From assembly GCA_041740355.1 (NCBI GenBank), contig JBGSMD010000011.1, positions 32,001-96,000 of the forward strand: a stretch of 64,000 nucleotides of DNA. The letters run 5' to 3'. Positions 1 through 64,000 of this stretch are shown piece after piece. Numbering within the stretch: the stretch's first letter is position 1; each line of letters begins with the position of its first letter. Position numbers and translations under genes: made by a program. This DNA is from Bdellovibrionota bacterium (GTDB lineage: Bacteria; Bdellovibrionota_C; UBA2361; CALJRW01). The notes under the pieces are model-generated. The model was given only the letters and a program-made list of their open reading frames with translations, did no database searches and was not told the DNA's origin.

Positions 1-3
1 TTC

Positions 4-600
4 ATGTATAAGATTGATTTAGATAGTAATACTGAGCACCTGATTGATGAAATATATCAACTATTTCATAAATATGAATTTTATAAGCCAGCGAATCACC
101 GAAGATTTTTAAAATTAAGTAGCAAACCAGAGGAGGAAGAACTTCAAAGATTTTATGGATTAAAGAATCCTACTGCAATAATATCTAACAATCGCTGCAA
201 GTATTTAATCAATGATTCGAAAAAATGGTTTGAGAAATATCATTTATATTACTTAAGGGGGAGTCACACAAAACAAGTCATTAGTAGTGAACTTAAGGGT
301 GGTTTAGTTTGGAAAAGTTCCGATTGCTGGAAAATTTTTAATTTAAATCAATATAATCCTGCAGAACAAGATCAGCTAAGAAATACTGCTAATTATCTTC
401 ACTTAAAAGATTACATTAACTCTTTAAAAAGCTCCGAGATAATAATAAAGTTAACAATGTTAGAATATTTAAGTTTTATTAAAAGTTTTAGAGATATTCT
501 TCCCTTAATTGTGACAAAGAAATCTAATGGCAGAGAATTTGCTGTAGCTTCGGATCCAAGCTCCCCACGTTATTTATCAATTAAGAAGGTGATTTGTTAA
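4..600 (+). CDS. Hypothetical protein (may be 5'-truncated by the window edge)
   Basis: 198-aa ORF at the window start, no recognisable motif; same strand as the downstream PLD gene. Confidence 0.6.
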   Translation: MYKIDLDSNTEHLIDEIYQLFHKYEFYKPANHRRFLKLSSKPEEEELQRFYGLKNPTAIISNNRCKYLINDSKKWFEKYHLYYLRGSHTKQVISSELKGGLVWKSSDCWKIFNLNQYNPAEQDQLRNTANYLHLKDYINSLKSSEIIIKLTMLEYLSFIKSFRDILPLIVTKKSNGREFAVASDPSSPRYLSIKKVIC

Positions 601-656
601 AAATATTTTTATTCTAAATTAATTCATGCGTCACTTTTAAAAAATTACTGTTTTTA

Positions 657-2381
657 ATGCCTTACATACTATTATTCTTTTTTATTCTGCTCTTTAATCA
701 GCAATTTTTGTTAGCCGAAAATAAGCCAATGGTTTCCATCTCGGCTAAGGATTTACAATTTAAATGCTCAGGAACCAATAGCGATCAAATCTTGATTATT
801 ACTAAGCAAAATAAACGAATCGTTAAGTTTCCATATTTTTTTAGTACGCGATTAATTAACAAAAGTCTTGTTTGTCAAAAATTTGAAGAATATCTTAAAG
901 CAACAAACTGGGATTTTGATATGCAACTAGAGGAGGTAATTGACCCCAACGGTGAAAAAGTTTTTCAGGACATAACTAACAATCTGCTGAGTAAGTGTTT
1001 AGAAGCAGGGTTGTGCTATCGCACGTTCTTAGACCTTCCATTGATAAATCCTAATCTTTTGAATTGTCATGAAAATCTAACTTTTGCAAGATTACTAGAG
1101 AAAGCTAAGCCAAAACAAAAAATCAAAAGTATTAAAACAATTCATGATTTACAAATTAAAGCCCATCCTGAATTTCCACTTAGTAATATTACGTTAGAAT
1201 ACCTTAACGATCGAACAGTTAACGACCTATATTTATCAACTATGTCTCTTGGGAATTTCTCCTTAACACAATTTATTAATGCTGCCCGAAATGGAAATAA
1301 TAAAAATATTTATTTTAACTATGATCTGGGCATTGTTTTACCAGAGTTACAAACTAGGGCCCTATTGTTTTCAACTAATCAAATTGAAAGATTTTTTCAA
1401 ATCCCCAATTTTGGTGGGCAAGATTTTGAAATGGCTTATCATTTGAAGTTTATTGCATCCCCGCAAAAAAATACTAGTATTCTTTCCAGTATGAACTTTG
1501 CCTCATCAGCTAAAACTAATTACATTGATTTTAGCTATGCCTTCGAAGATTTAGGGATTCGCGATGAACTAATCTCACTGTCTGAACGGAATCAACAACG
1601 CTTCTGTGCCTCAAAAGAAGATTACACCTGTTTGTCAAACTTAATTGTCGATTCGCAGGAGTCTCAACATAAAGCCCTGAAAGAAATTTATCGTAAGTCA
1701 TGTCAAGTATTGCCAGCTTCCCACTATAAATCATCGGGATATCTTTTCCTTTCCGAGTTAGGAAATAGTGAAGACTTTATTATTGATAAAATTAATCAAG
1801 CAAAGTTTGAGTTGGTTTTACTCGTTTCTCAAATTACTAATAAAAATATCTATCAGGCCTTAAAACTTGCTCAGGATCGTGGCGTAAAAGTTTATCTTAG
1901 TTCGGCTAATTATTCAGGTCAGTTTAACTCCACCTTTGATTTTTATTATCCCAATGTAAATTCTAAGGATACTTGGACATTAATTCCCCACATGAAAGTA
2001 ATGGTAATAGATCGCAAATTAATGGTCTTTGGAACGGGAAACTTTTCAATTAATGGATTGCGACATAATAGTGAAGTATTTGCTCAGACTGATAATCCCG
2101 ATGCGATAAAGACTGTCTATGACTATTTAGCGGTCTTTGCCCAAAATGCTAATCCAAGCCTGGCGAGAGCAGTATCTCCCGAACATAAAAAGTTAAATTA
2201 TTTAGTTTGGGGAAATGTAACGGATCCAGAGATGCATGGGACAGAGAAGTTTACTGAATCTCATTTGCAAAACTATCGTCGCTTTAATCAAACGGGTATC
2301 CAGTATATCGAAAAGTGCCGTTTAAACCACTTATTATTTATTTCTAAAAGAAATTATAAGGCTTGTTTGTCTCAAAACTAA
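657..2381 (+). CDS. Secreted phospholipase D/nuclease-superfamily protein
   Basis: Signal-peptide-like N-terminus; HKD motif HMKVMVID followed by GTGNFS; a second degenerate motif HLKFIASP...SSMNF. Confidence 0.8.
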   Translation: MPYILLFFFILLFNQQFLLAENKPMVSISAKDLQFKCSGTNSDQILIITKQNKRIVKFPYFFSTRLINKSLVCQKFEEYLKATNWDFDMQLEEVIDPNGEKVFQDITNNLLSKCLEAGLCYRTFLDLPLINPNLLNCHENLTFARLLEKAKPKQKIKSIKTIHDLQIKAHPEFPLSNITLEYLNDRTVNDLYLSTMSLGNFSLTQFINAARNGNNKNIYFNYDLGIVLPELQTRALLFSTNQIERFFQIPNFGGQDFEMAYHLKFIASPQKNTSILSSMNFASSAKTNYIDFSYAFEDLGIRDELISLSERNQQRFCASKEDYTCLSNLIVDSQESQHKALKEIYRKSCQVLPASHYKSSGYLFLSELGNSEDFIIDKINQAKFELVLLVSQITNKNIYQALKLAQDRGVKVYLSSANYSGQFNSTFDFYYPNVNSKDTWTLIPHMKVMVIDRKLMVFGTGNFSINGLRHNSEVFAQTDNPDAIKTVYDYLAVFAQNANPSLARAVSPEHKKLNYLVWGNVTDPEMHGTEKFTESHLQNYRRFNQTGIQYIEKCRLNHLLFISKRNYKACLSQN

Positions 2382-2674
2382 AATTTATTTGTTTTAAAAA
2401 TGCAAATCATCTTGTTGTGAAACGATTTTAGTTCGACAAGTATTAGGATAAATAATTTATCAAATGGAGTAAAACACAAGGAAGGTATATTAAAAAGTTT
2501 TGGCTGTTAGTATCTGTATAAGATTTATCAAAACAAATTCGTTTTTCCAGTTCTTATTGTTAATATAGAATTTAACGCTTAGGGCCTAGCGATTAATCAA
2601 CAAGTTCTTAGTGAGTTTTCGTCGATGTCTAAGATTATCTTTAGTAGTTATTAGATTTATGCTATTTTTAAATT

Positions 2675-3559
2675 ATGCTATCAGAAGTACAACGATTCCA
2701 AAATCTCCCTCAATTTAGTCACGAACCACTAGAAGTGAATCTGATTCGACATGGATTATCAGCGGGTAATCTTTTTAAACAGCTGCTCAACACAGGTAAG
2801 CTTCCTCCTGAGAAAGCAGCAAAGTTAATGGACCTGATTAGGATCGATTGGGATATTCCTTTAGTCCGTAAAGGTCACGAGCAAGCTAAGCAATTAGGAT
2901 TAAAACTTAAAGCGGATCCCTTCTTTGATCCAAAATCCATTGATGTGGTAGTTGTCGCCAACTGTCGCCGAGCACGAGAAACTGCTTATGGGGTGATGGA
3001 TGCCGCCGGGATTGATCCTAAATTAATTATTGAACTTAATCCTAGGATTGGAGAGCGAGATTGGGGCGATCATCATTTACAAGACAAGGATTTAATTGCT
3101 CGTGCTGAGAAGCTAAGAATTGAGGATCCTTTTTGTTGGTCGCCACATGAGGGAGAAAAGATGCGCTACACAAGTGAACGAGTAAATCATGCTTTCACAA
3201 CTTTTAATCGACGTTTTGGTGGAAAACGTGTTTTAGGCTTTACCCATGGAGAGTTTATTGTTTCAGCTAAAGCCGAAATTAGTCGAATTTATGATCCGCT
3301 TGATTTTAGTGAGTTATTAAAACAGGGTATTCCTAACTGTGGGTTGCTACAAATTTCTAGACTTTCTCCAGAAGGAAAAGAATCAAATGGCTATACGCAT
3401 CTGAGACAATTTGCAGTGGAATCATCGGCGCGACAGGGGGATTGGTCTGGAAAGTGGCAAGAAATTATTCGTCCGAAGTATGATTTAAGTAATATTGTTG
3501 CACCACCGACAGATCGTTCGAAGGAAATTCTAGAATTACTAGGGGAATATTTACCCTAG
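2675..3559 (+). CDS. Histidine phosphatase (PGM-like) family protein
   Basis: LIRHG motif, RRARETA, ERDWG, GE..., FTHG, IPNC. Confidence 0.85.
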   Translation: MLSEVQRFQNLPQFSHEPLEVNLIRHGLSAGNLFKQLLNTGKLPPEKAAKLMDLIRIDWDIPLVRKGHEQAKQLGLKLKADPFFDPKSIDVVVVANCRRARETAYGVMDAAGIDPKLIIELNPRIGERDWGDHHLQDKDLIARAEKLRIEDPFCWSPHEGEKMRYTSERVNHAFTTFNRRFGGKRVLGFTHGEFIVSAKAEISRIYDPLDFSELLKQGIPNCGLLQISRLSPEGKESNGYTHLRQFAVESSARQGDWSGKWQEIIRPKYDLSNIVAPPTDRSKEILELLGEYLP

Positions 3560-3570
3560 AATCAACAGGA

Positions 3571-4839
3571 TTAGTGCCGAGCACCAGTATATCTTAAGGT
3601 TTCTACGCCACCATTATTTTGAGAGAGAACATTAGCATTTGTTCCATCAAACTGAATTTTCATAACCATACCTTGATCGTTGAAACTATCAGTGATCGTT
3701 ACAAATCCACTGGAATTCAAGAAGATAAAAAGCTTATTACCTTCAGGATTGATGTGTTGTTTAATAGCTGCTTGGCAGACCTGACATGGAAAACATCGCT
3801 GTTGATTAACTTCTGGATCAGGGTGCGCGTTATAACTTCCTGAAAAAAGGATCATGCCATCTATTAAGCCTTGAGGTTTCTTTTTAAGCATATCGCTCAT
3901 GGAAGCACGCTCACCACAAAATCCTTGTCCATTATTTCCATAATATAGATTAGTTCCAGCAAAAATTTTATTTTCACCCATAATTGCAGCTCCATAGGCA
4001 GTGCCACCAGAGGCAGAGCGGTGGTGTTTAGCAAATGCAGAAGCCAGGACGGCGGAATGATAAGCCGATCTTAAGCGTTTCTTTTCAAATGTTTCTCCAA
4101 AGTTATTTAATACAACGTCATAAAAAGCATCAAAGTCAACATTTGTTATTTGCTCAATCACACTTGGCGGAGTTACGCTTAGTAAATTTTTTAAAGATAA
4201 ACCTTCCTTGTGGAGTTTATCTTTAGGAAGAATGCTTTCTAACTTTCGCATAATATGTGAAGGTGAGGCTGGATCGGCTTGAAAGGATGGGTTTCTAGCA
4301 GTAAGAATATCCGTTGTACCAATTTGAATATTTCTTCCATGATCGATTAATTTGATATTATGAACTTCTTGATAAAATTCACACAGCATTAAGTCTTCAC
4401 CTCCTTCAATACAGTATCCATTTTGCGATAACGTAAGGACTGCTAATTTTTGTTTGTTTGAAGAGTTGTATGATCCGGACATATTGATTTCTCCAAATGC
4501 TGTCATACCAAGTGGTAAGTCAGCAGTGCCCATTCCGCGTTGCACGCGTACGCCAGCAGAGACCTGTCCATCATTGCTAATTAAACAAAGACCATATTTT
4601 AAATGATGAGGATCGAAGGCTTCTCCAAAACTTGTTTCTTTGGAATGAATACAGTTAAGGATAGCCTGACGAATTGCTTTTTCAGGTATTGGGTGACTAA
4701 AGACCTTTTGCAGTCGGGCTTGCAGTTGTTCCACTAGCTGGGGAGTAATTAATCCAGCACGCCCGTTAGATTTACTTCCTCCCGAGAATCTTTCACCTTC
4801 CAGTGGGGACATTAATGGAGGTCTTGGTATAAACAACAT
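3571..4839 (-). CDS. Cytidine deaminase-like protein (C-terminal Zn domain plus a degenerate N-terminal domain)
   Basis: YGAAI...FAGTN...FCGERAS and FPCQVCQ (CxE + PCxxC). Confidence 0.7.
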   Translation of the reverse strand: MLFIPRPPLMSPLEGERFSGGSKSNGRAGLITPQLVEQLQARLQKVFSHPIPEKAIRQAILNCIHSKETSFGEAFDPHHLKYGLCLISNDGQVSAGVRVQRGMGTADLPLGMTAFGEINMSGSYNSSNKQKLAVLTLSQNGYCIEGGEDLMLCEFYQEVHNIKLIDHGRNIQIGTTDILTARNPSFQADPASPSHIMRKLESILPKDKLHKEGLSLKNLLSVTPPSVIEQITNVDFDAFYDVVLNNFGETFEKKRLRSAYHSAVLASAFAKHHRSASGGTAYGAAIMGENKIFAGTNLYYGNNGQGFCGERASMSDMLKKKPQGLIDGMILFSGSYNAHPDPEVNQQRCFPCQVCQAAIKQHINPEGNKLFIFLNSSGFVTITDSFNDQGMVMKIQFDGTNANVLSQNNGGVETLRYTGARH

Positions 4840-5079
4840 ACTTTGCCAGTCTTTAAATTAAGACTGGAAGTATAAGCGATTGTGGTTCTTAGTCAAAAAA
4901 GACTTTATTTAAGTAATTGATTTCTAAACTAGTTTATTCAGAGACAAGAACGGCTTTAATATTTGCTACGAGGCTTGTCTGCCCAACATAAATTTAAGAT
5001 TTGAAAATGAAAAAGAATGATTTTTCAAAAACAATATACTAAAATTGTTCTCGAACTTCTCGATATTTTTAAGAAAAAA

Positions 5080-6144
5080 TTATCTTTGAGAATCATTATA
5101 ATCCACTACGATGACCTTTGAAGGTATATAACGATCAGAGCTAAATTTAAAGTCTCCAAAGGTAACAGTTTTAAACTGATTGTTTAAAAGATAGCTTTGG
5201 ATTTCAGTTCCGGTTTGTTGACCACTTTTAAGAGCTGTGAGTACAGCGTTAATTGTATCATAGGCATTAGAGGCTGTTAGGATTGGCTCATGCCCAAAAC
5301 GCGCTACAAATTTCTCTTGAAATGTATCATCACTTAACAAGAACTTACTATAAATTAATTGCGGTAGGTAAGGTAAAAAGGCTTTGTTTTTTAACCAGCC
5401 CTCGCCATCATGTACTGAAGCAATTTTTACTTTTGGTAAATGCTGTCGAATTTGTTTTAGAAGTGCGGAAAGCGATCTTTCATCCCAGACAAAAAGTATT
5501 AAAACATCAGGGATATTTTTTTTCAGCTTTAATAAAGCCGCATTAAAATCAACTTCTCCTGATTGCATACCTAAATCGATAACTGGGGCAGGAACATTTT
5601 GTAACAAAAGTTTGCGAATCATTTCGGCAAATGGCTCTTGCTGATAAATTAAACCGATCTTCTCTAAGCCTCTTTTTTTAAGCACATCAACTAAAACCTT
5701 AATTTCTAAGGTAGAATTGTGATAATAAGTGATTGGCCACTCGGCATTCTCTTTAGTAAAGGATTCTTTGGAAGCACTCGGTGTTACTAAAAGAATACCC
5801 TTTTGCTTTGCCAAGGGGACAACTGCTTGATAGGTGTCGAGCCATGTTGGCCCTAAGATGACCGGTGGATTATTAAGTGCAAGTTTTTGAAAAGCGGATA
5901 AGATTTGTCTTTGATTTGTTTGGGTATCTTCCAGCTCTAAGGAAATCATTTTGCCGTTTAATCCACCCTTAGCATTCCATTCTTCAATTGCTAAGGTGTA
6001 AGCTTCAAGTTCAACTTTACCAAAAACAGCCGAAGCTCCGGTCAGTCCAACCATTGCGGGAATTTTAAATTCTTCGGCAACAATTGAACTTGTTAAGATT
6101 ATTATAATTAGAAAAAGATTCAGGAGCGATTTGATTATAAACAT
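5080..6144 (-). CDS. LivJ-like (type 1 periplasmic) ABC substrate-binding protein
   Basis: Signal peptide; GLTGASAVFG, INAKGG-like (WNAKGGLNGK), LEDTQ, AYD, TFGDFKF. Confidence 0.85.
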   Translation of the reverse strand: MFIIKSLLNLFLIIIILTSSIVAEEFKIPAMVGLTGASAVFGKVELEAYTLAIEEWNAKGGLNGKMISLELEDTQTNQRQILSAFQKLALNNPPVILGPTWLDTYQAVVPLAKQKGILLVTPSASKESFTKENAEWPITYYHNSTLEIKVLVDVLKKRGLEKIGLIYQQEPFAEMIRKLLLQNVPAPVIDLGMQSGEVDFNAALLKLKKNIPDVLILFVWDERSLSALLKQIRQHLPKVKIASVHDGEGWLKNKAFLPYLPQLIYSKFLLSDDTFQEKFVARFGHEPILTASNAYDTINAVLTALKSGQQTGTEIQSYLLNNQFKTVTFGDFKFSSDRYIPSKVIVVDYNDSQR

Positions 6145-6232
6145 AAGTAATAACTTTATTTTCTAGTTTGAATAGTTAATGCTACTAGATTATTCTAAAC
6201 TGGATAATTTTCAAATAGAAATGTTGAATATG

Positions 6233-7411
6233 CTAATTACGATTTGTTTTGATAATTTCAATAATAGAATCGGCTTCTGCTCCATGCAGATCGGCTAGTC
6301 TTTCAGGTAAGCCGTCTCGTGACTGTAAGAAACGAATAGCATCATTCACTACAGGGACAATCTCAGGCCAATCCGGTCTAATAGCGATTGATTCTTCAGC
6401 TAAGTCTAGTAGGGTCTCTTTCCTATTAAAGATCGCTTGTAAGTCTTTAGGTTGTTTCTTTGCTGTTAAAATCGCCGTCATCGAGTTTGTAAGAAATAAA
6501 TGCGCCGGGCGATTTAGCCCTCGAAGCGTCACTCTTTCAATGCCTTCCTCATCTGAGGAGCAAAGGATTAATGATTCATCAGATCTTTTTAGTTTAGTAT
6601 TAGCGATTAGGTGGGGGAGTGAATTTCTAAGAACAGCAATCTTATATTTCTCATCACGAAGTTCTGGAATAATTTTTGGTTCTGGTAGATCTGATAAATC
6701 AGTACTTTTTCTTTTACGCATGATTGCGGAAATACCTAAACGATAAATTGGTAGCGAAAAATGTATTTGGGAACCAAGATTTGGCACGATCATAGTGGGG
6801 CCAAATAAATCAATTTGCCCCGAAGCTAATTTAGCTCGGTATTCAGCAAATGGAACATACACTAGTTCAATTTCTTTTTGTAAAGCAAGCCCTAGCATCT
6901 TACAAAACTCTGGATAGAAGCCAGTGTGCTTATTGTCACTAGGTGGAGTTTGCGATCCAAAAAGCCAATAGTGATTATAGTTCACGCCCATGCGCAGAGG
7001 TCTTCCCGTCAGCAAGTCCTTAACATTCTTCTGGTGCATTTCACTGCGTACTACATTTCGAATTAAATTAGCAAAGCTATCAGTATTAAAATTTAGTGAA
7101 ATTAATTCGTTGGCAGCTTTATTTTTTTCGGTAATAGTTAAGTTGGCTAGGTAAGGAAATTCTTCTTCGATTCGAGCAGCTGAAAAAATTTGCTGACCAC
7201 TAACATCTAAATTAAATGCTAGGAGGACAAGCACTGAGCGACCTGGGATTCTCCCGTAAGTTTTAAGTTGCGAGAGGTAAGCAGGTGTTACTCCACATTT
7301 TTGAGCAAGCTCAGTATAATCACCCTTTTTCTTTTTCCATTCTTCTAGGGGGTCAGCTAAAAGTTGCTTTAGCTCATTAGAACATTCGAAAGTTAATTTT
7401 TTGGTCTTCAT
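6233..7411 (-). CDS. XRE-type HTH fused to a type 2 periplasmic-binding-like domain (putative one-component regulator)
   Basis: N-terminal ELAQKCGVTPAYLSQLKTYGRIP HTH; C-terminal LRMGV...GFYPEFCKMLG...LASGQIDL SBP_bac_3-like domain; no signal peptide. Confidence 0.75.
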   Translation of the reverse strand: MKTKKLTFECSNELKQLLADPLEEWKKKKGDYTELAQKCGVTPAYLSQLKTYGRIPGRSVLVLLAFNLDVSGQQIFSAARIEEEFPYLANLTITEKNKAANELISLNFNTDSFANLIRNVVRSEMHQKNVKDLLTGRPLRMGVNYNHYWLFGSQTPPSDNKHTGFYPEFCKMLGLALQKEIELVYVPFAEYRAKLASGQIDLFGPTMIVPNLGSQIHFSLPIYRLGISAIMRKRKSTDLSDLPEPKIIPELRDEKYKIAVLRNSLPHLIANTKLKRSDESLILCSSDEEGIERVTLRGLNRPAHLFLTNSMTAILTAKKQPKDLQAIFNRKETLLDLAEESIAIRPDWPEIVPVVNDAIRFLQSRDGLPERLADLHGAEADSIIEIIKTNRN

Positions 7412-7681
7412 ATTAAATAGGTTTGTTTCGGACTTTGTCTAGATATTAATTAACTATAGATGCAACTAGTTAGTCAATAATTTGATTATATTCATAATTA
7501 TATCCTACTTACTATCATATAATCTACTTAAAGTTTTATTTTGCATAATTTATATAAATTATATCAAAATAATTTTCATTTAGTAAGAGCAGGTTTTCAT
7601 CTAGAAATGCCTTAAGAGAGGTTAGTAAAGCTCCAATTCAGAAGCCGATCAAACCTAAGATTAACTTTTAAAGGATAAATA

Positions 7682-8461
7682 ATGTTACAACATCAAGGAC
7701 CAGTAGAAATGTCACTAAGGGATTTCTTTTTCGGGTCAGGATCCAGTAAAAAAACAAGTACTCAGGCGGTAGCAGCTCCATTACTTTCTAGTTCTCAAGT
7801 CCAAGAAGCTAGGATATTAGATGCTAAGTTGCAAAATTTTGAGTTCCCCGAACCTGGACTCACTAATCGTTTGCTTGAAGAACAAGGCTGGAGCAAGCAG
7901 TTTATTGCTAAGGCAAAGCAGGAGTATTTAAGGTTTATGGTGCTAGCCGCATCCGCACCAAATGAGGTTACTCCTTCACTAGTAGTAGATGAAGTTTGGC
8001 ACACACACTTAATGTTTTCTAAGTCATACATTGAGGACTTATGCCTTAAAAATATTGGCAGGATTATCCACCATAGCCCAGGCACCGGAGAAGCAGCTCA
8101 TGATGCCAAATATCAAGGACAGTATCTAAAAACTCTGGCGACATATAAACAAGTTTTTGGAGAAGATGCCCCCGTTGATATTTGGATCCGACCAAAACAA
8201 GAAATAGCTACTACTAGAGAAAGTTCTAATAATAACTATGCTGCAACTGATAGTGGTGCAAGTGCCGGTAGTTCAACTACGAATGATTCCTGGTTTTGGC
8301 AGTCACTTTTCTCAAGTGGTTCTAATGACTGTACCCATGATAGCTCAAATGACTCTGGTAGTAGTGGAAGTGACAGTGGAGGAAGTGGTGCTTCATCTTG
8401 CGGAGGCGGCTCTTCTTGCGGAGGAGGTGGTTGTGGGGGTGGAGGATGTGGTGGAAGCTAA
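7682..8461 (+). CDS. Glycine-rich domain protein (GRDP/DUF1399-like) with a Cys/Gly-repeat tail
   Basis: EYLRFMVL...PSLVVDEVWHTHLM...IHHSP; C-terminus SSCGGGSSCGGGGCGGGGCGGS. Confidence 0.8.
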   Translation: MLQHQGPVEMSLRDFFFGSGSSKKTSTQAVAAPLLSSSQVQEARILDAKLQNFEFPEPGLTNRLLEEQGWSKQFIAKAKQEYLRFMVLAASAPNEVTPSLVVDEVWHTHLMFSKSYIEDLCLKNIGRIIHHSPGTGEAAHDAKYQGQYLKTLATYKQVFGEDAPVDIWIRPKQEIATTRESSNNNYAATDSGASAGSSTTNDSWFWQSLFSSGSNDCTHDSSNDSGSSGSDSGGSGASSCGGGSSCGGGGCGGGGCGGS

Positions 8462-8534
8462 CCTCTCAAACGTGCTTGACCTCTCATTTTAGCTAACACT
8501 CCTGTTAGCTCTATTAATTAAATCAACTGATAAA

Positions 8535-10001
8535 TTAAACTTTCCTTTTATTACGGAGGACCTCAGCTATTTTTCTGCGAAGCAAGTTTTCCTTATTTTT
8601 TATTTTTCCACTAGTTTCCGCAAACCATTCTTCACTATTTAAGTGAATTACTGAATATCCCCGGGCCGTAAATATTTTATCTTGTAAGATGTCATTTCCA
8701 ACATGCCCTTCGGAAACTTGTCGATTAATAAAGTGATAGGGCACGCCGTCACATTCAATAATTAATTTTAAATCAGGATTCTTTATTGTCACCACAAAAT
8801 CTACGACAACTCCATCAATGTTTTGGTATTGATTGACGTTAATTTTATTACCTTTTTGATTTCGAACACTTAGGTTTTTTAGAACCTTTTTTAAGGTATT
8901 ATTTACTTCTAGTTCAAAGCCATTTACTTGGGATAATTGCTTTTCTTGATCTTTTAAAGAGAATTTAATTGGAAAGGGATCTTGTCTAACTCCAAGAGCC
9001 ACCACTGTTTGGTGTAACTGTAGATTGCCAAAAACCGAATTTCCTTCATTCTTAATCGCAGACATACTTTGAAGTAGAAAGATCTTTGCCAAATCTTCAT
9101 TTAAAATTGTTAAGCACCAGGCAGCATTTGCAATAACTTGAGTCCAGTTTTTTTCGGGACTTTTTGCTAGCTGATCAGTAATCACATTCGTAAGTTTTTC
9201 GGTAAGAGCCAGATCCGTAATACGCAGAACTGCTAAACTGCGCAGGGTTTCGGTCACTGTTTTAAAAGATAATACTTCGACCTTTTCCTTTAAACCTTTT
9301 ACTAATGATTGTGAAAATTTTAAATCTCTAAAATTTGCTTTTGCAAAGCAAATTTGCAGTTTAGCAAAATCTTCAATTTGATTCGATCCTTTATCATTAG
9401 TCAGCATTTGCTGCGCAGCTTCGGCAAGGATTTGATATGCTTTCAAGTTAAAATGACCAGAATTTAATAAGCATTTAGAAAATTGTTGTAACTCTTTAAC
9501 TGAAGATGCTTTAATTGTGGGGGCATTATTCTCAATATACTCGGCGACAGTGATACCTAATATTTTATAGGAAATGTTTTCTTGTTGAAGAATATTTAGA
9601 ACTCCACAAAGTTTTTGAGTAGACCATTTTGTTGATTGATCTTTAATTAAATTAATTGTCCGATCGATTAATGTACTCTCTAATTTTAGACCGAGTGCTT
9701 GATAGGCAGCTAAGAAATTAGGAAATTCTTTGATCGTGGTTTTGTCTAAAAATGTAGCTTGAGCAAAATGCGCGCCAAGATTTAAGTTTTTAATTTTCTC
9801 TCCAATTACTCTTTTAAATGTTTGTTTATGCTTGTCAGTCAAACCTAGATAATTATTATAGATTTTAGCAACAAAAGAGATGATTGTTTGTGGCGGAAAA
9901 ACTGCTCGTGTCTGAAAAGTTTGGAGTTCTAGTTCAAAAGCTTTAGGATTAAATGCCGAATGATCAGGGGGCAGATTGTTAGGGTCTATTTTTGCCGACA
10001 T
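8535..10001 (-). CDS. Helical-repeat protein with a C-terminal RAP (PD-(D/E)xK-like) domain
   Basis: VVDFVV...LIIECDGVPYHF...QDKIFTARGYSVIHLNSEEW; preceding helical repeats such as ANAAWCLTIL and TLRSLAVL. Confidence 0.7.
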   Translation of the reverse strand: MSAKIDPNNLPPDHSAFNPKAFELELQTFQTRAVFPPQTIISFVAKIYNNYLGLTDKHKQTFKRVIGEKIKNLNLGAHFAQATFLDKTTIKEFPNFLAAYQALGLKLESTLIDRTINLIKDQSTKWSTQKLCGVLNILQQENISYKILGITVAEYIENNAPTIKASSVKELQQFSKCLLNSGHFNLKAYQILAEAAQQMLTNDKGSNQIEDFAKLQICFAKANFRDLKFSQSLVKGLKEKVEVLSFKTVTETLRSLAVLRITDLALTEKLTNVITDQLAKSPEKNWTQVIANAAWCLTILNEDLAKIFLLQSMSAIKNEGNSVFGNLQLHQTVVALGVRQDPFPIKFSLKDQEKQLSQVNGFELEVNNTLKKVLKNLSVRNQKGNKINVNQYQNIDGVVVDFVVTIKNPDLKLIIECDGVPYHFINRQVSEGHVGNDILQDKIFTARGYSVIHLNSEEWFAETSGKIKNKENLLRRKIAEVLRNKRKV

Positions 10002-10065
10002 CTTTTTTTACAACTTAAGCTAATCAAGTTATGAGCAGTTAGAATAAAGTGTGTGATCATATAGA

Positions 10066-10155
10066 AAGTCAAAAAGTAATATACGTTAGTAAATTACTTT
10101 TTGGGTGTTATCTCCCGCGGAGATACAATAAAATCATATAGATAATACAAAAAAA
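10066..10155 (+). repeat. Dispersed ~90-bp intergenic repeat, copy 1
   Basis: CAAAAAGTAAT...ATTACTTTTTGGG hairpin, GC hairpin, then AATAAAATCATATAG; matches 28455 and 47195. Confidence 0.75.
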
Positions 10156-10280
10156 TTTACTGAATTTTATAAATAGATCATCAATTTTTTGGAATAACTA
10201 TATAAAAAGCGATTATGCGTGTTGATGCAAGTGCCAATTTGAACACTAAAACTCCATCTGATTTACAGGCTTGTAGTGAA

Positions 10281-11426
10281 TCAAACTGAAATATAAAGAA
10301 AGCTTGCTCCAGTTGTAGTATGAGGCGTAAGTTCCTGGATTATTCTAGTTTGTAGAGCGAGATCTAACATGTAAAATGTTTCATTAGCTCCATCCGTTCC
10401 GACAAATGTTCCATTATTTGTTTTAGAAATTACCATTACAGCACCAGAGGATAGTTTTGCGCTAAAAGCTACGGCATCTAAGCCTAGTCCTCCGCTGCTT
10501 GTAGTAAAGTTATGGAAAATTTTGTTAAGTTCAGTCGATTCTAATGGTTTACCACGTGTTCCCTTTGTGTTTTCTGCACCATCATAAACACCCAGTCCAT
10601 CATCAATAACCGCTAAAACTTTTACATGCGCAATATGGAGAACTTCACAGATCACATTTTCTTTGGCAAATCGTTTAGCGTTACGAAGAAACTGATGCAT
10701 TGCAAAATGCTCAGTTGAAGTCAATTCGGCAATTTCAGGTTTAATTTCAAATGTTAAATTAATTCTTTCAATCTGAGAAGATCCGAGGTCAGTTTTTCGT
10801 CGATAACGACTAGTGTATATATCTTTTTGAGGGGCATATTCCTTTAAATCCTTAATTGGGACAACGCCTTGAAAATTGGACATACCTTCACTTAAGATAA
10901 AACTTATTTGTGTAATAAGGGTTTCATAAAGCGGAAGGTTTTTGATAATTTTGGGTAAGCATAATTCCTTTATTGACCGTAGATTCTGTTCGGAGGTTTT
11001 TTTGATCTTTAATTCCTCAATGAAATTTTCGAAAGCAGCTAAGAAGATAGCTAAATTGGTCCGAATATCATGTCCTGGGATAGCTAATGCAATTCGCAAG
11101 TGATTTGGACATTTAATTTCTTCACTATCAAATTTTTTTGTTTGCTTAATGCTCCAAGAAATAATTTCAGTTGTTACTTCTTTGATTTGATCGTGAAACT
11201 TTTCTAATTTGTGGAGTGATTTTTTCTTCTTACCTGTTAATACTTCTTCAATCGCATTATCAGCTAAAGCAATAAGCTCTTGAACAGTTGGAAATTTTGG
11301 TGCAGCTAATAATATTTTTAAGCCCTTAGTAATCGCAGTTTTAATATCTTGAGAATAAGGAGAGCGGTTTAATCTTAAACTCTTAAGTTCTGTAGATCGG
11401 GAATCCTTTTGAGGGGCAGGTTTCAT
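10281..11426 (-). CDS. Protein with a C-terminal HATPase_c (histidine kinase-like ATPase) domain
   Basis: N box QFLRNAKRF, G1 box DDGLG, F box KIFHNFTT, G2 box GGLGL; no clear H box or TM segment. Confidence 0.7.
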   Translation of the reverse strand: MKPAPQKDSRSTELKSLRLNRSPYSQDIKTAITKGLKILLAAPKFPTVQELIALADNAIEEVLTGKKKKSLHKLEKFHDQIKEVTTEIISWSIKQTKKFDSEEIKCPNHLRIALAIPGHDIRTNLAIFLAAFENFIEELKIKKTSEQNLRSIKELCLPKIIKNLPLYETLITQISFILSEGMSNFQGVVPIKDLKEYAPQKDIYTSRYRRKTDLGSSQIERINLTFEIKPEIAELTSTEHFAMHQFLRNAKRFAKENVICEVLHIAHVKVLAVIDDGLGVYDGAENTKGTRGKPLESTELNKIFHNFTTSSGGLGLDAVAFSAKLSSGAVMVISKTNNGTFVGTDGANETFYMLDLALQTRIIQELTPHTTTGASFLYISV

Positions 11427-12220
11427 GGAAATAACTTTTCAACATTAAAAAATCTTAGCGACTAGATGTTACAAGTATTTTGGTTTTAATCAACACGCCA
11501 GCTAGATATTATCATTCATATAAAGCTCCAGACTGGCATACTTAAAAGAACTGCATAATTCCGAAATTAGCCTTTGATTCATTTAATTTATTTATATAAA
11601 TAAGTTTTTATCTTTAACTTGATTATAGAGAAGCTGATTACTTTGAATTCTATCAATCTTAAATTTTATCATCCAAGGCTGTATGTTGGTAAGTTTATAT
11701 AAGTAGTGTTAAAGTTTGTTTTCAAATAAATGCTATCGATCGGTAATTTTCTTAGTTTTGGTAAAGTCAAGTATTATTGGATATTGCTTTAGTAATTGAT
11801 CAGGCAGATAGGGCAAACGATATGGTAGATAAATACTGCGATTTAAAATTTTATATCATTTTAAAATAATTATCTTGGCGTCAAAATACTTCTAAAATAA
11901 CTTATTTGATTATAAGAAATTAAAACTACTTGTAAAACGTGAGCTACTAATAACTTCAAAATAAGCAATTTCTTGTAACAGGCAACTCGCTCGCAAGAAA
12001 GTTGAGTCTGACTTAATTCAATCATACTGAGACAAGCGGCCATTAGAGGAAGAACTAGAGAATTGTGAACCTTTGTAGTGTTTAAGACATGAGGTAAAAA
12101 TATAATATTATCCGAGTTGTTTATGAGTAGTATTAATTGGAACTGCATTATTTTGGATATCTAGCGCTCACGGCTAGTGTCAGGTAATCTCAAAAGGACA
12201 ATAGTAAGCGTAAATAGAAA

Positions 12221-13489
12221 TTAAAAATTCATTATTTTCAATAGCTTTTTACTACAAATAACAGGTTGTGACTTTGAGATTGACCATAGTTTTGATTCTG
12301 GATTTATTAATAGAGTTTTATTAAAGCCACAGGGATAGATCGAAACTCCCAAAATTTGCATATATAATGAGATAATTAACAAAAGAGTAAATATTAATTT
12401 CTTAAATTTTGTTAACAACATTCCTGATTGAGTGCTTATTGCTAAAGCAATTATTAAACTTGGAATTGCCTCAATCATTAAACGATACCCATAAGTATGA
12501 CCTCCCCACCACACGAACCATTGTGCATTGATACAAAGCAATAATAGAGAGCCAAGTAGAAAAGATTTTATTAGTGTGTAATTGGCCTGTTGAAAGAATT
12601 TCGGTAAGGAAACAATACTGAGAATAAAAATAGGTGTATAAACAAATATTCCTCGGCTAGGACTAACTAGTGTTCCTGCCAATCCATTAATAAAGTTGCC
12701 ATTAAAAGCAGATATGCCGTAGACGCCAGTATTGCGATATTCAAAAAATGAGCCAAGGTATACGTTTGCATACCAGATCATCAATAAAACAGGTAGTGTT
12801 CCGCCAATACAGAAGAAGCTTACACTCTTACGATCTGCCATCATCAAATAGATTATTAGTGTGATTGCAAAACATATATTAGTTGGACGATTCCAAACAG
12901 CAAACCCTATCATGATACCAGCGAGAAGTATTAAGTAATTCTTTTTGGTAAGTAGTAAGAGGATGCCTAGATTTAGAAAACACAAAGAAGGTGCATGTTG
13001 CCATAATGATTGGCTAGCAACACTCCAAATGTTTGTAGTAAAGGCATAAATATAGGCAAAGAAAATTGCAATCCTGAGATTAACAAAATGTACTAGAATT
13101 AAGAATAACAAACTGACTGAGATTGCGGACAGGCCTGTTGCTGTTATGTGCGAAAGATAAAGTTGATTTTTTTTAAGTTTGAGATCTAAGCCAAGTTTAT
13201 GAGCAAATAAATACACAGGTACGTTTAGTATCCCAGGAATAATTGAATAAGAGGAGACTATCCGATTGTTTATACTCTTATATTGATAAGGGAGTGTTTC
13301 TTGTCGTTCAAAAAATTCATCAAAGTCTAAATCCATTTCATTAAGAATACTTACTGGTAGTCTTTCTGCTGGTTCAGTGTCTCCTGATTGTAGATATTCT
13401 CCAAATTGTAAATAAAAAAAGAAAGTAGAAAGAAAAATAACGATCGTTAAAAAACTATTACTAGGAGCATTCATTTTATTATAAAGCAA
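12221..13489 (-). CDS. GT-C fold/ArnT-like integral membrane glycosyltransferase
   Basis: Multi-TM; SGDT early loop, SQSLWQH, RPTN, LVSPSRGIFVYTP, WWGGHTYGYR. Confidence 0.7.
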   Translation of the reverse strand: MLYNKMNAPSNSFLTIVIFLSTFFFYLQFGEYLQSGDTEPAERLPVSILNEMDLDFDEFFERQETLPYQYKSINNRIVSSYSIIPGILNVPVYLFAHKLGLDLKLKKNQLYLSHITATGLSAISVSLLFLILVHFVNLRIAIFFAYIYAFTTNIWSVASQSLWQHAPSLCFLNLGILLLLTKKNYLILLAGIMIGFAVWNRPTNICFAITLIIYLMMADRKSVSFFCIGGTLPVLLMIWYANVYLGSFFEYRNTGVYGISAFNGNFINGLAGTLVSPSRGIFVYTPIFILSIVSLPKFFQQANYTLIKSFLLGSLLLLCINAQWFVWWGGHTYGYRLMIEAIPSLIIALAISTQSGMLLTKFKKLIFTLLLIISLYMQILGVSIYPCGFNKTLLINPESKLWSISKSQPVICSKKLLKIMNF

Positions 13490-13622
13490 CTATAGCTGGA
13501 TGAATGTAAATTTTCATTCAATGAATTTAGGTTAAAATGAAGAACCAGTGAAGCATGAAATTCAAGATGCGCTTGGAACTCTTTTCCGCTTTGTTAAGTA
13601 ATTGGTGTAAAAGGAGAAAAAA

Positions 13623-13696
13623 TGCGCCCGCCGCGATTCGAACACGGGACCCTCTGCTTAGAAGGCAGATGCTCTATCCAACTGAGCTACGAGCGC
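13623..13696 (-). tRNA. tRNA-Arg(TCT), CCA not encoded
   Basis: Reverse complement GCGCTCGTAGCTCAGTTGGATAGAGCATCTGCCTTCTAAGCAGAGGGTCCCGTGTTCGAATCGCGGCGGGCGCA; anticodon loop CTTCTAA. Confidence 0.97.
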
Positions 13697-13895
13697 ATAA
13701 ATATTGGTTTTAATTGAAGTTGAAAATAAAATCTAATAAAATTAGTTACTTATTATTATCACACTTATGTAAAAACTATATATAACAGTTAATTATTAAT
13801 GGATCAATTCAAGGATTAGAATTGATAGGTCGATAGAATTGTATTCATGGATGAATCTGTTGTAATTAACTGTTGTTGTTTAATGCTGTATTTTA

Positions 13896-15623
13896 ATGGC
13901 TGATTCATCTCAAGCTACACCTAAAGGAAAGATTTTTGACTCCCGCTATCAAATTTTTGAGATAGTAGGTCGGGGTGCAAGTAGCGTTGTATATCGTGCT
14001 AAACACGTTCTGAATGACGATAAAGAAATTGCCCTCAAAGTTTTACTTCCCAACAAAGGCAAAGAACACAACTCTGATTTATTACGTCACGAATCATTAG
14101 CCTTAATTACGGCACGTCATAAAAATGTCATTCGCCTAGAAGATTTCCGTTCGGTTGATTCTATTTGTTATTTAGCAATGGAATATGCACCCGAAGCTAA
14201 CTTAAGCGTTTACTGTCAAAAACAAGAGACTAGAATTCCAGTTGCACAAGCGGAAAGATTTTTTATGCAAATTACGGAAGCCTTAGCGTTCTTGCATAAC
14301 ATCGGAATGTTACATCGGGACATTAAGCCTGAAAATATTCTAGTAATTAATAATCGCCAAGTTCGTTTATCAGATTTTGGGGTTGCGACTCTGCCTGGAC
14401 AAACAACAACGTCGGATGAATTACAGAAAGGAGTTGGAACTCTTGATTACATGGCACCAGAAATTTTCAAAGGCGAAGCCTCAGGACCTGGTTCTGATGT
14501 GTATTCATTAGCCTTAACATTCTATGAGATTTTTTCTGGACATCATCCATTTAAGAATTTATCACTGGCACAAGCAATGGATGCGCGTGAACAGATGTCG
14601 ATTGCACCACTTCATGTTATTAACAAGGAAATCCCAGTACATCTTTCTAAAGCGATAAGTATTGCTTTAGAAGGAGATTTAGAGAAACGCTTTTATAATG
14701 CGATTGAGCTTTTAAATTTCTTAAAAAACAAAGATCAGATAATTGCGGAAGAAGCTGCGATTGCTGATCCGCTTGGCGAGTTAGTTCAAGAAGTTCCCGT
14801 TGTTCCTGTAAAGCCAGTTGTTAGCAAAACTCCAACTGAGAAAATTCAAGTTAAGTTGGCCCCAGAGCCCAGATTTGAATTTGGAGCACCAGAAAAGAAT
14901 CAAGTTGAAGTTGAGGAACAAGCCGAAAATTGGGATGACTATGATGAAGAAGAATTCGCTGATTTGGAAGATCTAACAATTGATTCTAGTTCTGAAAATA
15001 ATACAGATTATGTTCATGTTTCTCCTCCCGAAGTTGTAGAAGATTTTTATGACGAACTCGAAACAGCACAAGAAGAAGTTCATGGACATGCCGACCGTGA
15101 TACACCAGCAAACTACAATGATTTTAATTATCAACAACCAGTTTTAAATGATCGCAGGACACCACTTTGGCAGACCTTGCTGTTTTATTTGGTTGCCATT
15201 GGTGTTGGATATTTTGCTTACCAAAGTTTTTTCGCCGGATCTGCTGAGTTAAGTCCAGAGTCGCAAGTAGCAGGTAATGAAACTACTAATGATAGCGAAT
15301 TGAATTTCCCTTTATTGCCAGCAGGGATTTACTCTGGAGCAATCAATGGCTTAACTTCGCAGGGAAGTACGCCTTTAACTTTAATTTCTTTACCAAATAG
15401 TAATCAAATCGCGGTACTAGTCGGTATTCCAGGATGGCAGCCAGTTTTAATTGATGCCGAAACTTTAGAAGCTAAGGGCACAAGTGGCCTGTTAAGTGTA
15501 AAATCAAATGGTATAGTTTTACATTTGCAAGGATCTGTTGTTGATGGAATAATCAGTGGTACCTATAAAAATAATACTAATAATACTGAAGGCACATGGT
15601 CGATCACTCCTGCACAAAGTTAA
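13896..15623 (+). CDS. Membrane-anchored Hanks-type Ser/Thr protein kinase
   Basis: GRGASSVVY, ALK, HRDIKPEN, DFG, GTLDYMAPE; acidic linker, one TM segment, C-terminal extracytoplasmic domain. Confidence 0.93.
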   Translation: MADSSQATPKGKIFDSRYQIFEIVGRGASSVVYRAKHVLNDDKEIALKVLLPNKGKEHNSDLLRHESLALITARHKNVIRLEDFRSVDSICYLAMEYAPEANLSVYCQKQETRIPVAQAERFFMQITEALAFLHNIGMLHRDIKPENILVINNRQVRLSDFGVATLPGQTTTSDELQKGVGTLDYMAPEIFKGEASGPGSDVYSLALTFYEIFSGHHPFKNLSLAQAMDAREQMSIAPLHVINKEIPVHLSKAISIALEGDLEKRFYNAIELLNFLKNKDQIIAEEAAIADPLGELVQEVPVVPVKPVVSKTPTEKIQVKLAPEPRFEFGAPEKNQVEVEEQAENWDDYDEEEFADLEDLTIDSSSENNTDYVHVSPPEVVEDFYDELETAQEEVHGHADRDTPANYNDFNYQQPVLNDRRTPLWQTLLFYLVAIGVGYFAYQSFFAGSAELSPESQVAGNETTNDSELNFPLLPAGIYSGAINGLTSQGSTPLTLISLPNSNQIAVLVGIPGWQPVLIDAETLEAKGTSGLLSVKSNGIVLHLQGSVVDGIISGTYKNNTNNTEGTWSITPAQS

Positions 15624-16126
15624 TTTTAACACTGCTAATATTATTAATTACCAACACTGTTTTGGCAGATGTTCGTATTTTTAATCTTAATTCTTATGAA
15701 GAACTTCCCTCAGCAGGACAAAGTATGGAGTTGTTCTTTGAGGTGGAGAATGCCGAAGCAGGTGAGGAATATTATTTACTCTCAAATTTGGATGACCAAT
15801 CTAGTATGCTTAGTCCAGCGGTTAAGGATCAGACTGATACTGGGGTTAAGTTAAGATTTGATTTGCCAGCTCCGATTCTTAGTCTAAGTTACAGTTTAAT
15901 TGTTAAGAGTGGATTAGAAATAGTGGCTGGAAGTGATACGGTAAAACTAGAACGGGATTGTTTTCCAATCTTAGGAAGTGCAAATTCAAAAGCTGAAAGT
16001 GTTGGTAGTTCAGCTCAGGCTGAAGATCTTTTTCGCCAAGCTAAAAGTTTGGAGAATGATTTTGCAAATTACTCACAGATCTTTTTTCAGTTAGATTATC
16101 TAAAGGATGTTTTAAAAAAAGAATAA
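15596..16126 (+). CDS. Exported hypothetical protein
   Basis: Signal peptide; overlaps the kinase stop (operon). Confidence 0.7.
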   Translation: MVDHSCTKLILTLLILLITNTVLADVRIFNLNSYEELPSAGQSMELFFEVENAEAGEEYYLLSNLDDQSSMLSPAVKDQTDTGVKLRFDLPAPILSLSYSLIVKSGLEIVAGSDTVKLERDCFPILGSANSKAESVGSSAQAEDLFRQAKSLENDFANYSQIFFQLDYLKDVLKKE

Positions 16127-16129
16127 GCC

Positions 16130-16699
16130 ATGATTTTAAGACAATTATTTATCTTATTTGTTTTAGCTAGTGGCTTATCAGCTGAGATGATTGAGCTGAA
16201 AGCTAAAATTAATTTCTTACCCGAAAAATCAATTGGAATTATTTTTAATCAAGCAGGAACTAAGTACTACAACGAAACAAATATTAATGAGATTAAAAGT
16301 GGGGAGACAATCGTTAGCTTTCGTGTGGAAGAGTATCCGGAAGATTCATTTGCAAGTGCTTTGGTTTTAGGCAAGGATGGACAAGTGGCGTTTGCTTCCG
16401 TTCAAAAACTAGCGAACATAAAGGATTCTGCTGTAGTAAATTTACCAGAGTGTAAAGAACCTGTTGATCAAGATTACGCTTCTCAACAGGGCCTACTGGA
16501 TGAATTAGTTAAGTTACGTTTGCAACGCCAAGACTTACAAAAACTTAAATTAAAAGAGTATTTAAAACCTGAATTCGTTAATGAATTAATTGCTTTAGAG
16601 AAGAAATATGGAATTCAAGAAATTGAGCTAATTACTCCCAATACGGCACCAGAAGTGCTGAACCTTCGACTTTTTCGCTTAATTAATGCTATTAAGTAG
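16130..16699 (+). CDS. Exported hypothetical protein
   Basis: Signal peptide; 3 bp after the previous ORF. Confidence 0.7.
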   Translation: MILRQLFILFVLASGLSAEMIELKAKINFLPEKSIGIIFNQAGTKYYNETNINEIKSGETIVSFRVEEYPEDSFASALVLGKDGQVAFASVQKLANIKDSAVVNLPECKEPVDQDYASQQGLLDELVKLRLQRQDLQKLKLKEYLKPEFVNELIALEKKYGIQEIELITPNTAPEVLNLRLFRLINAIK

Positions 16700-16704
16700 T
16701 AATT

Positions 16705-16953
16705 ATGTACTAAGCCCATTAGGTTTTATTTAACGGCATGGAAAAATGCATCCACCTTCGCTAAAGCTCCCGAGGACAAGAAGTGCATTTTCAGATTGTT
16801 GGGCTTGAGTACATTTGTCTTCCCTAACATTTAGCCTTATAAAATAAGACTAAATGCCTAAGCGACCCCCAAGGGTCGCTTCAAGCTCTACGAGCTTGTT
16901 ATACTAGGCGACTAGTAATTTAAAAAATATTAATATCGAATGTCGCCTAGTAT
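16705..16953. repeat. Cluster of nested palindromes containing the 30-bp element (16751-16780) and a REP-like hairpin (16860-16881)
   Basis: ATGTACTAAGCCCA/TGGGCTTGAGTACAT outer IR, GAAAAATGCA/TGCATTTTC inner IR; TCCACCTTCGCTAAAGCTCCCGAGGACAAG in the loop. Confidence 0.75.
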
Positions 16954-17893
16954 ATTCCCCGATTTGCAAAGAATTAAAGATTCTTTAAGTTCCATCTATC
17001 ATTGCTTTGTTTACTATTCGGAAGCACCCAGTACTCTTCTAATAGCTTTAAATAAAGAGTTGCCAGAGATATCCAAAGATAGTTGGGAAGAACGAATGTC
17101 TTGGGGAGGAGTCTACATTAATGGCAAGGTTGCTTATCAGGACGTTCCCTTAAAGACTCCCATGAAATTGGAGTATTACCAACCAAAAGTTCCTGTAGAT
17201 CAACAAGCTAGTTGTTATCCAAAATTTTCTAAGGATTGGATCATCTATGAAGATTCTGATTTATTAGTTTGTTTTAAGCCAGCTGGGCTTTCTTGTCAGA
17301 AAGCCAAAGAACAGCAAAAAATTAGTTTATATCAATATCTAAGCGATCATTATGGAAGGCCAATTCACTTACCCTCCCGCTTAGATTTTTCTACTTCAGG
17401 GTTAATCCTTTGTAGTCGTAATCCTGATACTCATGGGATAGTGCAAGAACTTTTTGTAAGTCGCTCGATCGTTAAAAAGTATTTATTAAAAATTTCTAAA
17501 CCAGTTGATTGGGAAGAGATTACCATCGAGCAAAGAATTGGACGCGATCCTAGGCACCCTGTTTTGCGTAAGGCTGTAGAAGATCGGGGCAAGCCTGCTC
17601 TAAGTCATTTTCAGTTGTTGGATAAAGGCGAAGATTATTCCGCCATTATTGCTAAGCCTTACACAGGGCGTACCCATCAGTTAAGAGTTCATGCCAAGTA
17701 TGGTTTGGGTTGTGCGATTGTAGGGGATAATTTTTACTCCGGTGAGCCTGATGAAGAACTTAATCTTTGTAGTTATTTTTTAGACTGCCAACATCCAATT
17801 TTAAATACACGGTTGGCTCTGATGCTTCCAGAAAATCTTTTTCCAAGTTGGGTAAAGCCAGAATGGGTAGAGAAAATCAGAACGGGGGATTAG
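16940..17893 (+). CDS. RluA-family pseudouridine synthase
   Basis: IIYED, FKPAGL, SRLDFSTSG (catalytic Asp), TGRTHQLRVH, IVGDNFY. Confidence 0.92.
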   Translation: MSPSIFPDLQRIKDSLSSIYHCFVYYSEAPSTLLIALNKELPEISKDSWEERMSWGGVYINGKVAYQDVPLKTPMKLEYYQPKVPVDQQASCYPKFSKDWIIYEDSDLLVCFKPAGLSCQKAKEQQKISLYQYLSDHYGRPIHLPSRLDFSTSGLILCSRNPDTHGIVQELFVSRSIVKKYLLKISKPVDWEEITIEQRIGRDPRHPVLRKAVEDRGKPALSHFQLLDKGEDYSAIIAKPYTGRTHQLRVHAKYGLGCAIVGDNFYSGEPDEELNLCSYFLDCQHPILNTRLALMLPENLFPSWVKPEWVEKIRTGD

Positions 17894-18189
17894 GCAGCTT
17901 TTTTAGATTTTAATTCTTTTAAGTTCTTTTGTATTTGATCTAACTTAGCTTTTAAATCCTTTCGATTGTAACCATTAGGAAATAAAATAAACGCAGGGGA
18001 AACACCTAAAGCAGTCGCTAAGATTATAGCCCGCTCTTCGCCAATATTTGAAATCCCTCGCTCAATATTAGATAAGTTAGGGACTGCCATACTGACTAAG
18101 TTCGCCAGGGTTGATTGACTCCAACCTTTTTTCTCACGTAATTCGCGAACGACTTCTCCTGGGGTTAAAATTATATGTTGAGTATTCAT
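17890..18189 (-). CDS. HigA-like XRE HTH antitoxin
   Basis: TPGEVVRELREKKGWSQSTLA...LSNIERG; lies downstream of a RelE-like toxin gene. Confidence 0.85.
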   Translation of the reverse strand: MNTQHIILTPGEVVRELREKKGWSQSTLANLVSMAVPNLSNIERGISNIGEERAIILATALGVSPAFILFPNGYNRKDLKAKLDQIQKNLKELKSKKAA

Positions 18190-18201
18190 TGTTTATAATA
18201 A

Positions 18202-18488
18202 TTAGTATTTATGTGGCGTAATTTTTAAGATGTTAATCACGGTGAATTTACTATCATGATCAACTGAATAAATTACTCTCCATTGTTTGTTCAGTCTACT
18301 TGAACGATAATCAGCTAATTCTCCTTGCAGTTTTTCGTCGTGGTATCCTGGGAAGTCCAGTAATATTGAGTGACCATGTTCAGCAAGCAAATTGCACCAA
18401 ATCTGATATTTTTTACTAAATAACTTGGCATCCTTTTTAGTTGCTTAAGAGCAGTCTTGGACTCAACTATTACTGTATCTTTAGACAT
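18202..18488 (-). pseudogene. HigB/RelE-family mRNA interferase split by a 1-nt frameshift
   Basis: ATG at 18488 (MSKDTVIVESKTALKQLKRMP...) joins the GYHDEKLQG...RSSRLNKQWRVIY...TPHKY frame only if one A is added in the A6 run at 18409-18414. Confidence 0.8.
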
Positions 18489-18504
18489 CTTAGCAGATTA
18501 ATTA

Positions 18505-18536
18505 TTATATTAAAATATAATTATACCAAAGTATAA
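18505..18536. promoter_or_regulatory. Two tandem 16-bp palindromes, putative antitoxin operators
   Basis: TTATAT-TAAA-ATATAA directly followed by TTATAC-CAAA-GTATAA, 17 bp upstream of the toxin ATG. Confidence 0.6.
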
Positions 18537-18828
18537 CAACTGTTCTACTTTGCTAAACTTTGAAAAATCAATATCGAACAGAAAGTGTAATTATTGTCCC
18601 TTACCTTGATTTTAAAATATACTAGCAATTTATCAGGGGAGCTTAAGTGCGTCGTTAATGCTTTAGCTATTGATAAAAATATAGTAATTCCAGTGTTTTA
18701 TTGGCTTTACGAGGAAAATTAATAGTTAAGATTTACTCATTTAGACTGAGTTCATGATTCTGGTAAAAACTCCTAAAATCGCTTATAAGTTCTTTCTCTA
18801 ATTATTTTGTAATTTACAGTTTGATCTT

Positions 18829-20223
18829 ATGACCATCGAAAATAAAGATTTAATCGTTCTTGGTGCTGGCCCTGGTGGTTACACTGCTGCAATTCGTGCT
18901 TCACAGTTAGGAAGAAAAGTTACCTTAATTGAAAAAGAAGCTCTTGGTGGAGTCTGTCTAAATTGGGGATGTATCCCATCCAAAGCCCTACTTCGCACAG
19001 CACAATTATATACTGATTTTAAACATGCCAAAGATTTTGGAATTAGCGTTGAAAATTTAAAGTTTGATTTCTCAGCAATTATTCAGCGTTCCCGTGAAGT
19101 CGCTGCTAAACTTAACGGTGGTGTTAAGTACTTAATGGGTAAAAATAAAGTTGAAACTATTTTTGGAACTGGAAAAATTTTACCTGGAAAAATTTTAGAA
19201 ATTAAGAATTCCGAAGGAACTAAGCAGTACAGTTTTAAAGATATTATTATTGCAACTGGTGGATCGCCACGAACTATTCCGGGAGTTGAGATCGATGGTG
19301 AAGTTTTTCATACTTCTCGTACAATCTTAGAAAACAAAAGACTCCCACAGAAGATGTTAGTAGTTGGTGCTGGAGCAATTGGAATTGAGTTTGCTTATTT
19401 CTTCAATGCTCTTGGTGTTCAAGTAACTGTTGCGGAAATGCTGGATCAAATTCTTCCTCCAGAGGATACTGAAATTTCTAAAGCCTTAGAAAAAGTTCTT
19501 GTTAAGAACGGGATGATTATTAAGACTGGTGTTAAGATTGAGAATCTAAAGAAAGCTGGGAAAACAGTTACTGCCAGTATTATGAGTAACGGACAGGAAG
19601 AAAAATGGAGTGGAGATTGCTGTTTAATTGCCATCGGTGTTTTAGCTAATACAAATAATATTGGGTTGGAAGAAGTTGGAATTAAAACAGATCGTGGATT
19701 TATTAAAGTCGATGGTTATTTACAAACGAATGTTCCCAATCACTTTGCAATTGGAGATATTATTGGACCTCCACAATTAGCACACAAAGCCAGCCATGAA
19801 GGAATTTTAGCTTCCGAAGTTGCTTGTGGAGTTGCTGAGCATCCGATGGATTATTCAAATATTCCAGGGTGTACTTATTGCCAACCACAGGTTGCTTCTG
19901 TAGGTTTAACTGAACGTGCTGTTAAAGAAAAAGGCATTGAATATAATGTTGGTAAAATGCCATTCTCCGCAGTCGGTAAAGCAATTGCTATTGGTGAAAC
20001 TGATGGGATGGTCAAAGTTATAACTGATAAATCCACTGGTGAAGTTTTAGGAGTTCATATTCTTCATAGCGAAGCAACGGAGATGATTTCAGAAGCAGCC
20101 ATTATTCGTTCGCATGAAGGTATTGCGACCAGTGTTATTGAAACTATCCACCCGCACCCAACATTAGGGGAAGCTTTGATGGAAGCAATGGCAATCGCTG
20201 AGGGAAGACCGATTAATTTCTAG
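18829..20223 (+). CDS. lpdA: Dihydrolipoyl dehydrogenase (E3)
   Basis: GAGPGGY, GGVCLNWGCIPSK, GAGAIGIE, HPHPTLGE. Confidence 0.97.
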   Translation: MTIENKDLIVLGAGPGGYTAAIRASQLGRKVTLIEKEALGGVCLNWGCIPSKALLRTAQLYTDFKHAKDFGISVENLKFDFSAIIQRSREVAAKLNGGVKYLMGKNKVETIFGTGKILPGKILEIKNSEGTKQYSFKDIIIATGGSPRTIPGVEIDGEVFHTSRTILENKRLPQKMLVVGAGAIGIEFAYFFNALGVQVTVAEMLDQILPPEDTEISKALEKVLVKNGMIIKTGVKIENLKKAGKTVTASIMSNGQEEKWSGDCCLIAIGVLANTNNIGLEEVGIKTDRGFIKVDGYLQTNVPNHFAIGDIIGPPQLAHKASHEGILASEVACGVAEHPMDYSNIPGCTYCQPQVASVGLTERAVKEKGIEYNVGKMPFSAVGKAIAIGETDGMVKVITDKSTGEVLGVHILHSEATEMISEAAIIRSHEGIATSVIETIHPHPTLGEALMEAMAIAEGRPINF

Positions 20224-20365
20224 GATTGATTGAAAATCAATCCTAGAAATTATCACGCCAAAGCCATCATCGCTGATAGGAATCCTAAAGGTGATCTGTG
20301 GCGACGGTGGATTGTTGGAAAAAAGAATTTTTTAGTGATTGATTGAAAATCAATCCTAGAAATTA
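20214..20365 (+). repeat. Stop-codon-associated hairpin element at the lpdA 3' end
   Basis: 18-bp perfect IR with GAA loop (20214-20252), TCACGCC...GCGACGGTGGATT core, then an exact 29-bp repeat of the hairpin at 20337-20365. Confidence 0.8.
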
Positions 20366-20468
20366 GCATGTTCCTGCTCTGATAATCATCGTGTTGATAG
20401 TTAACTGTTAAGCAGGGATGGACTGCTTGGAGTCGAACTCTTAAGATTATAATTTAATAGGTAATCCT

Positions 20469-21146
20469 TTGCTTAAAATAATTGACTTAGGCCTCTGCGA
20501 CTACCAAGAAACCCGCGATCTACAAAAAGAGCTCCAACAAAAACTAATCGCTGGTGACCCAGATGACTATCTAATTATCTGTTCCCATACTGCGGTAATA
20601 ACCCGCGGAAAAAGTTCCAAGGAAAATCAAATTCTGGCTAGTGAAGCGGAATTAGAAGCACAAAAAATTTCTGTTATTGAAGTTGAACGTGGAGGTGAAA
20701 CTACCTATCACGATCCGGGACAGCTAATTCTTTATCCAATTATTAATTTAAGTCGCCATAAAAAAGATGTTGCTTGGTATCTAAGACAACTAGAGGAAGT
20801 GATAATTCTTAGCCTTCAAGAATTTGGTGTGCGAGGGCTTAGGATTCAAGGGAAAACAGGTGTTTGGATTGGATCGGGCGGTGGTTTTCCCGATCGCAAG
20901 ATTGCTTCTTTGGGCGTCCGGATTTCTCGTTGGTGTACAATGCATGGTTTAGCCGTAAACATTTATAATTCTGACAAATTCAAGGTTATTGTTCCTTGTG
21001 GGATTGATGGGGTTATGATGACAGATTTAATTACTGAAACGAGAGTGGATTCGCAACTCTCAGTTGATCTTTTTGTAAAGTTTCAAGATAGTATTGTAGC
21101 TAATTTCCAGCGAGTTTTTAAGTCCCCAGAACTTCCTAAGCTATAA
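20469..21146 (+). CDS. lipB: Lipoyl(octanoyl) transferase
   Basis: RGGETTYHDPGQL, RKIASLG, HGLAVN, IVPCG. Confidence 0.95.
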   Translation: MLKIIDLGLCDYQETRDLQKELQQKLIAGDPDDYLIICSHTAVITRGKSSKENQILASEAELEAQKISVIEVERGGETTYHDPGQLILYPIINLSRHKKDVAWYLRQLEEVIILSLQEFGVRGLRIQGKTGVWIGSGGGFPDRKIASLGVRISRWCTMHGLAVNIYNSDKFKVIVPCGIDGVMMTDLITETRVDSQLSVDLFVKFQDSIVANFQRVFKSPELPKL

Positions 21147-21225
21147 ATTCCAGCGCTTGAGGATTATCGCTATAACTGATAATTTACCTATCTAAATAAA
21201 GTCTACTAATAATCAATATAAAAAA

Positions 21226-22548
21226 ATGAAAATCGACATGTTAATGCCCCAGATGGGCGAGTCAATCACCGAAGCTACAATTTCTAAATGGCTTAAGAAA
21301 GCTGGTGATTTTGTTAATAAAGACGAAACAATCTTAGAAATCACGACAGATAAAGTTGATTCTGAAATTCCAGCGCCGGCTTCAGGTATCTTAACTGAAG
21401 TATTGTATGCTGAAGGTGATGTTGTACCAGTCAAAAATAAAATTGCGGTAATCGATTCTGAGGGTAAAGCTTCTGCTGCTCCAGAGAGCCATGTGACTGT
21501 TGAAAAAAATATTGCTGAGCCTAAGAAAATGGAGAGTGCCCCAGTTGCAAGCAAACAAGAGGTGATTGATGTGACTGAAGAATCTGGTGATTCCAAATTT
21601 TACTCGCCATTAGTTAAAAGTTTAGCAAATAAACATAACTTAACTATGGCGGAATTAGATTCCCTTCGAGGATCTGGAACTGCAGGAAGAGTTACCAAAG
21701 AAGATGTTCTTGATTATGTTGAGCAAAAAACCAAACCTCAAGCAGCAGCGCCAGTTGCCACTCAAGTCATAGCTCCTGTTCAGCCAATTGCCTCAAAACC
21801 AGCAGCACCATCTAAAGCAGACTTGCCGACTAACCAATGGTTGCCTGATGGTACTAAGCGAGTTCCGATGGATGGTATGAGACGGGCAATTGCTGATCAC
21901 ATGGTAAGATCAAAACATACTAGTCCTCACGTTTACACTGTGCAGGAAGCTGATGTAAGCAAGGTTTCTAAGTGGAGAGCTATCCATAAAGATGAATTTA
22001 AAAAGCGGGAAGGCTTTGGTTTAAGTTTTACTCCTTTCTTTTTAGAAGCAGCAGTAAAAGCCTTACAGGAATTTCCAATTGTTAATGCCAGTATCGAAGA
22101 AAAAACAATTGTTTATAAGAAAGATGTCAATTTAGGTTGCGCAGTTTCTATTGGTAACACTGGATTAATTGTTCCAGTTATTAAGAAAGCTGATGAGCGT
22201 AATTTAGTTGGACTTGCCCGTAGCTTAAATGAATTAGCACTAAAAGCTCGTGATAAGAAGCTTACTCCTGATGAAGTAACAGGCGGAACTTTCACTATAA
22301 CTAATCCTGGAGTTTTCGGAACAATGATTGGAACACCAATTATTAATCAGCCACAGTCAGCAATCCTGTGCCTTGGTGCAATTGAAAAACGACCAGTTGT
22401 GGTTGATGATATGATTGCTATTCGGGAGCGTTGTTACATAACTCTTTCTTACGATCATCGAATCATTGATGGAGCGATCAGCGCGCAGTATTTAGCATTT
22501 ATTTGTAACTACCTAGCTAACTGGGACATGGAACGCGGATTGTTTTAG
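21226..22548 (+). CDS. 2-oxoacid dehydrogenase E2 (dihydrolipoamide acyltransferase), single lipoyl domain
   Basis: MPQMGESITE...ITTDKVDSE lipoyl domain, E3-binding GTAGRVTKED, DHRIIDG. Confidence 0.95.
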   Translation: MKIDMLMPQMGESITEATISKWLKKAGDFVNKDETILEITTDKVDSEIPAPASGILTEVLYAEGDVVPVKNKIAVIDSEGKASAAPESHVTVEKNIAEPKKMESAPVASKQEVIDVTEESGDSKFYSPLVKSLANKHNLTMAELDSLRGSGTAGRVTKEDVLDYVEQKTKPQAAAPVATQVIAPVQPIASKPAAPSKADLPTNQWLPDGTKRVPMDGMRRAIADHMVRSKHTSPHVYTVQEADVSKVSKWRAIHKDEFKKREGFGLSFTPFFLEAAVKALQEFPIVNASIEEKTIVYKKDVNLGCAVSIGNTGLIVPVIKKADERNLVGLARSLNELALKARDKKLTPDEVTGGTFTITNPGVFGTMIGTPIINQPQSAILCLGAIEKRPVVVDDMIAIRERCYITLSYDHRIIDGAISAQYLAFICNYLANWDMERGLF

Positions 22549-22579
22549 TCCCAAGCCAATTTTATATTAGGTAAATACA

Positions 22580-23131
22580 TTGAGAGTAATCGCAGGAATC
22601 GCCAAAGGTCGTCGCTTAGAATCAGCAGTAGGGGACGAGACTCGTCCAATTACTGATCGAGTTAAAGAGGCATTATTTAATATCTTAATGCCATATTTAG
22701 AGGGTGCCGTTTTTTTAGATTTATTTGCTGGCACAGGCTCTGTTGGTATTGAAGCTTTAAGTCGTGGCGCAGAGAAGTGTTATTTCTTAGAAGTTAATCG
22801 CAAGGCTTACGATGCTTGTCGTAAGAATATTGATCATTGTGGATTCTCCGAACAAGGGGAACTTCGGAACGCCGATGCTTTTGCTTATTTAAAATCCGCC
22901 AAAAAATCTTTTGATATTATTTTTATTGATCCACCACAGTTTAAAAACATGTGGGTGGAAGTTTTAAAAATGATTGCCGAGCGTCCAAATCTTTTAAAGA
23001 ATGAAGCGATGGTGATTGTGAAAATTCATCCAAAAGAATACGAAGAGTTTTCCTCTTCTACCTTAGAAGAATATCGTGTTAGTAAGTATGGCAACAATAG
23101 CTTGGTTTTCTACCGATTGAAATCACATTAA
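22580..23131 (+). CDS. rsmD: 16S rRNA (guanine966-N2)-methyltransferase
   Basis: MRVIAGIAKGRRL, TRPITDRVKEALFN, LDLFAGTGSVGIEALSRGA, DPP. Confidence 0.95.
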   Translation: MRVIAGIAKGRRLESAVGDETRPITDRVKEALFNILMPYLEGAVFLDLFAGTGSVGIEALSRGAEKCYFLEVNRKAYDACRKNIDHCGFSEQGELRNADAFAYLKSAKKSFDIIFIDPPQFKNMWVEVLKMIAERPNLLKNEAMVIVKIHPKEYEEFSSSTLEEYRVSKYGNNSLVFYRLKSH

Positions 23132-23161
23132 CGGAAAACAATAATAGTCGTCATCTTTTGA

Positions 23162-23728
23162 TTAGGCTTGGTTTCTTCTTTCATGATACGCTTTGGCAGC
23201 TTTTAGTATATCAGATGTCATTTTATCATCTTCCCAATAATCAGGCCTATCAATAATAGAATTGATAACTTCAGGGGCTAGTGGTTTACCATCGCCATCT
23301 TGAAACCCAAGCTGAGCAAAGATTTCTCTTAGTCCCGCCTCTAATTTTTCGGGAGTCATGAAAGCAAGAAATACCTTTTGCTTGCGCTCTAGCGCAGCTT
23401 CAGAAAATACTGGTACAGGTGGAAGAACTTCTCTCTCAGGGGCAGATTCAACAGCAGAAGCAATAGGAGCTAATCTTTCATAAGCCGCCCTTAGGTTAGC
23501 TGGGACAATTGGATTCCCGCTGTTTAACATCTTACTTACACCAATCGTCTTGGTATGATCTATGATTCCCAAAGCCAATAGTGCAGTAACAATTTCGCGT
23601 ACTTGATCAGCTTGCGGAGTCGCTCTCAGTTTCGTCGCTAACTCTGTGTCTTTAGAAAGAGCTTCAATCATATTAATAATTTGATTGAAGACCTCTTCTT
23701 TGGGTTGCCGTTCAGATACTAAGTCCAT
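23162..23728 (-). CDS. Hypothetical protein, paralogue of 23874-24446
   Basis: Shared NP..PA.L...Y..L, LPP.PVF and P.YWED motifs. Confidence 0.75.
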   Translation of the reverse strand: MDLVSERQPKEEVFNQIINMIEALSKDTELATKLRATPQADQVREIVTALLALGIIDHTKTIGVSKMLNSGNPIVPANLRAAYERLAPIASAVESAPEREVLPPVPVFSEAALERKQKVFLAFMTPEKLEAGLREIFAQLGFQDGDGKPLAPEVINSIIDRPDYWEDDKMTSDILKAAKAYHERRNQA

Positions 23729-23873
23729 AATTACATCTTTAAATTTTTATAATTGTTGTATGAAATAATAAGAGCATTTTTAAGCTTAAGCAAACTTATT
23801 TTCAGCAATTTTATGAAAAAAACTTAGGTTTTAATAGGCACATGTTCTTACTCTTAAGAGAAGACTAATTATG

Positions 23874-24446
23874 TTATTTTTTGTACTTAGCACGCAGACC
23901 ATCGATTAATGAATCTGCTAGTGTGCTATCTTCCCAATAAGAAGGATCCGTGACTATTCCTGCGATTTCTTCGGAGGTAAGTAATCGGTCTCCAGTTTTT
24001 AATCCAAGTTTACTCATTGCTTTAATTAATTCTTCGGAGATTTGATCAGGTCTAGTAGAAGCGGCCGCAATAACTGCTAACCTACGTAGATCCATATCTG
24101 GGGTAAAGACTGGTGCCGGCGGAAGTGTTTCCACTAATATTTCAGGGACCGGACTTTCTGTTAGTGTCGTCTCGACTACGGGTTTTGGTAAAGCCTGATA
24201 ACGTGTCAGCAATGCTGCTGGGATAGTGGGATTAGCACTTTGTAGGTCTTGAATAACCGGAATAGACTGTTGTCTGACATAAAATCTAGCTTCGACAAGT
24301 TCGTTTGCTAATCTAGTTGCTCGAAGAGAGGCAGATACATTTTCCAGTTCTAAAATACTTGGCTTATTAGTAACTGCAGCCAACATTTTTATGATTTCCA
24401 TTACATTCGGATGGATTGTTGGGGCTTGTGCTGGACCTTGGGACAT
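23874..24446 (-). CDS. Hypothetical protein, paralogue of 23162-23728
   Basis: Same motifs; AGGAG RBS; TTGCTT-N17-TATACT promoter upstream. Confidence 0.75.
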   Translation of the reverse strand: MSQGPAQAPTIHPNVMEIIKMLAAVTNKPSILELENVSASLRATRLANELVEARFYVRQQSIPVIQDLQSANPTIPAALLTRYQALPKPVVETTLTESPVPEILVETLPPAPVFTPDMDLRRLAVIAAASTRPDQISEELIKAMSKLGLKTGDRLLTSEEIAGIVTDPSYWEDSTLADSLIDGLRAKYKK

Positions 24447-24817
24447 CTTTACTCCTTAATTATTTGCAGGCTAGGAGGGAAGTTTGACAGAGCCTGCATT
24501 AACGCAGAAGCGAGTATAAAGAGATCTTATTTGCTAAGCAAACTTTAAATTATTTGTATTATTGTACTAACATATACGAGAAATAACTTTTGATTCGGTA
24601 AGATACCAGTTTGTTTTTAATCATTTCACATACAATTTATTAGCAATTAGTTCCATTGAAAAATTACTGGATCGCTCCTAAGCAGTTTTTTAACATCAAC
24701 TGCTCCAACTATAGCAGGCTAAATAACTGTGTCGTGTTATGTAAACTATAAATACAAATCTAATCGATTATATCTTTTGATTTTTTTTAGTTTCCATTTA
24801 ATACTTAGGAGTATAGC

Positions 24818-27800
24818 CTACTGTTTATATTGCCACATACTATTAGTAAAGCTATCGACACCAGCAAGCGCTTTAAAGCGGTCGTTATATGCAAAAATCG
24901 CAGGATGATTCCAAGCATCTTTTTGTCCCATCAGTTCAGCTGCTAAAACTGTTCCTGCCATTGCTGGCCAGACTACGTGTCTGTAATATACTGCGCCGTC
25001 TTTTAAATGGAAGCGACTATCATCTTTGCTAGGCTCCCAATAATGTCTGATCCCCCAATCAGGTAAGCCAAATTGATCCTGAGTGTATGTTTTATTACCA
25101 AATTCTAAAACTCTTCCAATATCATTACTTTTATCGTGAGTGAAACGATCTCCAACAAAAAAAGTTTCAGTGTCTTCTTGAAAAATAGTTGGATTAGCTG
25201 CAAAAGCTTTTAGTTCAGTGCTATCTGGGTTGTTTCTACTAAGTGCCACAGCGGCAATAAATAGAGGAAATTTACGTCCACACATTTTCCCACCATTATG
25301 ATAAAAAGCTCCCCCATTTTTTAAATAGCCCATAATATCTATTCCAGCTTGGATAGTCTGAATAATTGCTTTCTCTTTTTCCGCATTTGAGTAATTTAAA
25401 TTTAACCACAAACCTACCTTGCCCCATTTCTGAGCGATTTCTCGACCATAAACTGAGGGCACTAATTGACCATTTTCATTAGCTAGTTCTCCAGCAATAT
25501 TTCTCCATGGAATTAGTAGACCTGCAAGTGGATTTGTATGCCATTCCCACCAGGGCAGAGCAGGTAATTTAGCTTCTATCTCAACTTTTGTAGGTGCTCC
25601 ATTTGGAATAGGTAATTTTTTAAATACATCATAATTAATCATGCTTTTGTTCCATCTAACACGACGGTCAGTCCCATATGGAGCGGGTCGAAAACTTCCT
25701 ATTGCTGGTTGGGTTGCTAAGACTGTTAAGACAGCAACGGTTTCATAATAGCGTGGGTATATCTGTGAGTTTGTTATTGAGGATACTAAAGCATCTCCAG
25801 CCTGAAGAACAAATGGAAATGATCTAGCTATGTTCAAGTCCTTATTATAGCTGATCGTATCAAATGTTGATGCAAAATTATCAAAGCCTTGCTTATTATC
25901 CCCAGCAACCGGATTTTTCATCGATCCGCTTGTAACAATTGGCGAGGTGATATTAGTTTTGGGATTAATATCCGTTATAGTCACAGGACCTAAAACCCAC
26001 GGCTCCCCATTTGCAAAAGTTCCCATAGGACGAGGACTAGTAAATGTCCAGGTAATGCCATAATGAGTTACGGTGGACACTGAGTGTCCGTAAACAATAC
26101 AAGAAGTATTGCCAGCGTTTACAAATCCTTCATTGCAGTATTTAACATTACAATCACTCCAACTGCTCCAACTACTGTTACTGCAAGTTCTTACTTGTTC
26201 ACCAGTACCATTAACCATCGGGCAACTTTTTGTATCATCACCAATACAACCTAAAACCGGAGTACTACTCGGTGTTGGAGTTGGGGTTGGGGTAGGAGGT
26301 GGTGGTGTTGGAAGAACAGGCGGAGTTGAAATTGATACAGGGTCAGAGAAATGGGTAATGTTCTGACTTCCAACAGGAGCAAAGTATCCAAAACGGTTTA
26401 ACGCCGAGATTGCACTTTGTGTTTCGCGAAAGGGGTAATTAGTTGCGATCTGAAATGATTGTCCAGTATTATTTTGAATTACTACTGAATAAATTTTATA
26501 AGCCAAATGCACATCCATGGTAACTTGGTATTGTTGACCAGCAACATAATTTACATTTTGAACTGCGGCATAAACATTTCCTTTTCTAGCATCAATAAAA
26601 CCGTTGCTATTAAACCTTAAAGTCGTCGCTAAGGAGTCATAACCAGTAGCATTGTTATTTGATAATCCTGTTAATGAATCAATATTATTGCTTAACGGAA
26701 TTGTCTTATAAGTAATTCTAAAACTACCAGTTTGATTGGTAATATTTTTATTCTTCCATAAATTTGAAGTTACAAGTTCTTCCCCCGGAGGTACTGAAGG
26801 TGCTGGGGTCACTGTCGGAGTTGGAGTAACTGTTGGTGTCGGGTTAACACCAGGCACTGTGAAAACTACTTCACTAAGACTACTAAAGGTGCTTGGATCA
26901 TTTTGATCATAAACATCCTTTCTGGCTCTTATCCAGAACCTATAGGTATTTCCAGCAACAACATTAAGGTTGTAAGAATTCCCTGTGTAGTTAAGTTCAA
27001 ACAATATATCTGTATTAGTGGTAATATTTACTGCTCCAAGTAGAAATTTCGTGTTGGAAGATTGCCAGTTAATAGTTACTAAATTTGTAACATTCTGCAG
27101 ATTAGGCGCAGATAATACTGGGACAGGAAGTTGTCCTGGAGTAGGTACAGGCGTGATGCTTGGAGTTGGTGTTGGTAGAGGTGTGTTAGTAGGATTAGGA
27201 GTTACTGATGGATTTGGAGATGGATTCGTTACAAGAGAATTTGTGGTAACCCTAACCTTTAGTACTGAGGAGTAATCAGATACTAAGTGAACATTTTGCA
27301 AATTCTTAAATGCTACAATCTTAACAAAATAATCAAAGTTAGAACTTAAATCAGATAGGATAACTTTATGATTATTAGTTTTTGCTACTTGTTGATAGCT
27401 TATTCCACCATCTTTGCTTAAATATACAATATAGCCATCAGCATTGCCTCCCCACTTAAGTTCTTTTGTGCTGTTAACAAAGCTAACTCCAGTTGGGGTA
27501 CTAGGACTACTCAAATCTTGTACTTCAGCACAGACTGACTCATAAGCCGTAGCTAAGAGCTGTCCGTAAGTTGTATAAAATAGCGCATATTCTTTAGCTA
27601 GCTGTGCTTTTAAGATCTCTTGATTTACTGTTTTAAGATTAGCCTTATTATCCTTTGCACGTATTTTCTGACGCTTAGCTTCTAACACTCTTAGTTGTTT
27701 CTCTACCTTCTTGGCAATCTTATTATCTGATAAATAAGTAATATAACTATTAATGGAATCGCTAATAGAATATCCCGTAGATTGGTGAGTAGGGTTTACT

Positions 27801-28285
27801 TGTGGTGTAGTTCCACAGGTTAAGATCTGATTATCAAGGAGTAACTTTACTCCTGATTCTAACTTACTTTTGTTGCCACCAAGCACTAAAGGCGGAAGGC
27901 ATTTTTTGGTAGTAGCTTGTGGCTCAACATTTAAAATCTTACCAACTAAGCTAGTAAAACTATCCTTGTTAAAATTCTTTAGTAGTTTAGTCTGAAAAGT
28001 ATTTATTCCATTAAAGATCTTCTTAGCTTCACCTGGTTTCTCAGCAGCTAGATCGATAAACTCATCTGTACAAATACTTAAATTATAGGCACTGGCTAAT
28101 TCAACAGAGGGTAATGTTATTTCAGTTAGTTCTGATTCTGCTTTAATTACTGCTGTGGTGTTTTGAAATAAGGAGAAATTCGGAGATCCAAGAAAGGATA
28201 ATAAACAAACTCCAATGATAAGTGTTAATGCTACCTGTAGTAGGTGATATTTAGTACCTGATATTTTCCTAGAAGAACTATTCAT
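24818..28285 (-). CDS. Large modular surface/secreted protein (FN3-like domains, PT linkers, Cys-rich module, C-terminal helical domain)
   Basis: N-terminal TM/signal; FN3-like PSTPTGV...YFVKIVAF; three Pro/Thr repeat tracts; CxxxxWSxWSxC. Confidence 0.8.
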   Translation of the reverse strand: MNSSSRKISGTKYHLLQVALTLIIGVCLLSFLGSPNFSLFQNTTAVIKAESELTEITLPSVELASAYNLSICTDEFIDLAAEKPGEAKKIFNGINTFQTKLLKNFNKDSFTSLVGKILNVEPQATTKKCLPPLVLGGNKSKLESGVKLLLDNQILTCGTTPQVNPTHQSTGYSISDSINSYITYLSDNKIAKKVEKQLRVLEAKRQKIRAKDNKANLKTVNQEILKAQLAKEYALFYTTYGQLLATAYESVCAEVQDLSSPSTPTGVSFVNSTKELKWGGNADGYIVYLSKDGGISYQQVAKTNNHKVILSDLSSNFDYFVKIVAFKNLQNVHLVSDYSSVLKVRVTTNSLVTNPSPNPSVTPNPTNTPLPTPTPSITPVPTPGQLPVPVLSAPNLQNVTNLVTINWQSSNTKFLLGAVNITTNTDILFELNYTGNSYNLNVVAGNTYRFWIRARKDVYDQNDPSTFSSLSEVVFTVPGVNPTPTVTPTPTVTPAPSVPPGEELVTSNLWKNKNITNQTGSFRITYKTIPLSNNIDSLTGLSNNNATGYDSLATTLRFNSNGFIDARKGNVYAAVQNVNYVAGQQYQVTMDVHLAYKIYSVVIQNNTGQSFQIATNYPFRETQSAISALNRFGYFAPVGSQNITHFSDPVSISTPPVLPTPPPPTPTPTPTPSSTPVLGCIGDDTKSCPMVNGTGEQVRTCSNSSWSSWSDCNVKYCNEGFVNAGNTSCIVYGHSVSTVTHYGITWTFTSPRPMGTFANGEPWVLGPVTITDINPKTNITSPIVTSGSMKNPVAGDNKQGFDNFASTFDTISYNKDLNIARSFPFVLQAGDALVSSITNSQIYPRYYETVAVLTVLATQPAIGSFRPAPYGTDRRVRWNKSMINYDVFKKLPIPNGAPTKVEIEAKLPALPWWEWHTNPLAGLLIPWRNIAGELANENGQLVPSVYGREIAQKWGKVGLWLNLNYSNAEKEKAIIQTIQAGIDIMGYLKNGGAFYHNGGKMCGRKFPLFIAAVALSRNNPDSTELKAFAANPTIFQEDTETFFVGDRFTHDKSNDIGRVLEFGNKTYTQDQFGLPDWGIRHYWEPSKDDSRFHLKDGAVYYRHVVWPAMAGTVLAAELMGQKDAWNHPAIFAYNDRFKALAGVDSFTNSMWQYKQ

Positions 28286-28454
28286 CGAACCAACCTTTAA
28301 ACACCTGCGTAGCGAAGATAACCAAAAAACTTAGGGACAAAAATATCCTGATATTTGTGGATGCAAATAATTTAAAAGCGATTCAAATCAAGAGGTTAGG
28401 AAAAGCCAAATTAGCCATTACTCGATATCAGTTTAGTAATAATACAAATATAGT

Positions 28455-28543
28455 AAGTCCAAAAAGTAATTTCCGAAGGATATTGCTTTTTGGGGTTTAC
28501 TATCCGCCGCAAGCGTAATAAAATCATATAGTTATGATAAAAA
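28455..28543 (+). repeat. Dispersed ~90-bp intergenic repeat, copy 2
   Basis: CCAAAAAGTAAT...ATTGCTTTTTGGGG...TATCC...AATAAAATCATATAGTTAT. Confidence 0.75.
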
Positions 28544-28714
28544 TACCGTTTCAATATTCGGAAATTAGTTTTTGTCAGCACTATATAATCTAGGATTTTA
28601 CAATTTTTTACCTAATTTTTGGGATATTAAGTGAGAAACTGAAAGTAGTAGGTATTACTTTCCATAAATCTAACAAAGATTAGTTTTCATTTTTGAGGCT
28701 TTCTTTTCTAATAT

Positions 28715-30235
28715 TTAGGCTAATAAACTTCTTCCTGTCATTACTTCTGGCTGCTTAAGTCCCATTAATTCTAAAACAGTAGGGGCGACATCGCCCAAAC
28801 AAGCATCTGCCAGCTGTTTAATATTTCTATTAGTATTAAATAGAATTACCGGTACTGGAAAAGTGGTATGTGCTGTGTGAGGACTTCCGTCCGCTTTGAT
28901 CATCTGCTCAGCGTTACCATGATCGGCAATAATTACAGCCTGACCATTCTTAGCTTTTAGTTCTACTAAGATTTCACCAAGACAGCTATCCACATACTCC
29001 ACTGCCTTAATTGCGGCTTCTAAAACTCCAGTATGTCCAACCATGTCGCAGTTCGCAAAGTTTACTACAATCAAATCGTAAGTCTCACTGCTAATCGCGT
29101 TTAAAACTGATTCTTTAACTTCCAAAGCACTCATCTCGGGCTTTAGATCGTAAGTCTTAACATCACGAGGAGATGGTTGTAGTGAGCGATATTCTTCTTT
29201 ATTGATCTCATCCGTTAGTCCATTAAAGAAGTAGGTTACGTGGGGATACTTCTCAGTTTCAGCAATTCTAATTTGTTTCAGGCCAGCATCCGCTACGACT
29301 TCTCCTAGGCTATGAGTAACGTTTTGTTGTTCAAAAAGAAAATTGAGTCCAAAATCTTTTTCATACTCTGTAAAGCAGAGTACTCTTTCCTTTTGAGGAA
29401 GAGAATTTTCTCTGGCAAAACCAGCAAAGTCTTCTAAGCACAATGCGCTAACAAGTTGCCGCATTCGATCTGCTCGAAAGTTCCAAAAGAGCACAGCACT
29501 ATCCGCAGCAATGCTTGGCGCATTATTAATAATGGCAGGTTCAATGAATTCATCAAAAATATCTTGGCTGTAAGATGTTTGAATAAAGTCTGAGGCTCTT
29601 TTAGCTTCTTGTCCTTCGCCACAAACATAACAGCGATATGCTTTTTCAGTTCTGTCCCAACGCTGGTCACGATCCATGCTGTGGTAACGTCCACAAACGG
29701 TAGCGATTTGTACTTGATTTTGGTTTCTTAACTTGTCTTCTAAATCACGGATTTGATCTAGTGATCTAGTAGGGGAAACATCACGACCGTCAGTAATTAA
29801 ATGAAGGTAGATTTTACCTTTAAATTCTTCTTTTAAGATTTCGATTAATTGAATTAAATGATCCTTATTAGAATGTACTCCACCATCGCTAAATAATCCC
29901 ACTAAATGAATATCACGCGCTGTTAATAAGCCATTAGCAAATCTTTGATAGTGGTTATTAGAGTTTAAATAGTTTTGGTTTAAGCGACGAGCGATTAGGA
30001 CTAGCCACTGCTCGATTACTCGACCCGCACCAATATTTAAATGTCCAACTTCTGAGTTGCCCATCTGTCCTGCGGGCAAACCAACTAATTCACCATGGGT
30101 TGTTAAAGTAGAGTTAGGTGAAGTTTTAAATAATTCATCGAGCGTGGGAGTCTTTGCAGCTTTGACGGCATTGCCATAGGTGTCAGGATTTAATCCCAGT
30201 CCATCAAGTACGCATAAAAGTGTAGTTTTTTTCAT
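28715..30235 (-). CDS. gpmI: 2,3-bisphosphoglycerate-independent phosphoglycerate mutase
   Basis: LDGLG, GQMGNSEVGH, SDGGVHS, AETEKYPHVTYFFNG, NCDMVGHTG, ADHGNAE. Confidence 0.97.
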   Translation of the reverse strand: MKKTTLLCVLDGLGLNPDTYGNAVKAAKTPTLDELFKTSPNSTLTTHGELVGLPAGQMGNSEVGHLNIGAGRVIEQWLVLIARRLNQNYLNSNNHYQRFANGLLTARDIHLVGLFSDGGVHSNKDHLIQLIEILKEEFKGKIYLHLITDGRDVSPTRSLDQIRDLEDKLRNQNQVQIATVCGRYHSMDRDQRWDRTEKAYRCYVCGEGQEAKRASDFIQTSYSQDIFDEFIEPAIINNAPSIAADSAVLFWNFRADRMRQLVSALCLEDFAGFARENSLPQKERVLCFTEYEKDFGLNFLFEQQNVTHSLGEVVADAGLKQIRIAETEKYPHVTYFFNGLTDEINKEEYRSLQPSPRDVKTYDLKPEMSALEVKESVLNAISSETYDLIVVNFANCDMVGHTGVLEAAIKAVEYVDSCLGEILVELKAKNGQAVIIADHGNAEQMIKADGSPHTAHTTFPVPVILFNTNRNIKQLADACLGDVAPTVLELMGLKQPEVMTGRSLLA

Positions 30236-30273
30236 TTTTAATTATGATAATAAATATTAAAAGAAATATCTGA

Positions 30274-31596
30274 CTAAGGAGTTGAAAATTTTGCTGGAAG
30301 TTGCTCCCTAGTAAAAATAGTTTTATTTTCATCTGTGACCAAGGACTGATCTAGTTTGAAATCTGTTCCACTTAATTTAACCCAAAGCTTAGTTGCTTCT
30401 TGATGTTTACCTAGGCGGTTCAAGCAAATTCCTTTTAAGAAAGTATATTCCTTCTGCAGATTCTTTGTTAAGGATATCAAAGAGTGATCTTTAGCAAATA
30501 AGTCCAATGCCTTTTCGCTTTCTTCTACATTACCAAGAGCTAAATTAACTTTGATCAAATTTAATTCTGCTTGGGCTAGCTCTAAACCACTTAAGTTTTT
30601 TAGTGCTGCTTTTGTAGTAACTAATGCTTTATCAGAATGCCCTTGATCAATAAACATTTGAATTGCCTTGTTCCAATGATCTGGGTTTTTACTAATTTTA
30701 CTTGCTCGTAAGAATAATTCAGCAGACTCAAGATAATTCTGATTTTTCTCTTCTAGCTCCGCAATCGCTAATATTGCTAAGAGATAGTCTTTATATTTTT
30801 TAAGAAATTTTTGAAGTTCTTTAACTTGAGTTATTCTGCCATCTACTGTTTCCGGATAGGCATCAAAACGAATCTTTTGAAATTCCATTCTTGCTTTAAA
30901 CTCTTGATAGTCAGAAACATTGCCAAGTTCCACGGCACGTTCATTATATTCCAAGGCATCAGCTAATCGATTTATTTTTTCAGATAAATTGCGTGCTAAT
31001 AGAGCAGCCTTTTGGTTGGGGTGTTTTACAAGAATCAGTGCTAAGTTGTCTAAGGCAGCAGTATAGTTAGAATTGGCAATATTTAAATCTGCAGCTCGAA
31101 AGAGTACTTCCACATTTTCTGGAGCTGTCATTCTTGCCTGATCAATTCTTTTTAAAGCATCATTGGGTTTTCCTTGTTGTTCTAAGATTTTAGAAATTTC
31201 TACGTTACTTAAAACTTTTGAGGGGTCTAAGCTTAAGATTTTCTCCCAAATACTCTGTGCTTTAGTCCAATCTTTGGCTGCCATAGCTTCGCGAGCTTCT
31301 AGCATTGTCTTAATGAAGTTATCCCTTTTCTTAACATCATATTCGACAAACTTTCTCTGAATCATGCCACGAAGCATCATCCACGAAGTAAATATCCAAG
31401 CGAAGATAAATCCTAAGGAGAAGAAGCCGATGACAATAACACCTAAGTTAAAGTTTTCTAACTTTGTGCCGGATAGTAATCCAGGAATACTGGGAAGCAA
31501 GACAAAGTCGACTGCCGTCGAATTGGCGATAACGAGAAAAGCTACTATCGCAAATACTGAGATGATGGTGAGGATGAAAAGAGTTTTCTTGAACAT
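30274..31596 (-). CDS. Membrane-anchored TPR protein (LapA/LapB- or HemY-like architecture)
   Basis: Two N-terminal TM segments followed by TPR-like helical repeats. Confidence 0.7.
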   Translation of the reverse strand: MFKKTLFILTIISVFAIVAFLVIANSTAVDFVLLPSIPGLLSGTKLENFNLGVIVIGFFSLGFIFAWIFTSWMMLRGMIQRKFVEYDVKKRDNFIKTMLEAREAMAAKDWTKAQSIWEKILSLDPSKVLSNVEISKILEQQGKPNDALKRIDQARMTAPENVEVLFRAADLNIANSNYTAALDNLALILVKHPNQKAALLARNLSEKINRLADALEYNERAVELGNVSDYQEFKARMEFQKIRFDAYPETVDGRITQVKELQKFLKKYKDYLLAILAIAELEEKNQNYLESAELFLRASKISKNPDHWNKAIQMFIDQGHSDKALVTTKAALKNLSGLELAQAELNLIKVNLALGNVEESEKALDLFAKDHSLISLTKNLQKEYTFLKGICLNRLGKHQEATKLWVKLSGTDFKLDQSLVTDENKTIFTREQLPAKFSTP

Positions 31597-31899
31597 TGCA
31601 GTGTAAGCTAAATTTATCTGCCTGATTTATAGCCTACTTTTACAAAGTTGGGTATCTTTTCAGGTGAGCCTTCAGCCTTGGCCTATCTCGAAAGAAAATT
31701 GGTTAAAATACTCGCAGTAATATGTGAAGCCCTGTTTTAATTATATTTTTTTAATTAGACCTAAGCTCAAATTTTAAACGCAGGGAGTGATTGAAAGAGA
31801 TTCAGCCTAGGGCTCAATTGATATTAAAAGTTGATATAAATTAATATAAAACCAATATTTTTAGGTAGTTAAGACTAATCGAGTAGCAATCAAGGTTGA

Positions 31900-32421
31900 T
31901 TACTTAATCATCAAGATATCTTTAAAGGAAGAGATGAAGCTAGTAAAAACGTTTTTATAATCTTCATTAAATTCAGCTACACGGGCAGTAGTTTCAGCAG
32001 TAATTTTTTCTGTCGTGGAATTTAGCACAGTCGTAACATATTCATTAACAGCTTTCTGACGATCGGCAAAAGTTGTAAATTGCTTACGAATTTGAACCAA
32101 TTCGCCCAATTCAAACCAAATTCCACCGCAACCCCAGCATAGATCGATTTCTACTTCATTTTTAGAGTCAAAGAACTGGCGGTAAAGCTGTTGGGATTGG
32201 CACACAGGGCAATCTAGTAACTTCTTTAAGTCTCGTTTTTTTGGGTGAGGATTTGCTGCAAGCGAAAGAATTTGTTGATTTAATTCCTCATGTGGCTCAT
32301 CAAAATGTTCTATTTCTTTGCGATCAAACCAAATTCCACCACAACCAGAGGTACAAGATTCAAATACAATTGTGTTGGTACAAAACTGATCCATTAATTT
32401 TTCACACGCAGGGCATTTCAT
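31900..32421 (-). CDS. Tandem zf-TFIIB-like zinc-ribbon protein
   Basis: MKCPAC...CTSGCGGIWFD and CPVC...IDLCWGCGGIWFELGEL. Confidence 0.85.
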   Translation of the reverse strand: MKCPACEKLMDQFCTNTIVFESCTSGCGGIWFDRKEIEHFDEPHEELNQQILSLAANPHPKKRDLKKLLDCPVCQSQQLYRQFFDSKNEVEIDLCWGCGGIWFELGELVQIRKQFTTFADRQKAVNEYVTTVLNSTTEKITAETTARVAEFNEDYKNVFTSFISSFKDILMIK

Positions 32422-32607
32422 GTATTTTACTTTAGCAAGAATATCAGTCGTTTACTAGAATAAATTTAGTAAAACTGTCTATTTTATTAATTGTTTAACA
32501 TTAATGAAACTGGGTTATTTCGCCGAAATGTTATTATCGTTATAACAAAAAGTAATTCTCTACGGAAATTGCTTTTTGAACTTACTATATTAGTAACTTA
32601 TCGCTGC

Positions 32608-34566
32608 ATGAATTCTTCCAAATTTATATTTTTAATAGTTTTGTTCCTTTTTTGTAATCTAGGAGAAGCACAGTCGCGTATAAAAGTAGATTCACAAAAT
32701 GTTAGCTTATTTCAAGTCCTTACCAAAACTAATCCCCCGATAGCTTGTTATTCTGGAGATTTCACTCTGGGAACACTTTCCACCAAGAAATTAAAAATTG
32801 GTAGTGTCTGGACTCAAAAACAATTGACTGAAGTTCAAGCAAATTTACTAAAATTTCAACAAAAATTAAAGAAGGCCAAGAAAAATAAAAATGATCTGGC
32901 AGCAACTCGACTTAAAATAAAAGTTAAAACACAAAAGCAATTAGTAAAATCTCTAAATAATTCAGTTTCAAAATGTATTAATCTTATTCCTGATGGAGAG
33001 TTTGCTGGAAGTGCTAGTAGTTTAGCTCCCTACCGGGAAAATTTAACTCCTAATGAAATTAAGCATATCTTAAAAAAAGTAGCTTTTGGTGGAGATGAAA
33101 AATTAGTACAGATTGCCCAAGAGCAAGGACTTAGTGCATTAGTTGATGCTTTAGTAGATGGAGATGACCAAGAAGTTGAACTAATGTCTAAGGCGATGGA
33201 GTTTGGTAGCCAAGGATTACATTATCAAGATGAGAATCCTAATTATCCAATTTACACTCCTTATGTGTTACGTCCTGCTCAGATTTACCGTTTTATATAT
33301 TCTCCAAAACCATTTAAAGAATGGATGTTATTAAATTTAAGTGGACATTTTTCGGTTAACTTAAATCGAATTGGCTTTGCTTACAGTAGCTATAGTCACC
33401 TAGGGATGAAAGAACATTGGGATTTATTAATCAATAATTCCATGGGTAGTTTTAAGGATTTAACGTTAGCAATGTTAGATGATAAAGCAATGAATTTTTG
33501 GTTAGATAACAAAGACAATCAGATTGGTGCGCCAAATCAAAACTTTGCTCGCGAATTATTGGAGCTATTTATTCTTGGAAAAGTAGATCCAGTAACAGGT
33601 ATTCCAAATTACGAAGAAGAGTCGGTGATTGCTTCCACTGGTTTTCTAAGTGGCTACTACGAAGATGCTGATTATGATGCTCCTTATGATCAGTATCGCT
33701 TAAAGATTAGCTTTGAAGAAGAACTTCACGATTCTAATAGTTACCAACTCTTTACTGGTTTTTCAGAGGCAGAAGTTTTACAAACATTTCATCCGGCAGG
33801 TTTTATTAATCATGTTTTTAATAATCATCCCGGAGCCTCAAGGTTTATCGCTGAACGTTTTGCCGGGATGATGTTATATTCTGGCTTACCAGAAAATGTA
33901 GTTGCTGAGCTCGCTAGTTTATTAAAATCCTCTGATTATCAATTAAAACCATTCTATAAAAAAATTCTTAAATCTCAGTCATTTTTCTCTAAAGCTTCGG
34001 TTGATAGTTGCTTTAGTTCGCCAATCGAACAAATCATAACATTGGCGCGAAAAATATTTCCAGAAAATTTAGTTTCCTCTGGAGACTTTGGAAAACGCGC
34101 TTTTCATGCCTTGATTAATATTGCCGATACAGCTGGAGCTGCGGGGCAATCCTTATTCGAGCCACCGTCAGTGTTTGGATGGAAGGGAGCGTGTAATATA
34201 AATCGTAATGGATCTAATGCGTCAGGGGAGGGTTGGATCAAAACCCAACGTTTATTGAATCGCGCTACAGCCTGTGGGGAAATGATGGGTTATTTAAATT
34301 GGTATGAGCTTGATTACTTAGCTGCAATTGATTTAGCTGAGGATGCCTCTCCCGAGGAAATAGTTGAGCACCTAGAAAAAAGATTTTCTGCAAAGCCACT
34401 TTTGTTTCAAGAAAAGGAATTATTAATAACTTACTTAAGAACATTTAAAGGTGATGACTATGATTATGTAGCTGATCCAGATTTGTCTGAGAATTGGGTG
34501 GTCAGGGCAAAAATCCCGAGAGCAATCTGTTTGATTTATGATTTAGGTTTTAATAATTTTAGGTAA
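32608..34566 (+). CDS. DUF1800-family protein with a Lys-rich N-terminal domain (likely start ATG 32608)
   Basis: HFSV, MNFWLDN, PNQNFARELLELFILG, GQSLFEPPSVFGW; signal peptide after M40 of the listed ORF. Confidence 0.88.
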   Translation: MNSSKFIFLIVLFLFCNLGEAQSRIKVDSQNVSLFQVLTKTNPPIACYSGDFTLGTLSTKKLKIGSVWTQKQLTEVQANLLKFQQKLKKAKKNKNDLAATRLKIKVKTQKQLVKSLNNSVSKCINLIPDGEFAGSASSLAPYRENLTPNEIKHILKKVAFGGDEKLVQIAQEQGLSALVDALVDGDDQEVELMSKAMEFGSQGLHYQDENPNYPIYTPYVLRPAQIYRFIYSPKPFKEWMLLNLSGHFSVNLNRIGFAYSSYSHLGMKEHWDLLINNSMGSFKDLTLAMLDDKAMNFWLDNKDNQIGAPNQNFARELLELFILGKVDPVTGIPNYEEESVIASTGFLSGYYEDADYDAPYDQYRLKISFEEELHDSNSYQLFTGFSEAEVLQTFHPAGFINHVFNNHPGASRFIAERFAGMMLYSGLPENVVAELASLLKSSDYQLKPFYKKILKSQSFFSKASVDSCFSSPIEQIITLARKIFPENLVSSGDFGKRAFHALINIADTAGAAGQSLFEPPSVFGWKGACNINRNGSNASGEGWIKTQRLLNRATACGEMMGYLNWYELDYLAAIDLAEDASPEEIVEHLEKRFSAKPLLFQEKELLITYLRTFKGDDYDYVADPDLSENWVVRAKIPRAICLIYDLGFNNFR

Positions 34567-34567
34567 A

Positions 34568-35914
34568 ATGCAACACTTAACTAGAAGAAGTTTTTTAACA
34601 TTATGCGCTCAGGGAGCAGGGCTAGTTGCATTATCAAGCATGCTCAGCCCAAGATTACTGATGGCACAAAGCCCGGCTGGAACAAATAAGAACTTTGTCA
34701 TTCTTAATCTGTATGGAGGAATGGATGGACTTTCAGCCATGCCATATTATTCTGGTTCAATTGCAGATTTGCTAAATTCCCAACTTCGTCCAACACTTAC
34801 GGTAAACCCTGCGAGTGTAATTCCAGCACTAGGACAGGGAGGTAGTGCCAATAAAATTGGTTTTCACCCGGCGCTCAAACCACTGACGGACGTAGCGCTT
34901 AACAAATTGGCAATTGTTCAAAGTTATGGAATTCCCGGAGATCCTGGGCGAAGCCATGATACTTGTCAGATTTTAATGAGTTTAGGCGCAGCGAAAATTC
35001 AAGGGACAGAGATGGTTGGGTTTTTAGCGCGACTAATGGATTTAGAAAGTTGGGATTCCTTTCAGTACTGGGCCTTTAATGTTGAGAATAATTCTGATGT
35101 AAACACAAAGAAAAACACTCCGATTATCTTAAACGATCTGTCTTCTTTATCATTTCCAGGTGTTGGTTGGGAGAGCGATCAAGAAACAGCTTTTGCCTCA
35201 GAGATTGCGGAAGCTTTAGTACAAGTTAGAACTTCACAAGCAGGCTTAGGCAAGCTTCATGCCGATACTTCGGATCTAATGTATAAAACAATTGCCTTAG
35301 TTAAGAATGATATCGCTAGCCAGACAGTTGGTAATAATCTGGCTGGTAACTATAATCAAAGTCCACTGGGTAAAAGTCTGCGTGATGTTGCCAAGATTAT
35401 AAAAGCAAAAAAATCTGGAACGTCGGAAGATCTTTCCGGAAAAGATAATTTATTTTTACTAGGGCAAGGTGGTTATGACACTCACAGTGACCAAAATAAT
35501 CCCAATGCTAGTGAGGGGAATATTTCTGGTTTACTAGGAACATTAGGAACTAACCTTGCTGTGTTTTATAAAGACTTAGAGGCGATGGGAGCGCTAGAGG
35601 ATACCGTAATTGTTGTCTATTCTGAATTTGGAAGAACTTGTTTTGAAAATGGAACCTCTGGTAATTTATCAGTTGGTACTGATCATGGGCATGCTAGTAA
35701 TACTTTTATACTTGGCGGGCCTGTTCGTGCTGGCGTCTACGGAGATGTTCCCACTTCTAGTGAATTATTAAATGACAATTATAATGCCCTACTTCCTAAA
35801 GTTGATTTTCGGGACATCTTTTCAGATGTTTTGCAGTGGTTAAATGTAACTCCAAGTGAAGTGTTTACTGATGATGATTACAATCCACAGAAAGTGGGGT
35901 TTATCCAAACTTAA
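34568..35914 (+). CDS. DUF1501-family Tat-exported protein
   Basis: TRRSFL Tat motif; GGMDGL, GGYDTHSDQ, SEFGRT, GTDHG, VDFRD; typical partner of DUF1800. Confidence 0.92.
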   Translation: MQHLTRRSFLTLCAQGAGLVALSSMLSPRLLMAQSPAGTNKNFVILNLYGGMDGLSAMPYYSGSIADLLNSQLRPTLTVNPASVIPALGQGGSANKIGFHPALKPLTDVALNKLAIVQSYGIPGDPGRSHDTCQILMSLGAAKIQGTEMVGFLARLMDLESWDSFQYWAFNVENNSDVNTKKNTPIILNDLSSLSFPGVGWESDQETAFASEIAEALVQVRTSQAGLGKLHADTSDLMYKTIALVKNDIASQTVGNNLAGNYNQSPLGKSLRDVAKIIKAKKSGTSEDLSGKDNLFLLGQGGYDTHSDQNNPNASEGNISGLLGTLGTNLAVFYKDLEAMGALEDTVIVVYSEFGRTCFENGTSGNLSVGTDHGHASNTFILGGPVRAGVYGDVPTSSELLNDNYNALLPKVDFRDIFSDVLQWLNVTPSEVFTDDDYNPQKVGFIQT

Positions 35915-36059
35915 ATCAGGTGGAGCCTGTCTTTTCAAAAATAATTTGAACGCAACAAATATCAGATTTTGGAACCGTGTTTATTGAGGTAATAATTTGT
36001 ATCCGATTTTTTTTATTATTGGAGATATTTGACATCTGGGATGCCTATTTTTATGAATA

Positions 36060-37754
36060 TTAATTCTTACGCATCCAATATCCCCAAGGGGTCAGATTAT
36101 AATTCTGTTGAATATAATTGCTAGCTTCCTTCGACATGGTTCTAAATATTCCTACATTTGTATGTAGCTTAGGTGAGGAATGTCCTTTCATTAAACTATC
36201 CTCATATTTTTTTATCTCTTCTTTAGATATCATTCTAAGTATTGGTCCGTGTGTGGACCAATAATACCATTGATGTTTGCGAAATACTCCGTATACCGGC
36301 CAGTGCTCTACTACAAAATCTTCAGTAGAAGTATTTCTCATAACCCATTTAATTTTAGCTAGGTCTCTTTTATTTGTTATTGTTTTGGATATTTGCATAC
36401 TCTTTAAATCAGGTGTCTGATAAAAGATAAAGCTACATTGTAATATTGCTACAATCGTAAGTACTTCTGCCGCTTTTAACCTGAAAACTAATTTGTTGTT
36501 AGTCCTCAATGCTACAATATAATTAAGAGTAATTAGGCTTACTTTAACGATATTGTAAATAATTGTAGTAATGAAAGTTGCAGCAAAAATTGCAATAAAA
36601 GGCAGGAGATATTGGTAGCTTTGCAAATATGGTTCAGGATGAAACCAAAGGCCCACAAAGGCGCTACTGGCTATTAGCAAAAGTAGTGCATCCTGACGAT
36701 CTCTTGCTGCCTTAGTCGCACAACAGATACACAAAATTATATATCCAAGTGCTGCCAAATTAACTGTTAAGTTACTACTTTTCCAAAGTCCATTTAAGTA
36801 TTTATAGGGATAAAGCTTTGTTTGCCAATTAAAGTTAAAAAATAAATTATAATAATAAAATTCGAAGAGTCCGTTATGATAGGCAAAGTATGCCGAGATC
36901 CAAATTATTGGAACGATGAATCCAAATGTTGCAGAACATAACTGCAATATTCGTTTTTTAAAGGTTAGCCCCCAGCGAGGATCGGCTACATACCATATCC
37001 AGAATAAAGCCATTCCTGGTCCTACAAATAAAATCTTTTGTGTATGTAGAAGTGCTATCGAAAGCAGGAAGCCTGCTACAAATAGTAATACCAGATTTAA
37101 TTTAAATATATTCTGTTTATCTTTAGATTGAATGCTAAAACTAGTTTTCAGTCCAACTAAGAACAACAAAACTGCTGCTAGATAAAAAGTCACTGCTGGC
37201 ACATCAGGTCGAACTTCAATCATTTTAGTCCAGAAGTACGGCATATTTGCTAGTAGCGCAGCCGCAGTTACCCCCACTAAAAGACCTCTTCTACCACCAA
37301 TCCAAATCCAACCAATTGCGATAACTAATAAAAAAGTACAGGCTACCCAAAGTGACATAAGTTGTCGCAAGACTATTAATGTTGATTTAGCCGCTTCAAA
37401 GGAAAGCTCTGGCTTATAATAAGATAAGACAGGAGCGAGTTGAAAATAGAGCAAAGGTGTGTGGTGCTCAAAATAATCTCGATATGGCAAATATCCCTTA
37501 GAGAGATACCAAGAATTATGAGAATGTTGCAATTCATCCGGATCGAAATATCTAATTTCTAAAATATTTCTACTTTGTAACCAAGGATGCAGGACTCGTT
37601 GATAAAATATAAAAGTGAGTGACAATATAAATAATATTGTTAGTAAGGATTTAATTTTAATATTCATTATAGACAAAAGGCGAGCCATGCGATTTGGGGC
37701 TAGTATTAGTGATAGAATGATAGACTCCCATATTCTTTCGCCATCTTCAAGCAT
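36060..37754 (-). CDS. ArnT/GT-C-like integral membrane glycosyltransferase
   Basis: DPDELQH...GYLPYRDYFEHHTPL, EVRPD, TQK; many TM segments. Confidence 0.78.
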   Translation of the reverse strand: MLEDGERIWESIILSLILAPNRMARLLSIMNIKIKSLLTILFILSLTFIFYQRVLHPWLQSRNILEIRYFDPDELQHSHNSWYLSKGYLPYRDYFEHHTPLLYFQLAPVLSYYKPELSFEAAKSTLIVLRQLMSLWVACTFLLVIAIGWIWIGGRRGLLVGVTAAALLANMPYFWTKMIEVRPDVPAVTFYLAAVLLFLVGLKTSFSIQSKDKQNIFKLNLVLLFVAGFLLSIALLHTQKILFVGPGMALFWIWYVADPRWGLTFKKRILQLCSATFGFIVPIIWISAYFAYHNGLFEFYYYNLFFNFNWQTKLYPYKYLNGLWKSSNLTVNLAALGYIILCICCATKAARDRQDALLLLIASSAFVGLWFHPEPYLQSYQYLLPFIAIFAATFITTIIYNIVKVSLITLNYIVALRTNNKLVFRLKAAEVLTIVAILQCSFIFYQTPDLKSMQISKTITNKRDLAKIKWVMRNTSTEDFVVEHWPVYGVFRKHQWYYWSTHGPILRMISKEEIKKYEDSLMKGHSSPKLHTNVGIFRTMSKEASNYIQQNYNLTPWGYWMRKN

Positions 37755-37827
37755 AAGTATAAAGTCATATCAGTATAGTTTTATCACAAAAGCTATACTG
37801 ATTGACTATACCAAACTCGAAAGTGTA

Positions 37828-37854
37828 TGTAGCGACCCTTAAGGGTCGCTTAGG
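37828..37854. repeat. GTAG-type REP-like palindrome
   Basis: TGTAGCGACCCTTAAGGGTCGCTTAGG; near-identical inverted copy at 16857-16881. Confidence 0.6.
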
Positions 37855-38359
37855 TAGAGTTTCGGTAATATAACAATATTGAGGAATATAAAGGTAAGTT
37901 CAGCAAGTAAACCCTTTGATAAATTAGAAGTTTATAGTTATACAAGTGAAAATTTTTAGGAATAAAAAAAGATCGCTCCAAATTGTTGTTGATTGAAAAT
38001 TGGAAAGCTCGTTTTGTTAGATACAGTGGAGAATTAACAATAACTTTTTTTGATCAACAAGCATTTAATATTGCTGCTCCATTAATTAGAGCTTACAAAG
38101 AGATCCTTCCACAAGCGGGTCAAAATAACATTGTCGTTAAGGCTTAATTAGCACTTCTTGAATCCCGGTAAGATTGTTTATTGGAAAATTTCTAACCCCT
38201 TTTGTTCAGTTTGATTTAATACTGGCTATTACTGCATATTTGCGTCTTTACTTCTAATTTGCAGAAGTAATATAAACTCAATGGGGTAATGCCATAGGAT
38301 TTTTATACTTGAATTTTACTATAACATAATTGGGTAGTCTAGGAGTTTAATGTAATAGC

Positions 38360-39100
38360 ATGTGGAGTAGCATGAAAGTATTTTTATTAGTTATCGTAAC
38401 TATCAGTTGTTTTCTCTATTTAGCCATTAGGGAAGATCCTTCCTCTCTAACCAAAGTTGAATATCTTAGCTACATTGTCGATCCAAAGTTACAGGAGTTG
38501 AAATTTTTCTCAAGAGATGGAGAAGGCAAAAAACTACTGAGCTTTAAAAGACTTGCTGAATATTTAGTCGCGCAGGATCAAGAATTAGTATTTGCAATGA
38601 ACGGTGGAATGTTTGAGATGGGTTATACCCCTAAAGGCCTATATGTTGAAGAAAGCCAGATTATTAACCCGATAGACCGAACTACAGGACAGTCCGGGAA
38701 CTTCTACCTTGAACCTAATGGAATTTTTTATTTAACAATAAATAAAGGCGCTGTAATTTCTAAAACTGAGGATTATATAGATTCGTCAGAAGTTGAATAT
38801 GCCACGCAATCTGGACCAATGTTGTTAATTGATGGTGCAATTAATCCGCTCTTTAAAAAAGATTCCCAAAATTTAAATATTCGTAATGGGGTCGGGATAC
38901 TTCCAAGTGGACATTTATTATTTGTAATGTCTAAGGGTATGGTTAGCTTTTATGACTTTGCTAATTATTTTAAAGAGCGGGGGGCTATTAAAGCCTTGTA
39001 TCTTGATGGTTTTGTATCTAGGGTTTACCAACCGTCAGAAAACTGGACTCAGCAGGACGGCAATTTTGGGGTGATTATTGCTGAGATTAAAAAACAATAG
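38360..39100 (+). CDS. Phosphodiester glycosidase (NAGPA/YigE-like) protein
   Basis: FAMNGGMF, GNFYLEPNGIF, ATQSGPMLL, IRNGVG, ALYLDG. Confidence 0.88.
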   Translation: MWSSMKVFLLVIVTISCFLYLAIREDPSSLTKVEYLSYIVDPKLQELKFFSRDGEGKKLLSFKRLAEYLVAQDQELVFAMNGGMFEMGYTPKGLYVEESQIINPIDRTTGQSGNFYLEPNGIFYLTINKGAVISKTEDYIDSSEVEYATQSGPMLLIDGAINPLFKKDSQNLNIRNGVGILPSGHLLFVMSKGMVSFYDFANYFKERGAIKALYLDGFVSRVYQPSENWTQQDGNFGVIIAEIKKQ

Positions 39101-39104
39101 AGCT

Positions 39105-39476
39105 TTATCTTAGGAAGATGAAGTCTAGAAGAGGAGAGTGGTAGAGAAAAAAGACAAGGTATACGCCCACTGTAAAGAATTGTAATCCACAAAGTATCCA
39201 AAGATTAGATTTAAAAAATTTCCGAATTATTAAGATTGAAATCAGAGAGAGGATTAAAAATATTGATAAGCAAATTATTATATACGGAAAAGCCCAGGTT
39301 CCAGAGTAAGATAGATGAAATGAATCCATTCCATATAAACAGAAATACAATAAAAAGTTACAAGAGACGAATAGTAGTAGCCCAGAAAGCCCGCCGAGGA
39401 GATACCCTAATTTCTTTCTTTCATTTTTAGAGTTGGAGGTAGGGGATATTTGCTTAGGTGAGTTTTGTGAAGGCAT
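39105..39476 (-). CDS. Small membrane protein (3 TM)
   Basis: Hydrophobic ORF directly downstream of hppA. Confidence 0.6.
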   Translation of the reverse strand: MPSQNSPKQISPTSNSKNERKKLGYLLGGLSGLLLFVSCNFLLYFCLYGMDSFHLSYSGTWAFPYIIICLSIFLILSLISILIIRKFFKSNLWILCGLQFFTVGVYLVFFLYHSPLLDFIFLR

Positions 39477-39515
39477 AGAAAAAAAATACTTGTATTTCTA
39501 TGCCTTCACAAGAGA

Positions 39516-41744
39516 TTACTCTCTCATCAAGTCACGCTCTACTACTTGAGCAGTAGGAGCTTTGCTATGGCCATGACCATCGCCATAAATTTGACCTAAG
39601 ATTGGAGCAATAGCTAAACCTACTAAGCAAGTAAGTTTAATTAAGATGTTCATGGAAGGTCCAGAAGTATCCTTAAATGGATCCCCAACTGTGTCGCCAG
39701 TTACTGCTGCTTTGTGCGCATCAGAACCTTTGTATTCCATCTTACCGTTAATCATAATCCCTTTTTCAAAAGATTTTTTAGCGTTATCCCAAGCACCACC
39801 AGCATTAGACTGGAAGATTGCCCAAAGGACACCACTAACAGTAACCCCAGCCATGTAACCACCAAGAGCTTCAGGTCCCATGATGAACCCAACAAGAATC
39901 GGAGTGATAATTGTGATTGCACCAGGCATCATCATTTCGCGAATAGCAGCTTTAGTAGAAATTGCTACGCACTTATTGTATTCCGGCTTTCCAGTACCTT
40001 CTAATATTCCTGGAATCTCACGGAACTGACGGCGAACTTCTTCCACCATGTCCATTGCCGCACGACCTACAGCACTCATTGCTAAGGCTGAGAAAACAAC
40101 TGGAATCATACCACCAAGAAATAATGCTGCTAAAACTTTAGCATCAAAAATATTAATTCCATGAATGCCTGTGAATGTTACGTAAGCAGCAAATAACGCC
40201 AACGCTGTCAAAGCAGCAGAAGCAATTGCGAAACCTTTACCAATAGCAGCAGTTGTATTACCAACTGAATCTAAAATATCAGTACGCTCACGAACTTCTT
40301 TTGGAAGCTCACTCATTTCCGCAATACCACCAGCGTTATCAGCAATTGGTCCAAATGCATCAATTGCTAACTGCATTGCAGTTGTTGCCATCATTGCCGA
40401 AGCCGCAATACCAACACCATAGAACCCAGCCATTGCATAAGCTCCCCAGATTGCTCCAGCAAAAAGTACGATTGGCATCCAAGTAGACATCATCCCAGTA
40501 GCAAGACCAGCAATAATGTTTGTCGCTGCACCAGTTGCTGATTGTCTAACAATCGCTAGTACCGGCTTAGTTCCAAGGGCAGTGTAATATTCAGTAATAG
40601 CTGAAATTGCTCCACCAACTGCAAGACCAATTAATACAGCGTAGAAAACTCTTGTAGATGTTGTTGCCATATCAACAAACTCGTTCCCTGAGAAAACTGT
40701 CATTACAATATTTTCAGGTAACATCCACTTAATTAGGAAGTAAGAAGCTACTGCAGTAAGAATTAAAGCAATCCAGTTACCACGATTTAAAGCTCCTTGA
40801 ACTGCTTTGCCATCAGCGTTGTCATCTTTAACGCTAACAAAGTTCATCCCAATAATTGATAATACAATTCCGATACCAGCAATAACTACTGGTAAAAGAA
40901 TAGGCCCCATTCCACCGAACGCATCAGTGTAGTTAGGATTAGTAATTAAGATATCTCTGATTACATAGTTACCAAGAACCATTGAGGCTAATACAGTAGC
41001 AACATAAGAACCGAATAAGTCAGCACCCATTCCTGCTACATCCCCTACGTTATCCCCTACGTTATCTGCAATAGTTGCTGGGTTGCGGGGATCATCTTCC
41101 GGAATACCAGCTTCTACTTTACCAACAAGGTCAGCACCAACGTCAGCAGCTTTAGTATAAATACCACCACCAACACGAGCAAAAAGTGCTATTGATTCAG
41201 CACCAAGAGAGAAACCAGCAAGGGTTTCAAGAATCATAGTCATGTTCTCTACGCCAGACCAAACACCATTTGATAACCAATAGAAAAGTATGGCAAAAAG
41301 TGAGCTAAGACCAAACACGGCTAATCCTGCAACCCCAAGTCCCATCACACTTCCACCGCGGAAAGAAACTTTCAGTGCTAATGATAAGCTTGAGCGTGCA
41401 GCTTGAGTTGTACGAACGTTAGCTTTCGTTGCAATTCGCATTCCGATATTTCCAGCAACTGCCGAGAACACCGCACCAATTACAAAGGATACAACGATAA
41501 ACCAATGCGTTGATTCGACCAATGTTGAAAGGTAACCAAGTGTAGCACCAGCAATCACTACGAACACCGCTAACACGCGATACTCTGCAGCTAAGAATGC
41601 CATAGCACCTTCGGCAATTGCGCTAGCAATCCCTTTCATTTTGTCGTTACCAGCATCCTGCTTAACAACCCAAGAGGACAAGAATGCCATGTAAACAAGG
41701 CCTAGAATCCCAAAAAGAGGGAGAATGTAAATTAATTGAGACAT
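39516..41744 (-). CDS. hppA: Membrane-bound cation-translocating pyrophosphatase, K+-dependent type
   Basis: [35 protein letters not shown] (Ala = K+-dependent), [10 protein letters not shown]. Confidence 0.96.
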
Positions 41745-42116
41745 AATTTATTTTATAAAATATTGATAATAAAAGACCTGTATGGACTATATAGAATATT
41801 AAGTTCAGGCAGTAAGCCTAGAAAAACTGCTGTAATAGACATTTTTTCCAGAATTGCTGACTTAATTGATATTAAATAGCTAGGCATAAGTCTTAATTGA
41901 CGAGCTTTTTTAGCATCTTAAGCCGATCCTGACAACCTTTGTGGATATTTTCCTAATCAGCTTATTTTCATGTTTTTTATTGTAATTTCATATAGTTGGA
42001 AGCGGTCATTATTCGGAGCTTAAATGCTCATTTGAGGATTTGCAATTTTAAATATCGAGACACTGCGAGAGAAACAAACTGACAATCGGAGGGGGGTGGA
42101 AGACCACTGTAATTTT

Positions 42117-42539
42117 CTATTTTTCTAATCCGATTCTTTTTCTTCTGCAAAGAAAGACAGAGGTAGAAAGGCCATGGCAAAACAAGTCATTTTTATCAAG
42201 TTCTCGATGCGGTTGTGTGGATTGCTTGACTTCCCATGCAACGCAAATGGAAAAGGCTGCTATCGCACAGGCAACTGGCCGCGAGACTAAAGGTGTATTG
42301 TTAAATTTGGAAAAATACATTTGTCCCAGATTCAGCATGCTGGCAAGCGTAAATGAATCTCCAAGATTTGATAAATGATGTCGTATTAATTCTGGGATAA
42401 CGAAATCACCACTACTAGTTTTTATTAATCTGCAGAGTTGACCAGGGATCACAACATGCCAACCATTCCTAATGTCTTTATTAGTACTATCTAAGAGAGC
42501 TTTTTCTTCTGGAGAAGGCGGGCTGGCATTTTTGAACAT
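42117..42539 (-). CDS. Hypothetical protein
   Basis: 140-aa ORF; H...WE...D pattern loosely recalls VanZ-like proteins. Confidence 0.5.
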   Translation of the reverse strand: MFKNASPPSPEEKALLDSTNKDIRNGWHVVIPGQLCRLIKTSSGDFVIPELIRHHLSNLGDSFTLASMLNLGQMYFSKFNNTPLVSRPVACAIAAFSICVAWEVKQSTQPHRELDKNDLFCHGLSTSVFLCRRKRIGLEK

Positions 42540-42726
42540 GAAAATTTACTTACTTTAATAATGCAGTAATTACTGTAATAAATTAGTACTCAAATTAACA
42601 AAAATCAACTAATCTTTTTAACTGCTAGTAAGTTAATCTTATATGTGACGCTAGTTAATTTAATAGCTTATACAAACACTCTGTTTAGAATAGGATGAGT
42701 TTACATTTCTACATTGTCACAGAAAC

Positions 42727-45700
42727 ATGAATCAATCGCCAGCTAAAAATCGCTTTGGAAAAAGTTTTAATTCCCTTTGTTACGCCTTAACTGGTGGAGC
42801 CTTTAATGATAATTTTTTTAAGACAGTGTTGGCACTGTTTATTACCAGTACCTACACTGGGTCAGAACAAACTGCCTTAATTAGTTTAACGGGAGCGATG
42901 TTAGTCTTGCCATTTATTCTTTTTTCTCCGTTTGCAGGTTGGTTAGGAGATAAATTTAGTAAAACAAAAATAACTATCGGAACCAGACTAGTTGAGCCTG
43001 TCTTCGTAATCGTAGGTAGTTATTTTTTATTTCAGGGGAATACATTTGCCTTACTAGCTGTGCTGTTTATGTTTGGAACACAGAGTGCCCTGTTTAGCCC
43101 CAGCAAATATGGACTAATTCCTGAACTCTTAAAGAAGGAACAATTATCTGAAGGGAATGCTTACGTCGAGATTGCCACCTTCGTTGGTATTTTGATGGGT
43201 ACGATGCTCGCCGGACAAATCCAAGGATTTGAAAGTCGTAATATTATTTCTACAATTATTTTGTTTGCCGTTGCCTGTGGCTCGGTCTATTTTGCTTTTA
43301 GGATCAAAGCACAGCCTGCTGCGAATCCAAATGCTAAATTTGAAAAAAATCCTTTTAGTTTTTTTTGGAGGACACTTACAGAGCTTAAGCAAGATCGACC
43401 CTTGTTTTTAGTACTCTTAGCTAGTGCCTGGTTTTGGTTTGTGGGTGCTTTAGTGCAGCTATCAATTTTTATTTATGCCCGCGAGTTTTTAAATGCAACA
43501 ACCTATCAAACGGGAGTTCTGTTAACATTTATGACGGTTGGTGTAGGACTCGGAAGTTTCATAGCAGGTCGGCTGTCACATGGCCGTGTAGAGTTGGGGA
43601 TAGCACCTGTCGCACTTTTTGGAATGTCGCTCAGTAGTTTTGTTATCGGACTTATACCCCTAACTTTTTTCTATGCTGTGATTGCTTTTGGAATCCTTGG
43701 TTTTTGTTCGGGATTATTTATTGTTCCACTAAATGCTTATTTCCAAATGGCTAGTCCAAATGAGCGTAGAGGGGCATACTTAGGAACAGGGAATCTTGTT
43801 TTTAATATTGCAATTGTTTTAGCTAGTGTCACTCTGTGGGTTTTTACTGGACTAATTGGCCTGCCAGTTACATTTTTATATCTAGTAGTAGGCGTAAGTT
43901 CCTTAATCTTAATCTCTATGGCATTTCGAGTGATGCCAGTGCTAATTTTTCGTTGTTTTAGTTGGATACTTTGTAACAGTCTTTACCGGCTAAAAATTAT
44001 TGGTGAAGATAATATTCCTAAAGTTGGTGGAGCTCTGTTAGTTTGTAATCATATTTCTTACCTTGATGCGGTTTTTATTTTAGCAGCAGCAAAACGTCCC
44101 GTACGTTTTATTATGTATAAACCTTTTACCGAGTTACCAATAATTGGAAGACTTGTAAAAGCAATGTCTGTAATTCCAATTAATGAAAATGATGCAACTT
44201 CTGAAATACGGAAAGCTTTAAAAGAAGCTAAGGAAGCTATTCAGCAGGGGGAGTTAGTTTGTATATTTGCTGAGGGGCAACTAACGCGACATGGCAACAT
44301 GACCGCCTTTCTTCGGGGAATGGAATTAATTACAAGAGGCTTAAGTGAACCGATAATTCCAATTCATCTAGATCAAATCTGGGGAAGTATCTTTAGTTTT
44401 GAAGGTGGTAAGACAATTTGGAAATTACCGAAGCAGATTCCCTATCCTGTTACGGTCAATTTTGGAAAGCAATTACCATCTAGTACTGCTTCCTTCCAAG
44501 TCCGCCAAAAGGTAGCAACCTTGGGCGTTGATTCATATTATTTAAGAACAATTTATCAGGAACGTTTAGATTATCGTTTCTTGCAATCTATTTCGCGATT
44601 GCGCTTTAAAAGAATTATGTCGGATAGTTCTGGAAAGAACTTAACAGGCTGTAAATTTTTAGCAGCAACTTTAGCACTCCGTGAATACTTAAAAAAACAT
44701 TTGCTTAATCAAACAAATGTGGGGGTACTGCTTCCTAGTGGGATAGTGGCGGCAGAAATTAATGTGGCTTTAATGCTAGCAGATAAAGTTGCGGTAAATC
44801 TTAATTATACGGCATCGGCTGAAGGTTTAGCTTCCGCAATTAGACAGTCAGGAATTAAAACAGTCGTTTCAGCTAATAAATTTTTAGAGACTTTAAAAAT
44901 TGTATTACCAGAAGATGTTCAATTAATTGATCTCGAGCAAAGTATTTCTGAAATTTCTACTACTAGCAAATTGAAATCTTTTGCTACTAGTCTCTTACCA
45001 CTTTTTGCTTTAAAGCCAATTTTGCTTAATCGCCAAGATTCTTCGCAAGCCACCGCTACAATTATTTTTTCTAGTGGAAGTTCTGGAGAACCGAAAGGTG
45101 TAGTCTTAAGTCATGCCAATATTAGTTCCAATATTCAAGGTGTCTTTCAGGTAGGGGAGGTTACAACTAGTGATTCAATGCTGGGGGTTTTGCCATTCTT
45201 TCATTCTTTTGGTTATAGCGTAACCCTTTGGTTTCCATTACTAGCCGGTATTCCGGTTGTTTATCATAATAATCCGATGGACGCTGGAGTTATTGGAGAG
45301 TTGGCTGAGAAATATAAAACAACAATGCTACTTTCTACGCCAACATTCTTAGGAGCTTATATTCGTAAGTGCAAAGAAGAACAGTTTAAATCCTTACGTC
45401 TAGTAATTGTTGGAGCAGAAAAATTACCGGAAGTTACTGCTAATAAATTTGCCGAGAAGTTTGGGGTTATTCCTTATGAAGGATATGGGTGCACTGAGTT
45501 AGCACCTGTGATTAGTTTAAATGTACCAAACCGAGTTGGTGCTTTAATAAATCAAATTGGTAATAAACCAGGTAAGGCGGGGCATCCACTCCCAAACATT
45601 ACTATTAAGGTTCTTGATCCTGAAACCAAAGTGGAGCTGGGAGTTAATCAGAATGGTTTAGTGCTTGTAAAAAGTCCTAGTGTCATGAAGGGATATTTAA

Positions 45701-46158
45701 ATAATCCAAAAAAGACAGCAGAGGTGATGGAGGGGGATTGGTATATCACAGGTGACATTGGTAATTTAGATGAAGATGGATTTTTAGAAATTACTGGACG
45801 CGTAACTAGGTTTAGTAAAATTGCGGGAGAAATGATTCCGCATGAAGCAATAGAAAGTGCAATTTTAACAGCGTTAAATACAAGCGATAAAGTTGTTGCG
45901 GTGACTTCTGTCGGGGACGAGAAGCGGGGAGAGAAAATCTGTGTGCTTTATTCTTGCGAATTAGTCATTAAAGAAATGATTGAATTTTTAAGTACACAGG
46001 GATTGCCCAATCTCTGGATTCCAAAAAAAGATGCTTGGATTAAAGTTGCCGAGATTCCGGTTCTTGGTAGTGGCAAATTAGATCTTAAAGCCATTTGCCA
46101 ATTAGCAGAAAATCACGAGCAAAGCTTTAGCAAGAAATCTTCTGAGGGTAATGAATAA
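42727..46158 (+). CDS. aas: LplT-type MFS / acyltransferase / acyl-ACP synthetase fusion
   Basis: GAFNDNFFK MFS domain, NHISYLD and FAEG acyltransferase motifs, FSSGSSGEPKG, YGCTE, WYITGDIG AMP-binding motifs. Confidence 0.93.
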   Translation: MNQSPAKNRFGKSFNSLCYALTGGAFNDNFFKTVLALFITSTYTGSEQTALISLTGAMLVLPFILFSPFAGWLGDKFSKTKITIGTRLVEPVFVIVGSYFLFQGNTFALLAVLFMFGTQSALFSPSKYGLIPELLKKEQLSEGNAYVEIATFVGILMGTMLAGQIQGFESRNIISTIILFAVACGSVYFAFRIKAQPAANPNAKFEKNPFSFFWRTLTELKQDRPLFLVLLASAWFWFVGALVQLSIFIYAREFLNATTYQTGVLLTFMTVGVGLGSFIAGRLSHGRVELGIAPVALFGMSLSSFVIGLIPLTFFYAVIAFGILGFCSGLFIVPLNAYFQMASPNERRGAYLGTGNLVFNIAIVLASVTLWVFTGLIGLPVTFLYLVVGVSSLILISMAFRVMPVLIFRCFSWILCNSLYRLKIIGEDNIPKVGGALLVCNHISYLDAVFILAAAKRPVRFIMYKPFTELPIIGRLVKAMSVIPINENDATSEIRKALKEAKEAIQQGELVCIFAEGQLTRHGNMTAFLRGMELITRGLSEPIIPIHLDQIWGSIFSFEGGKTIWKLPKQIPYPVTVNFGKQLPSSTASFQVRQKVATLGVDSYYLRTIYQERLDYRFLQSISRLRFKRIMSDSSGKNLTGCKFLAATLALREYLKKHLLNQTNVGVLLPSGIVAAEINVALMLADKVAVNLNYTASAEGLASAIRQSGIKTVVSANKFLETLKIVLPEDVQLIDLEQSISEISTTSKLKSFATSLLPLFALKPILLNRQDSSQATATIIFSSGSSGEPKGVVLSHANISSNIQGVFQVGEVTTSDSMLGVLPFFHSFGYSVTLWFPLLAGIPVVYHNNPMDAGVIGELAEKYKTTMLLSTPTFLGAYIRKCKEEQFKSLRLVIVGAEKLPEVTANKFAEKFGVIPYEGYGCTELAPVISLNVPNRVGALINQIGNKPGKAGHPLPNITIKVLDPETKVELGVNQNGLVLVKSPSVMKGYLNNPKKTAEVMEGDWYITGDIGNLDEDGFLEITGRVTRFSKIAGEMIPHEAIESAILTALNTSDKVVAVTSVGDEKRGEKICVLYSCELVIKEMIEFLSTQGLPNLWIPKKDAWIKVAEIPVLGSGKLDLKAICQLAENHEQSFSKKSSEGNE

Positions 46159-46409
46159 ACTAATTAGGGTAAGTAATTTCTTTAATGAAATAAAAAAGTT
46201 TTTCAGCTAATTCAAATCTTGGATTTAGTACGTAGATTAAGGCAATATAGAAAAAAATATCCCAAACTTTAATAGCTAAAAAACTACAATAATTCTTAAC
46301 TCTTTGAAAAAACTTTAAGTTATACGAAAATATTGAGAACCCAAAAAAAGGATTTCCGTTAAGGAAATTTTTTCTTGAGTTTACTTTAATTACTCTCGTT
46401 TAATTATTA

Positions 46410-47000
46410 TTATCCGTTTGGAGCTTTATAGGCCCAGCTGCCTTGCACAAAGTAATCACCGGCAGCACTCGATCTACAGATAACGGCGAAGCCTTCAGTT
46501 GTGGCACTGCCATCAAGCTCTTCATGTGTACTAGAATTCCACCCGATAATATTATTAGAGATTCCTTCGTACAAACAAAGAAATCCGGCAGCAGCACTTG
46601 GATTAGCGGCTGTTCCGGGACAATTTGTCGTAGAGGCATTAAGTGAAACTTTTTCTACTGCAGGTGTACTTGGAAGTTGGGTTATAAATGAAGTACTGCC
46701 ATGAGCTAATTCAAAAGCAGTGGTAGCAGTTCCAGCGCAGGAGAAATATCCCACAATTTGTTGACCACCTTGCAGTGTAGTGGAGAAGTTCCCATCATTT
46801 CCAGGATTACCTTGGAACGTATCCGTGCTTAGTAATTGAACGTAACCAGCTGGACAGGCCGTTGCATTAACTAGAAGTGCATTTTTAAGCTTTACTCGAT
46901 TATTTTTAACTAAATTATTTTTTTTGATACATAGCAGATCTGCTGAAATTGATGTACTTGTGAATAATATAAGAAAAATAAAAATAAGGTATTTATTCAT
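46410..47000 (-). CDS. Exported hypothetical protein with a short collagen-like segment
   Basis: Signal peptide; QGNPGNDG; CPGTAANPSAAAGFLCLY. Confidence 0.7.
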   Translation of the reverse strand: MNKYLIFIFLILFTSTSISADLLCIKKNNLVKNNRVKLKNALLVNATACPAGYVQLLSTDTFQGNPGNDGNFSTTLQGGQQIVGYFSCAGTATTAFELAHGSTSFITQLPSTPAVEKVSLNASTTNCPGTAANPSAAAGFLCLYEGISNNIIGWNSSTHEELDGSATTEGFAVICRSSAAGDYFVQGSWAYKAPNG

Positions 47001-47194
47001 AATTTAGTTTGTAAAATAAGATTATTTATCAGGATACTAAAATTAGTATAAAGTTTAACTTAATTAATCTTCATCACAAAGAATAATTTGTAATACCTTA
47101 ATCCTAGGATCAGCATATCAGAGCATTTAGAATTTGGAACTAATGATAGTTATTCCAGAAGATTAATTATGTATTAATAAAATTGAATAAACTG

Positions 47195-47275
47195 TTTTTT
47201 GTAATAACTATGTGATTTTATTATCCCTCCCGGGGGATAGAAAGCCCCAAAAGTGATTTAAATTTTTTTGTAATT
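47195..47275 (-). repeat. Dispersed ~90-bp intergenic repeat, copy 3 (inverted)
   Basis: Reverse complement ATCACTTTTGGGG...TATCCCCCGGGAGGGATAATAAAATCACATAGTTATTACAAAAAA. Confidence 0.7.
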
Positions 47276-47477
47276 CCTAATTGATTGACTATCTATGATG
47301 TTTTAGACAATCAAACTTGGATATCCGCCAGATTTATTTTCACCAAATCTATCTATACTTGCTAGCTTCTTGGAACAAAAGGTATGATTTGCTTAATGCA
47401 AATTATAATTTGGACTAGTTTATTAAATTAATTTGAATAAGTATTCGATTAGTTAGTTGTCGACAGTTAAATAATTT

Positions 47478-49556
47478 CTAACGATTTTCAATGCTATTGA
47501 TCAATGCTACTAAGCCAAAGATACAAGTTAACCAAGAATTGTTACTTAATGCCGTCGGTTGTTTGGCTAACATTTGACCATATTGTAATGGGTCCTGATA
47601 AATTTTTACTGCTTGTTGAATTTTAATACCTAAATCTGTTGTGAGTCCGTTGTAAGTTGGTATTGCCATGCGATCGTAAGGACTAGATGCCGATAGAATT
47701 CCTCTCCAATCTTCAGCATTATTATAACCAGAATCAGAGAATAATAAACCATCAACACTATCTTTAATCTGCTCTCCTAATCCCCCTGTATTATGAGCAA
47801 TAACCGGAGTGCCAATAGAATCTCTTCCCGATCCGCGCCATTCAGGAACCATGCCAAAAGGCTCATAAAGTGATGGCATTATTGCCCAACTCGATCCCGA
47901 GAAGAGTCCTTCGCGAAGATTTCCCTCTAACCAATCTGTTAGGAAAACTAATCGACCAGCTGAGCGCATTGCGACTTCCTCCATTTGGCCAAACATAACA
48001 TCGCCATAAAGTTCGCGAGAAAAGCCCGCAGCTCCAATAACGAAACGTGCATTTAAATCTTTTGGAATATGATCCGCAATTGCTTTTAAAGCCAAGAGGT
48101 GACCTTTTTGATTCCAATCAAAACGACCCATCATGGAAAAAATAGGAATATCATTTGCTAAATTACAAATTCCATCTCTAGTATCTTCTTCCTGCCAATG
48201 ACCGATGACTCTTCGTCCACCATCTTGCAAATCAGATCTTCTTTGTGAATCTAGAAATATTGCTAAGGTTTTTAATAACTCCTGTTGGGAATTGAGTTTT
48301 AGTTTGACTAATTGAGTGACATCACCAGAAAGTGCATTGCGTGTAGCCTCCACAATTTCTGGCTTAGTTCTAACTCTTCCAAAGACACCATTTGGCAAAC
48401 CAGTGACTCCATGAAATTTCATTAAAAAATGTAAATTAGTGTCGATTGGTAATTTATAGGGACGATCTACTATTTCTGCCGCAAACCCTTCGCTCACAGC
48501 CATTAAGGGAGCAGATGTTAGTCCAATCATTCGGGATAAATGAGTATGTCGTTTAGCTGCACCTTGTTCATCAAGCCAATACTCATCTGCAGAACGATCG
48601 GTAATATGTCGTAATTCACCAGGAGTTAAATCGAAGTCAAAAACATTATGTAAGCCAATAGCAGCATGCCCATTTTTAATATAACCACCGGCAATTTGTT
48701 CTGTAAAAGTTAAGACCGAGGCGGCTAAATGAAAGTCTTGAGGAAGTAGAACTATATTTTCAGAAATACCAATTGCTTTTAGTACTTCAGGTATTGCCCT
48801 AGAACCAAATAAAAAATCTTTTTGTGACTTCCAATGAGAATCATGATCGCCATGGTAAGAGTAGGGAGGAGTATTTGCTTCAAAAAAACCTTTCGCTTCA
48901 AATAAATACCAGTCATTAATACTACCATCTTTTTTTATATCTAATAAGCGATAAATATTAGTATCGACTAATGAGCGTTCCCAATTATGGTCTGGCTCAC
49001 CAAAGGGAACTTGACAGGTACCAACATGAAATAAAAATTCATTGGAACGACTAGCGACTTGTGCGCAATCACTTAGTGGAATTTCATTTGCTTCGCATCT
49101 GGCAAAGCGAGTAAATGCTGCACTATCTCTAGATGTGGACATCTCTAGCACTGCCTCGCGAGCCTCGCGATAATGGGAGGCATTTCCACCTTTATGGAAA
49201 GGGCTAACTCGAATCATATGATCGGGTTCGGGAGTTGAGATCGCAGTTTCTCGTAAATCCCTAAAGGCACGAGGTAGATTCTCAGCAACAGGATAAAGTC
49301 CCCCAGCTTTTCCAGTTGGATTTTCGTAGGCCGCGTAGACAAACATTCTACCAAATGGCAAAAGAGCACTTGATTTTAATACTCGTTCTAAACGTTCCAG
49401 GTCACCCTTTTGTCTTTCATTTCCAGCGGAATCTAAGAATAGATTTCTTGTGGTGTGAGGATTCCATTTCCATTCATCTGGTGTGCAGGTCGCATCGTAG
49501 ACTTTGGGGGTAGGAGTAGATCTTCCAGTGGATACAACAAACATCAAATACATCAA
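47478..49556 (-). CDS. Divergent GT5 glycogen/starch synthase-like glycosyltransferase
   Basis: GKAGGL (KxGGL), QDFH, AVSEGFA, GRFDWNQKG, MPSLYEPFG, TGGLGE. Confidence 0.8.
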   Translation of the reverse strand: MMYLMFVVSTGRSTPTPKVYDATCTPDEWKWNPHTTRNLFLDSAGNERQKGDLERLERVLKSSALLPFGRMFVYAAYENPTGKAGGLYPVAENLPRAFRDLRETAISTPEPDHMIRVSPFHKGGNASHYREAREAVLEMSTSRDSAAFTRFARCEANEIPLSDCAQVASRSNEFLFHVGTCQVPFGEPDHNWERSLVDTNIYRLLDIKKDGSINDWYLFEAKGFFEANTPPYSYHGDHDSHWKSQKDFLFGSRAIPEVLKAIGISENIVLLPQDFHLAASVLTFTEQIAGGYIKNGHAAIGLHNVFDFDLTPGELRHITDRSADEYWLDEQGAAKRHTHLSRMIGLTSAPLMAVSEGFAAEIVDRPYKLPIDTNLHFLMKFHGVTGLPNGVFGRVRTKPEIVEATRNALSGDVTQLVKLKLNSQQELLKTLAIFLDSQRRSDLQDGGRRVIGHWQEEDTRDGICNLANDIPIFSMMGRFDWNQKGHLLALKAIADHIPKDLNARFVIGAAGFSRELYGDVMFGQMEEVAMRSAGRLVFLTDWLEGNLREGLFSGSSWAIMPSLYEPFGMVPEWRGSGRDSIGTPVIAHNTGGLGEQIKDSVDGLLFSDSGYNNAEDWRGILSASSPYDRMAIPTYNGLTTDLGIKIQQAVKIYQDPLQYGQMLAKQPTALSNNSWLTCIFGLVALINSIENR

Positions 49557-50394
49557 TAAAACTAAGGGCGCGTATAATATTACTTATTGTATTACTATGC
49601 AAATTAAATAATATTATGAGTAATGCAGTAGTAAATATAATTGAATGACATGGACGGAGGATACTTAATATAGGGGAGTTGACTGTCCAAAAATGCGGGG
49701 AAGGTCAAGGAGTCTATCTGAATCTTGAATTTGATATTAGAGGTGTAGTTTATTTTTCAGTAGCTTTATATTGCAAAGGTTCAAAAGCTGCCAATCAATC
49801 TGCCCCATATTTTTCGAGACCAGCATGGTATTTTCTTGATAGTCAAGGAAAAATAACAAAAGAAATAACAGTAGAAAGTGCAGGAAGTATGTCCTGGAAA
49901 TGTAGGTCATAACGCTCATTTGTTTCACGCTTCATTTCTTTAATTTGTTTTCAGAAACAGTCCATTTTATAATTATAAATTATAAAAACCGACTAGATCA
50001 CAATGTTTTTTTTGCAGTTAGTTTCAATTTGTTAGCTTAAATCGCGAAGACTTTTTTCTGAACAAACTCCTACATGTCCCAAAGACTTTGTAGGGAAGGG
50101 ATATCGTCAACAACCGACCTAGCTTCAAAAGTTTACTTGATTTTAACAATCAACTTGACTTGCTTAAAAAGGGGAATTTCAAGCATAGCCTTGAGTTTTA
50201 CTTTAGACTAAGAACTTAGCCTAGGTAATGGGCCACAAAAAGTAATCCTAGTTTAATTTGATAAGTTTAGTTTCGGTATGATGAATGATTCTATTTTGTT
50301 GAAAGTTAAGTACTTCTTAAAGGTTAAAATCTCGATTATCCTTCGGTTATCATGTGTTCAGATTTAGTCTTAACAAATATTTTTTCAATATAAT

Positions 50395-51684
50395 ATGAAA
50401 AATCATATTTTTAAATATTTAATTTTCTTCTTCTTTTTCTTTATCTTTTATACTCAATTTAAAGTTCCTAGATTAAATTACATCGATAATAATTCGGGAG
50501 TTTATAAAATTCACGGGAAGATTGCCAACTCCCATGAAAGGGGTTTGTTTAGTCATGGCGGGCTTCTTGGGTGGTGCTATGTTCATCCATCAGAATTAAG
50601 TGAAACACTAAAGGATTTTGACTCTGGTCCAAGAAATTGGAACGCTCAATTTCATTTTTATAACAACCAATCTTGCCGATTATTTAATCCTTATTTATCT
50701 CAGTCCGGTGGCCAAGGGATATTATTTAGCATTATTGATATGCTTATCCAGTACGAACAACTTTATCAAATATTTTCAATTTTAATTCTTTCCTTAGTTT
50801 TGACCTTGTGGTCAATTTGGATAAAAGTCACTTTCGGTTCATTAGTAGCATCTATCAATTGTTTAACCTTTTTGCTCCTCGACTGGGTTATTATGTTTAG
50901 CTCAAACATTTCCCTCTTACTTGGTTTGAACTACCTACCTTTTGTCGCAATACTTTGGTGTTTGAATAAAAATTCTGACAAATTAATTTTAATAACGGCA
51001 ACTACAGTCTTAATAAAGTTTTTCTTAACGGGACCTGAATTTTTATTCCCCTTGTTTTTTATGATCTTTCTACCCCTTATTTTTTTCACAATTTTAAGAA
51101 AACAAGACTATCAGTTCTTCTTAAAATCTTCGGCAAAGATTTTTGCCGGATTTGTTATCGCAAGTGTTCTTAGTGTAATGATTCTGACAATCCAGATGTT
51201 GGATTTTATGACATTTGATCAGGTTATTCAAAGATATATTTACACCTTCGAAAAACGTAGCTTCGGAGATCCAAATATTCATATTAAATACTCTAAATCT
51301 TTAAATTACCCAATATTTGAAGCTATAAAATTATACTTTAGTATACCTGCAATAAGTTTTTCAAAGCTCTTTAAGATCAATTTTGCTGAATTAACTTTTT
51401 TCTATTTGATAATTACAGCAATCTTATTGTGGATAGAACAGAAGCTTGCTAGAACATCGCAGGCCTTAATGATCTGCACGTGGATTAGTATTCTTTGCCC
51501 GCTATCTTATATTATCATTACAAAGCCTCATGCTGTTGCCCATCAACGTTTTGGTCCTATAGCTTGGCATTTACCATTTATCTTATTTGGAATGTTGCTA
51601 ACATCCGTAACTATAATTTGCCTATTAAAGAAATTTCAAAAATTTGGAAAGTATTTAGAGAGTCCAAAAACTAATTTCACTTAA
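50395..51684 (+). CDS. Integral membrane protein, GT-C/GtrII-like
   Basis: About 10 TM segments, YLSQSGGQG loop, AT-rich. Confidence 0.6.
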   Translation: MKNHIFKYLIFFFFFFIFYTQFKVPRLNYIDNNSGVYKIHGKIANSHERGLFSHGGLLGWCYVHPSELSETLKDFDSGPRNWNAQFHFYNNQSCRLFNPYLSQSGGQGILFSIIDMLIQYEQLYQIFSILILSLVLTLWSIWIKVTFGSLVASINCLTFLLLDWVIMFSSNISLLLGLNYLPFVAILWCLNKNSDKLILITATTVLIKFFLTGPEFLFPLFFMIFLPLIFFTILRKQDYQFFLKSSAKIFAGFVIASVLSVMILTIQMLDFMTFDQVIQRYIYTFEKRSFGDPNIHIKYSKSLNYPIFEAIKLYFSIPAISFSKLFKINFAELTFFYLIITAILLWIEQKLARTSQALMICTWISILCPLSYIIITKPHAVAHQRFGPIAWHLPFILFGMLLTSVTIICLLKKFQKFGKYLESPKTNFT

Positions 51685-51802
51685 GGAGATTATGTTTGTG
51701 GACTCGGGCTTTTTAAAGCCTGATTTTACTATATTTTCAGAATTGATTAAATTTAATTAATCTTGTTATTCCTTGATTGTCGAAAGGGGCGACTGCGCAG
51801 GC

Positions 51803-52354
51803 AATTATGTTGCAATCAATCCCCCCCCCCCTCACTCTTGCGGAGCTTCGGAGGATAATATTACATTATGCTTTAGGTACCCAACTCGTCGCCTCGCTAG
51901 GTGTCACTCAGCATTCCTCCTTTTTATTGTAGATCCAAAAAAAGGGAGCCATGAAGCTCCCTTTTTATTTTGTATAGGTAATTGTGTTGCGATCCATCCA
52001 CCTTCGCTAAAGCTTCGGCGGATAATCTTATTTCGATTGCTCGAAATAAAATTACATCATGCTTCGAGGACACCCAGCTTACGCTAGGTGTCACTCAGCA
52101 TTCGTAGTCCTTCGGACTACATCATGCCGCTGGGTGTCACCCGATTCTTGCGAATCGAGCTCCACTGGCGTCATGACTAATCATGACTTTCGCAACACCC
52201 AGCTCGTTACCTCGCTAGGTGTCACTTGTCATGATTACATCATGTTTGCTGTGTCACCCAGACACTTCGTGTCTAGGCTCCATGCGCAACATGATTACAT
52301 CATTCCGCTGGGTGTCACCCGATTCTTGCGAATCGAGCTCCACTCACGTCATGA
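51803..52354 (-). repeat. Array of ~60-bp hairpin units downstream of groEL, each ending in a copy of the groEL 3' end
   Basis: (T/C)TA(C)ATCAT copies start at 52295, 52235, 52177, 52117 and 52052, with a degenerate one at 51861; units 52295-52354 and 52117-52176 are 56/60 identical. Confidence 0.9.
51937..51966 (-). terminator. Rho-independent (bidirectional) terminator of groESL
   Basis: A7-GGGAGC-catgaa-GCTCCC-T5. Confidence 0.85.
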
Positions 52355-54034
<1,680 letters not shown>

Positions 54035-54052
54035 TTAATTTTTGATAAATTA

Positions 54053-54355
54053 TTACGCTTCTAAAACGCCATAAACATCATCTTCTTTCATGATCAATAA
54101 TTCTTGACCATCGATTTTGATTTCATTTCCAGAATATTTTCCAAAAATTACTGTATCACCAACTTTAACATCAACTGGACGAACAGAACCGTCTTCTGCA
54201 ATGCGTCCTTTGCCAATTGCAACTACTTCGCCTTTTTGTGGTTTTTCCTGAGCAGAATCAGGGATGTATAAACCAGATTCAGTTTGTGCACTGCTATCAA
54301 GTCGTTTAACTAGGATACGTTCGCCTAATGGACGAATCTTTCCGTTTTTGCTCAT
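54053..54355 (-). CDS. groS: Co-chaperonin GroES
   Basis: IRPLGERILV, SGLYIPDSAQEKPQ, VKVGD. Confidence 0.99.
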   Translation of the reverse strand: MSKNGKIRPLGERILVKRLDSSAQTESGLYIPDSAQEKPQKGEVVAIGKGRIAEDGSVRPVDVKVGDTVIFGKYSGNEIKIDGQELLIMKEDDVYGVLEA

Positions 54356-54483
54356 TTTTATCTCCTAATAAATGTTTTAACAAAAAAATGAATTCCAAAA
54401 GTTCTATGATATAGAACAATTCACTCAATTAAATTTGAGTCTTTCAGTCGATGATGGATATCATCTAAATATCGACCCCCGTA

Positions 54484-54513
54484 TTAATGGACATGATTAA
54501 AGCAAAATTCAAG
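54484..54513 (-). promoter_or_regulatory. Possible sigma32-like heat-shock promoter of groESL
   Basis: Minus strand CTTGAA-N15-GTCCATTA, against the consensus CTTGAA-N13-17-CCCCATNT. Confidence 0.4.
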
Positions 54514-54984
54514 GTTTTAAGATAATTTTTTTCCTGATTGTTGTCATAAAAGTTCAGATAATGATTATAATTCGTTTAAAATCAGCCTAAGTACTATAAT
54601 TTCTTGTAACTTTTTGAATAGCCAGAGGTATGTAATTGAAAAATTAAAATTTTCAGGTTTTTCCAAACTCTTTATTCCAATTTATAAATGACAAAATTTA
54701 AAGTCAGTTTTTTGCTAAATTTAGCAAGATTGTTTAATATATTTCTTCTGTAGTGGTTTGGCAGTTAATAAGTTAAAAGTTAATACTATTTGTGTTGTCT
54801 TTGCCGTGCGAAATTGGTGCCCCAATATTCACACTCTCTGTAAAGTGTTATTAATCCTGCAATTCTTGATGAACTTTACTCTAGAACTGCTTCAGCAATT
54901 TCTAAGTTCTTAAGTCAGTAGAGGATTAAACAAGCAATCTCTATTAATAAACCAGCATAAGATTTAATATATTTAACAAGCTCT

Positions 54985-56148
54985 GTGGCAAATAAAAGTC
55001 CAAATAATTTCAATTATTCATTACGTAACGATCTGATTCAACAAATAATCGCTGAAGGTTTGGGGCAGGGTGTCTTTCCAGGTTGCTGCTTGTCGGTCGG
55101 TTCTCGTGGTCAAACACTTTTTCATAATGCTTACGGTAACTTTTTCCCAGAATCTGAAACTGAGAAAAATCCCACTGTTACAACTGATACAGTTTATGAT
55201 TTGGGAACATTAAGTTCTGTAATTGGAACTGTAACTACGATTTGGTCTTTAATTAATCAAAATTTTCTAAGCTTTGAAGATCAGGTTATTCGATTCCAAC
55301 AAAGTTTTTCTGTACATGGCAAAGCCTCGATCACCGTGGGAGATCTTTTATACCATCTTTCTGGTCTTGCCTCCGAGCAAAATTATCATGAGGAAATTAG
55401 TAAGGATAGTCTTAATAAGTCTCTCGGACTAATGACAAGTCCTGGTGCCAAGGAATATGTTTACAATCGTATTAATCGGGCTCGCCTTAGATCAAAGCCA
55501 CATGAGGTGCAAAGATTTAGTTCTGTTGGTTTTATTCTTCTTGGGAGGATTATTGAGAATCTTACCGGTAAAAGTTTAGATGATTCCGTAACTGAGCATG
55601 TATTCAAACCGCTTAAGTTAAATTCTACCGGCTATATTAACTTAAATCGTTTAAAAACTGGGATTCGAACTGATTTGGATATGGTTGCTCCAACAGAGGA
55701 TTGCACTTGGAGAAAGAAACAGCTTTGGGGGGAAGTACAAGATGATGTTGCTTGGACTATGGGTGGTGTAGCAGGGCATGCAGGTATTTTTTCGACACTT
55801 GAGGATTTAAGTTTGTTTTGTGAAGCAATTCTTTCTGCTTATCGGGGAAATTCGGAAGTAATTAAACCTGAAATATTAAGACAAGCTTGGAACTTAGATG
55901 CTTCTAACCAAGGATTAAGGTACGTTGGTGGCTGGGAAAAGGCACATAAGGAAAACCAATTATTAAATTGTGGTTTTAGCGAACAAGCATTTGGGTTTTG
56001 TTCTAATAGTGGTTGTTTGATTTGGATTGATCCAGAAGTTGATTTGCACATCGTTTTCCTTTCTAATGCTCTATGTCCAAGTCGTAACAATAAACGAATC
56101 ATGAATTTTATGCCGCAATTGCTTAAAGCCATTCGTGAGAGTTTTTAA
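54985..56148 (+). CDS. Beta-lactamase/serine hydrolase family protein lacking the SxxK motif
   Basis: TVYDLGTLSS (normally D(L)ASxTK), LLYHLSGL, GFILLGRIIE, GEVQD, GGVAGHAGIFS. Confidence 0.85.
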   Translation: MANKSPNNFNYSLRNDLIQQIIAEGLGQGVFPGCCLSVGSRGQTLFHNAYGNFFPESETEKNPTVTTDTVYDLGTLSSVIGTVTTIWSLINQNFLSFEDQVIRFQQSFSVHGKASITVGDLLYHLSGLASEQNYHEEISKDSLNKSLGLMTSPGAKEYVYNRINRARLRSKPHEVQRFSSVGFILLGRIIENLTGKSLDDSVTEHVFKPLKLNSTGYINLNRLKTGIRTDLDMVAPTEDCTWRKKQLWGEVQDDVAWTMGGVAGHAGIFSTLEDLSLFCEAILSAYRGNSEVIKPEILRQAWNLDASNQGLRYVGGWEKAHKENQLLNCGFSEQAFGFCSNSGCLIWIDPEVDLHIVFLSNALCPSRNNKRIMNFMPQLLKAIRESF

Positions 56149-56316
56149 AGACTAAGCCGGTAAACCCTCTGCTCGTTATTTTTGAAAATATCAAAGATAA
56201 CCAAGGAGGGTTTTATGTTGTTTTCTACGGCAAAAATGGCATAGCCATTATTTTGCTCGCCCAACGTCATTTATTTTTTATTAAAAAATGACGTTGGGTT
56301 TATTTGAGTTATACAG

Positions 56317-57387
56317 ATGTTAGATAAATTAGCAGAACTAGAAAGAAAATTTGAAAGTATCACCGAGAAACTTTATTCTCCAGAAGTTGGATCACAACCA
56401 GACTTACTTAGAAAATATTCCAAAGAACAAAAAGATCTTAAGCCCCTGATTGAAACTTTTCGTACTTATAAAGCTGCTGTAAGTGAATTAAAAGACATCA
56501 AAGAATTATTAAATACTAGCAAGGATGCTGATATTATTGAAATGGCTAAGGAGGAATTAAATCCTCTGGAAAGTACAGTGGCGGACTTGGCGGAGCAACT
56601 AAGGGTTTTATTGATTCCTAAAGATCCCAATGATGATAAAAACATTATTTTAGAAATTCGCGCTGGTGCAGGTGGAGATGAGTCGGGGATTTTTAGTGGG
56701 GATCTTTTTAAAATGTATACCCGCTACGCAGAAGCTCGTGGTTGGAAAGTGGAACCATTATCTCTTAGTCAAGCTTCGGCGGGGGGATTCAAAGAAGTTA
56801 TAGCCATGATTAGTGGAGAAGGGGCTTATAGCCGTTTTAAATTTGAACGTGGTGTACACCGTGTTCAACGTGTTCCAGAAACAGAAACTCAAGGCCGAAT
56901 TCATACTTCCACTGTAACTGTTGCAATTCTTCCCGAAGCCGAGGACGTAGAAATTGAAATTAATCAAAATGATTTAAGAATTGATGTTTATCGTGCTGGT
57001 GGCCACGGTGGTCAGAGCGTTAATACAACTGACTCAGCTGTTAGGATTACACACTTACCAACAAATACAGTTGTTTGTATGCAGGATGAAAAATCTCAGT
57101 TGAAAAATAAAGAGAAGGGGATGAAAATTCTTAAATCCCGACTACTCGAAGCTAAAGAAGCTGCAGCTCATGCCGAGCGTACTGCGGATCGTCGTTCACA
57201 AGTTGGAACGGGAGATCGTTCCGAGAAGATTCGAACTTACAATTATCCCCAATCAAGAATTACCGATCACCGAATTGGACTTTCTATCCACAGTATCGAT
57301 CAAGTAATGAATGGTGACTTAGATCAGCTTGTCGATCCACTTAACTCGCATTTCCAAGCAGAAGCACTAAAGAATAATGAGAATTAA
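56317..57387 (+). CDS. prfA: Peptide chain release factor 1
   Basis: GVHRVQRVPETE (PxT), GGQ motif; prmC downstream. Confidence 0.98.
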   Translation: MLDKLAELERKFESITEKLYSPEVGSQPDLLRKYSKEQKDLKPLIETFRTYKAAVSELKDIKELLNTSKDADIIEMAKEELNPLESTVADLAEQLRVLLIPKDPNDDKNIILEIRAGAGGDESGIFSGDLFKMYTRYAEARGWKVEPLSLSQASAGGFKEVIAMISGEGAYSRFKFERGVHRVQRVPETETQGRIHTSTVTVAILPEAEDVEIEINQNDLRIDVYRAGGHGGQSVNTTDSAVRITHLPTNTVVCMQDEKSQLKNKEKGMKILKSRLLEAKEAAAHAERTADRRSQVGTGDRSEKIRTYNYPQSRITDHRIGLSIHSIDQVMNGDLDQLVDPLNSHFQAEALKNNEN

Positions 57388-57531
57388 TTATTAACTTATG
57401 ACCGAAGGTCATAAGTTAATAATTATCACGCCGTAGCTTTCTTGTCCGTTGTAGCTTTAGCGAAGGTGGAAGCGAAGGCGGATTACTTGGGAGAAGAAAG
57501 TCAAAGACCGAAGGTCATAAGATAATAATTA
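57385..57531 (+). repeat. Stop-codon-associated hairpin element at the prfA 3' end, with a nested 30-bp insert
   Basis: 19-bp perfect IR with GAA loop (57385-57425), TCACGCCGTAGCTTT[57441-57470]AGCGAAGGCGGATT, partial hairpin repeat at 57506-57531. Confidence 0.85.
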
Positions 57532-57600
57532 ATAATTAAATAGTTATTACCCAATAGAACTCAAAAATGTTATTATAAACTAAGCCATCAATGATAAGTA

Positions 57601-58023
57601 ATGCCTAAACTGACTAATAATACAGATATTTCCCAAAAAATCGTCCTGATAGATGGAGTTTGTAATCTTTGTGTTGCAGTAGTTCACTTCATTCTCAAGA
57701 ACGAAAAAAATCACGATATTAAATTTGCAAGTATTCAAGATTCTATTGGTGCAAAATCAATGCAAAAGTACGGATTAGCTAAAGATGATTTATCCTCCGT
57801 TGTCCTAATTAAGAATAATCAAATCTATCAATACTCTGATGCCGCATTAGAAATTAGCAAAGACTTGAAGGCACCTTGGTCATTACTTAGTTATTTTAGA
57901 TTTCTCCCTAAGCCTATTCGTGATTTTTTCTATAACATCATAGCTACAAACAGATATAAAATTTTCGGCAAAAAAGACTCCTGCTTTATGCCAACTGCAG
58001 AATTAAAGAAAAGATTTCTCTAA
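57601..58023 (+). CDS. DCC1/YuxK-like thiol-disulfide oxidoreductase
   Basis: DGVCNLC, FASIQ, IRDFFYNIIATNRYKIFGK. Confidence 0.92.
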   Translation: MPKLTNNTDISQKIVLIDGVCNLCVAVVHFILKNEKNHDIKFASIQDSIGAKSMQKYGLAKDDLSSVVLIKNNQIYQYSDAALEISKDLKAPWSLLSYFRFLPKPIRDFFYNIIATNRYKIFGKKDSCFMPTAELKKRFL

Positions 58024-58874
58024 TGAATTCCTTAGAAGTAATTAATCAGACCAATAAGTCGCTGATACTATCCACTACTCCTAGGCTTGATGTCGAGATC
58101 TTATTAGCTCATGTATTAGGATTGACGCGCAGTCAATTATTAATAGATAGCCGTAGAGAGATTACAGCCGACGAATATAATAGTTTCATGGCTCTTGTTA
58201 CCAAACGAAAAGAGGGGATTCCAGTCGCATATCTCCTAGGTAATAAAGAGTTTTGGGGTTTAGAATTTAAAGTTAGTCCTGCGGTACTAGTGCCACGACC
58301 CGAAACGGAACATTTGATTGAACGGGCACTTGAGATTATTGAAGAAAATAATTTATCGCCTGTTAAAATTTTAGAACTAGGTACTGGGTCAGGTTGTATA
58401 GCGATAAGCCTTGCCTATGAATTGCATAAATCCCAAATTGAATTTGAGATTTTGGCTGTAGATTTTTCAAAAGATGCATTGCTTATCGCTGAAGAAAATT
58501 ATCAAAATCTAATTCCCACTTTGCCTGTGAATTTTATTTATTCCAATTGGTTTCAGAATATTAAACAACAAAAATTTGATTTGATTATTAGCAATCCACC
58601 TTATGTTAATGTTGACTTGCCTGACCTTTCTCCAGAGTTAAAATATGAGCCTGCTACTGCTCTCTTTTCTTCTGACTTAGGACTTACTGATATTTTTAAA
58701 ATTATTACAGAGAGCCGAAATTATTTGAATAGTTCTGGGCAACTTTTAATAGAATTTGGTTCAGAGCAGCGATCTTTAGTTCAAGAACGCTTCAAACAAT
58801 TATATCAAGATGCCCAGATTAATTTTATTCCTGATTTAGCAGGTAAAGATCGTATAATTGAAATCAAATTCTAA
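58023..58874 (+). CDS. prmC: Release factor glutamine methyltransferase
   Basis: PVAYLLG, VLVPRPETE, ELGTGSGCIA, SNPPY, DLAGKDR. Confidence 0.96.
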   Translation: MNSLEVINQTNKSLILSTTPRLDVEILLAHVLGLTRSQLLIDSRREITADEYNSFMALVTKRKEGIPVAYLLGNKEFWGLEFKVSPAVLVPRPETEHLIERALEIIEENNLSPVKILELGTGSGCIAISLAYELHKSQIEFEILAVDFSKDALLIAEENYQNLIPTLPVNFIYSNWFQNIKQQKFDLIISNPPYVNVDLPDLSPELKYEPATALFSSDLGLTDIFKIITESRNYLNSSGQLLIEFGSEQRSLVQERFKQLYQDAQINFIPDLAGKDRIIEIKF

Positions 58875-58979
58875 ACTTCTCCAATAATAATTACTGTAAG
58901 TAGATCGCAAGAGTCCTTTTTCTTTAAATAAAATATCAGAACAAAACCTGTTTGCAGACCTCCTATGAATGTAATTTAA

Positions 58980-59477
58980 TTAGAAAGAAACTTTTGCGTT
59001 CATCTCCTGGCTATTAAGCTTAACCTTTTCACCTGTTACTTTAGCTTTAGTAGTCTCAATTAGATACTTAATCTTCATCATTCCACTATTGTCCCAATAC
59101 TCGCCAGAGTTTGCTGTGAATCGTATTAGCGTAGCCTCCGGATCTTCCATTCCATCTTCGAACCAGACATCGTATGCCGATTTCCAGATTGACTTAAGCT
59201 TACTAAGATTATTAACTTCCTCAGCTTGTCCATTTAATGTTAGGGAAGTTGTGAATCCATTCTGGGCAGTGATTAAAGCTTCGTCCGAAACATCAAGTAC
59301 TTTAATTTGTTCACTTCTTTTATTAGTTATAAACCAAATATCATCGTCCTCATCAATTTCAGCAACTGCCATGGGTCTGGAATAGAATCCGTCGCTTTGA
59401 TCATGAGTAGTTAACATACAAACTTTAAATTCATGCAAAATTTCGAATAATTTCTTTTCTTTTTCTTGATTATCCAT
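58980..59477 (-). CDS. General stress protein 26 / pyridoxamine 5'-phosphate oxidase-like protein
   Basis: CMLTT, SRPM, IWF, WF.DG..DP, EYWD. Confidence 0.88.
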   Translation of the reverse strand: MDNQEKEKKLFEILHEFKVCMLTTHDQSDGFYSRPMAVAEIDEDDDIWFITNKRSEQIKVLDVSDEALITAQNGFTTSLTLNGQAEEVNNLSKLKSIWKSAYDVWFEDGMEDPEATLIRFTANSGEYWDNSGMMKIKYLIETTKAKVTGEKVKLNSQEMNAKVSF

Positions 59478-59513
59478 TTTTTATAATATTTGAAAACAAA
59501 ATTGAATTTTAAA

Positions 59514-60077
59514 CTATCTTTCCAGTAATTGTTTCTTGTGTTTACCTTCCGAAAATTCTTCAATCATCTTAGCTACAAAAGCATTCAGATCTTGAGGAGT
59601 TCTGCTTGTGACCAATCCAGCATCACAGACCACTTCCTGATCTATCCATTTTGCACCAGCATTTTCCAAATCTTTTCTAATGCTTATGAATGAAGTCATC
59701 GTTCGGTGTTTAACAACTTCAGCATCAATTAGAATTTGAGGTCCATGGCAAATTGCGGCAACAGGTTTATGTTCTGCAAAGAAAGCACGCACAAATTTAA
59801 CAGCTTCCTCATTACGTCGAAGTAAGTCAGGGTTAATTACTCCACCAGGTAAAAGGAGGGCATCATATTCAGAAGTTGTTGTTGAAGAAAGAGTCTGGTC
59901 AACTTTATAAGTTTTCCCCCAGCTGCCATTAACCCAAGATTTAATATCACCAATTTCTAGCGAAACAATTTCAGTAATAGCACCTGCTTTTTCTAAAGCT
60001 TCTTGAGGTACCCTTAATTCTGACTCTTCAAATCCGTCTGTAGCTAAAATTGCTATTTTTTTGCCGTTTAAATTCAT
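59514..60077 (-). CDS. PfpI/DJ-1 family (YhbO-like) protein
   Basis: ATDGFEESE, YDALLLPGG, AAICHGP, TSRTP. Confidence 0.95.
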   Translation of the reverse strand: MNLNGKKIAILATDGFEESELRVPQEALEKAGAITEIVSLEIGDIKSWVNGSWGKTYKVDQTLSSTTTSEYDALLLPGGVINPDLLRRNEEAVKFVRAFFAEHKPVAAICHGPQILIDAEVVKHRTMTSFISIRKDLENAGAKWIDQEVVCDAGLVTSRTPQDLNAFVAKMIEEFSEGKHKKQLLER

Positions 60078-60229
60078 AGTATATTTCTCACTCTAAAATT
60101 TTCTTTTATTATAAACTTTAAGCTGTTGAGTGATATGATGAGTATCATAATCTTTTAAAAATAATTATTTTTCATTGAATCTGTAATAGGCATTTACAGT
60201 CGATTAGAGTAAATAGTAGAATAAACTTT

Positions 60230-60763
60230 ATGAAAGCAACTGAAAGAGATTTATTACAAATTGCCTATCTGCATAAAAAATTAGGTATTCCCGAAGATTA
60301 TGCGGACTCCAGATTATTAGTGGCCTTCAGTGAATCTACGGAATTAGTCAAAGTTGAAAATGATTTAGATCCGCGATGTTTTTATTTGGCACCTGACGCT
60401 AAGATTGCACTAAGCCATATGCAAGAAGCTGCGCACCATGAAAAAATTGATCTTCAAGTTTATTCAGGATTTAGATCTTATGAATATCAAAAAAGATTGA
60501 TTGAAGATCGCGTTCTAAATGGCGAATCAATTGAGCGAGTCTTAAGTTATTTAGCTGCCCCTGGTTTTTCGGAGCACCATACTGGATTAGCGATTGATTT
60601 AACAACTAGTGGTTGCACAGCTGGCTGTGAAGAGTTCGAAGCAACAGAAGCATTTAGATGGTTAAAAGCAAATTCCGACAAATATAACTTCAAAATGACT
60701 TATCCTAGAAATAATCCTTGGGGATTTGTGTATGAGCCGTGGCATTGGGCTTATCAAAATTAA
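60230..60763 (+). CDS. M15B D-alanyl-D-alanine carboxypeptidase (VanY-like)
   Basis: SGFRSY, APGFSEHHTGLAID, YEPWHW. Confidence 0.92.
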   Translation: MKATERDLLQIAYLHKKLGIPEDYADSRLLVAFSESTELVKVENDLDPRCFYLAPDAKIALSHMQEAAHHEKIDLQVYSGFRSYEYQKRLIEDRVLNGESIERVLSYLAAPGFSEHHTGLAIDLTTSGCTAGCEEFEATEAFRWLKANSDKYNFKMTYPRNNPWGFVYEPWHWAYQN

Positions 60764-60962
60764 TTGCTTAACTTTTGATGTTTATAGAAATAAATATAGA
60801 TGTACAGTATTCACTGTAAAATAAGTATACATGTGTTTTTAATTCATTTTGTTTTAGATCGCCGCTCAAATCTTGAACGATAGTCGATCATGTCCTCTTT
60901 CATGAAGCTAAATTTTTAAGTTATAAGTCAGAATGCTGGGCGAAACAAAAGGGTAGAATAAA

Positions 60963-61634
60963 TTATAATTCCTCGTCCCGAATGTGATTTATTCCAAGTT
61001 GCCTTATATTTTCTACTTCAATATCAAACTCGGTAGTAAAATTTTGAATGAGAATGCCGAATTGTGGTCTTAGGATACGAATCATTTGCTGATGAATATT
61101 AGCTTTTAGTTCTATCCAATCAACTTTCCTCTCCTGTATAACTTTCATTGCAGATTTTGTTGGAAATTTATCGATGTTACAGAAATCAAATTTACCAGTT
61201 GGTAAAAAGGAAAGTGAATCTAAGATTGTTAAATCAGCTTGATAAGCATCAAATTGTTCATCTATTTGAGGAGCAAGATCTACTCCAACTGGGATCGCCC
61301 CAAGTTCTAAAAGTAACCTTGGCATCCATGGGTCAAAAGCATTTTTAGTTTTATTTTCATAGACTCTAGAACCACAGGCTAAATCAAGTGTTAGCTTTCC
61401 ACGTAGATCTGTGAGATTAGGATAAACAGATTTCAGCAAATTTAAATGTCGTAAAATTGAACTCTGACATTCATACGCATTAGACTCTTCTAACAGAGGA
61501 TAATACTTTTTCATTAATTGAAATGCGAGATCACAATCTACCTTATCTATAAGTGGTAGTTTCATGTCTGGTAAAGTTGGTAATGTTCCAGTCGTTGTTA
61601 AATCAATTTTATGAGTTTGACCTGTGGGATTCAT
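60963..61634 (-). CDS. Class I SAM-dependent methyltransferase-like protein
   Basis: LDLACGS, VGVDL, ADL, FD, RILRP. Confidence 0.65.
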   Translation of the reverse strand: MNPTGQTHKIDLTTTGTLPTLPDMKLPLIDKVDCDLAFQLMKKYYPLLEESNAYECQSSILRHLNLLKSVYPNLTDLRGKLTLDLACGSRVYENKTKNAFDPWMPRLLLELGAIPVGVDLAPQIDEQFDAYQADLTILDSLSFLPTGKFDFCNIDKFPTKSAMKVIQERKVDWIELKANIHQQMIRILRPQFGILIQNFTTEFDIEVENIRQLGINHIRDEEL

Positions 61635-61772
61635 TTTTTGTTAGCTAATTCACATAAGTTATGGAATTAACTAAGTAATGTGTGCTTACTTTTTATAGAC
61701 TAATTTCCGATCGGATTAACCTACCCTATAGTCTGTATTCCTTTAACAGAATGATATCGTATTAGAAGAATC

Positions 61773-62075
61773 CTATCTTAAATTTAACTTATTAATAATA
61801 TTCATCATAATCTGAAACTTTGAGCTAAGAAACTCAATTGCTGATTGCATAGCAACTGTTAAGGTTTGGTATTTATCTTGTGCTTTAGCAATATCAGCTT
61901 GATTGCCACTGGCTAGGGCATCGAAGTAGGATTTCTTGGCTGTTTCAAGGTTATTGCCAATCTTATCAAAGATTTTTCCATCTTCCGCTACACTTTGATT
62001 AATATTTTTAATTAATCCTTCTCCATTATATTGATAGTTTGTGATTTGATTTGGGCTGATTCCGGTGATTTCCAT
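61773..62075 (-). CDS. Small helical hypothetical protein
   Basis: AGGAG RBS; 100 aa; amphipathic C-terminal helix. Confidence 0.7.
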   Translation of the reverse strand: MEITGISPNQITNYQYNGEGLIKNINQSVAEDGKIFDKIGNNLETAKKSYFDALASGNQADIAKAQDKYQTLTVAMQSAIEFLSSKFQIMMNIINKLNLR

Positions 62076-62216
62076 AATTATTCTCCTTGCTCTAAATGTT
62101 TGAATTTCCTAGTTTATCGTAGAAAAATAGGTGGAGTTGTTAAGCCTTTATAGAAAAATGACTTTTTATTGATATTTTTCTATATTCACTCTGGATTTTG
62201 TTATTTCAAATTTATC

Positions 62217-63455
62217 ATGGAAAAAAGACGCGTAGTTATTACTGGTATTGGAATGGTTACCCCCTTAGGGAATTCTACTAAGGAATCTTGGGATTCTGCT
62301 GTAGCAGGGAAATCGGGGATTGCTCGGATTACGCAGTTTGACCCTTCGCCCTTTGCTGCTCAAATCGCTGGTGAAGTTAAAGGCTTTAATATCGAAGATT
62401 TCATGGATCGCAAAGATGCTAAGCGTTTAGATAGGTTTTCACAGTTAGCCATCGGAGCTTCTGATGAAGCGTGGAAAGATTCCGGATTAACTGCAGAAAC
62501 TTATCCGATGGAAAAGTTTGGTTGCATTGTTGGTTCTGGTGTCGGTGGACTTAAAACTCTGGAAGAAAACTATGAGACTTTTCGCACTTCTGGGCCACGT
62601 CGAATCTCTCCTTTTCTAATTCCAGCAATGTTAGATAACTTATCCGCCGGTCACATCGCCATTCGCTTTGGACTTAAGGGTGTGAACTTTATTACTAGTA
62701 GCGCTTGTACCTCCGCTTCTCACGCCATGGGCGAATCAGCTCGGATGATTGCTTACGGAATGCAAGAAGCAATGGTGACAGGTGGCTGCGAAAGTACTGT
62801 TACATATTTAGGTATCGGTGGTTTCGCTGCGATGAAAGCATTATCAACACGTAATGATGAGCCAGAGAAAGCTTCTCGACCATTTGATGTTGATCGCGAT
62901 GGTTTCATTATGGGTGAAGGTGCCGTGATGTTTGTGCTTGAATCTTTGGACAGTGCCAAGAAACGTGGTTCCAAGATATATGCTGAAGTTGTTGGTTATG
63001 GTGTTTCTTGTGACGCTAGCCACATTACCGCACCAAGTGGGATTGGAGCAGAAAACTGCATGAAGTATGCAATTGCTGATGCCGGACTTAACTTAACAGA
63101 TATTGATTATGTCAATGCTCACGGAACTTCAACTCCAGTTGGTGATGCACAAGAAACAAAAGCTATCAAAAATGTATTTAATGATTATGCTAAAAATGGT
63201 TTGCTTGTAAGTTCTACTAAATCGATGACTGGACACTTGCTCGGTGCTGCTGGAGCCATCGAAGCAGCGTTTTGCGCATTAATGTTAGAGAATCAAATAG
63301 TACTCCCAACAATTAACCTTGATAATCCTGATCCAGAATGTGATTTAGATTATGTTCCGCACGAAGCTCGACAAGTAAAACTTAAAAATGTTCTTTCTAA
63401 TTCTTTTGGGTTTGGTGGAACAAATGCGAGTCTTGTCCTACAGAAAATGGATTAA
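62217..63455 (+). CDS. fabF: 3-oxoacyl-ACP synthase II (likely start ATG 62217)
   Basis: RRVVITGIG, SACTS, NAHGTST, KSMTGHLLGAAG, SNSFGFGG. Confidence 0.96.
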   Translation: MEKRRVVITGIGMVTPLGNSTKESWDSAVAGKSGIARITQFDPSPFAAQIAGEVKGFNIEDFMDRKDAKRLDRFSQLAIGASDEAWKDSGLTAETYPMEKFGCIVGSGVGGLKTLEENYETFRTSGPRRISPFLIPAMLDNLSAGHIAIRFGLKGVNFITSSACTSASHAMGESARMIAYGMQEAMVTGGCESTVTYLGIGGFAAMKALSTRNDEPEKASRPFDVDRDGFIMGEGAVMFVLESLDSAKKRGSKIYAEVVGYGVSCDASHITAPSGIGAENCMKYAIADAGLNLTDIDYVNAHGTSTPVGDAQETKAIKNVFNDYAKNGLLVSSTKSMTGHLLGAAGAIEAAFCALMLENQIVLPTINLDNPDPECDLDYVPHEARQVKLKNVLSNSFGFGGTNASLVLQKMD

Positions 63456-64000
63456 TGGATAAAAAAGTTACACATCAGATTGTTAAGCCAAAAACTCTAG
63501 CAGGATTTCAAGATTTACTTCCCGCTGATGCAATGGCACAGAATCATTTAATTGATCAAATCAAAACAATCTTTCATAGCTTTGGTTTTAGTCCGATTCA
63601 AACTCCGCACTTAGAATATAGCGAAATGCTCTTGTCGGAATCTGACGGAGAAATTGGCAAACAACTTTTCCGCTTCCAAGACAATGGCGATCGCGATGTA
63701 TGTTTACGTTATGACTTAACAGTTCCCCTTGCTCGTTTTGTGGTGGAGCATTTAAGAGAAATTGGCTTACCCTTTAAACGTTATGCTATCGGTAGTTGTT
63801 TTCGTGGCGAACGTCCACAGCAAGGAAGGTATCGTGAATTTACCCAATGCGATTTTGACATTCTTGGTGTGGATTCAGTTTTTGCGGATTTAGAAATTCT
63901 TCAAGTTATTGCCGCAGGCTTTCAGAAACTTGGACTTCGAATTATCTTAAAGTTAAATAGTCGAGAATTACTAAATTCTTTTATTGCCATGATTGGTTTA
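63455..64000 (+). CDS. hisS: Histidyl-tRNA synthetase, truncated at the window end (not in the ORF track)
   Basis: ATG overlaps the fabF stop; translates PKTLAGFQDLLP...FGFSPIQTPHLEY...LRYDLTVPLAR...FRGERPQQGRYREFTQCDFD. Confidence 0.93.
   Translation, partial: MDKKVTHQIVKPKTLAGFQDLLPADAMAQNHLIDQIKTIFHSFGFSPIQTPHLEYSEMLLSESDGEIGKQLFRFQDNGDRDVCLRYDLTVPLARFVVEHLREIGLPFKRYAIGSCFRGERPQQGRYREFTQCDFDILGVDSVFADLEILQVIAAGFQKLGLRIILKLNSRELLNSFIAMIGL

Follow-up and report, generated by a model that had tools for sequence, protein, structure and literature searches.

Small dispersed repeats (SDRs) of the Nostocaceae, described by Elhai et al. in 2008 (Genome Res), are reportedly non-coding sequences of 21 to 27 nt that are apparently mobile and insert in repeats or palindromic sites; eight families are said to have been published. 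SDRs have been reported from Nostocaceae only, as far as the accessible parts of the source go (PMC5861425). Like the units described here, REP and REPIN elements (GTAG- and CGTC-tagged) are presented in the available text of PMC3733652 as short GC-rich imperfect palindromes in many, mostly intergenic copies, often near or overlapping stop codons, sometimes within larger palindromes without an empty target, and patchy across species. The REP-based translation control of E. coli, as outlined in the excerpted text of PMC12306157 and its reference 17, likewise involves a sense stem-loop within 15 nt of the upstream stop codon; there the repeat itself is the structure, whereas here a locus-specific, stop-containing stem with a putative function lies between the gene and the repeat. 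Template switching is described, in the portions of the two reports that were available, as producing perfect stems in one event with base pairing fixed (PMC8794818) and, in Proteobacteria, as maintaining perfect inverted repeats by correction (PMC5941160), and the units resemble such hairpins in their perfect stems, multi-base compensation, and correction to perfect pairing. Those studies, to the extent of the same portions, deal with RNA genes and generic inverted repeats, whereas the events here cluster at gene 3' ends, begin at stop codons, and are associated with a specific repeat. No description of a stop-codon-anchored mirror hairpin was found in a search of literature whose sources were accessible in part.

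About 18 to 20 units were found in the genome to which the window (the whole stretch of 64,000 nt analyzed here) belongs, each made up of a perfect locus-specific hairpin of 15 to 23 bp, then a constant GC-rich stem-loop, and then a short tail. The three sequences quoted in a preliminary description of this DNA, at lpdA, prfA, and the distal groEL site, are all present at their positions in the window, and rereading the stems gave the same pairing as before (perfect at lpdA and prfA, one G-T pair at groEL). We consider it somewhat likelier than otherwise that a unit is a composite of a REP-like core and a mirror hairpin made and repaired by replication template switching (snap-back copying). 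The element does not bring the locus-specific hairpin with it, and the hairpin does not serve as a guide.

The lpdA gene (dihydrolipoyl dehydrogenase; open reading frame [ORF] at 18829 to 20223, plus strand; TIGR01350, 562 bits) has its stop codon TAG (20221 to 20223) within the left arm of a mirror hairpin with an 18-bp perfect stem (20214 to 20252, plus strand; left arm, 20214 to 20231; loop GAA, 20232 to 20234; right arm, 20235 to 20252). It had been noted previously that this arm includes the last 10 coding nucleotides; the length is right, and the 10 nt forming the 5' part of the arm are 7 coding nucleotides plus TAG. The hairpin is followed by a class-B core (20253 to 20313, plus strand; contig C11:52256-52313) that reads TCA + CGCC-AAAGCC ... 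GGCGAC-GGTGGATT and is an outer stem-loop with a 34-nt insert in its loop; an orthologous copy is present in the sister species (G001). The tail, GTTGGAAAAAAGAATTTTTTAGT (20314 to 20336, plus strand), spans the stretch from the core to a direct duplicate and is partly alignable with G001.

At prfA (release factor 1; 56317 to 57387, plus strand; 520 bits), the stop codon TAA (57385 to 57387) is the first triplet of the mirror hairpin (57385 to 57425, plus strand), which has a 19-bp perfect stem and the loop GAA; in G001, one pair is altered on both arms and the loop is GTA. The class-B core (57426 to 57484, plus strand; TCA + CGCC-GTAGC ... GCGAAGGCGGATT) holds a nested canonical 32-nt unit in its loop, at about 57441 to 57472, and its outer part is retained in G001 with different loop content. 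In the genus g2, prmC follows prfA straight on, with neither hairpin nor core.

The left arm is the host's native sequence, from a stop codon or the 3' end of a tRNA. The C-terminus of LpdA (...GRPINF, then stop) is kept in seven relatives of other families and in g2, all of which lack both hairpin and core, and one left arm in the genome takes in the last 5 nt of tRNA-Ser. The native gene end in relatives without hairpins supports the earlier statement that the right arm is the reverse complement of its own target, and a new arm that exactly reverse-complements adjacent preexisting sequence is what template switching produces. No arm sequence has a second locus in the genome (the duplicates at three sites sit within their own locus), which argues that the arms copy the target and do not guide to it.

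Between this genome (G000) and G001, 15 of the 95 stem pairs compared at five loci differ, and all 15 differ on both arms and none on one, a count drawn from two species only. Fourteen are substitutions (13 with a Watson-Crick pair replaced by a different Watson-Crick pair, 1 with a change to T.G), and one is an indel; four of the pairs lie in the lpdA hairpin, and at C10:5334 four adjacent pairs differ together with the indel. Among the changes are synonymous codon changes and a switch of stop codon from TAG to TAA that is mirrored on the other arm, at lpdA and, outside the count, at C19:8044. The latter locus was omitted on account of indels (one A.A mismatch in G001), as was C39:10520 for an 8-nt unpaired block in G001; in G000, the right arm of C39:10520 is unlike both G001's arm and an older downstream copy and matches its own left arm perfectly. 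Stem imperfections amount to one A.C, one A.A, and one T.G, without a preference for G.U. Such clustered multi-base and indel changes on both arms are in keeping with template switching, although with two species compared the single events are not separable.

Selection on RNA structure could be an alternative source of the compensated substitutions. If the units were functional 3' untranslated region (3'-UTR) modules whose RNA structure sets termination, mRNA 3' stability, or gene or tRNA processing, co-variation would be ordinary compensatory evolution; we regard this account as unlikely, if far from fanciful, and it concerns maintenance and would be compatible with an origin by template switching. 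It would accommodate the strict sense orientation, the start at a stop codon or tRNA end, the strong predicted folds (-62.9 kcal/mol, z -7.4; -50.4 kcal/mol, z -5.7), and the keeping of structure while sequence changes, which extends to the core's own stems, as these co-vary between orthologues too. E. coli REPs closer than 16 nt to a stop codon also reduce translation of the upstream gene, according to the available text of PMC12306157. Several units lie within operons (prfA-prmC, after ftsA, and after mraZ), where a stability element is more sensible than a terminator. However, point mutation and selection together would not readily produce the two-sided indel or the overwriting of a whole arm at C39:10520, the imperfections lack the G.U preference, and close relatives have no units at the same housekeeping genes, so that the units are dispensable. 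The transcribed two-hairpin structure would act, if at all, on the upstream mRNA or tRNA precursor and not as a terminator, and stem co-variation alone is no proof of a selected RNA structure at such units.

A guide-arm mobile element, in which the variable arm would base-pair with the target and direct insertion, was one of the options raised in the preliminary description. We find it hardly credible: the right arm does complement the gene end, but its partner is native host sequence in cis on the same strand, each arm is unique to its locus, and no linked nuclease, reverse transcriptase, or recombinase was found. Orthologous units rematch after mutation of the gene end, so that the arms still co-change with it after insertion, unlike a guide used once. 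Guide-directed elements of the IS200/IS605 and IS110 families differ from the units in the same respects, as the units have no linked gene and a host-derived partner in cis. For the three RVT_1 genes in the genome, Rfam matched neither an intron nor a retron RNA. Class C group II introns, which insert after terminator hairpins, and integron attC sites are both recognized by structure and not by sequence; like these, the units are preceded by a variable gene-end hairpin and lie in sense orientation. In contrast to both, they measure 60 to 100 nt and have no ribozyme or integrase partner and no Rfam intron match, and unlike attC sites they have perfect stems without extrahelical bases or GTTRRRY ends.

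Placement at gene ends in the sense orientation, reported earlier for the window, holds for units genome-wide. The genome has 178 perfect hairpins (stem of ≥12), and 14 of the 356 orientations fall at ORF ends (hairpin start at -3 to +14 of the stop, ORF of ≥100 codons), versus 207 of 20,000 random positions. A core-type hairpin comes directly after 11 of these 14, as detected by script in 8 cases and by eye in 3 (C10:5334, C30:120775, and C61:18750). In six units the start coincides exactly with the stop codon, and TAA, TAG, or TGA opens 11 of about 21 stems, some out of frame; template switching leaves both patterns unexplained. The 3' end of a tRNA is abutted or overlapped by 3 of 18 units; of the six class-B units in G001, three start on the stop codon and one follows a tRNA. 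Besides tRNAs, the upstream genes encode CorA, GyrB, a KefC-like transporter, FumC/AspA, MraZ, a Rieske ferredoxin, FtsA, and DnaE, a list that does not bear out the earlier suggestion of insertion behind highly expressed genes.

Native terminator hairpins might have come first, with an unrelated repeat landing alongside. The three ORF-end perfect hairpins without a core, which include a typical GC-rich terminator and its T run, would fit such chance neighborhood, which is nevertheless very improbable given the core on 11 of 14 gene-end hairpins and AT-rich unit stems of 15 to 23 bp without a T run. An intrinsic terminator scan of the sense strand gave none at lpdA or prfA. Hairpins and cores are also missing together in relatives: at nine gene-end loci compared with G001, seven have both parts there and two (C67:33728 and C30:120775) have neither, with no hairpin-only or core-only intermediate among the nine. 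The comparison of empty sites proposed in the preliminary description has in this way yielded two loci that are empty in the sister species, next to the bare lpdA and prfA ends of g2. With no intermediate seen, hairpin creation and core arrival as separate steps are an assumption.

In kind, the constant core belongs with REPs or small dispersed repeats: it is small and GC-rich and folds into a stem-loop. A symmetric GWA/GAA internal loop separates its outer stem of 4 to 6 bp from a short inner stem, and its loop can take up further inserts. Its canonical form of 32 nt reads CTTGT-CCGCCGWAGCTTTAGCGAAGGYGGA-AG; class B is a subfamily of the genus (TCNCGCC...GGCGGATTG) located at gene 3' ends. 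The motif given in the preliminary description has 3 matches in the window, versus 0 in 100 shuffles, well above what chance would give, and a further canonical copy at 16751 to 16774 (minus strand) has 3 mismatches to it. Genome-wide, there are 31 canonical copies (0 or 1 mismatch), 60 loose matches, and 98 looser, structure-defined cores, versus 10 of the last in a shuffled genome. As a dispersed, mainly intergenic, many-copy GC-rich imperfect palindrome of 20 to 40 nt, the core fits the description of a REP. It differs in having no unpaired GTAG/CGTC head: GTAG or GAAG lies within the stem-loop, the flank CTTGT is conserved, and in some class-B variants CGTC is the stem itself and not a head. 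REPIN differ further, as cores nest in each other's loops and form no inverted doublets, and one and the same 32-nt unit is shared by many phyla.

The exact 25-mer of the canonical core was found in at least 119 stretches (species) from many phyla, including Proteobacteria, Bacteroidota, the PVC group, and Patescibacteria, among others, and the flank consensus is shared (C in 74, T in 65, T in 69, G in 87, and T in 111 of 120). The core is therefore no private element of this lineage, and it is pan-bacterial in contrast to the Nostocaceae SDRs, with which it was compared by description only. In other phyla, a perfect hairpin (stem of 9 or more) abuts 4 of 115 cores, versus 1 of 115 in the control (stem of 8), so that the link is so far peculiar to this family. 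Rfam at the gathering score returned one tRNA only for the whole window, and for the units themselves nothing beyond noise at E values up to 10. Nor do the units correspond to MITEs as defined by IS-matching terminal inverted repeats and a short duplication of fixed length: no IS-like terminal repeats were found on them, and direct duplicates are present at 3 of 18 units with variable lengths (17, 26, and 29 nt).

An HUH (RAYT-like) tyrosine transposase might recognize the core as a single-stranded DNA hairpin and insert it at the 3' foot of a DNA hairpin, the target being the foot triplet TTA, CTA, or TCA before TC, with the long duplicates arising from repair. Five RAYT-like genes, all full-length and bearing HIH and YxxNPV motifs, are present in the genome (best NCBIfam match, REP_Tyr_transpos), and at the hairpin-core junction an A almost always abuts TC. 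Against this reading, insertion of the IS200/IS605 type leaves no target duplication. The REP_Tyr_transpos score of 59 bits is below the cutoff of 80, the 400 nt flanking each of the five genes on both sides are free of cores, and the mirror arm would be left unexplained. Among the 91 genomes of the order, the protein family occurs in 83, versus 6 with class-B cores and 24 with canonical cores. Published REPs inside palindromes for which empty targets were not found, as stated in the available parts of PMC3733652, would also suit a transposase, an explanation that we still judge quite improbable. The core is neither flanked by nor co-distributed with RAYT genes, which sets it apart from REPIN-RAYT systems. 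Co-occurrence with an HUH gene, suggested earlier as a check, was examined for this one family, which does not track the core. An undescribed private system with its own nuclease finds no support either, the core being a REP-like hairpin across phyla for which no dedicated enzyme was found.

For the preferred composite of core and template-switched hairpin, we infer the following route. During replication, the nascent strand would snap back, often at a GAA-type triloop, and copy the gene end into a right arm, and later template switches would recopy one arm from the other; repeated arm-to-arm copying would keep the stem perfect despite drift of the gene end. Error-prone copying of this kind, templated by another core copy, would also place the core beside the hairpin, sometimes recopying part of the hairpin or gene end and leaving long direct duplicates of 17 to 29 nt. 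The fold-back copying envisaged in the preliminary description is favored by the native left arm with its reverse-complement right arm, by sense placement at gene ends, and by gain and loss, whereas the guide, the link to high expression, and the private system of that description are not supported. A bolder extension, which we hold to be decidedly unlikely, is that the 32-nt cross-phylum hairpin is transposase-free copy-choice mobile DNA that spreads, and makes 3'-end RNA structures, by host replication alone. Very stable GAA-type mini-hairpins would make the replisome let go, and the nascent strand would copy the element from another locus and, here, also an inverted copy of the gene end, resulting in a stop-codon-anchored palindrome that continually recopies itself.

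If template switching is the correct explanation, these loci would be an unusually clean natural record of it, with stems of about 20 bp that were copied from the end of the gene itself and stayed perfect despite substitutions and an indel, and would bear on the origin of long RNA and DNA stems and on compensatory change. Template switching would also be tied to a tiny cross-phylum repeat, raising the question of which universal host function propagates or conserves 32 nt. For annotation, such units should be treated as neither terminators nor guide-bearing elements.

The groEL gene (52355 to 54007, minus strand; 871 bits) is followed at a distance by a TAAT-to-ATTA hairpin of 14 bp with one G-T pair (52023 to 52054, minus strand) and the canonical core TCCGCCGAAGCTTTAGCGAAGGTGGAT (51996 to 52022, minus strand); G001 has 13 unrelated nucleotides at the hairpin site, and the core is kept in both species. 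A second copy of this larger repeat (51818 to 51864, minus strand; families D4 and D6) has TAAT abutting ATTATCC... without a hairpin in between, and its core is a variant that contains a G run. The groEL end itself, CATGATGTAATCATGAC, has two further copies downstream, giving three 17-nt copies at 60-nt spacing (family D3; 52228 to 52364, minus strand) at 52348 to 52364, 52288 to 52304, and 52228 to 52244, each bordering another small hairpin repeat. At prfA, a decaying 26-nt direct duplicate of the loop, right arm, and ATTA (57506 to 57531, plus strand) has 1 mismatch, at which it retains G001's base. At lpdA, 20225 to 20253 (from within the left arm through the loop and right arm to ATTA) is duplicated identically at 20337 to 20365 (29 nt, plus strand); the copy has no recognizable counterpart in G001 and is possibly a later event and not an insertion mark. 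The duplicates downstream of lpdA and prfA and the triple 17-mer of the groEL end had been overlooked in the preliminary description.

The three sequences quoted in the preliminary description for the lpdA, prfA, and groEL sites are present in the window exactly as given, behind genes for dihydrolipoyl dehydrogenase, release factor 1, and GroEL. Read in the sense orientation of the gene, each site consists of a locus-specific hairpin, a directly abutting constant GC-rich stem-loop (the core), and a short tail. The lpdA stem is 18 bp and perfect, and its left arm takes in the stop codon together with the 7 coding bases ahead of it; the prfA stem, 19 bp and also perfect, starts with the stop codon; that of the groEL-distal unit is 14 bp with one G-T pair. 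Duplicates missed in that description lie 3' of two cores, where the loop, right arm, and ATTA recur as an identical 29 nt at lpdA and as 26 nt with one mismatch at prfA. At groEL, the 17-nt gene end occurs three times downstream at 60-nt spacing, each copy adjoining a further small hairpin repeat; the second groEL-distal repeat copy has a run of 11 G within its variant core (51820-51840, minus strand).

Across the lpdA region (19600-21000), contigs from three DNA sequencing runs of one study (X1 to X3) showed full identity with the window sequence, and neither an element-less form nor joints were found there in these runs. A terminator scan found no T run on the sense strand at the lpdA or prfA site. 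Both units are predicted to form strong single-strand folds (z of -7.4 and -5.7). The predicted lpdA fold has an alternative in which the distal duplicate takes the place of the right arm as partner of the left arm, and the core then tips a long stem. The core itself holds two CGAAG motifs.

The window's own genome (G000; C-numbers denote its contigs) is a draft of 3.27 Mb in 74 contigs with 36% G+C. A loose core motif matched 60 times in it, and structure-defined cores numbered 98, versus 10 in the shuffled genome. The canonical unit CTTGTCCGCCGWAGCTTTAGCGAAGGTGGAAG accounts for the majority of core copies; it frequently sits inside another copy's loop or tips larger palindromic repeats. Many of the longest AT-rich unique perfect hairpins adjoin the core sub-type TC(N)CGCC-RWAGC-loop-GCGAMGGYGGATTG (class B), which forms about 18 units. 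In an unbiased list of hairpins with a perfect stem of 12 or more and a loop of 3 to 8 (n = 178, or 356 orientations), 14 of the 356 orientations started at -3 to +14 of the stop codon of an open reading frame (ORF) of at least 100 codons, compared with 207 of 20,000 random positions under the same criterion. A core-type hairpin lies 3' of 11 of these 14, 8 of which were flagged by script and 3 found by eye (C10:5334, C30:120775, and C61:18750); the one at C61:18750 differs, being another widespread hairpin, CCCTGAGCTTGTCGAAGGG.

Six units have a stem that opens on the very first base of the stop codon, while about 0.01 such starts would be expected among 20 units by arithmetic from the random-position rate. 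Five units, four of them class B, have the stop codon 3 to 12 nt into the left arm, three adjoin a tRNA gene at its 3' end or overlap it there, and none of the gene-end units in this genome starts a few bases past the stop codon. In the sister species of the same genus (G001), three of six class-B units begin on a stop codon and one follows a tRNA. The upstream genes encode CorA, GyrB, a KefC-like transporter, FumC/AspA, MraZ, a Rieske ferredoxin, FtsA, DnaE, LpdA, PrfA, and one family-less protein. The proposal that the elements sit behind highly expressed genes does not fit this list: the targets are housekeeping genes that span the whole range of expression, and several of them lie within operons.

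We compared nine gene-end loci and the groEL-distal site between the two species, which are roughly 80 to 85% identical in these regions. The unit is present in both at 7 of the nine gene-end loci; at C67:33728 and C30:120775, the sister species has neither hairpin nor core behind the same stop codon, and no hairpin-only or core-only intermediate was seen at the gene-end loci. At the five loci alignable column by column, 15 of 95 stem pairs differ; none of the 15 is one-sided, and one is a base inserted on both arms. The arm differences include synonymous changes in last codons, and where the stop codon switched from TAG to TAA, at lpdA (part of the count) and C19:8044, the right arm mirrors the switch. 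C19:8044 and C39:10520 were excluded from the 95 pairs. C19:8044 has indels; its left-arm changes are all mirrored, and the sister species has one A.A mismatch there. C39:10520 has an 8-nt unpaired block in the sister species; the right arm in G000 matches neither the sister's arm nor the older downstream copy and pairs perfectly with its own left arm, so that one arm has evidently been rewritten from the other. At prfA, the downstream duplicate retains the base of the sister species and the active hairpin is altered on both arms; by this comparison, the duplicate is an old, decaying copy and the hairpin a maintained one.

The LpdA C-terminus (...GRPINF) and the stop codon are kept in seven relatives that belong to the order but to other families; in these, unrelated DNA follows and neither the lpdA hairpin nor the core is found. 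Neither is present at lpdA in another genus of the same family (G002), where prfA runs directly into prmC. The prfA-prmC gap is about 10 nt in that genome (locus L135) versus more than 200 nt in G000 (57388-57600 of the window), where the unit and its duplicate widen it; a 140-amino-acid ORF (57601-58023) lies ahead of prmC in G000. At one tRNA-Ser gene, the last five bases form part of a left arm. The left arm is host DNA, which makes the right arm the derived one, copied in reverse complement from the gene end. This agrees with the fold-back copying suggested in the preliminary description, which had offered as its other possibility a variable arm serving as a target guide. Arm sequences are unique in G000, save for local duplicates at three loci, which rules out a library of guide arms; for the same reason we rejected the arms as spacer-like copies from elsewhere.

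The two-sided indel, the clusters of adjacent two-sided changes, and the overwriting of a whole arm would be expected if one arm served as template for the other, and such changes are hard to reach through single mutations and selection. Among the mutation processes already described is replication template switching, which yields reverse-complement copies, can give a perfect stem in one event, and also mends pairing in existing stems (PMC8794818). In Proteobacteria, perfect inverted repeats are apparently kept by template-switch correction (PMC5941160). Given this published process and the pattern of arm co-change, we read the locus-specific hairpin as a gene end that would have been copied by snap-back and then repeatedly re-copied. 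GAA loops occur in about 7 of 18 units, and GAA triloops give very stable DNA mini-hairpins, a stability that would nucleate the snap-back. One possibility for the arrival of the core is ectopic template switching, in which the 3' end released from a fresh stem would anneal to another unit at the (T)TA|TC junction that the units share, copy core and tail, and then return upstream. This would account for the invariable abutment, the direct duplicates of 17 to 29 nt, and the tandem second units found at C10:5334 and C39:10520. The 29-nt lpdA duplicate, identical within G000 and unrecognizable in the sister species, may have arisen afterwards in a similar event and not be the original insertion scar.

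Template switching gives no reason for a stem to start exactly on a stop codon. Nor does it give one for the stop triplets (TAA, TAG, or TGA) that open 11 of about 21 stems, out of frame at lpdA and C30:19899. Rules by which the stem starts at the first TAAT met, or at the first stop triplet met, are each broken by at least one locus (lpdA, C30:19899, or C67:33728). Stems may lengthen until selection on termination or tRNA maturation halts them. Alternatively, a stem containing the stop codon may be useful, given that translation in Escherichia coli is influenced by REPs that lie no more than 15 nt from a stop codon (PMC12306157).

The core is widespread. Its exact 25-mer, CCGCCGWAGCTTWAGCGAAGGYGGA, matched at least 119 species-genome stretches, complete isolate genomes among their sources, against a chance expectation of about 0.01 matches in 596 billion bases (by arithmetic), so the suggestion of a private system does not survive. 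The canonical 32-nt unit, CTTGT-CCGCCGWAGCTTTAGCGAAGGYGGA-AG (51996-52022 and 57441-57472 in the window), recurs unchanged in species genomes from many phyla, at least 119 of them (loci L013 to L131). The listed hosts include Alphaproteobacteria (several Bradyrhizobium, Maricaulis), Verrucomicrobiota, Planctomycetota, Bacteroidota, Patescibacteria, Bdellovibrio, Nitrospira, Acidobacteriota, Omnitrophota, and others. Among the matches listed, the flanks are shared too (CTTGT 5' of the core and A/T-G 3'), and in other phyla the unit is nested in similar hairpins or tips local palindromes. Also among these matches, the neighborhood of tRNA genes is enriched about 8-fold (within 60 nt for 14 of 122 copies, versus 1.4% of positions in the same loci), and an abutting perfect hairpin is rare (4 of 115 cores versus 1 of 115 control positions). 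A gene end lies within 30 nt of 10 of 97 listed cores in other phyla and of 3 of 97 controls, a comparison weakened by chance long ORFs in GC-rich DNA. In the RNase P RNA gene of a Sphingorhabdus metagenome-assembled genome (L014:7911-7935), the core stands, by eye, directly 5' of the conserved GGAAAGTCCGGGCTCCA, a position in which it would tip helix P3. Within the window's order, 24 of 91 genomes carry the canonical unit, mostly in 1 to 4 copies (31 in G000 and 8 in the sister species), and 6 of 91 carry the class-B core. Phages were rejected as vectors because the core is rare in viral contigs, with just 6 stretches in the viral collection.

Five full-length, RAYT-like HUH genes of 325 to 341 amino acids with HIH and YxxNPV motifs are present in G000 (C16:249390-250412, C51:14138-15160, C51:22114-23136, C26:27175-28122, and C63:205639-206586). 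In NCBIfam the HUH protein best matches REP-associated tyrosine transposase, though its 59 bits fall short of the 80-bit cut-off. The flanks of these genes are conserved and IS-like, and no core lies within 400 nt of any of the five. Within the order, 83 of 91 genomes carry the family, a distribution unlike that of the cores, and a single genome can hold up to 20 matches. Lacking both flanking cores and co-distribution, the family was rejected as the mobilizer. Three RVT_1 genes (439- to 472-amino-acid frames) lie at C11:29354-30016 (2 kb left of the window), C16:131684-132340, and C63:95505-96176; with no Rfam intron or retron RNA match near any of them, a group II intron or retron link was also rejected. 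At gathering score, Rfam gave no family in the window apart from one tRNA and none at the three RVT_1 loci, and matches on the units themselves were noise only.

In behavior the core resembles a REP or a small dispersed repeat (SDR); string searches of article text for a link to the cyanobacterial SDRs turned up unrelated primers at most. Two defining features of REP/RAYT systems are absent: the core lacks an unpaired GTAG/CGTC head, and it flanks no RAYT gene. REPs inside palindromes without an empty target, and REP ends overlapping stop codons, are described in PMC3733652, and the birth and repair of hairpins by template switching is already known. Searches of the literature, covering article text, found no precedent for the combination of a perfect mirror copy of the gene's own end, an anchor at stop codons or tRNA ends, a REP-like core, and two-arm co-change between species, and no mention of the 32-nt unit as pan-bacterial. 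The preliminary interpretation was half right: fold-back copying stands, whereas the guide arm, the private system, and the highly expressed targets fall away. These loci draw their main interest from being a probable natural record of template switching, from the stop-codon anchoring, and from the constancy of the core across phyla.

G000 holds further repeats. The CCCTGAGCTTGTCGAAGGG hairpin at C61:18750-18788 (minus strand) lies 3' of an 18-bp perfect hairpin that has the dnaE stop codon 3 nt into its left arm, and in a further genome (G037, loci L179 and L183) it is nested in class-B core loops. A MITE-like family found on many contigs (e.g., C39:3187-3226, C2:23151-23193, and C36:6678-6718) has a first hairpin (CTCACC..TTTTCATTTTT / AAAAATGAAAAG..GGTGAG type) whose sequence varies by copy while its pairing stays perfect, followed by a constant CGAGCAAAATCCTGTC..GACAGGTTTTGCCGTAGAAAA, often with the canonical core in its loop. 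This is the perfect-stem behavior of the gene-end units in another repeat. An abundant palindromic repeat, CCAAAAAGTAATTT-loop-AAATTACTTTTTGG with GGGGGATAGAAAG-type flanks, is likewise spread over many contigs (e.g., C16:73561-73596 and C2:21942-21977).
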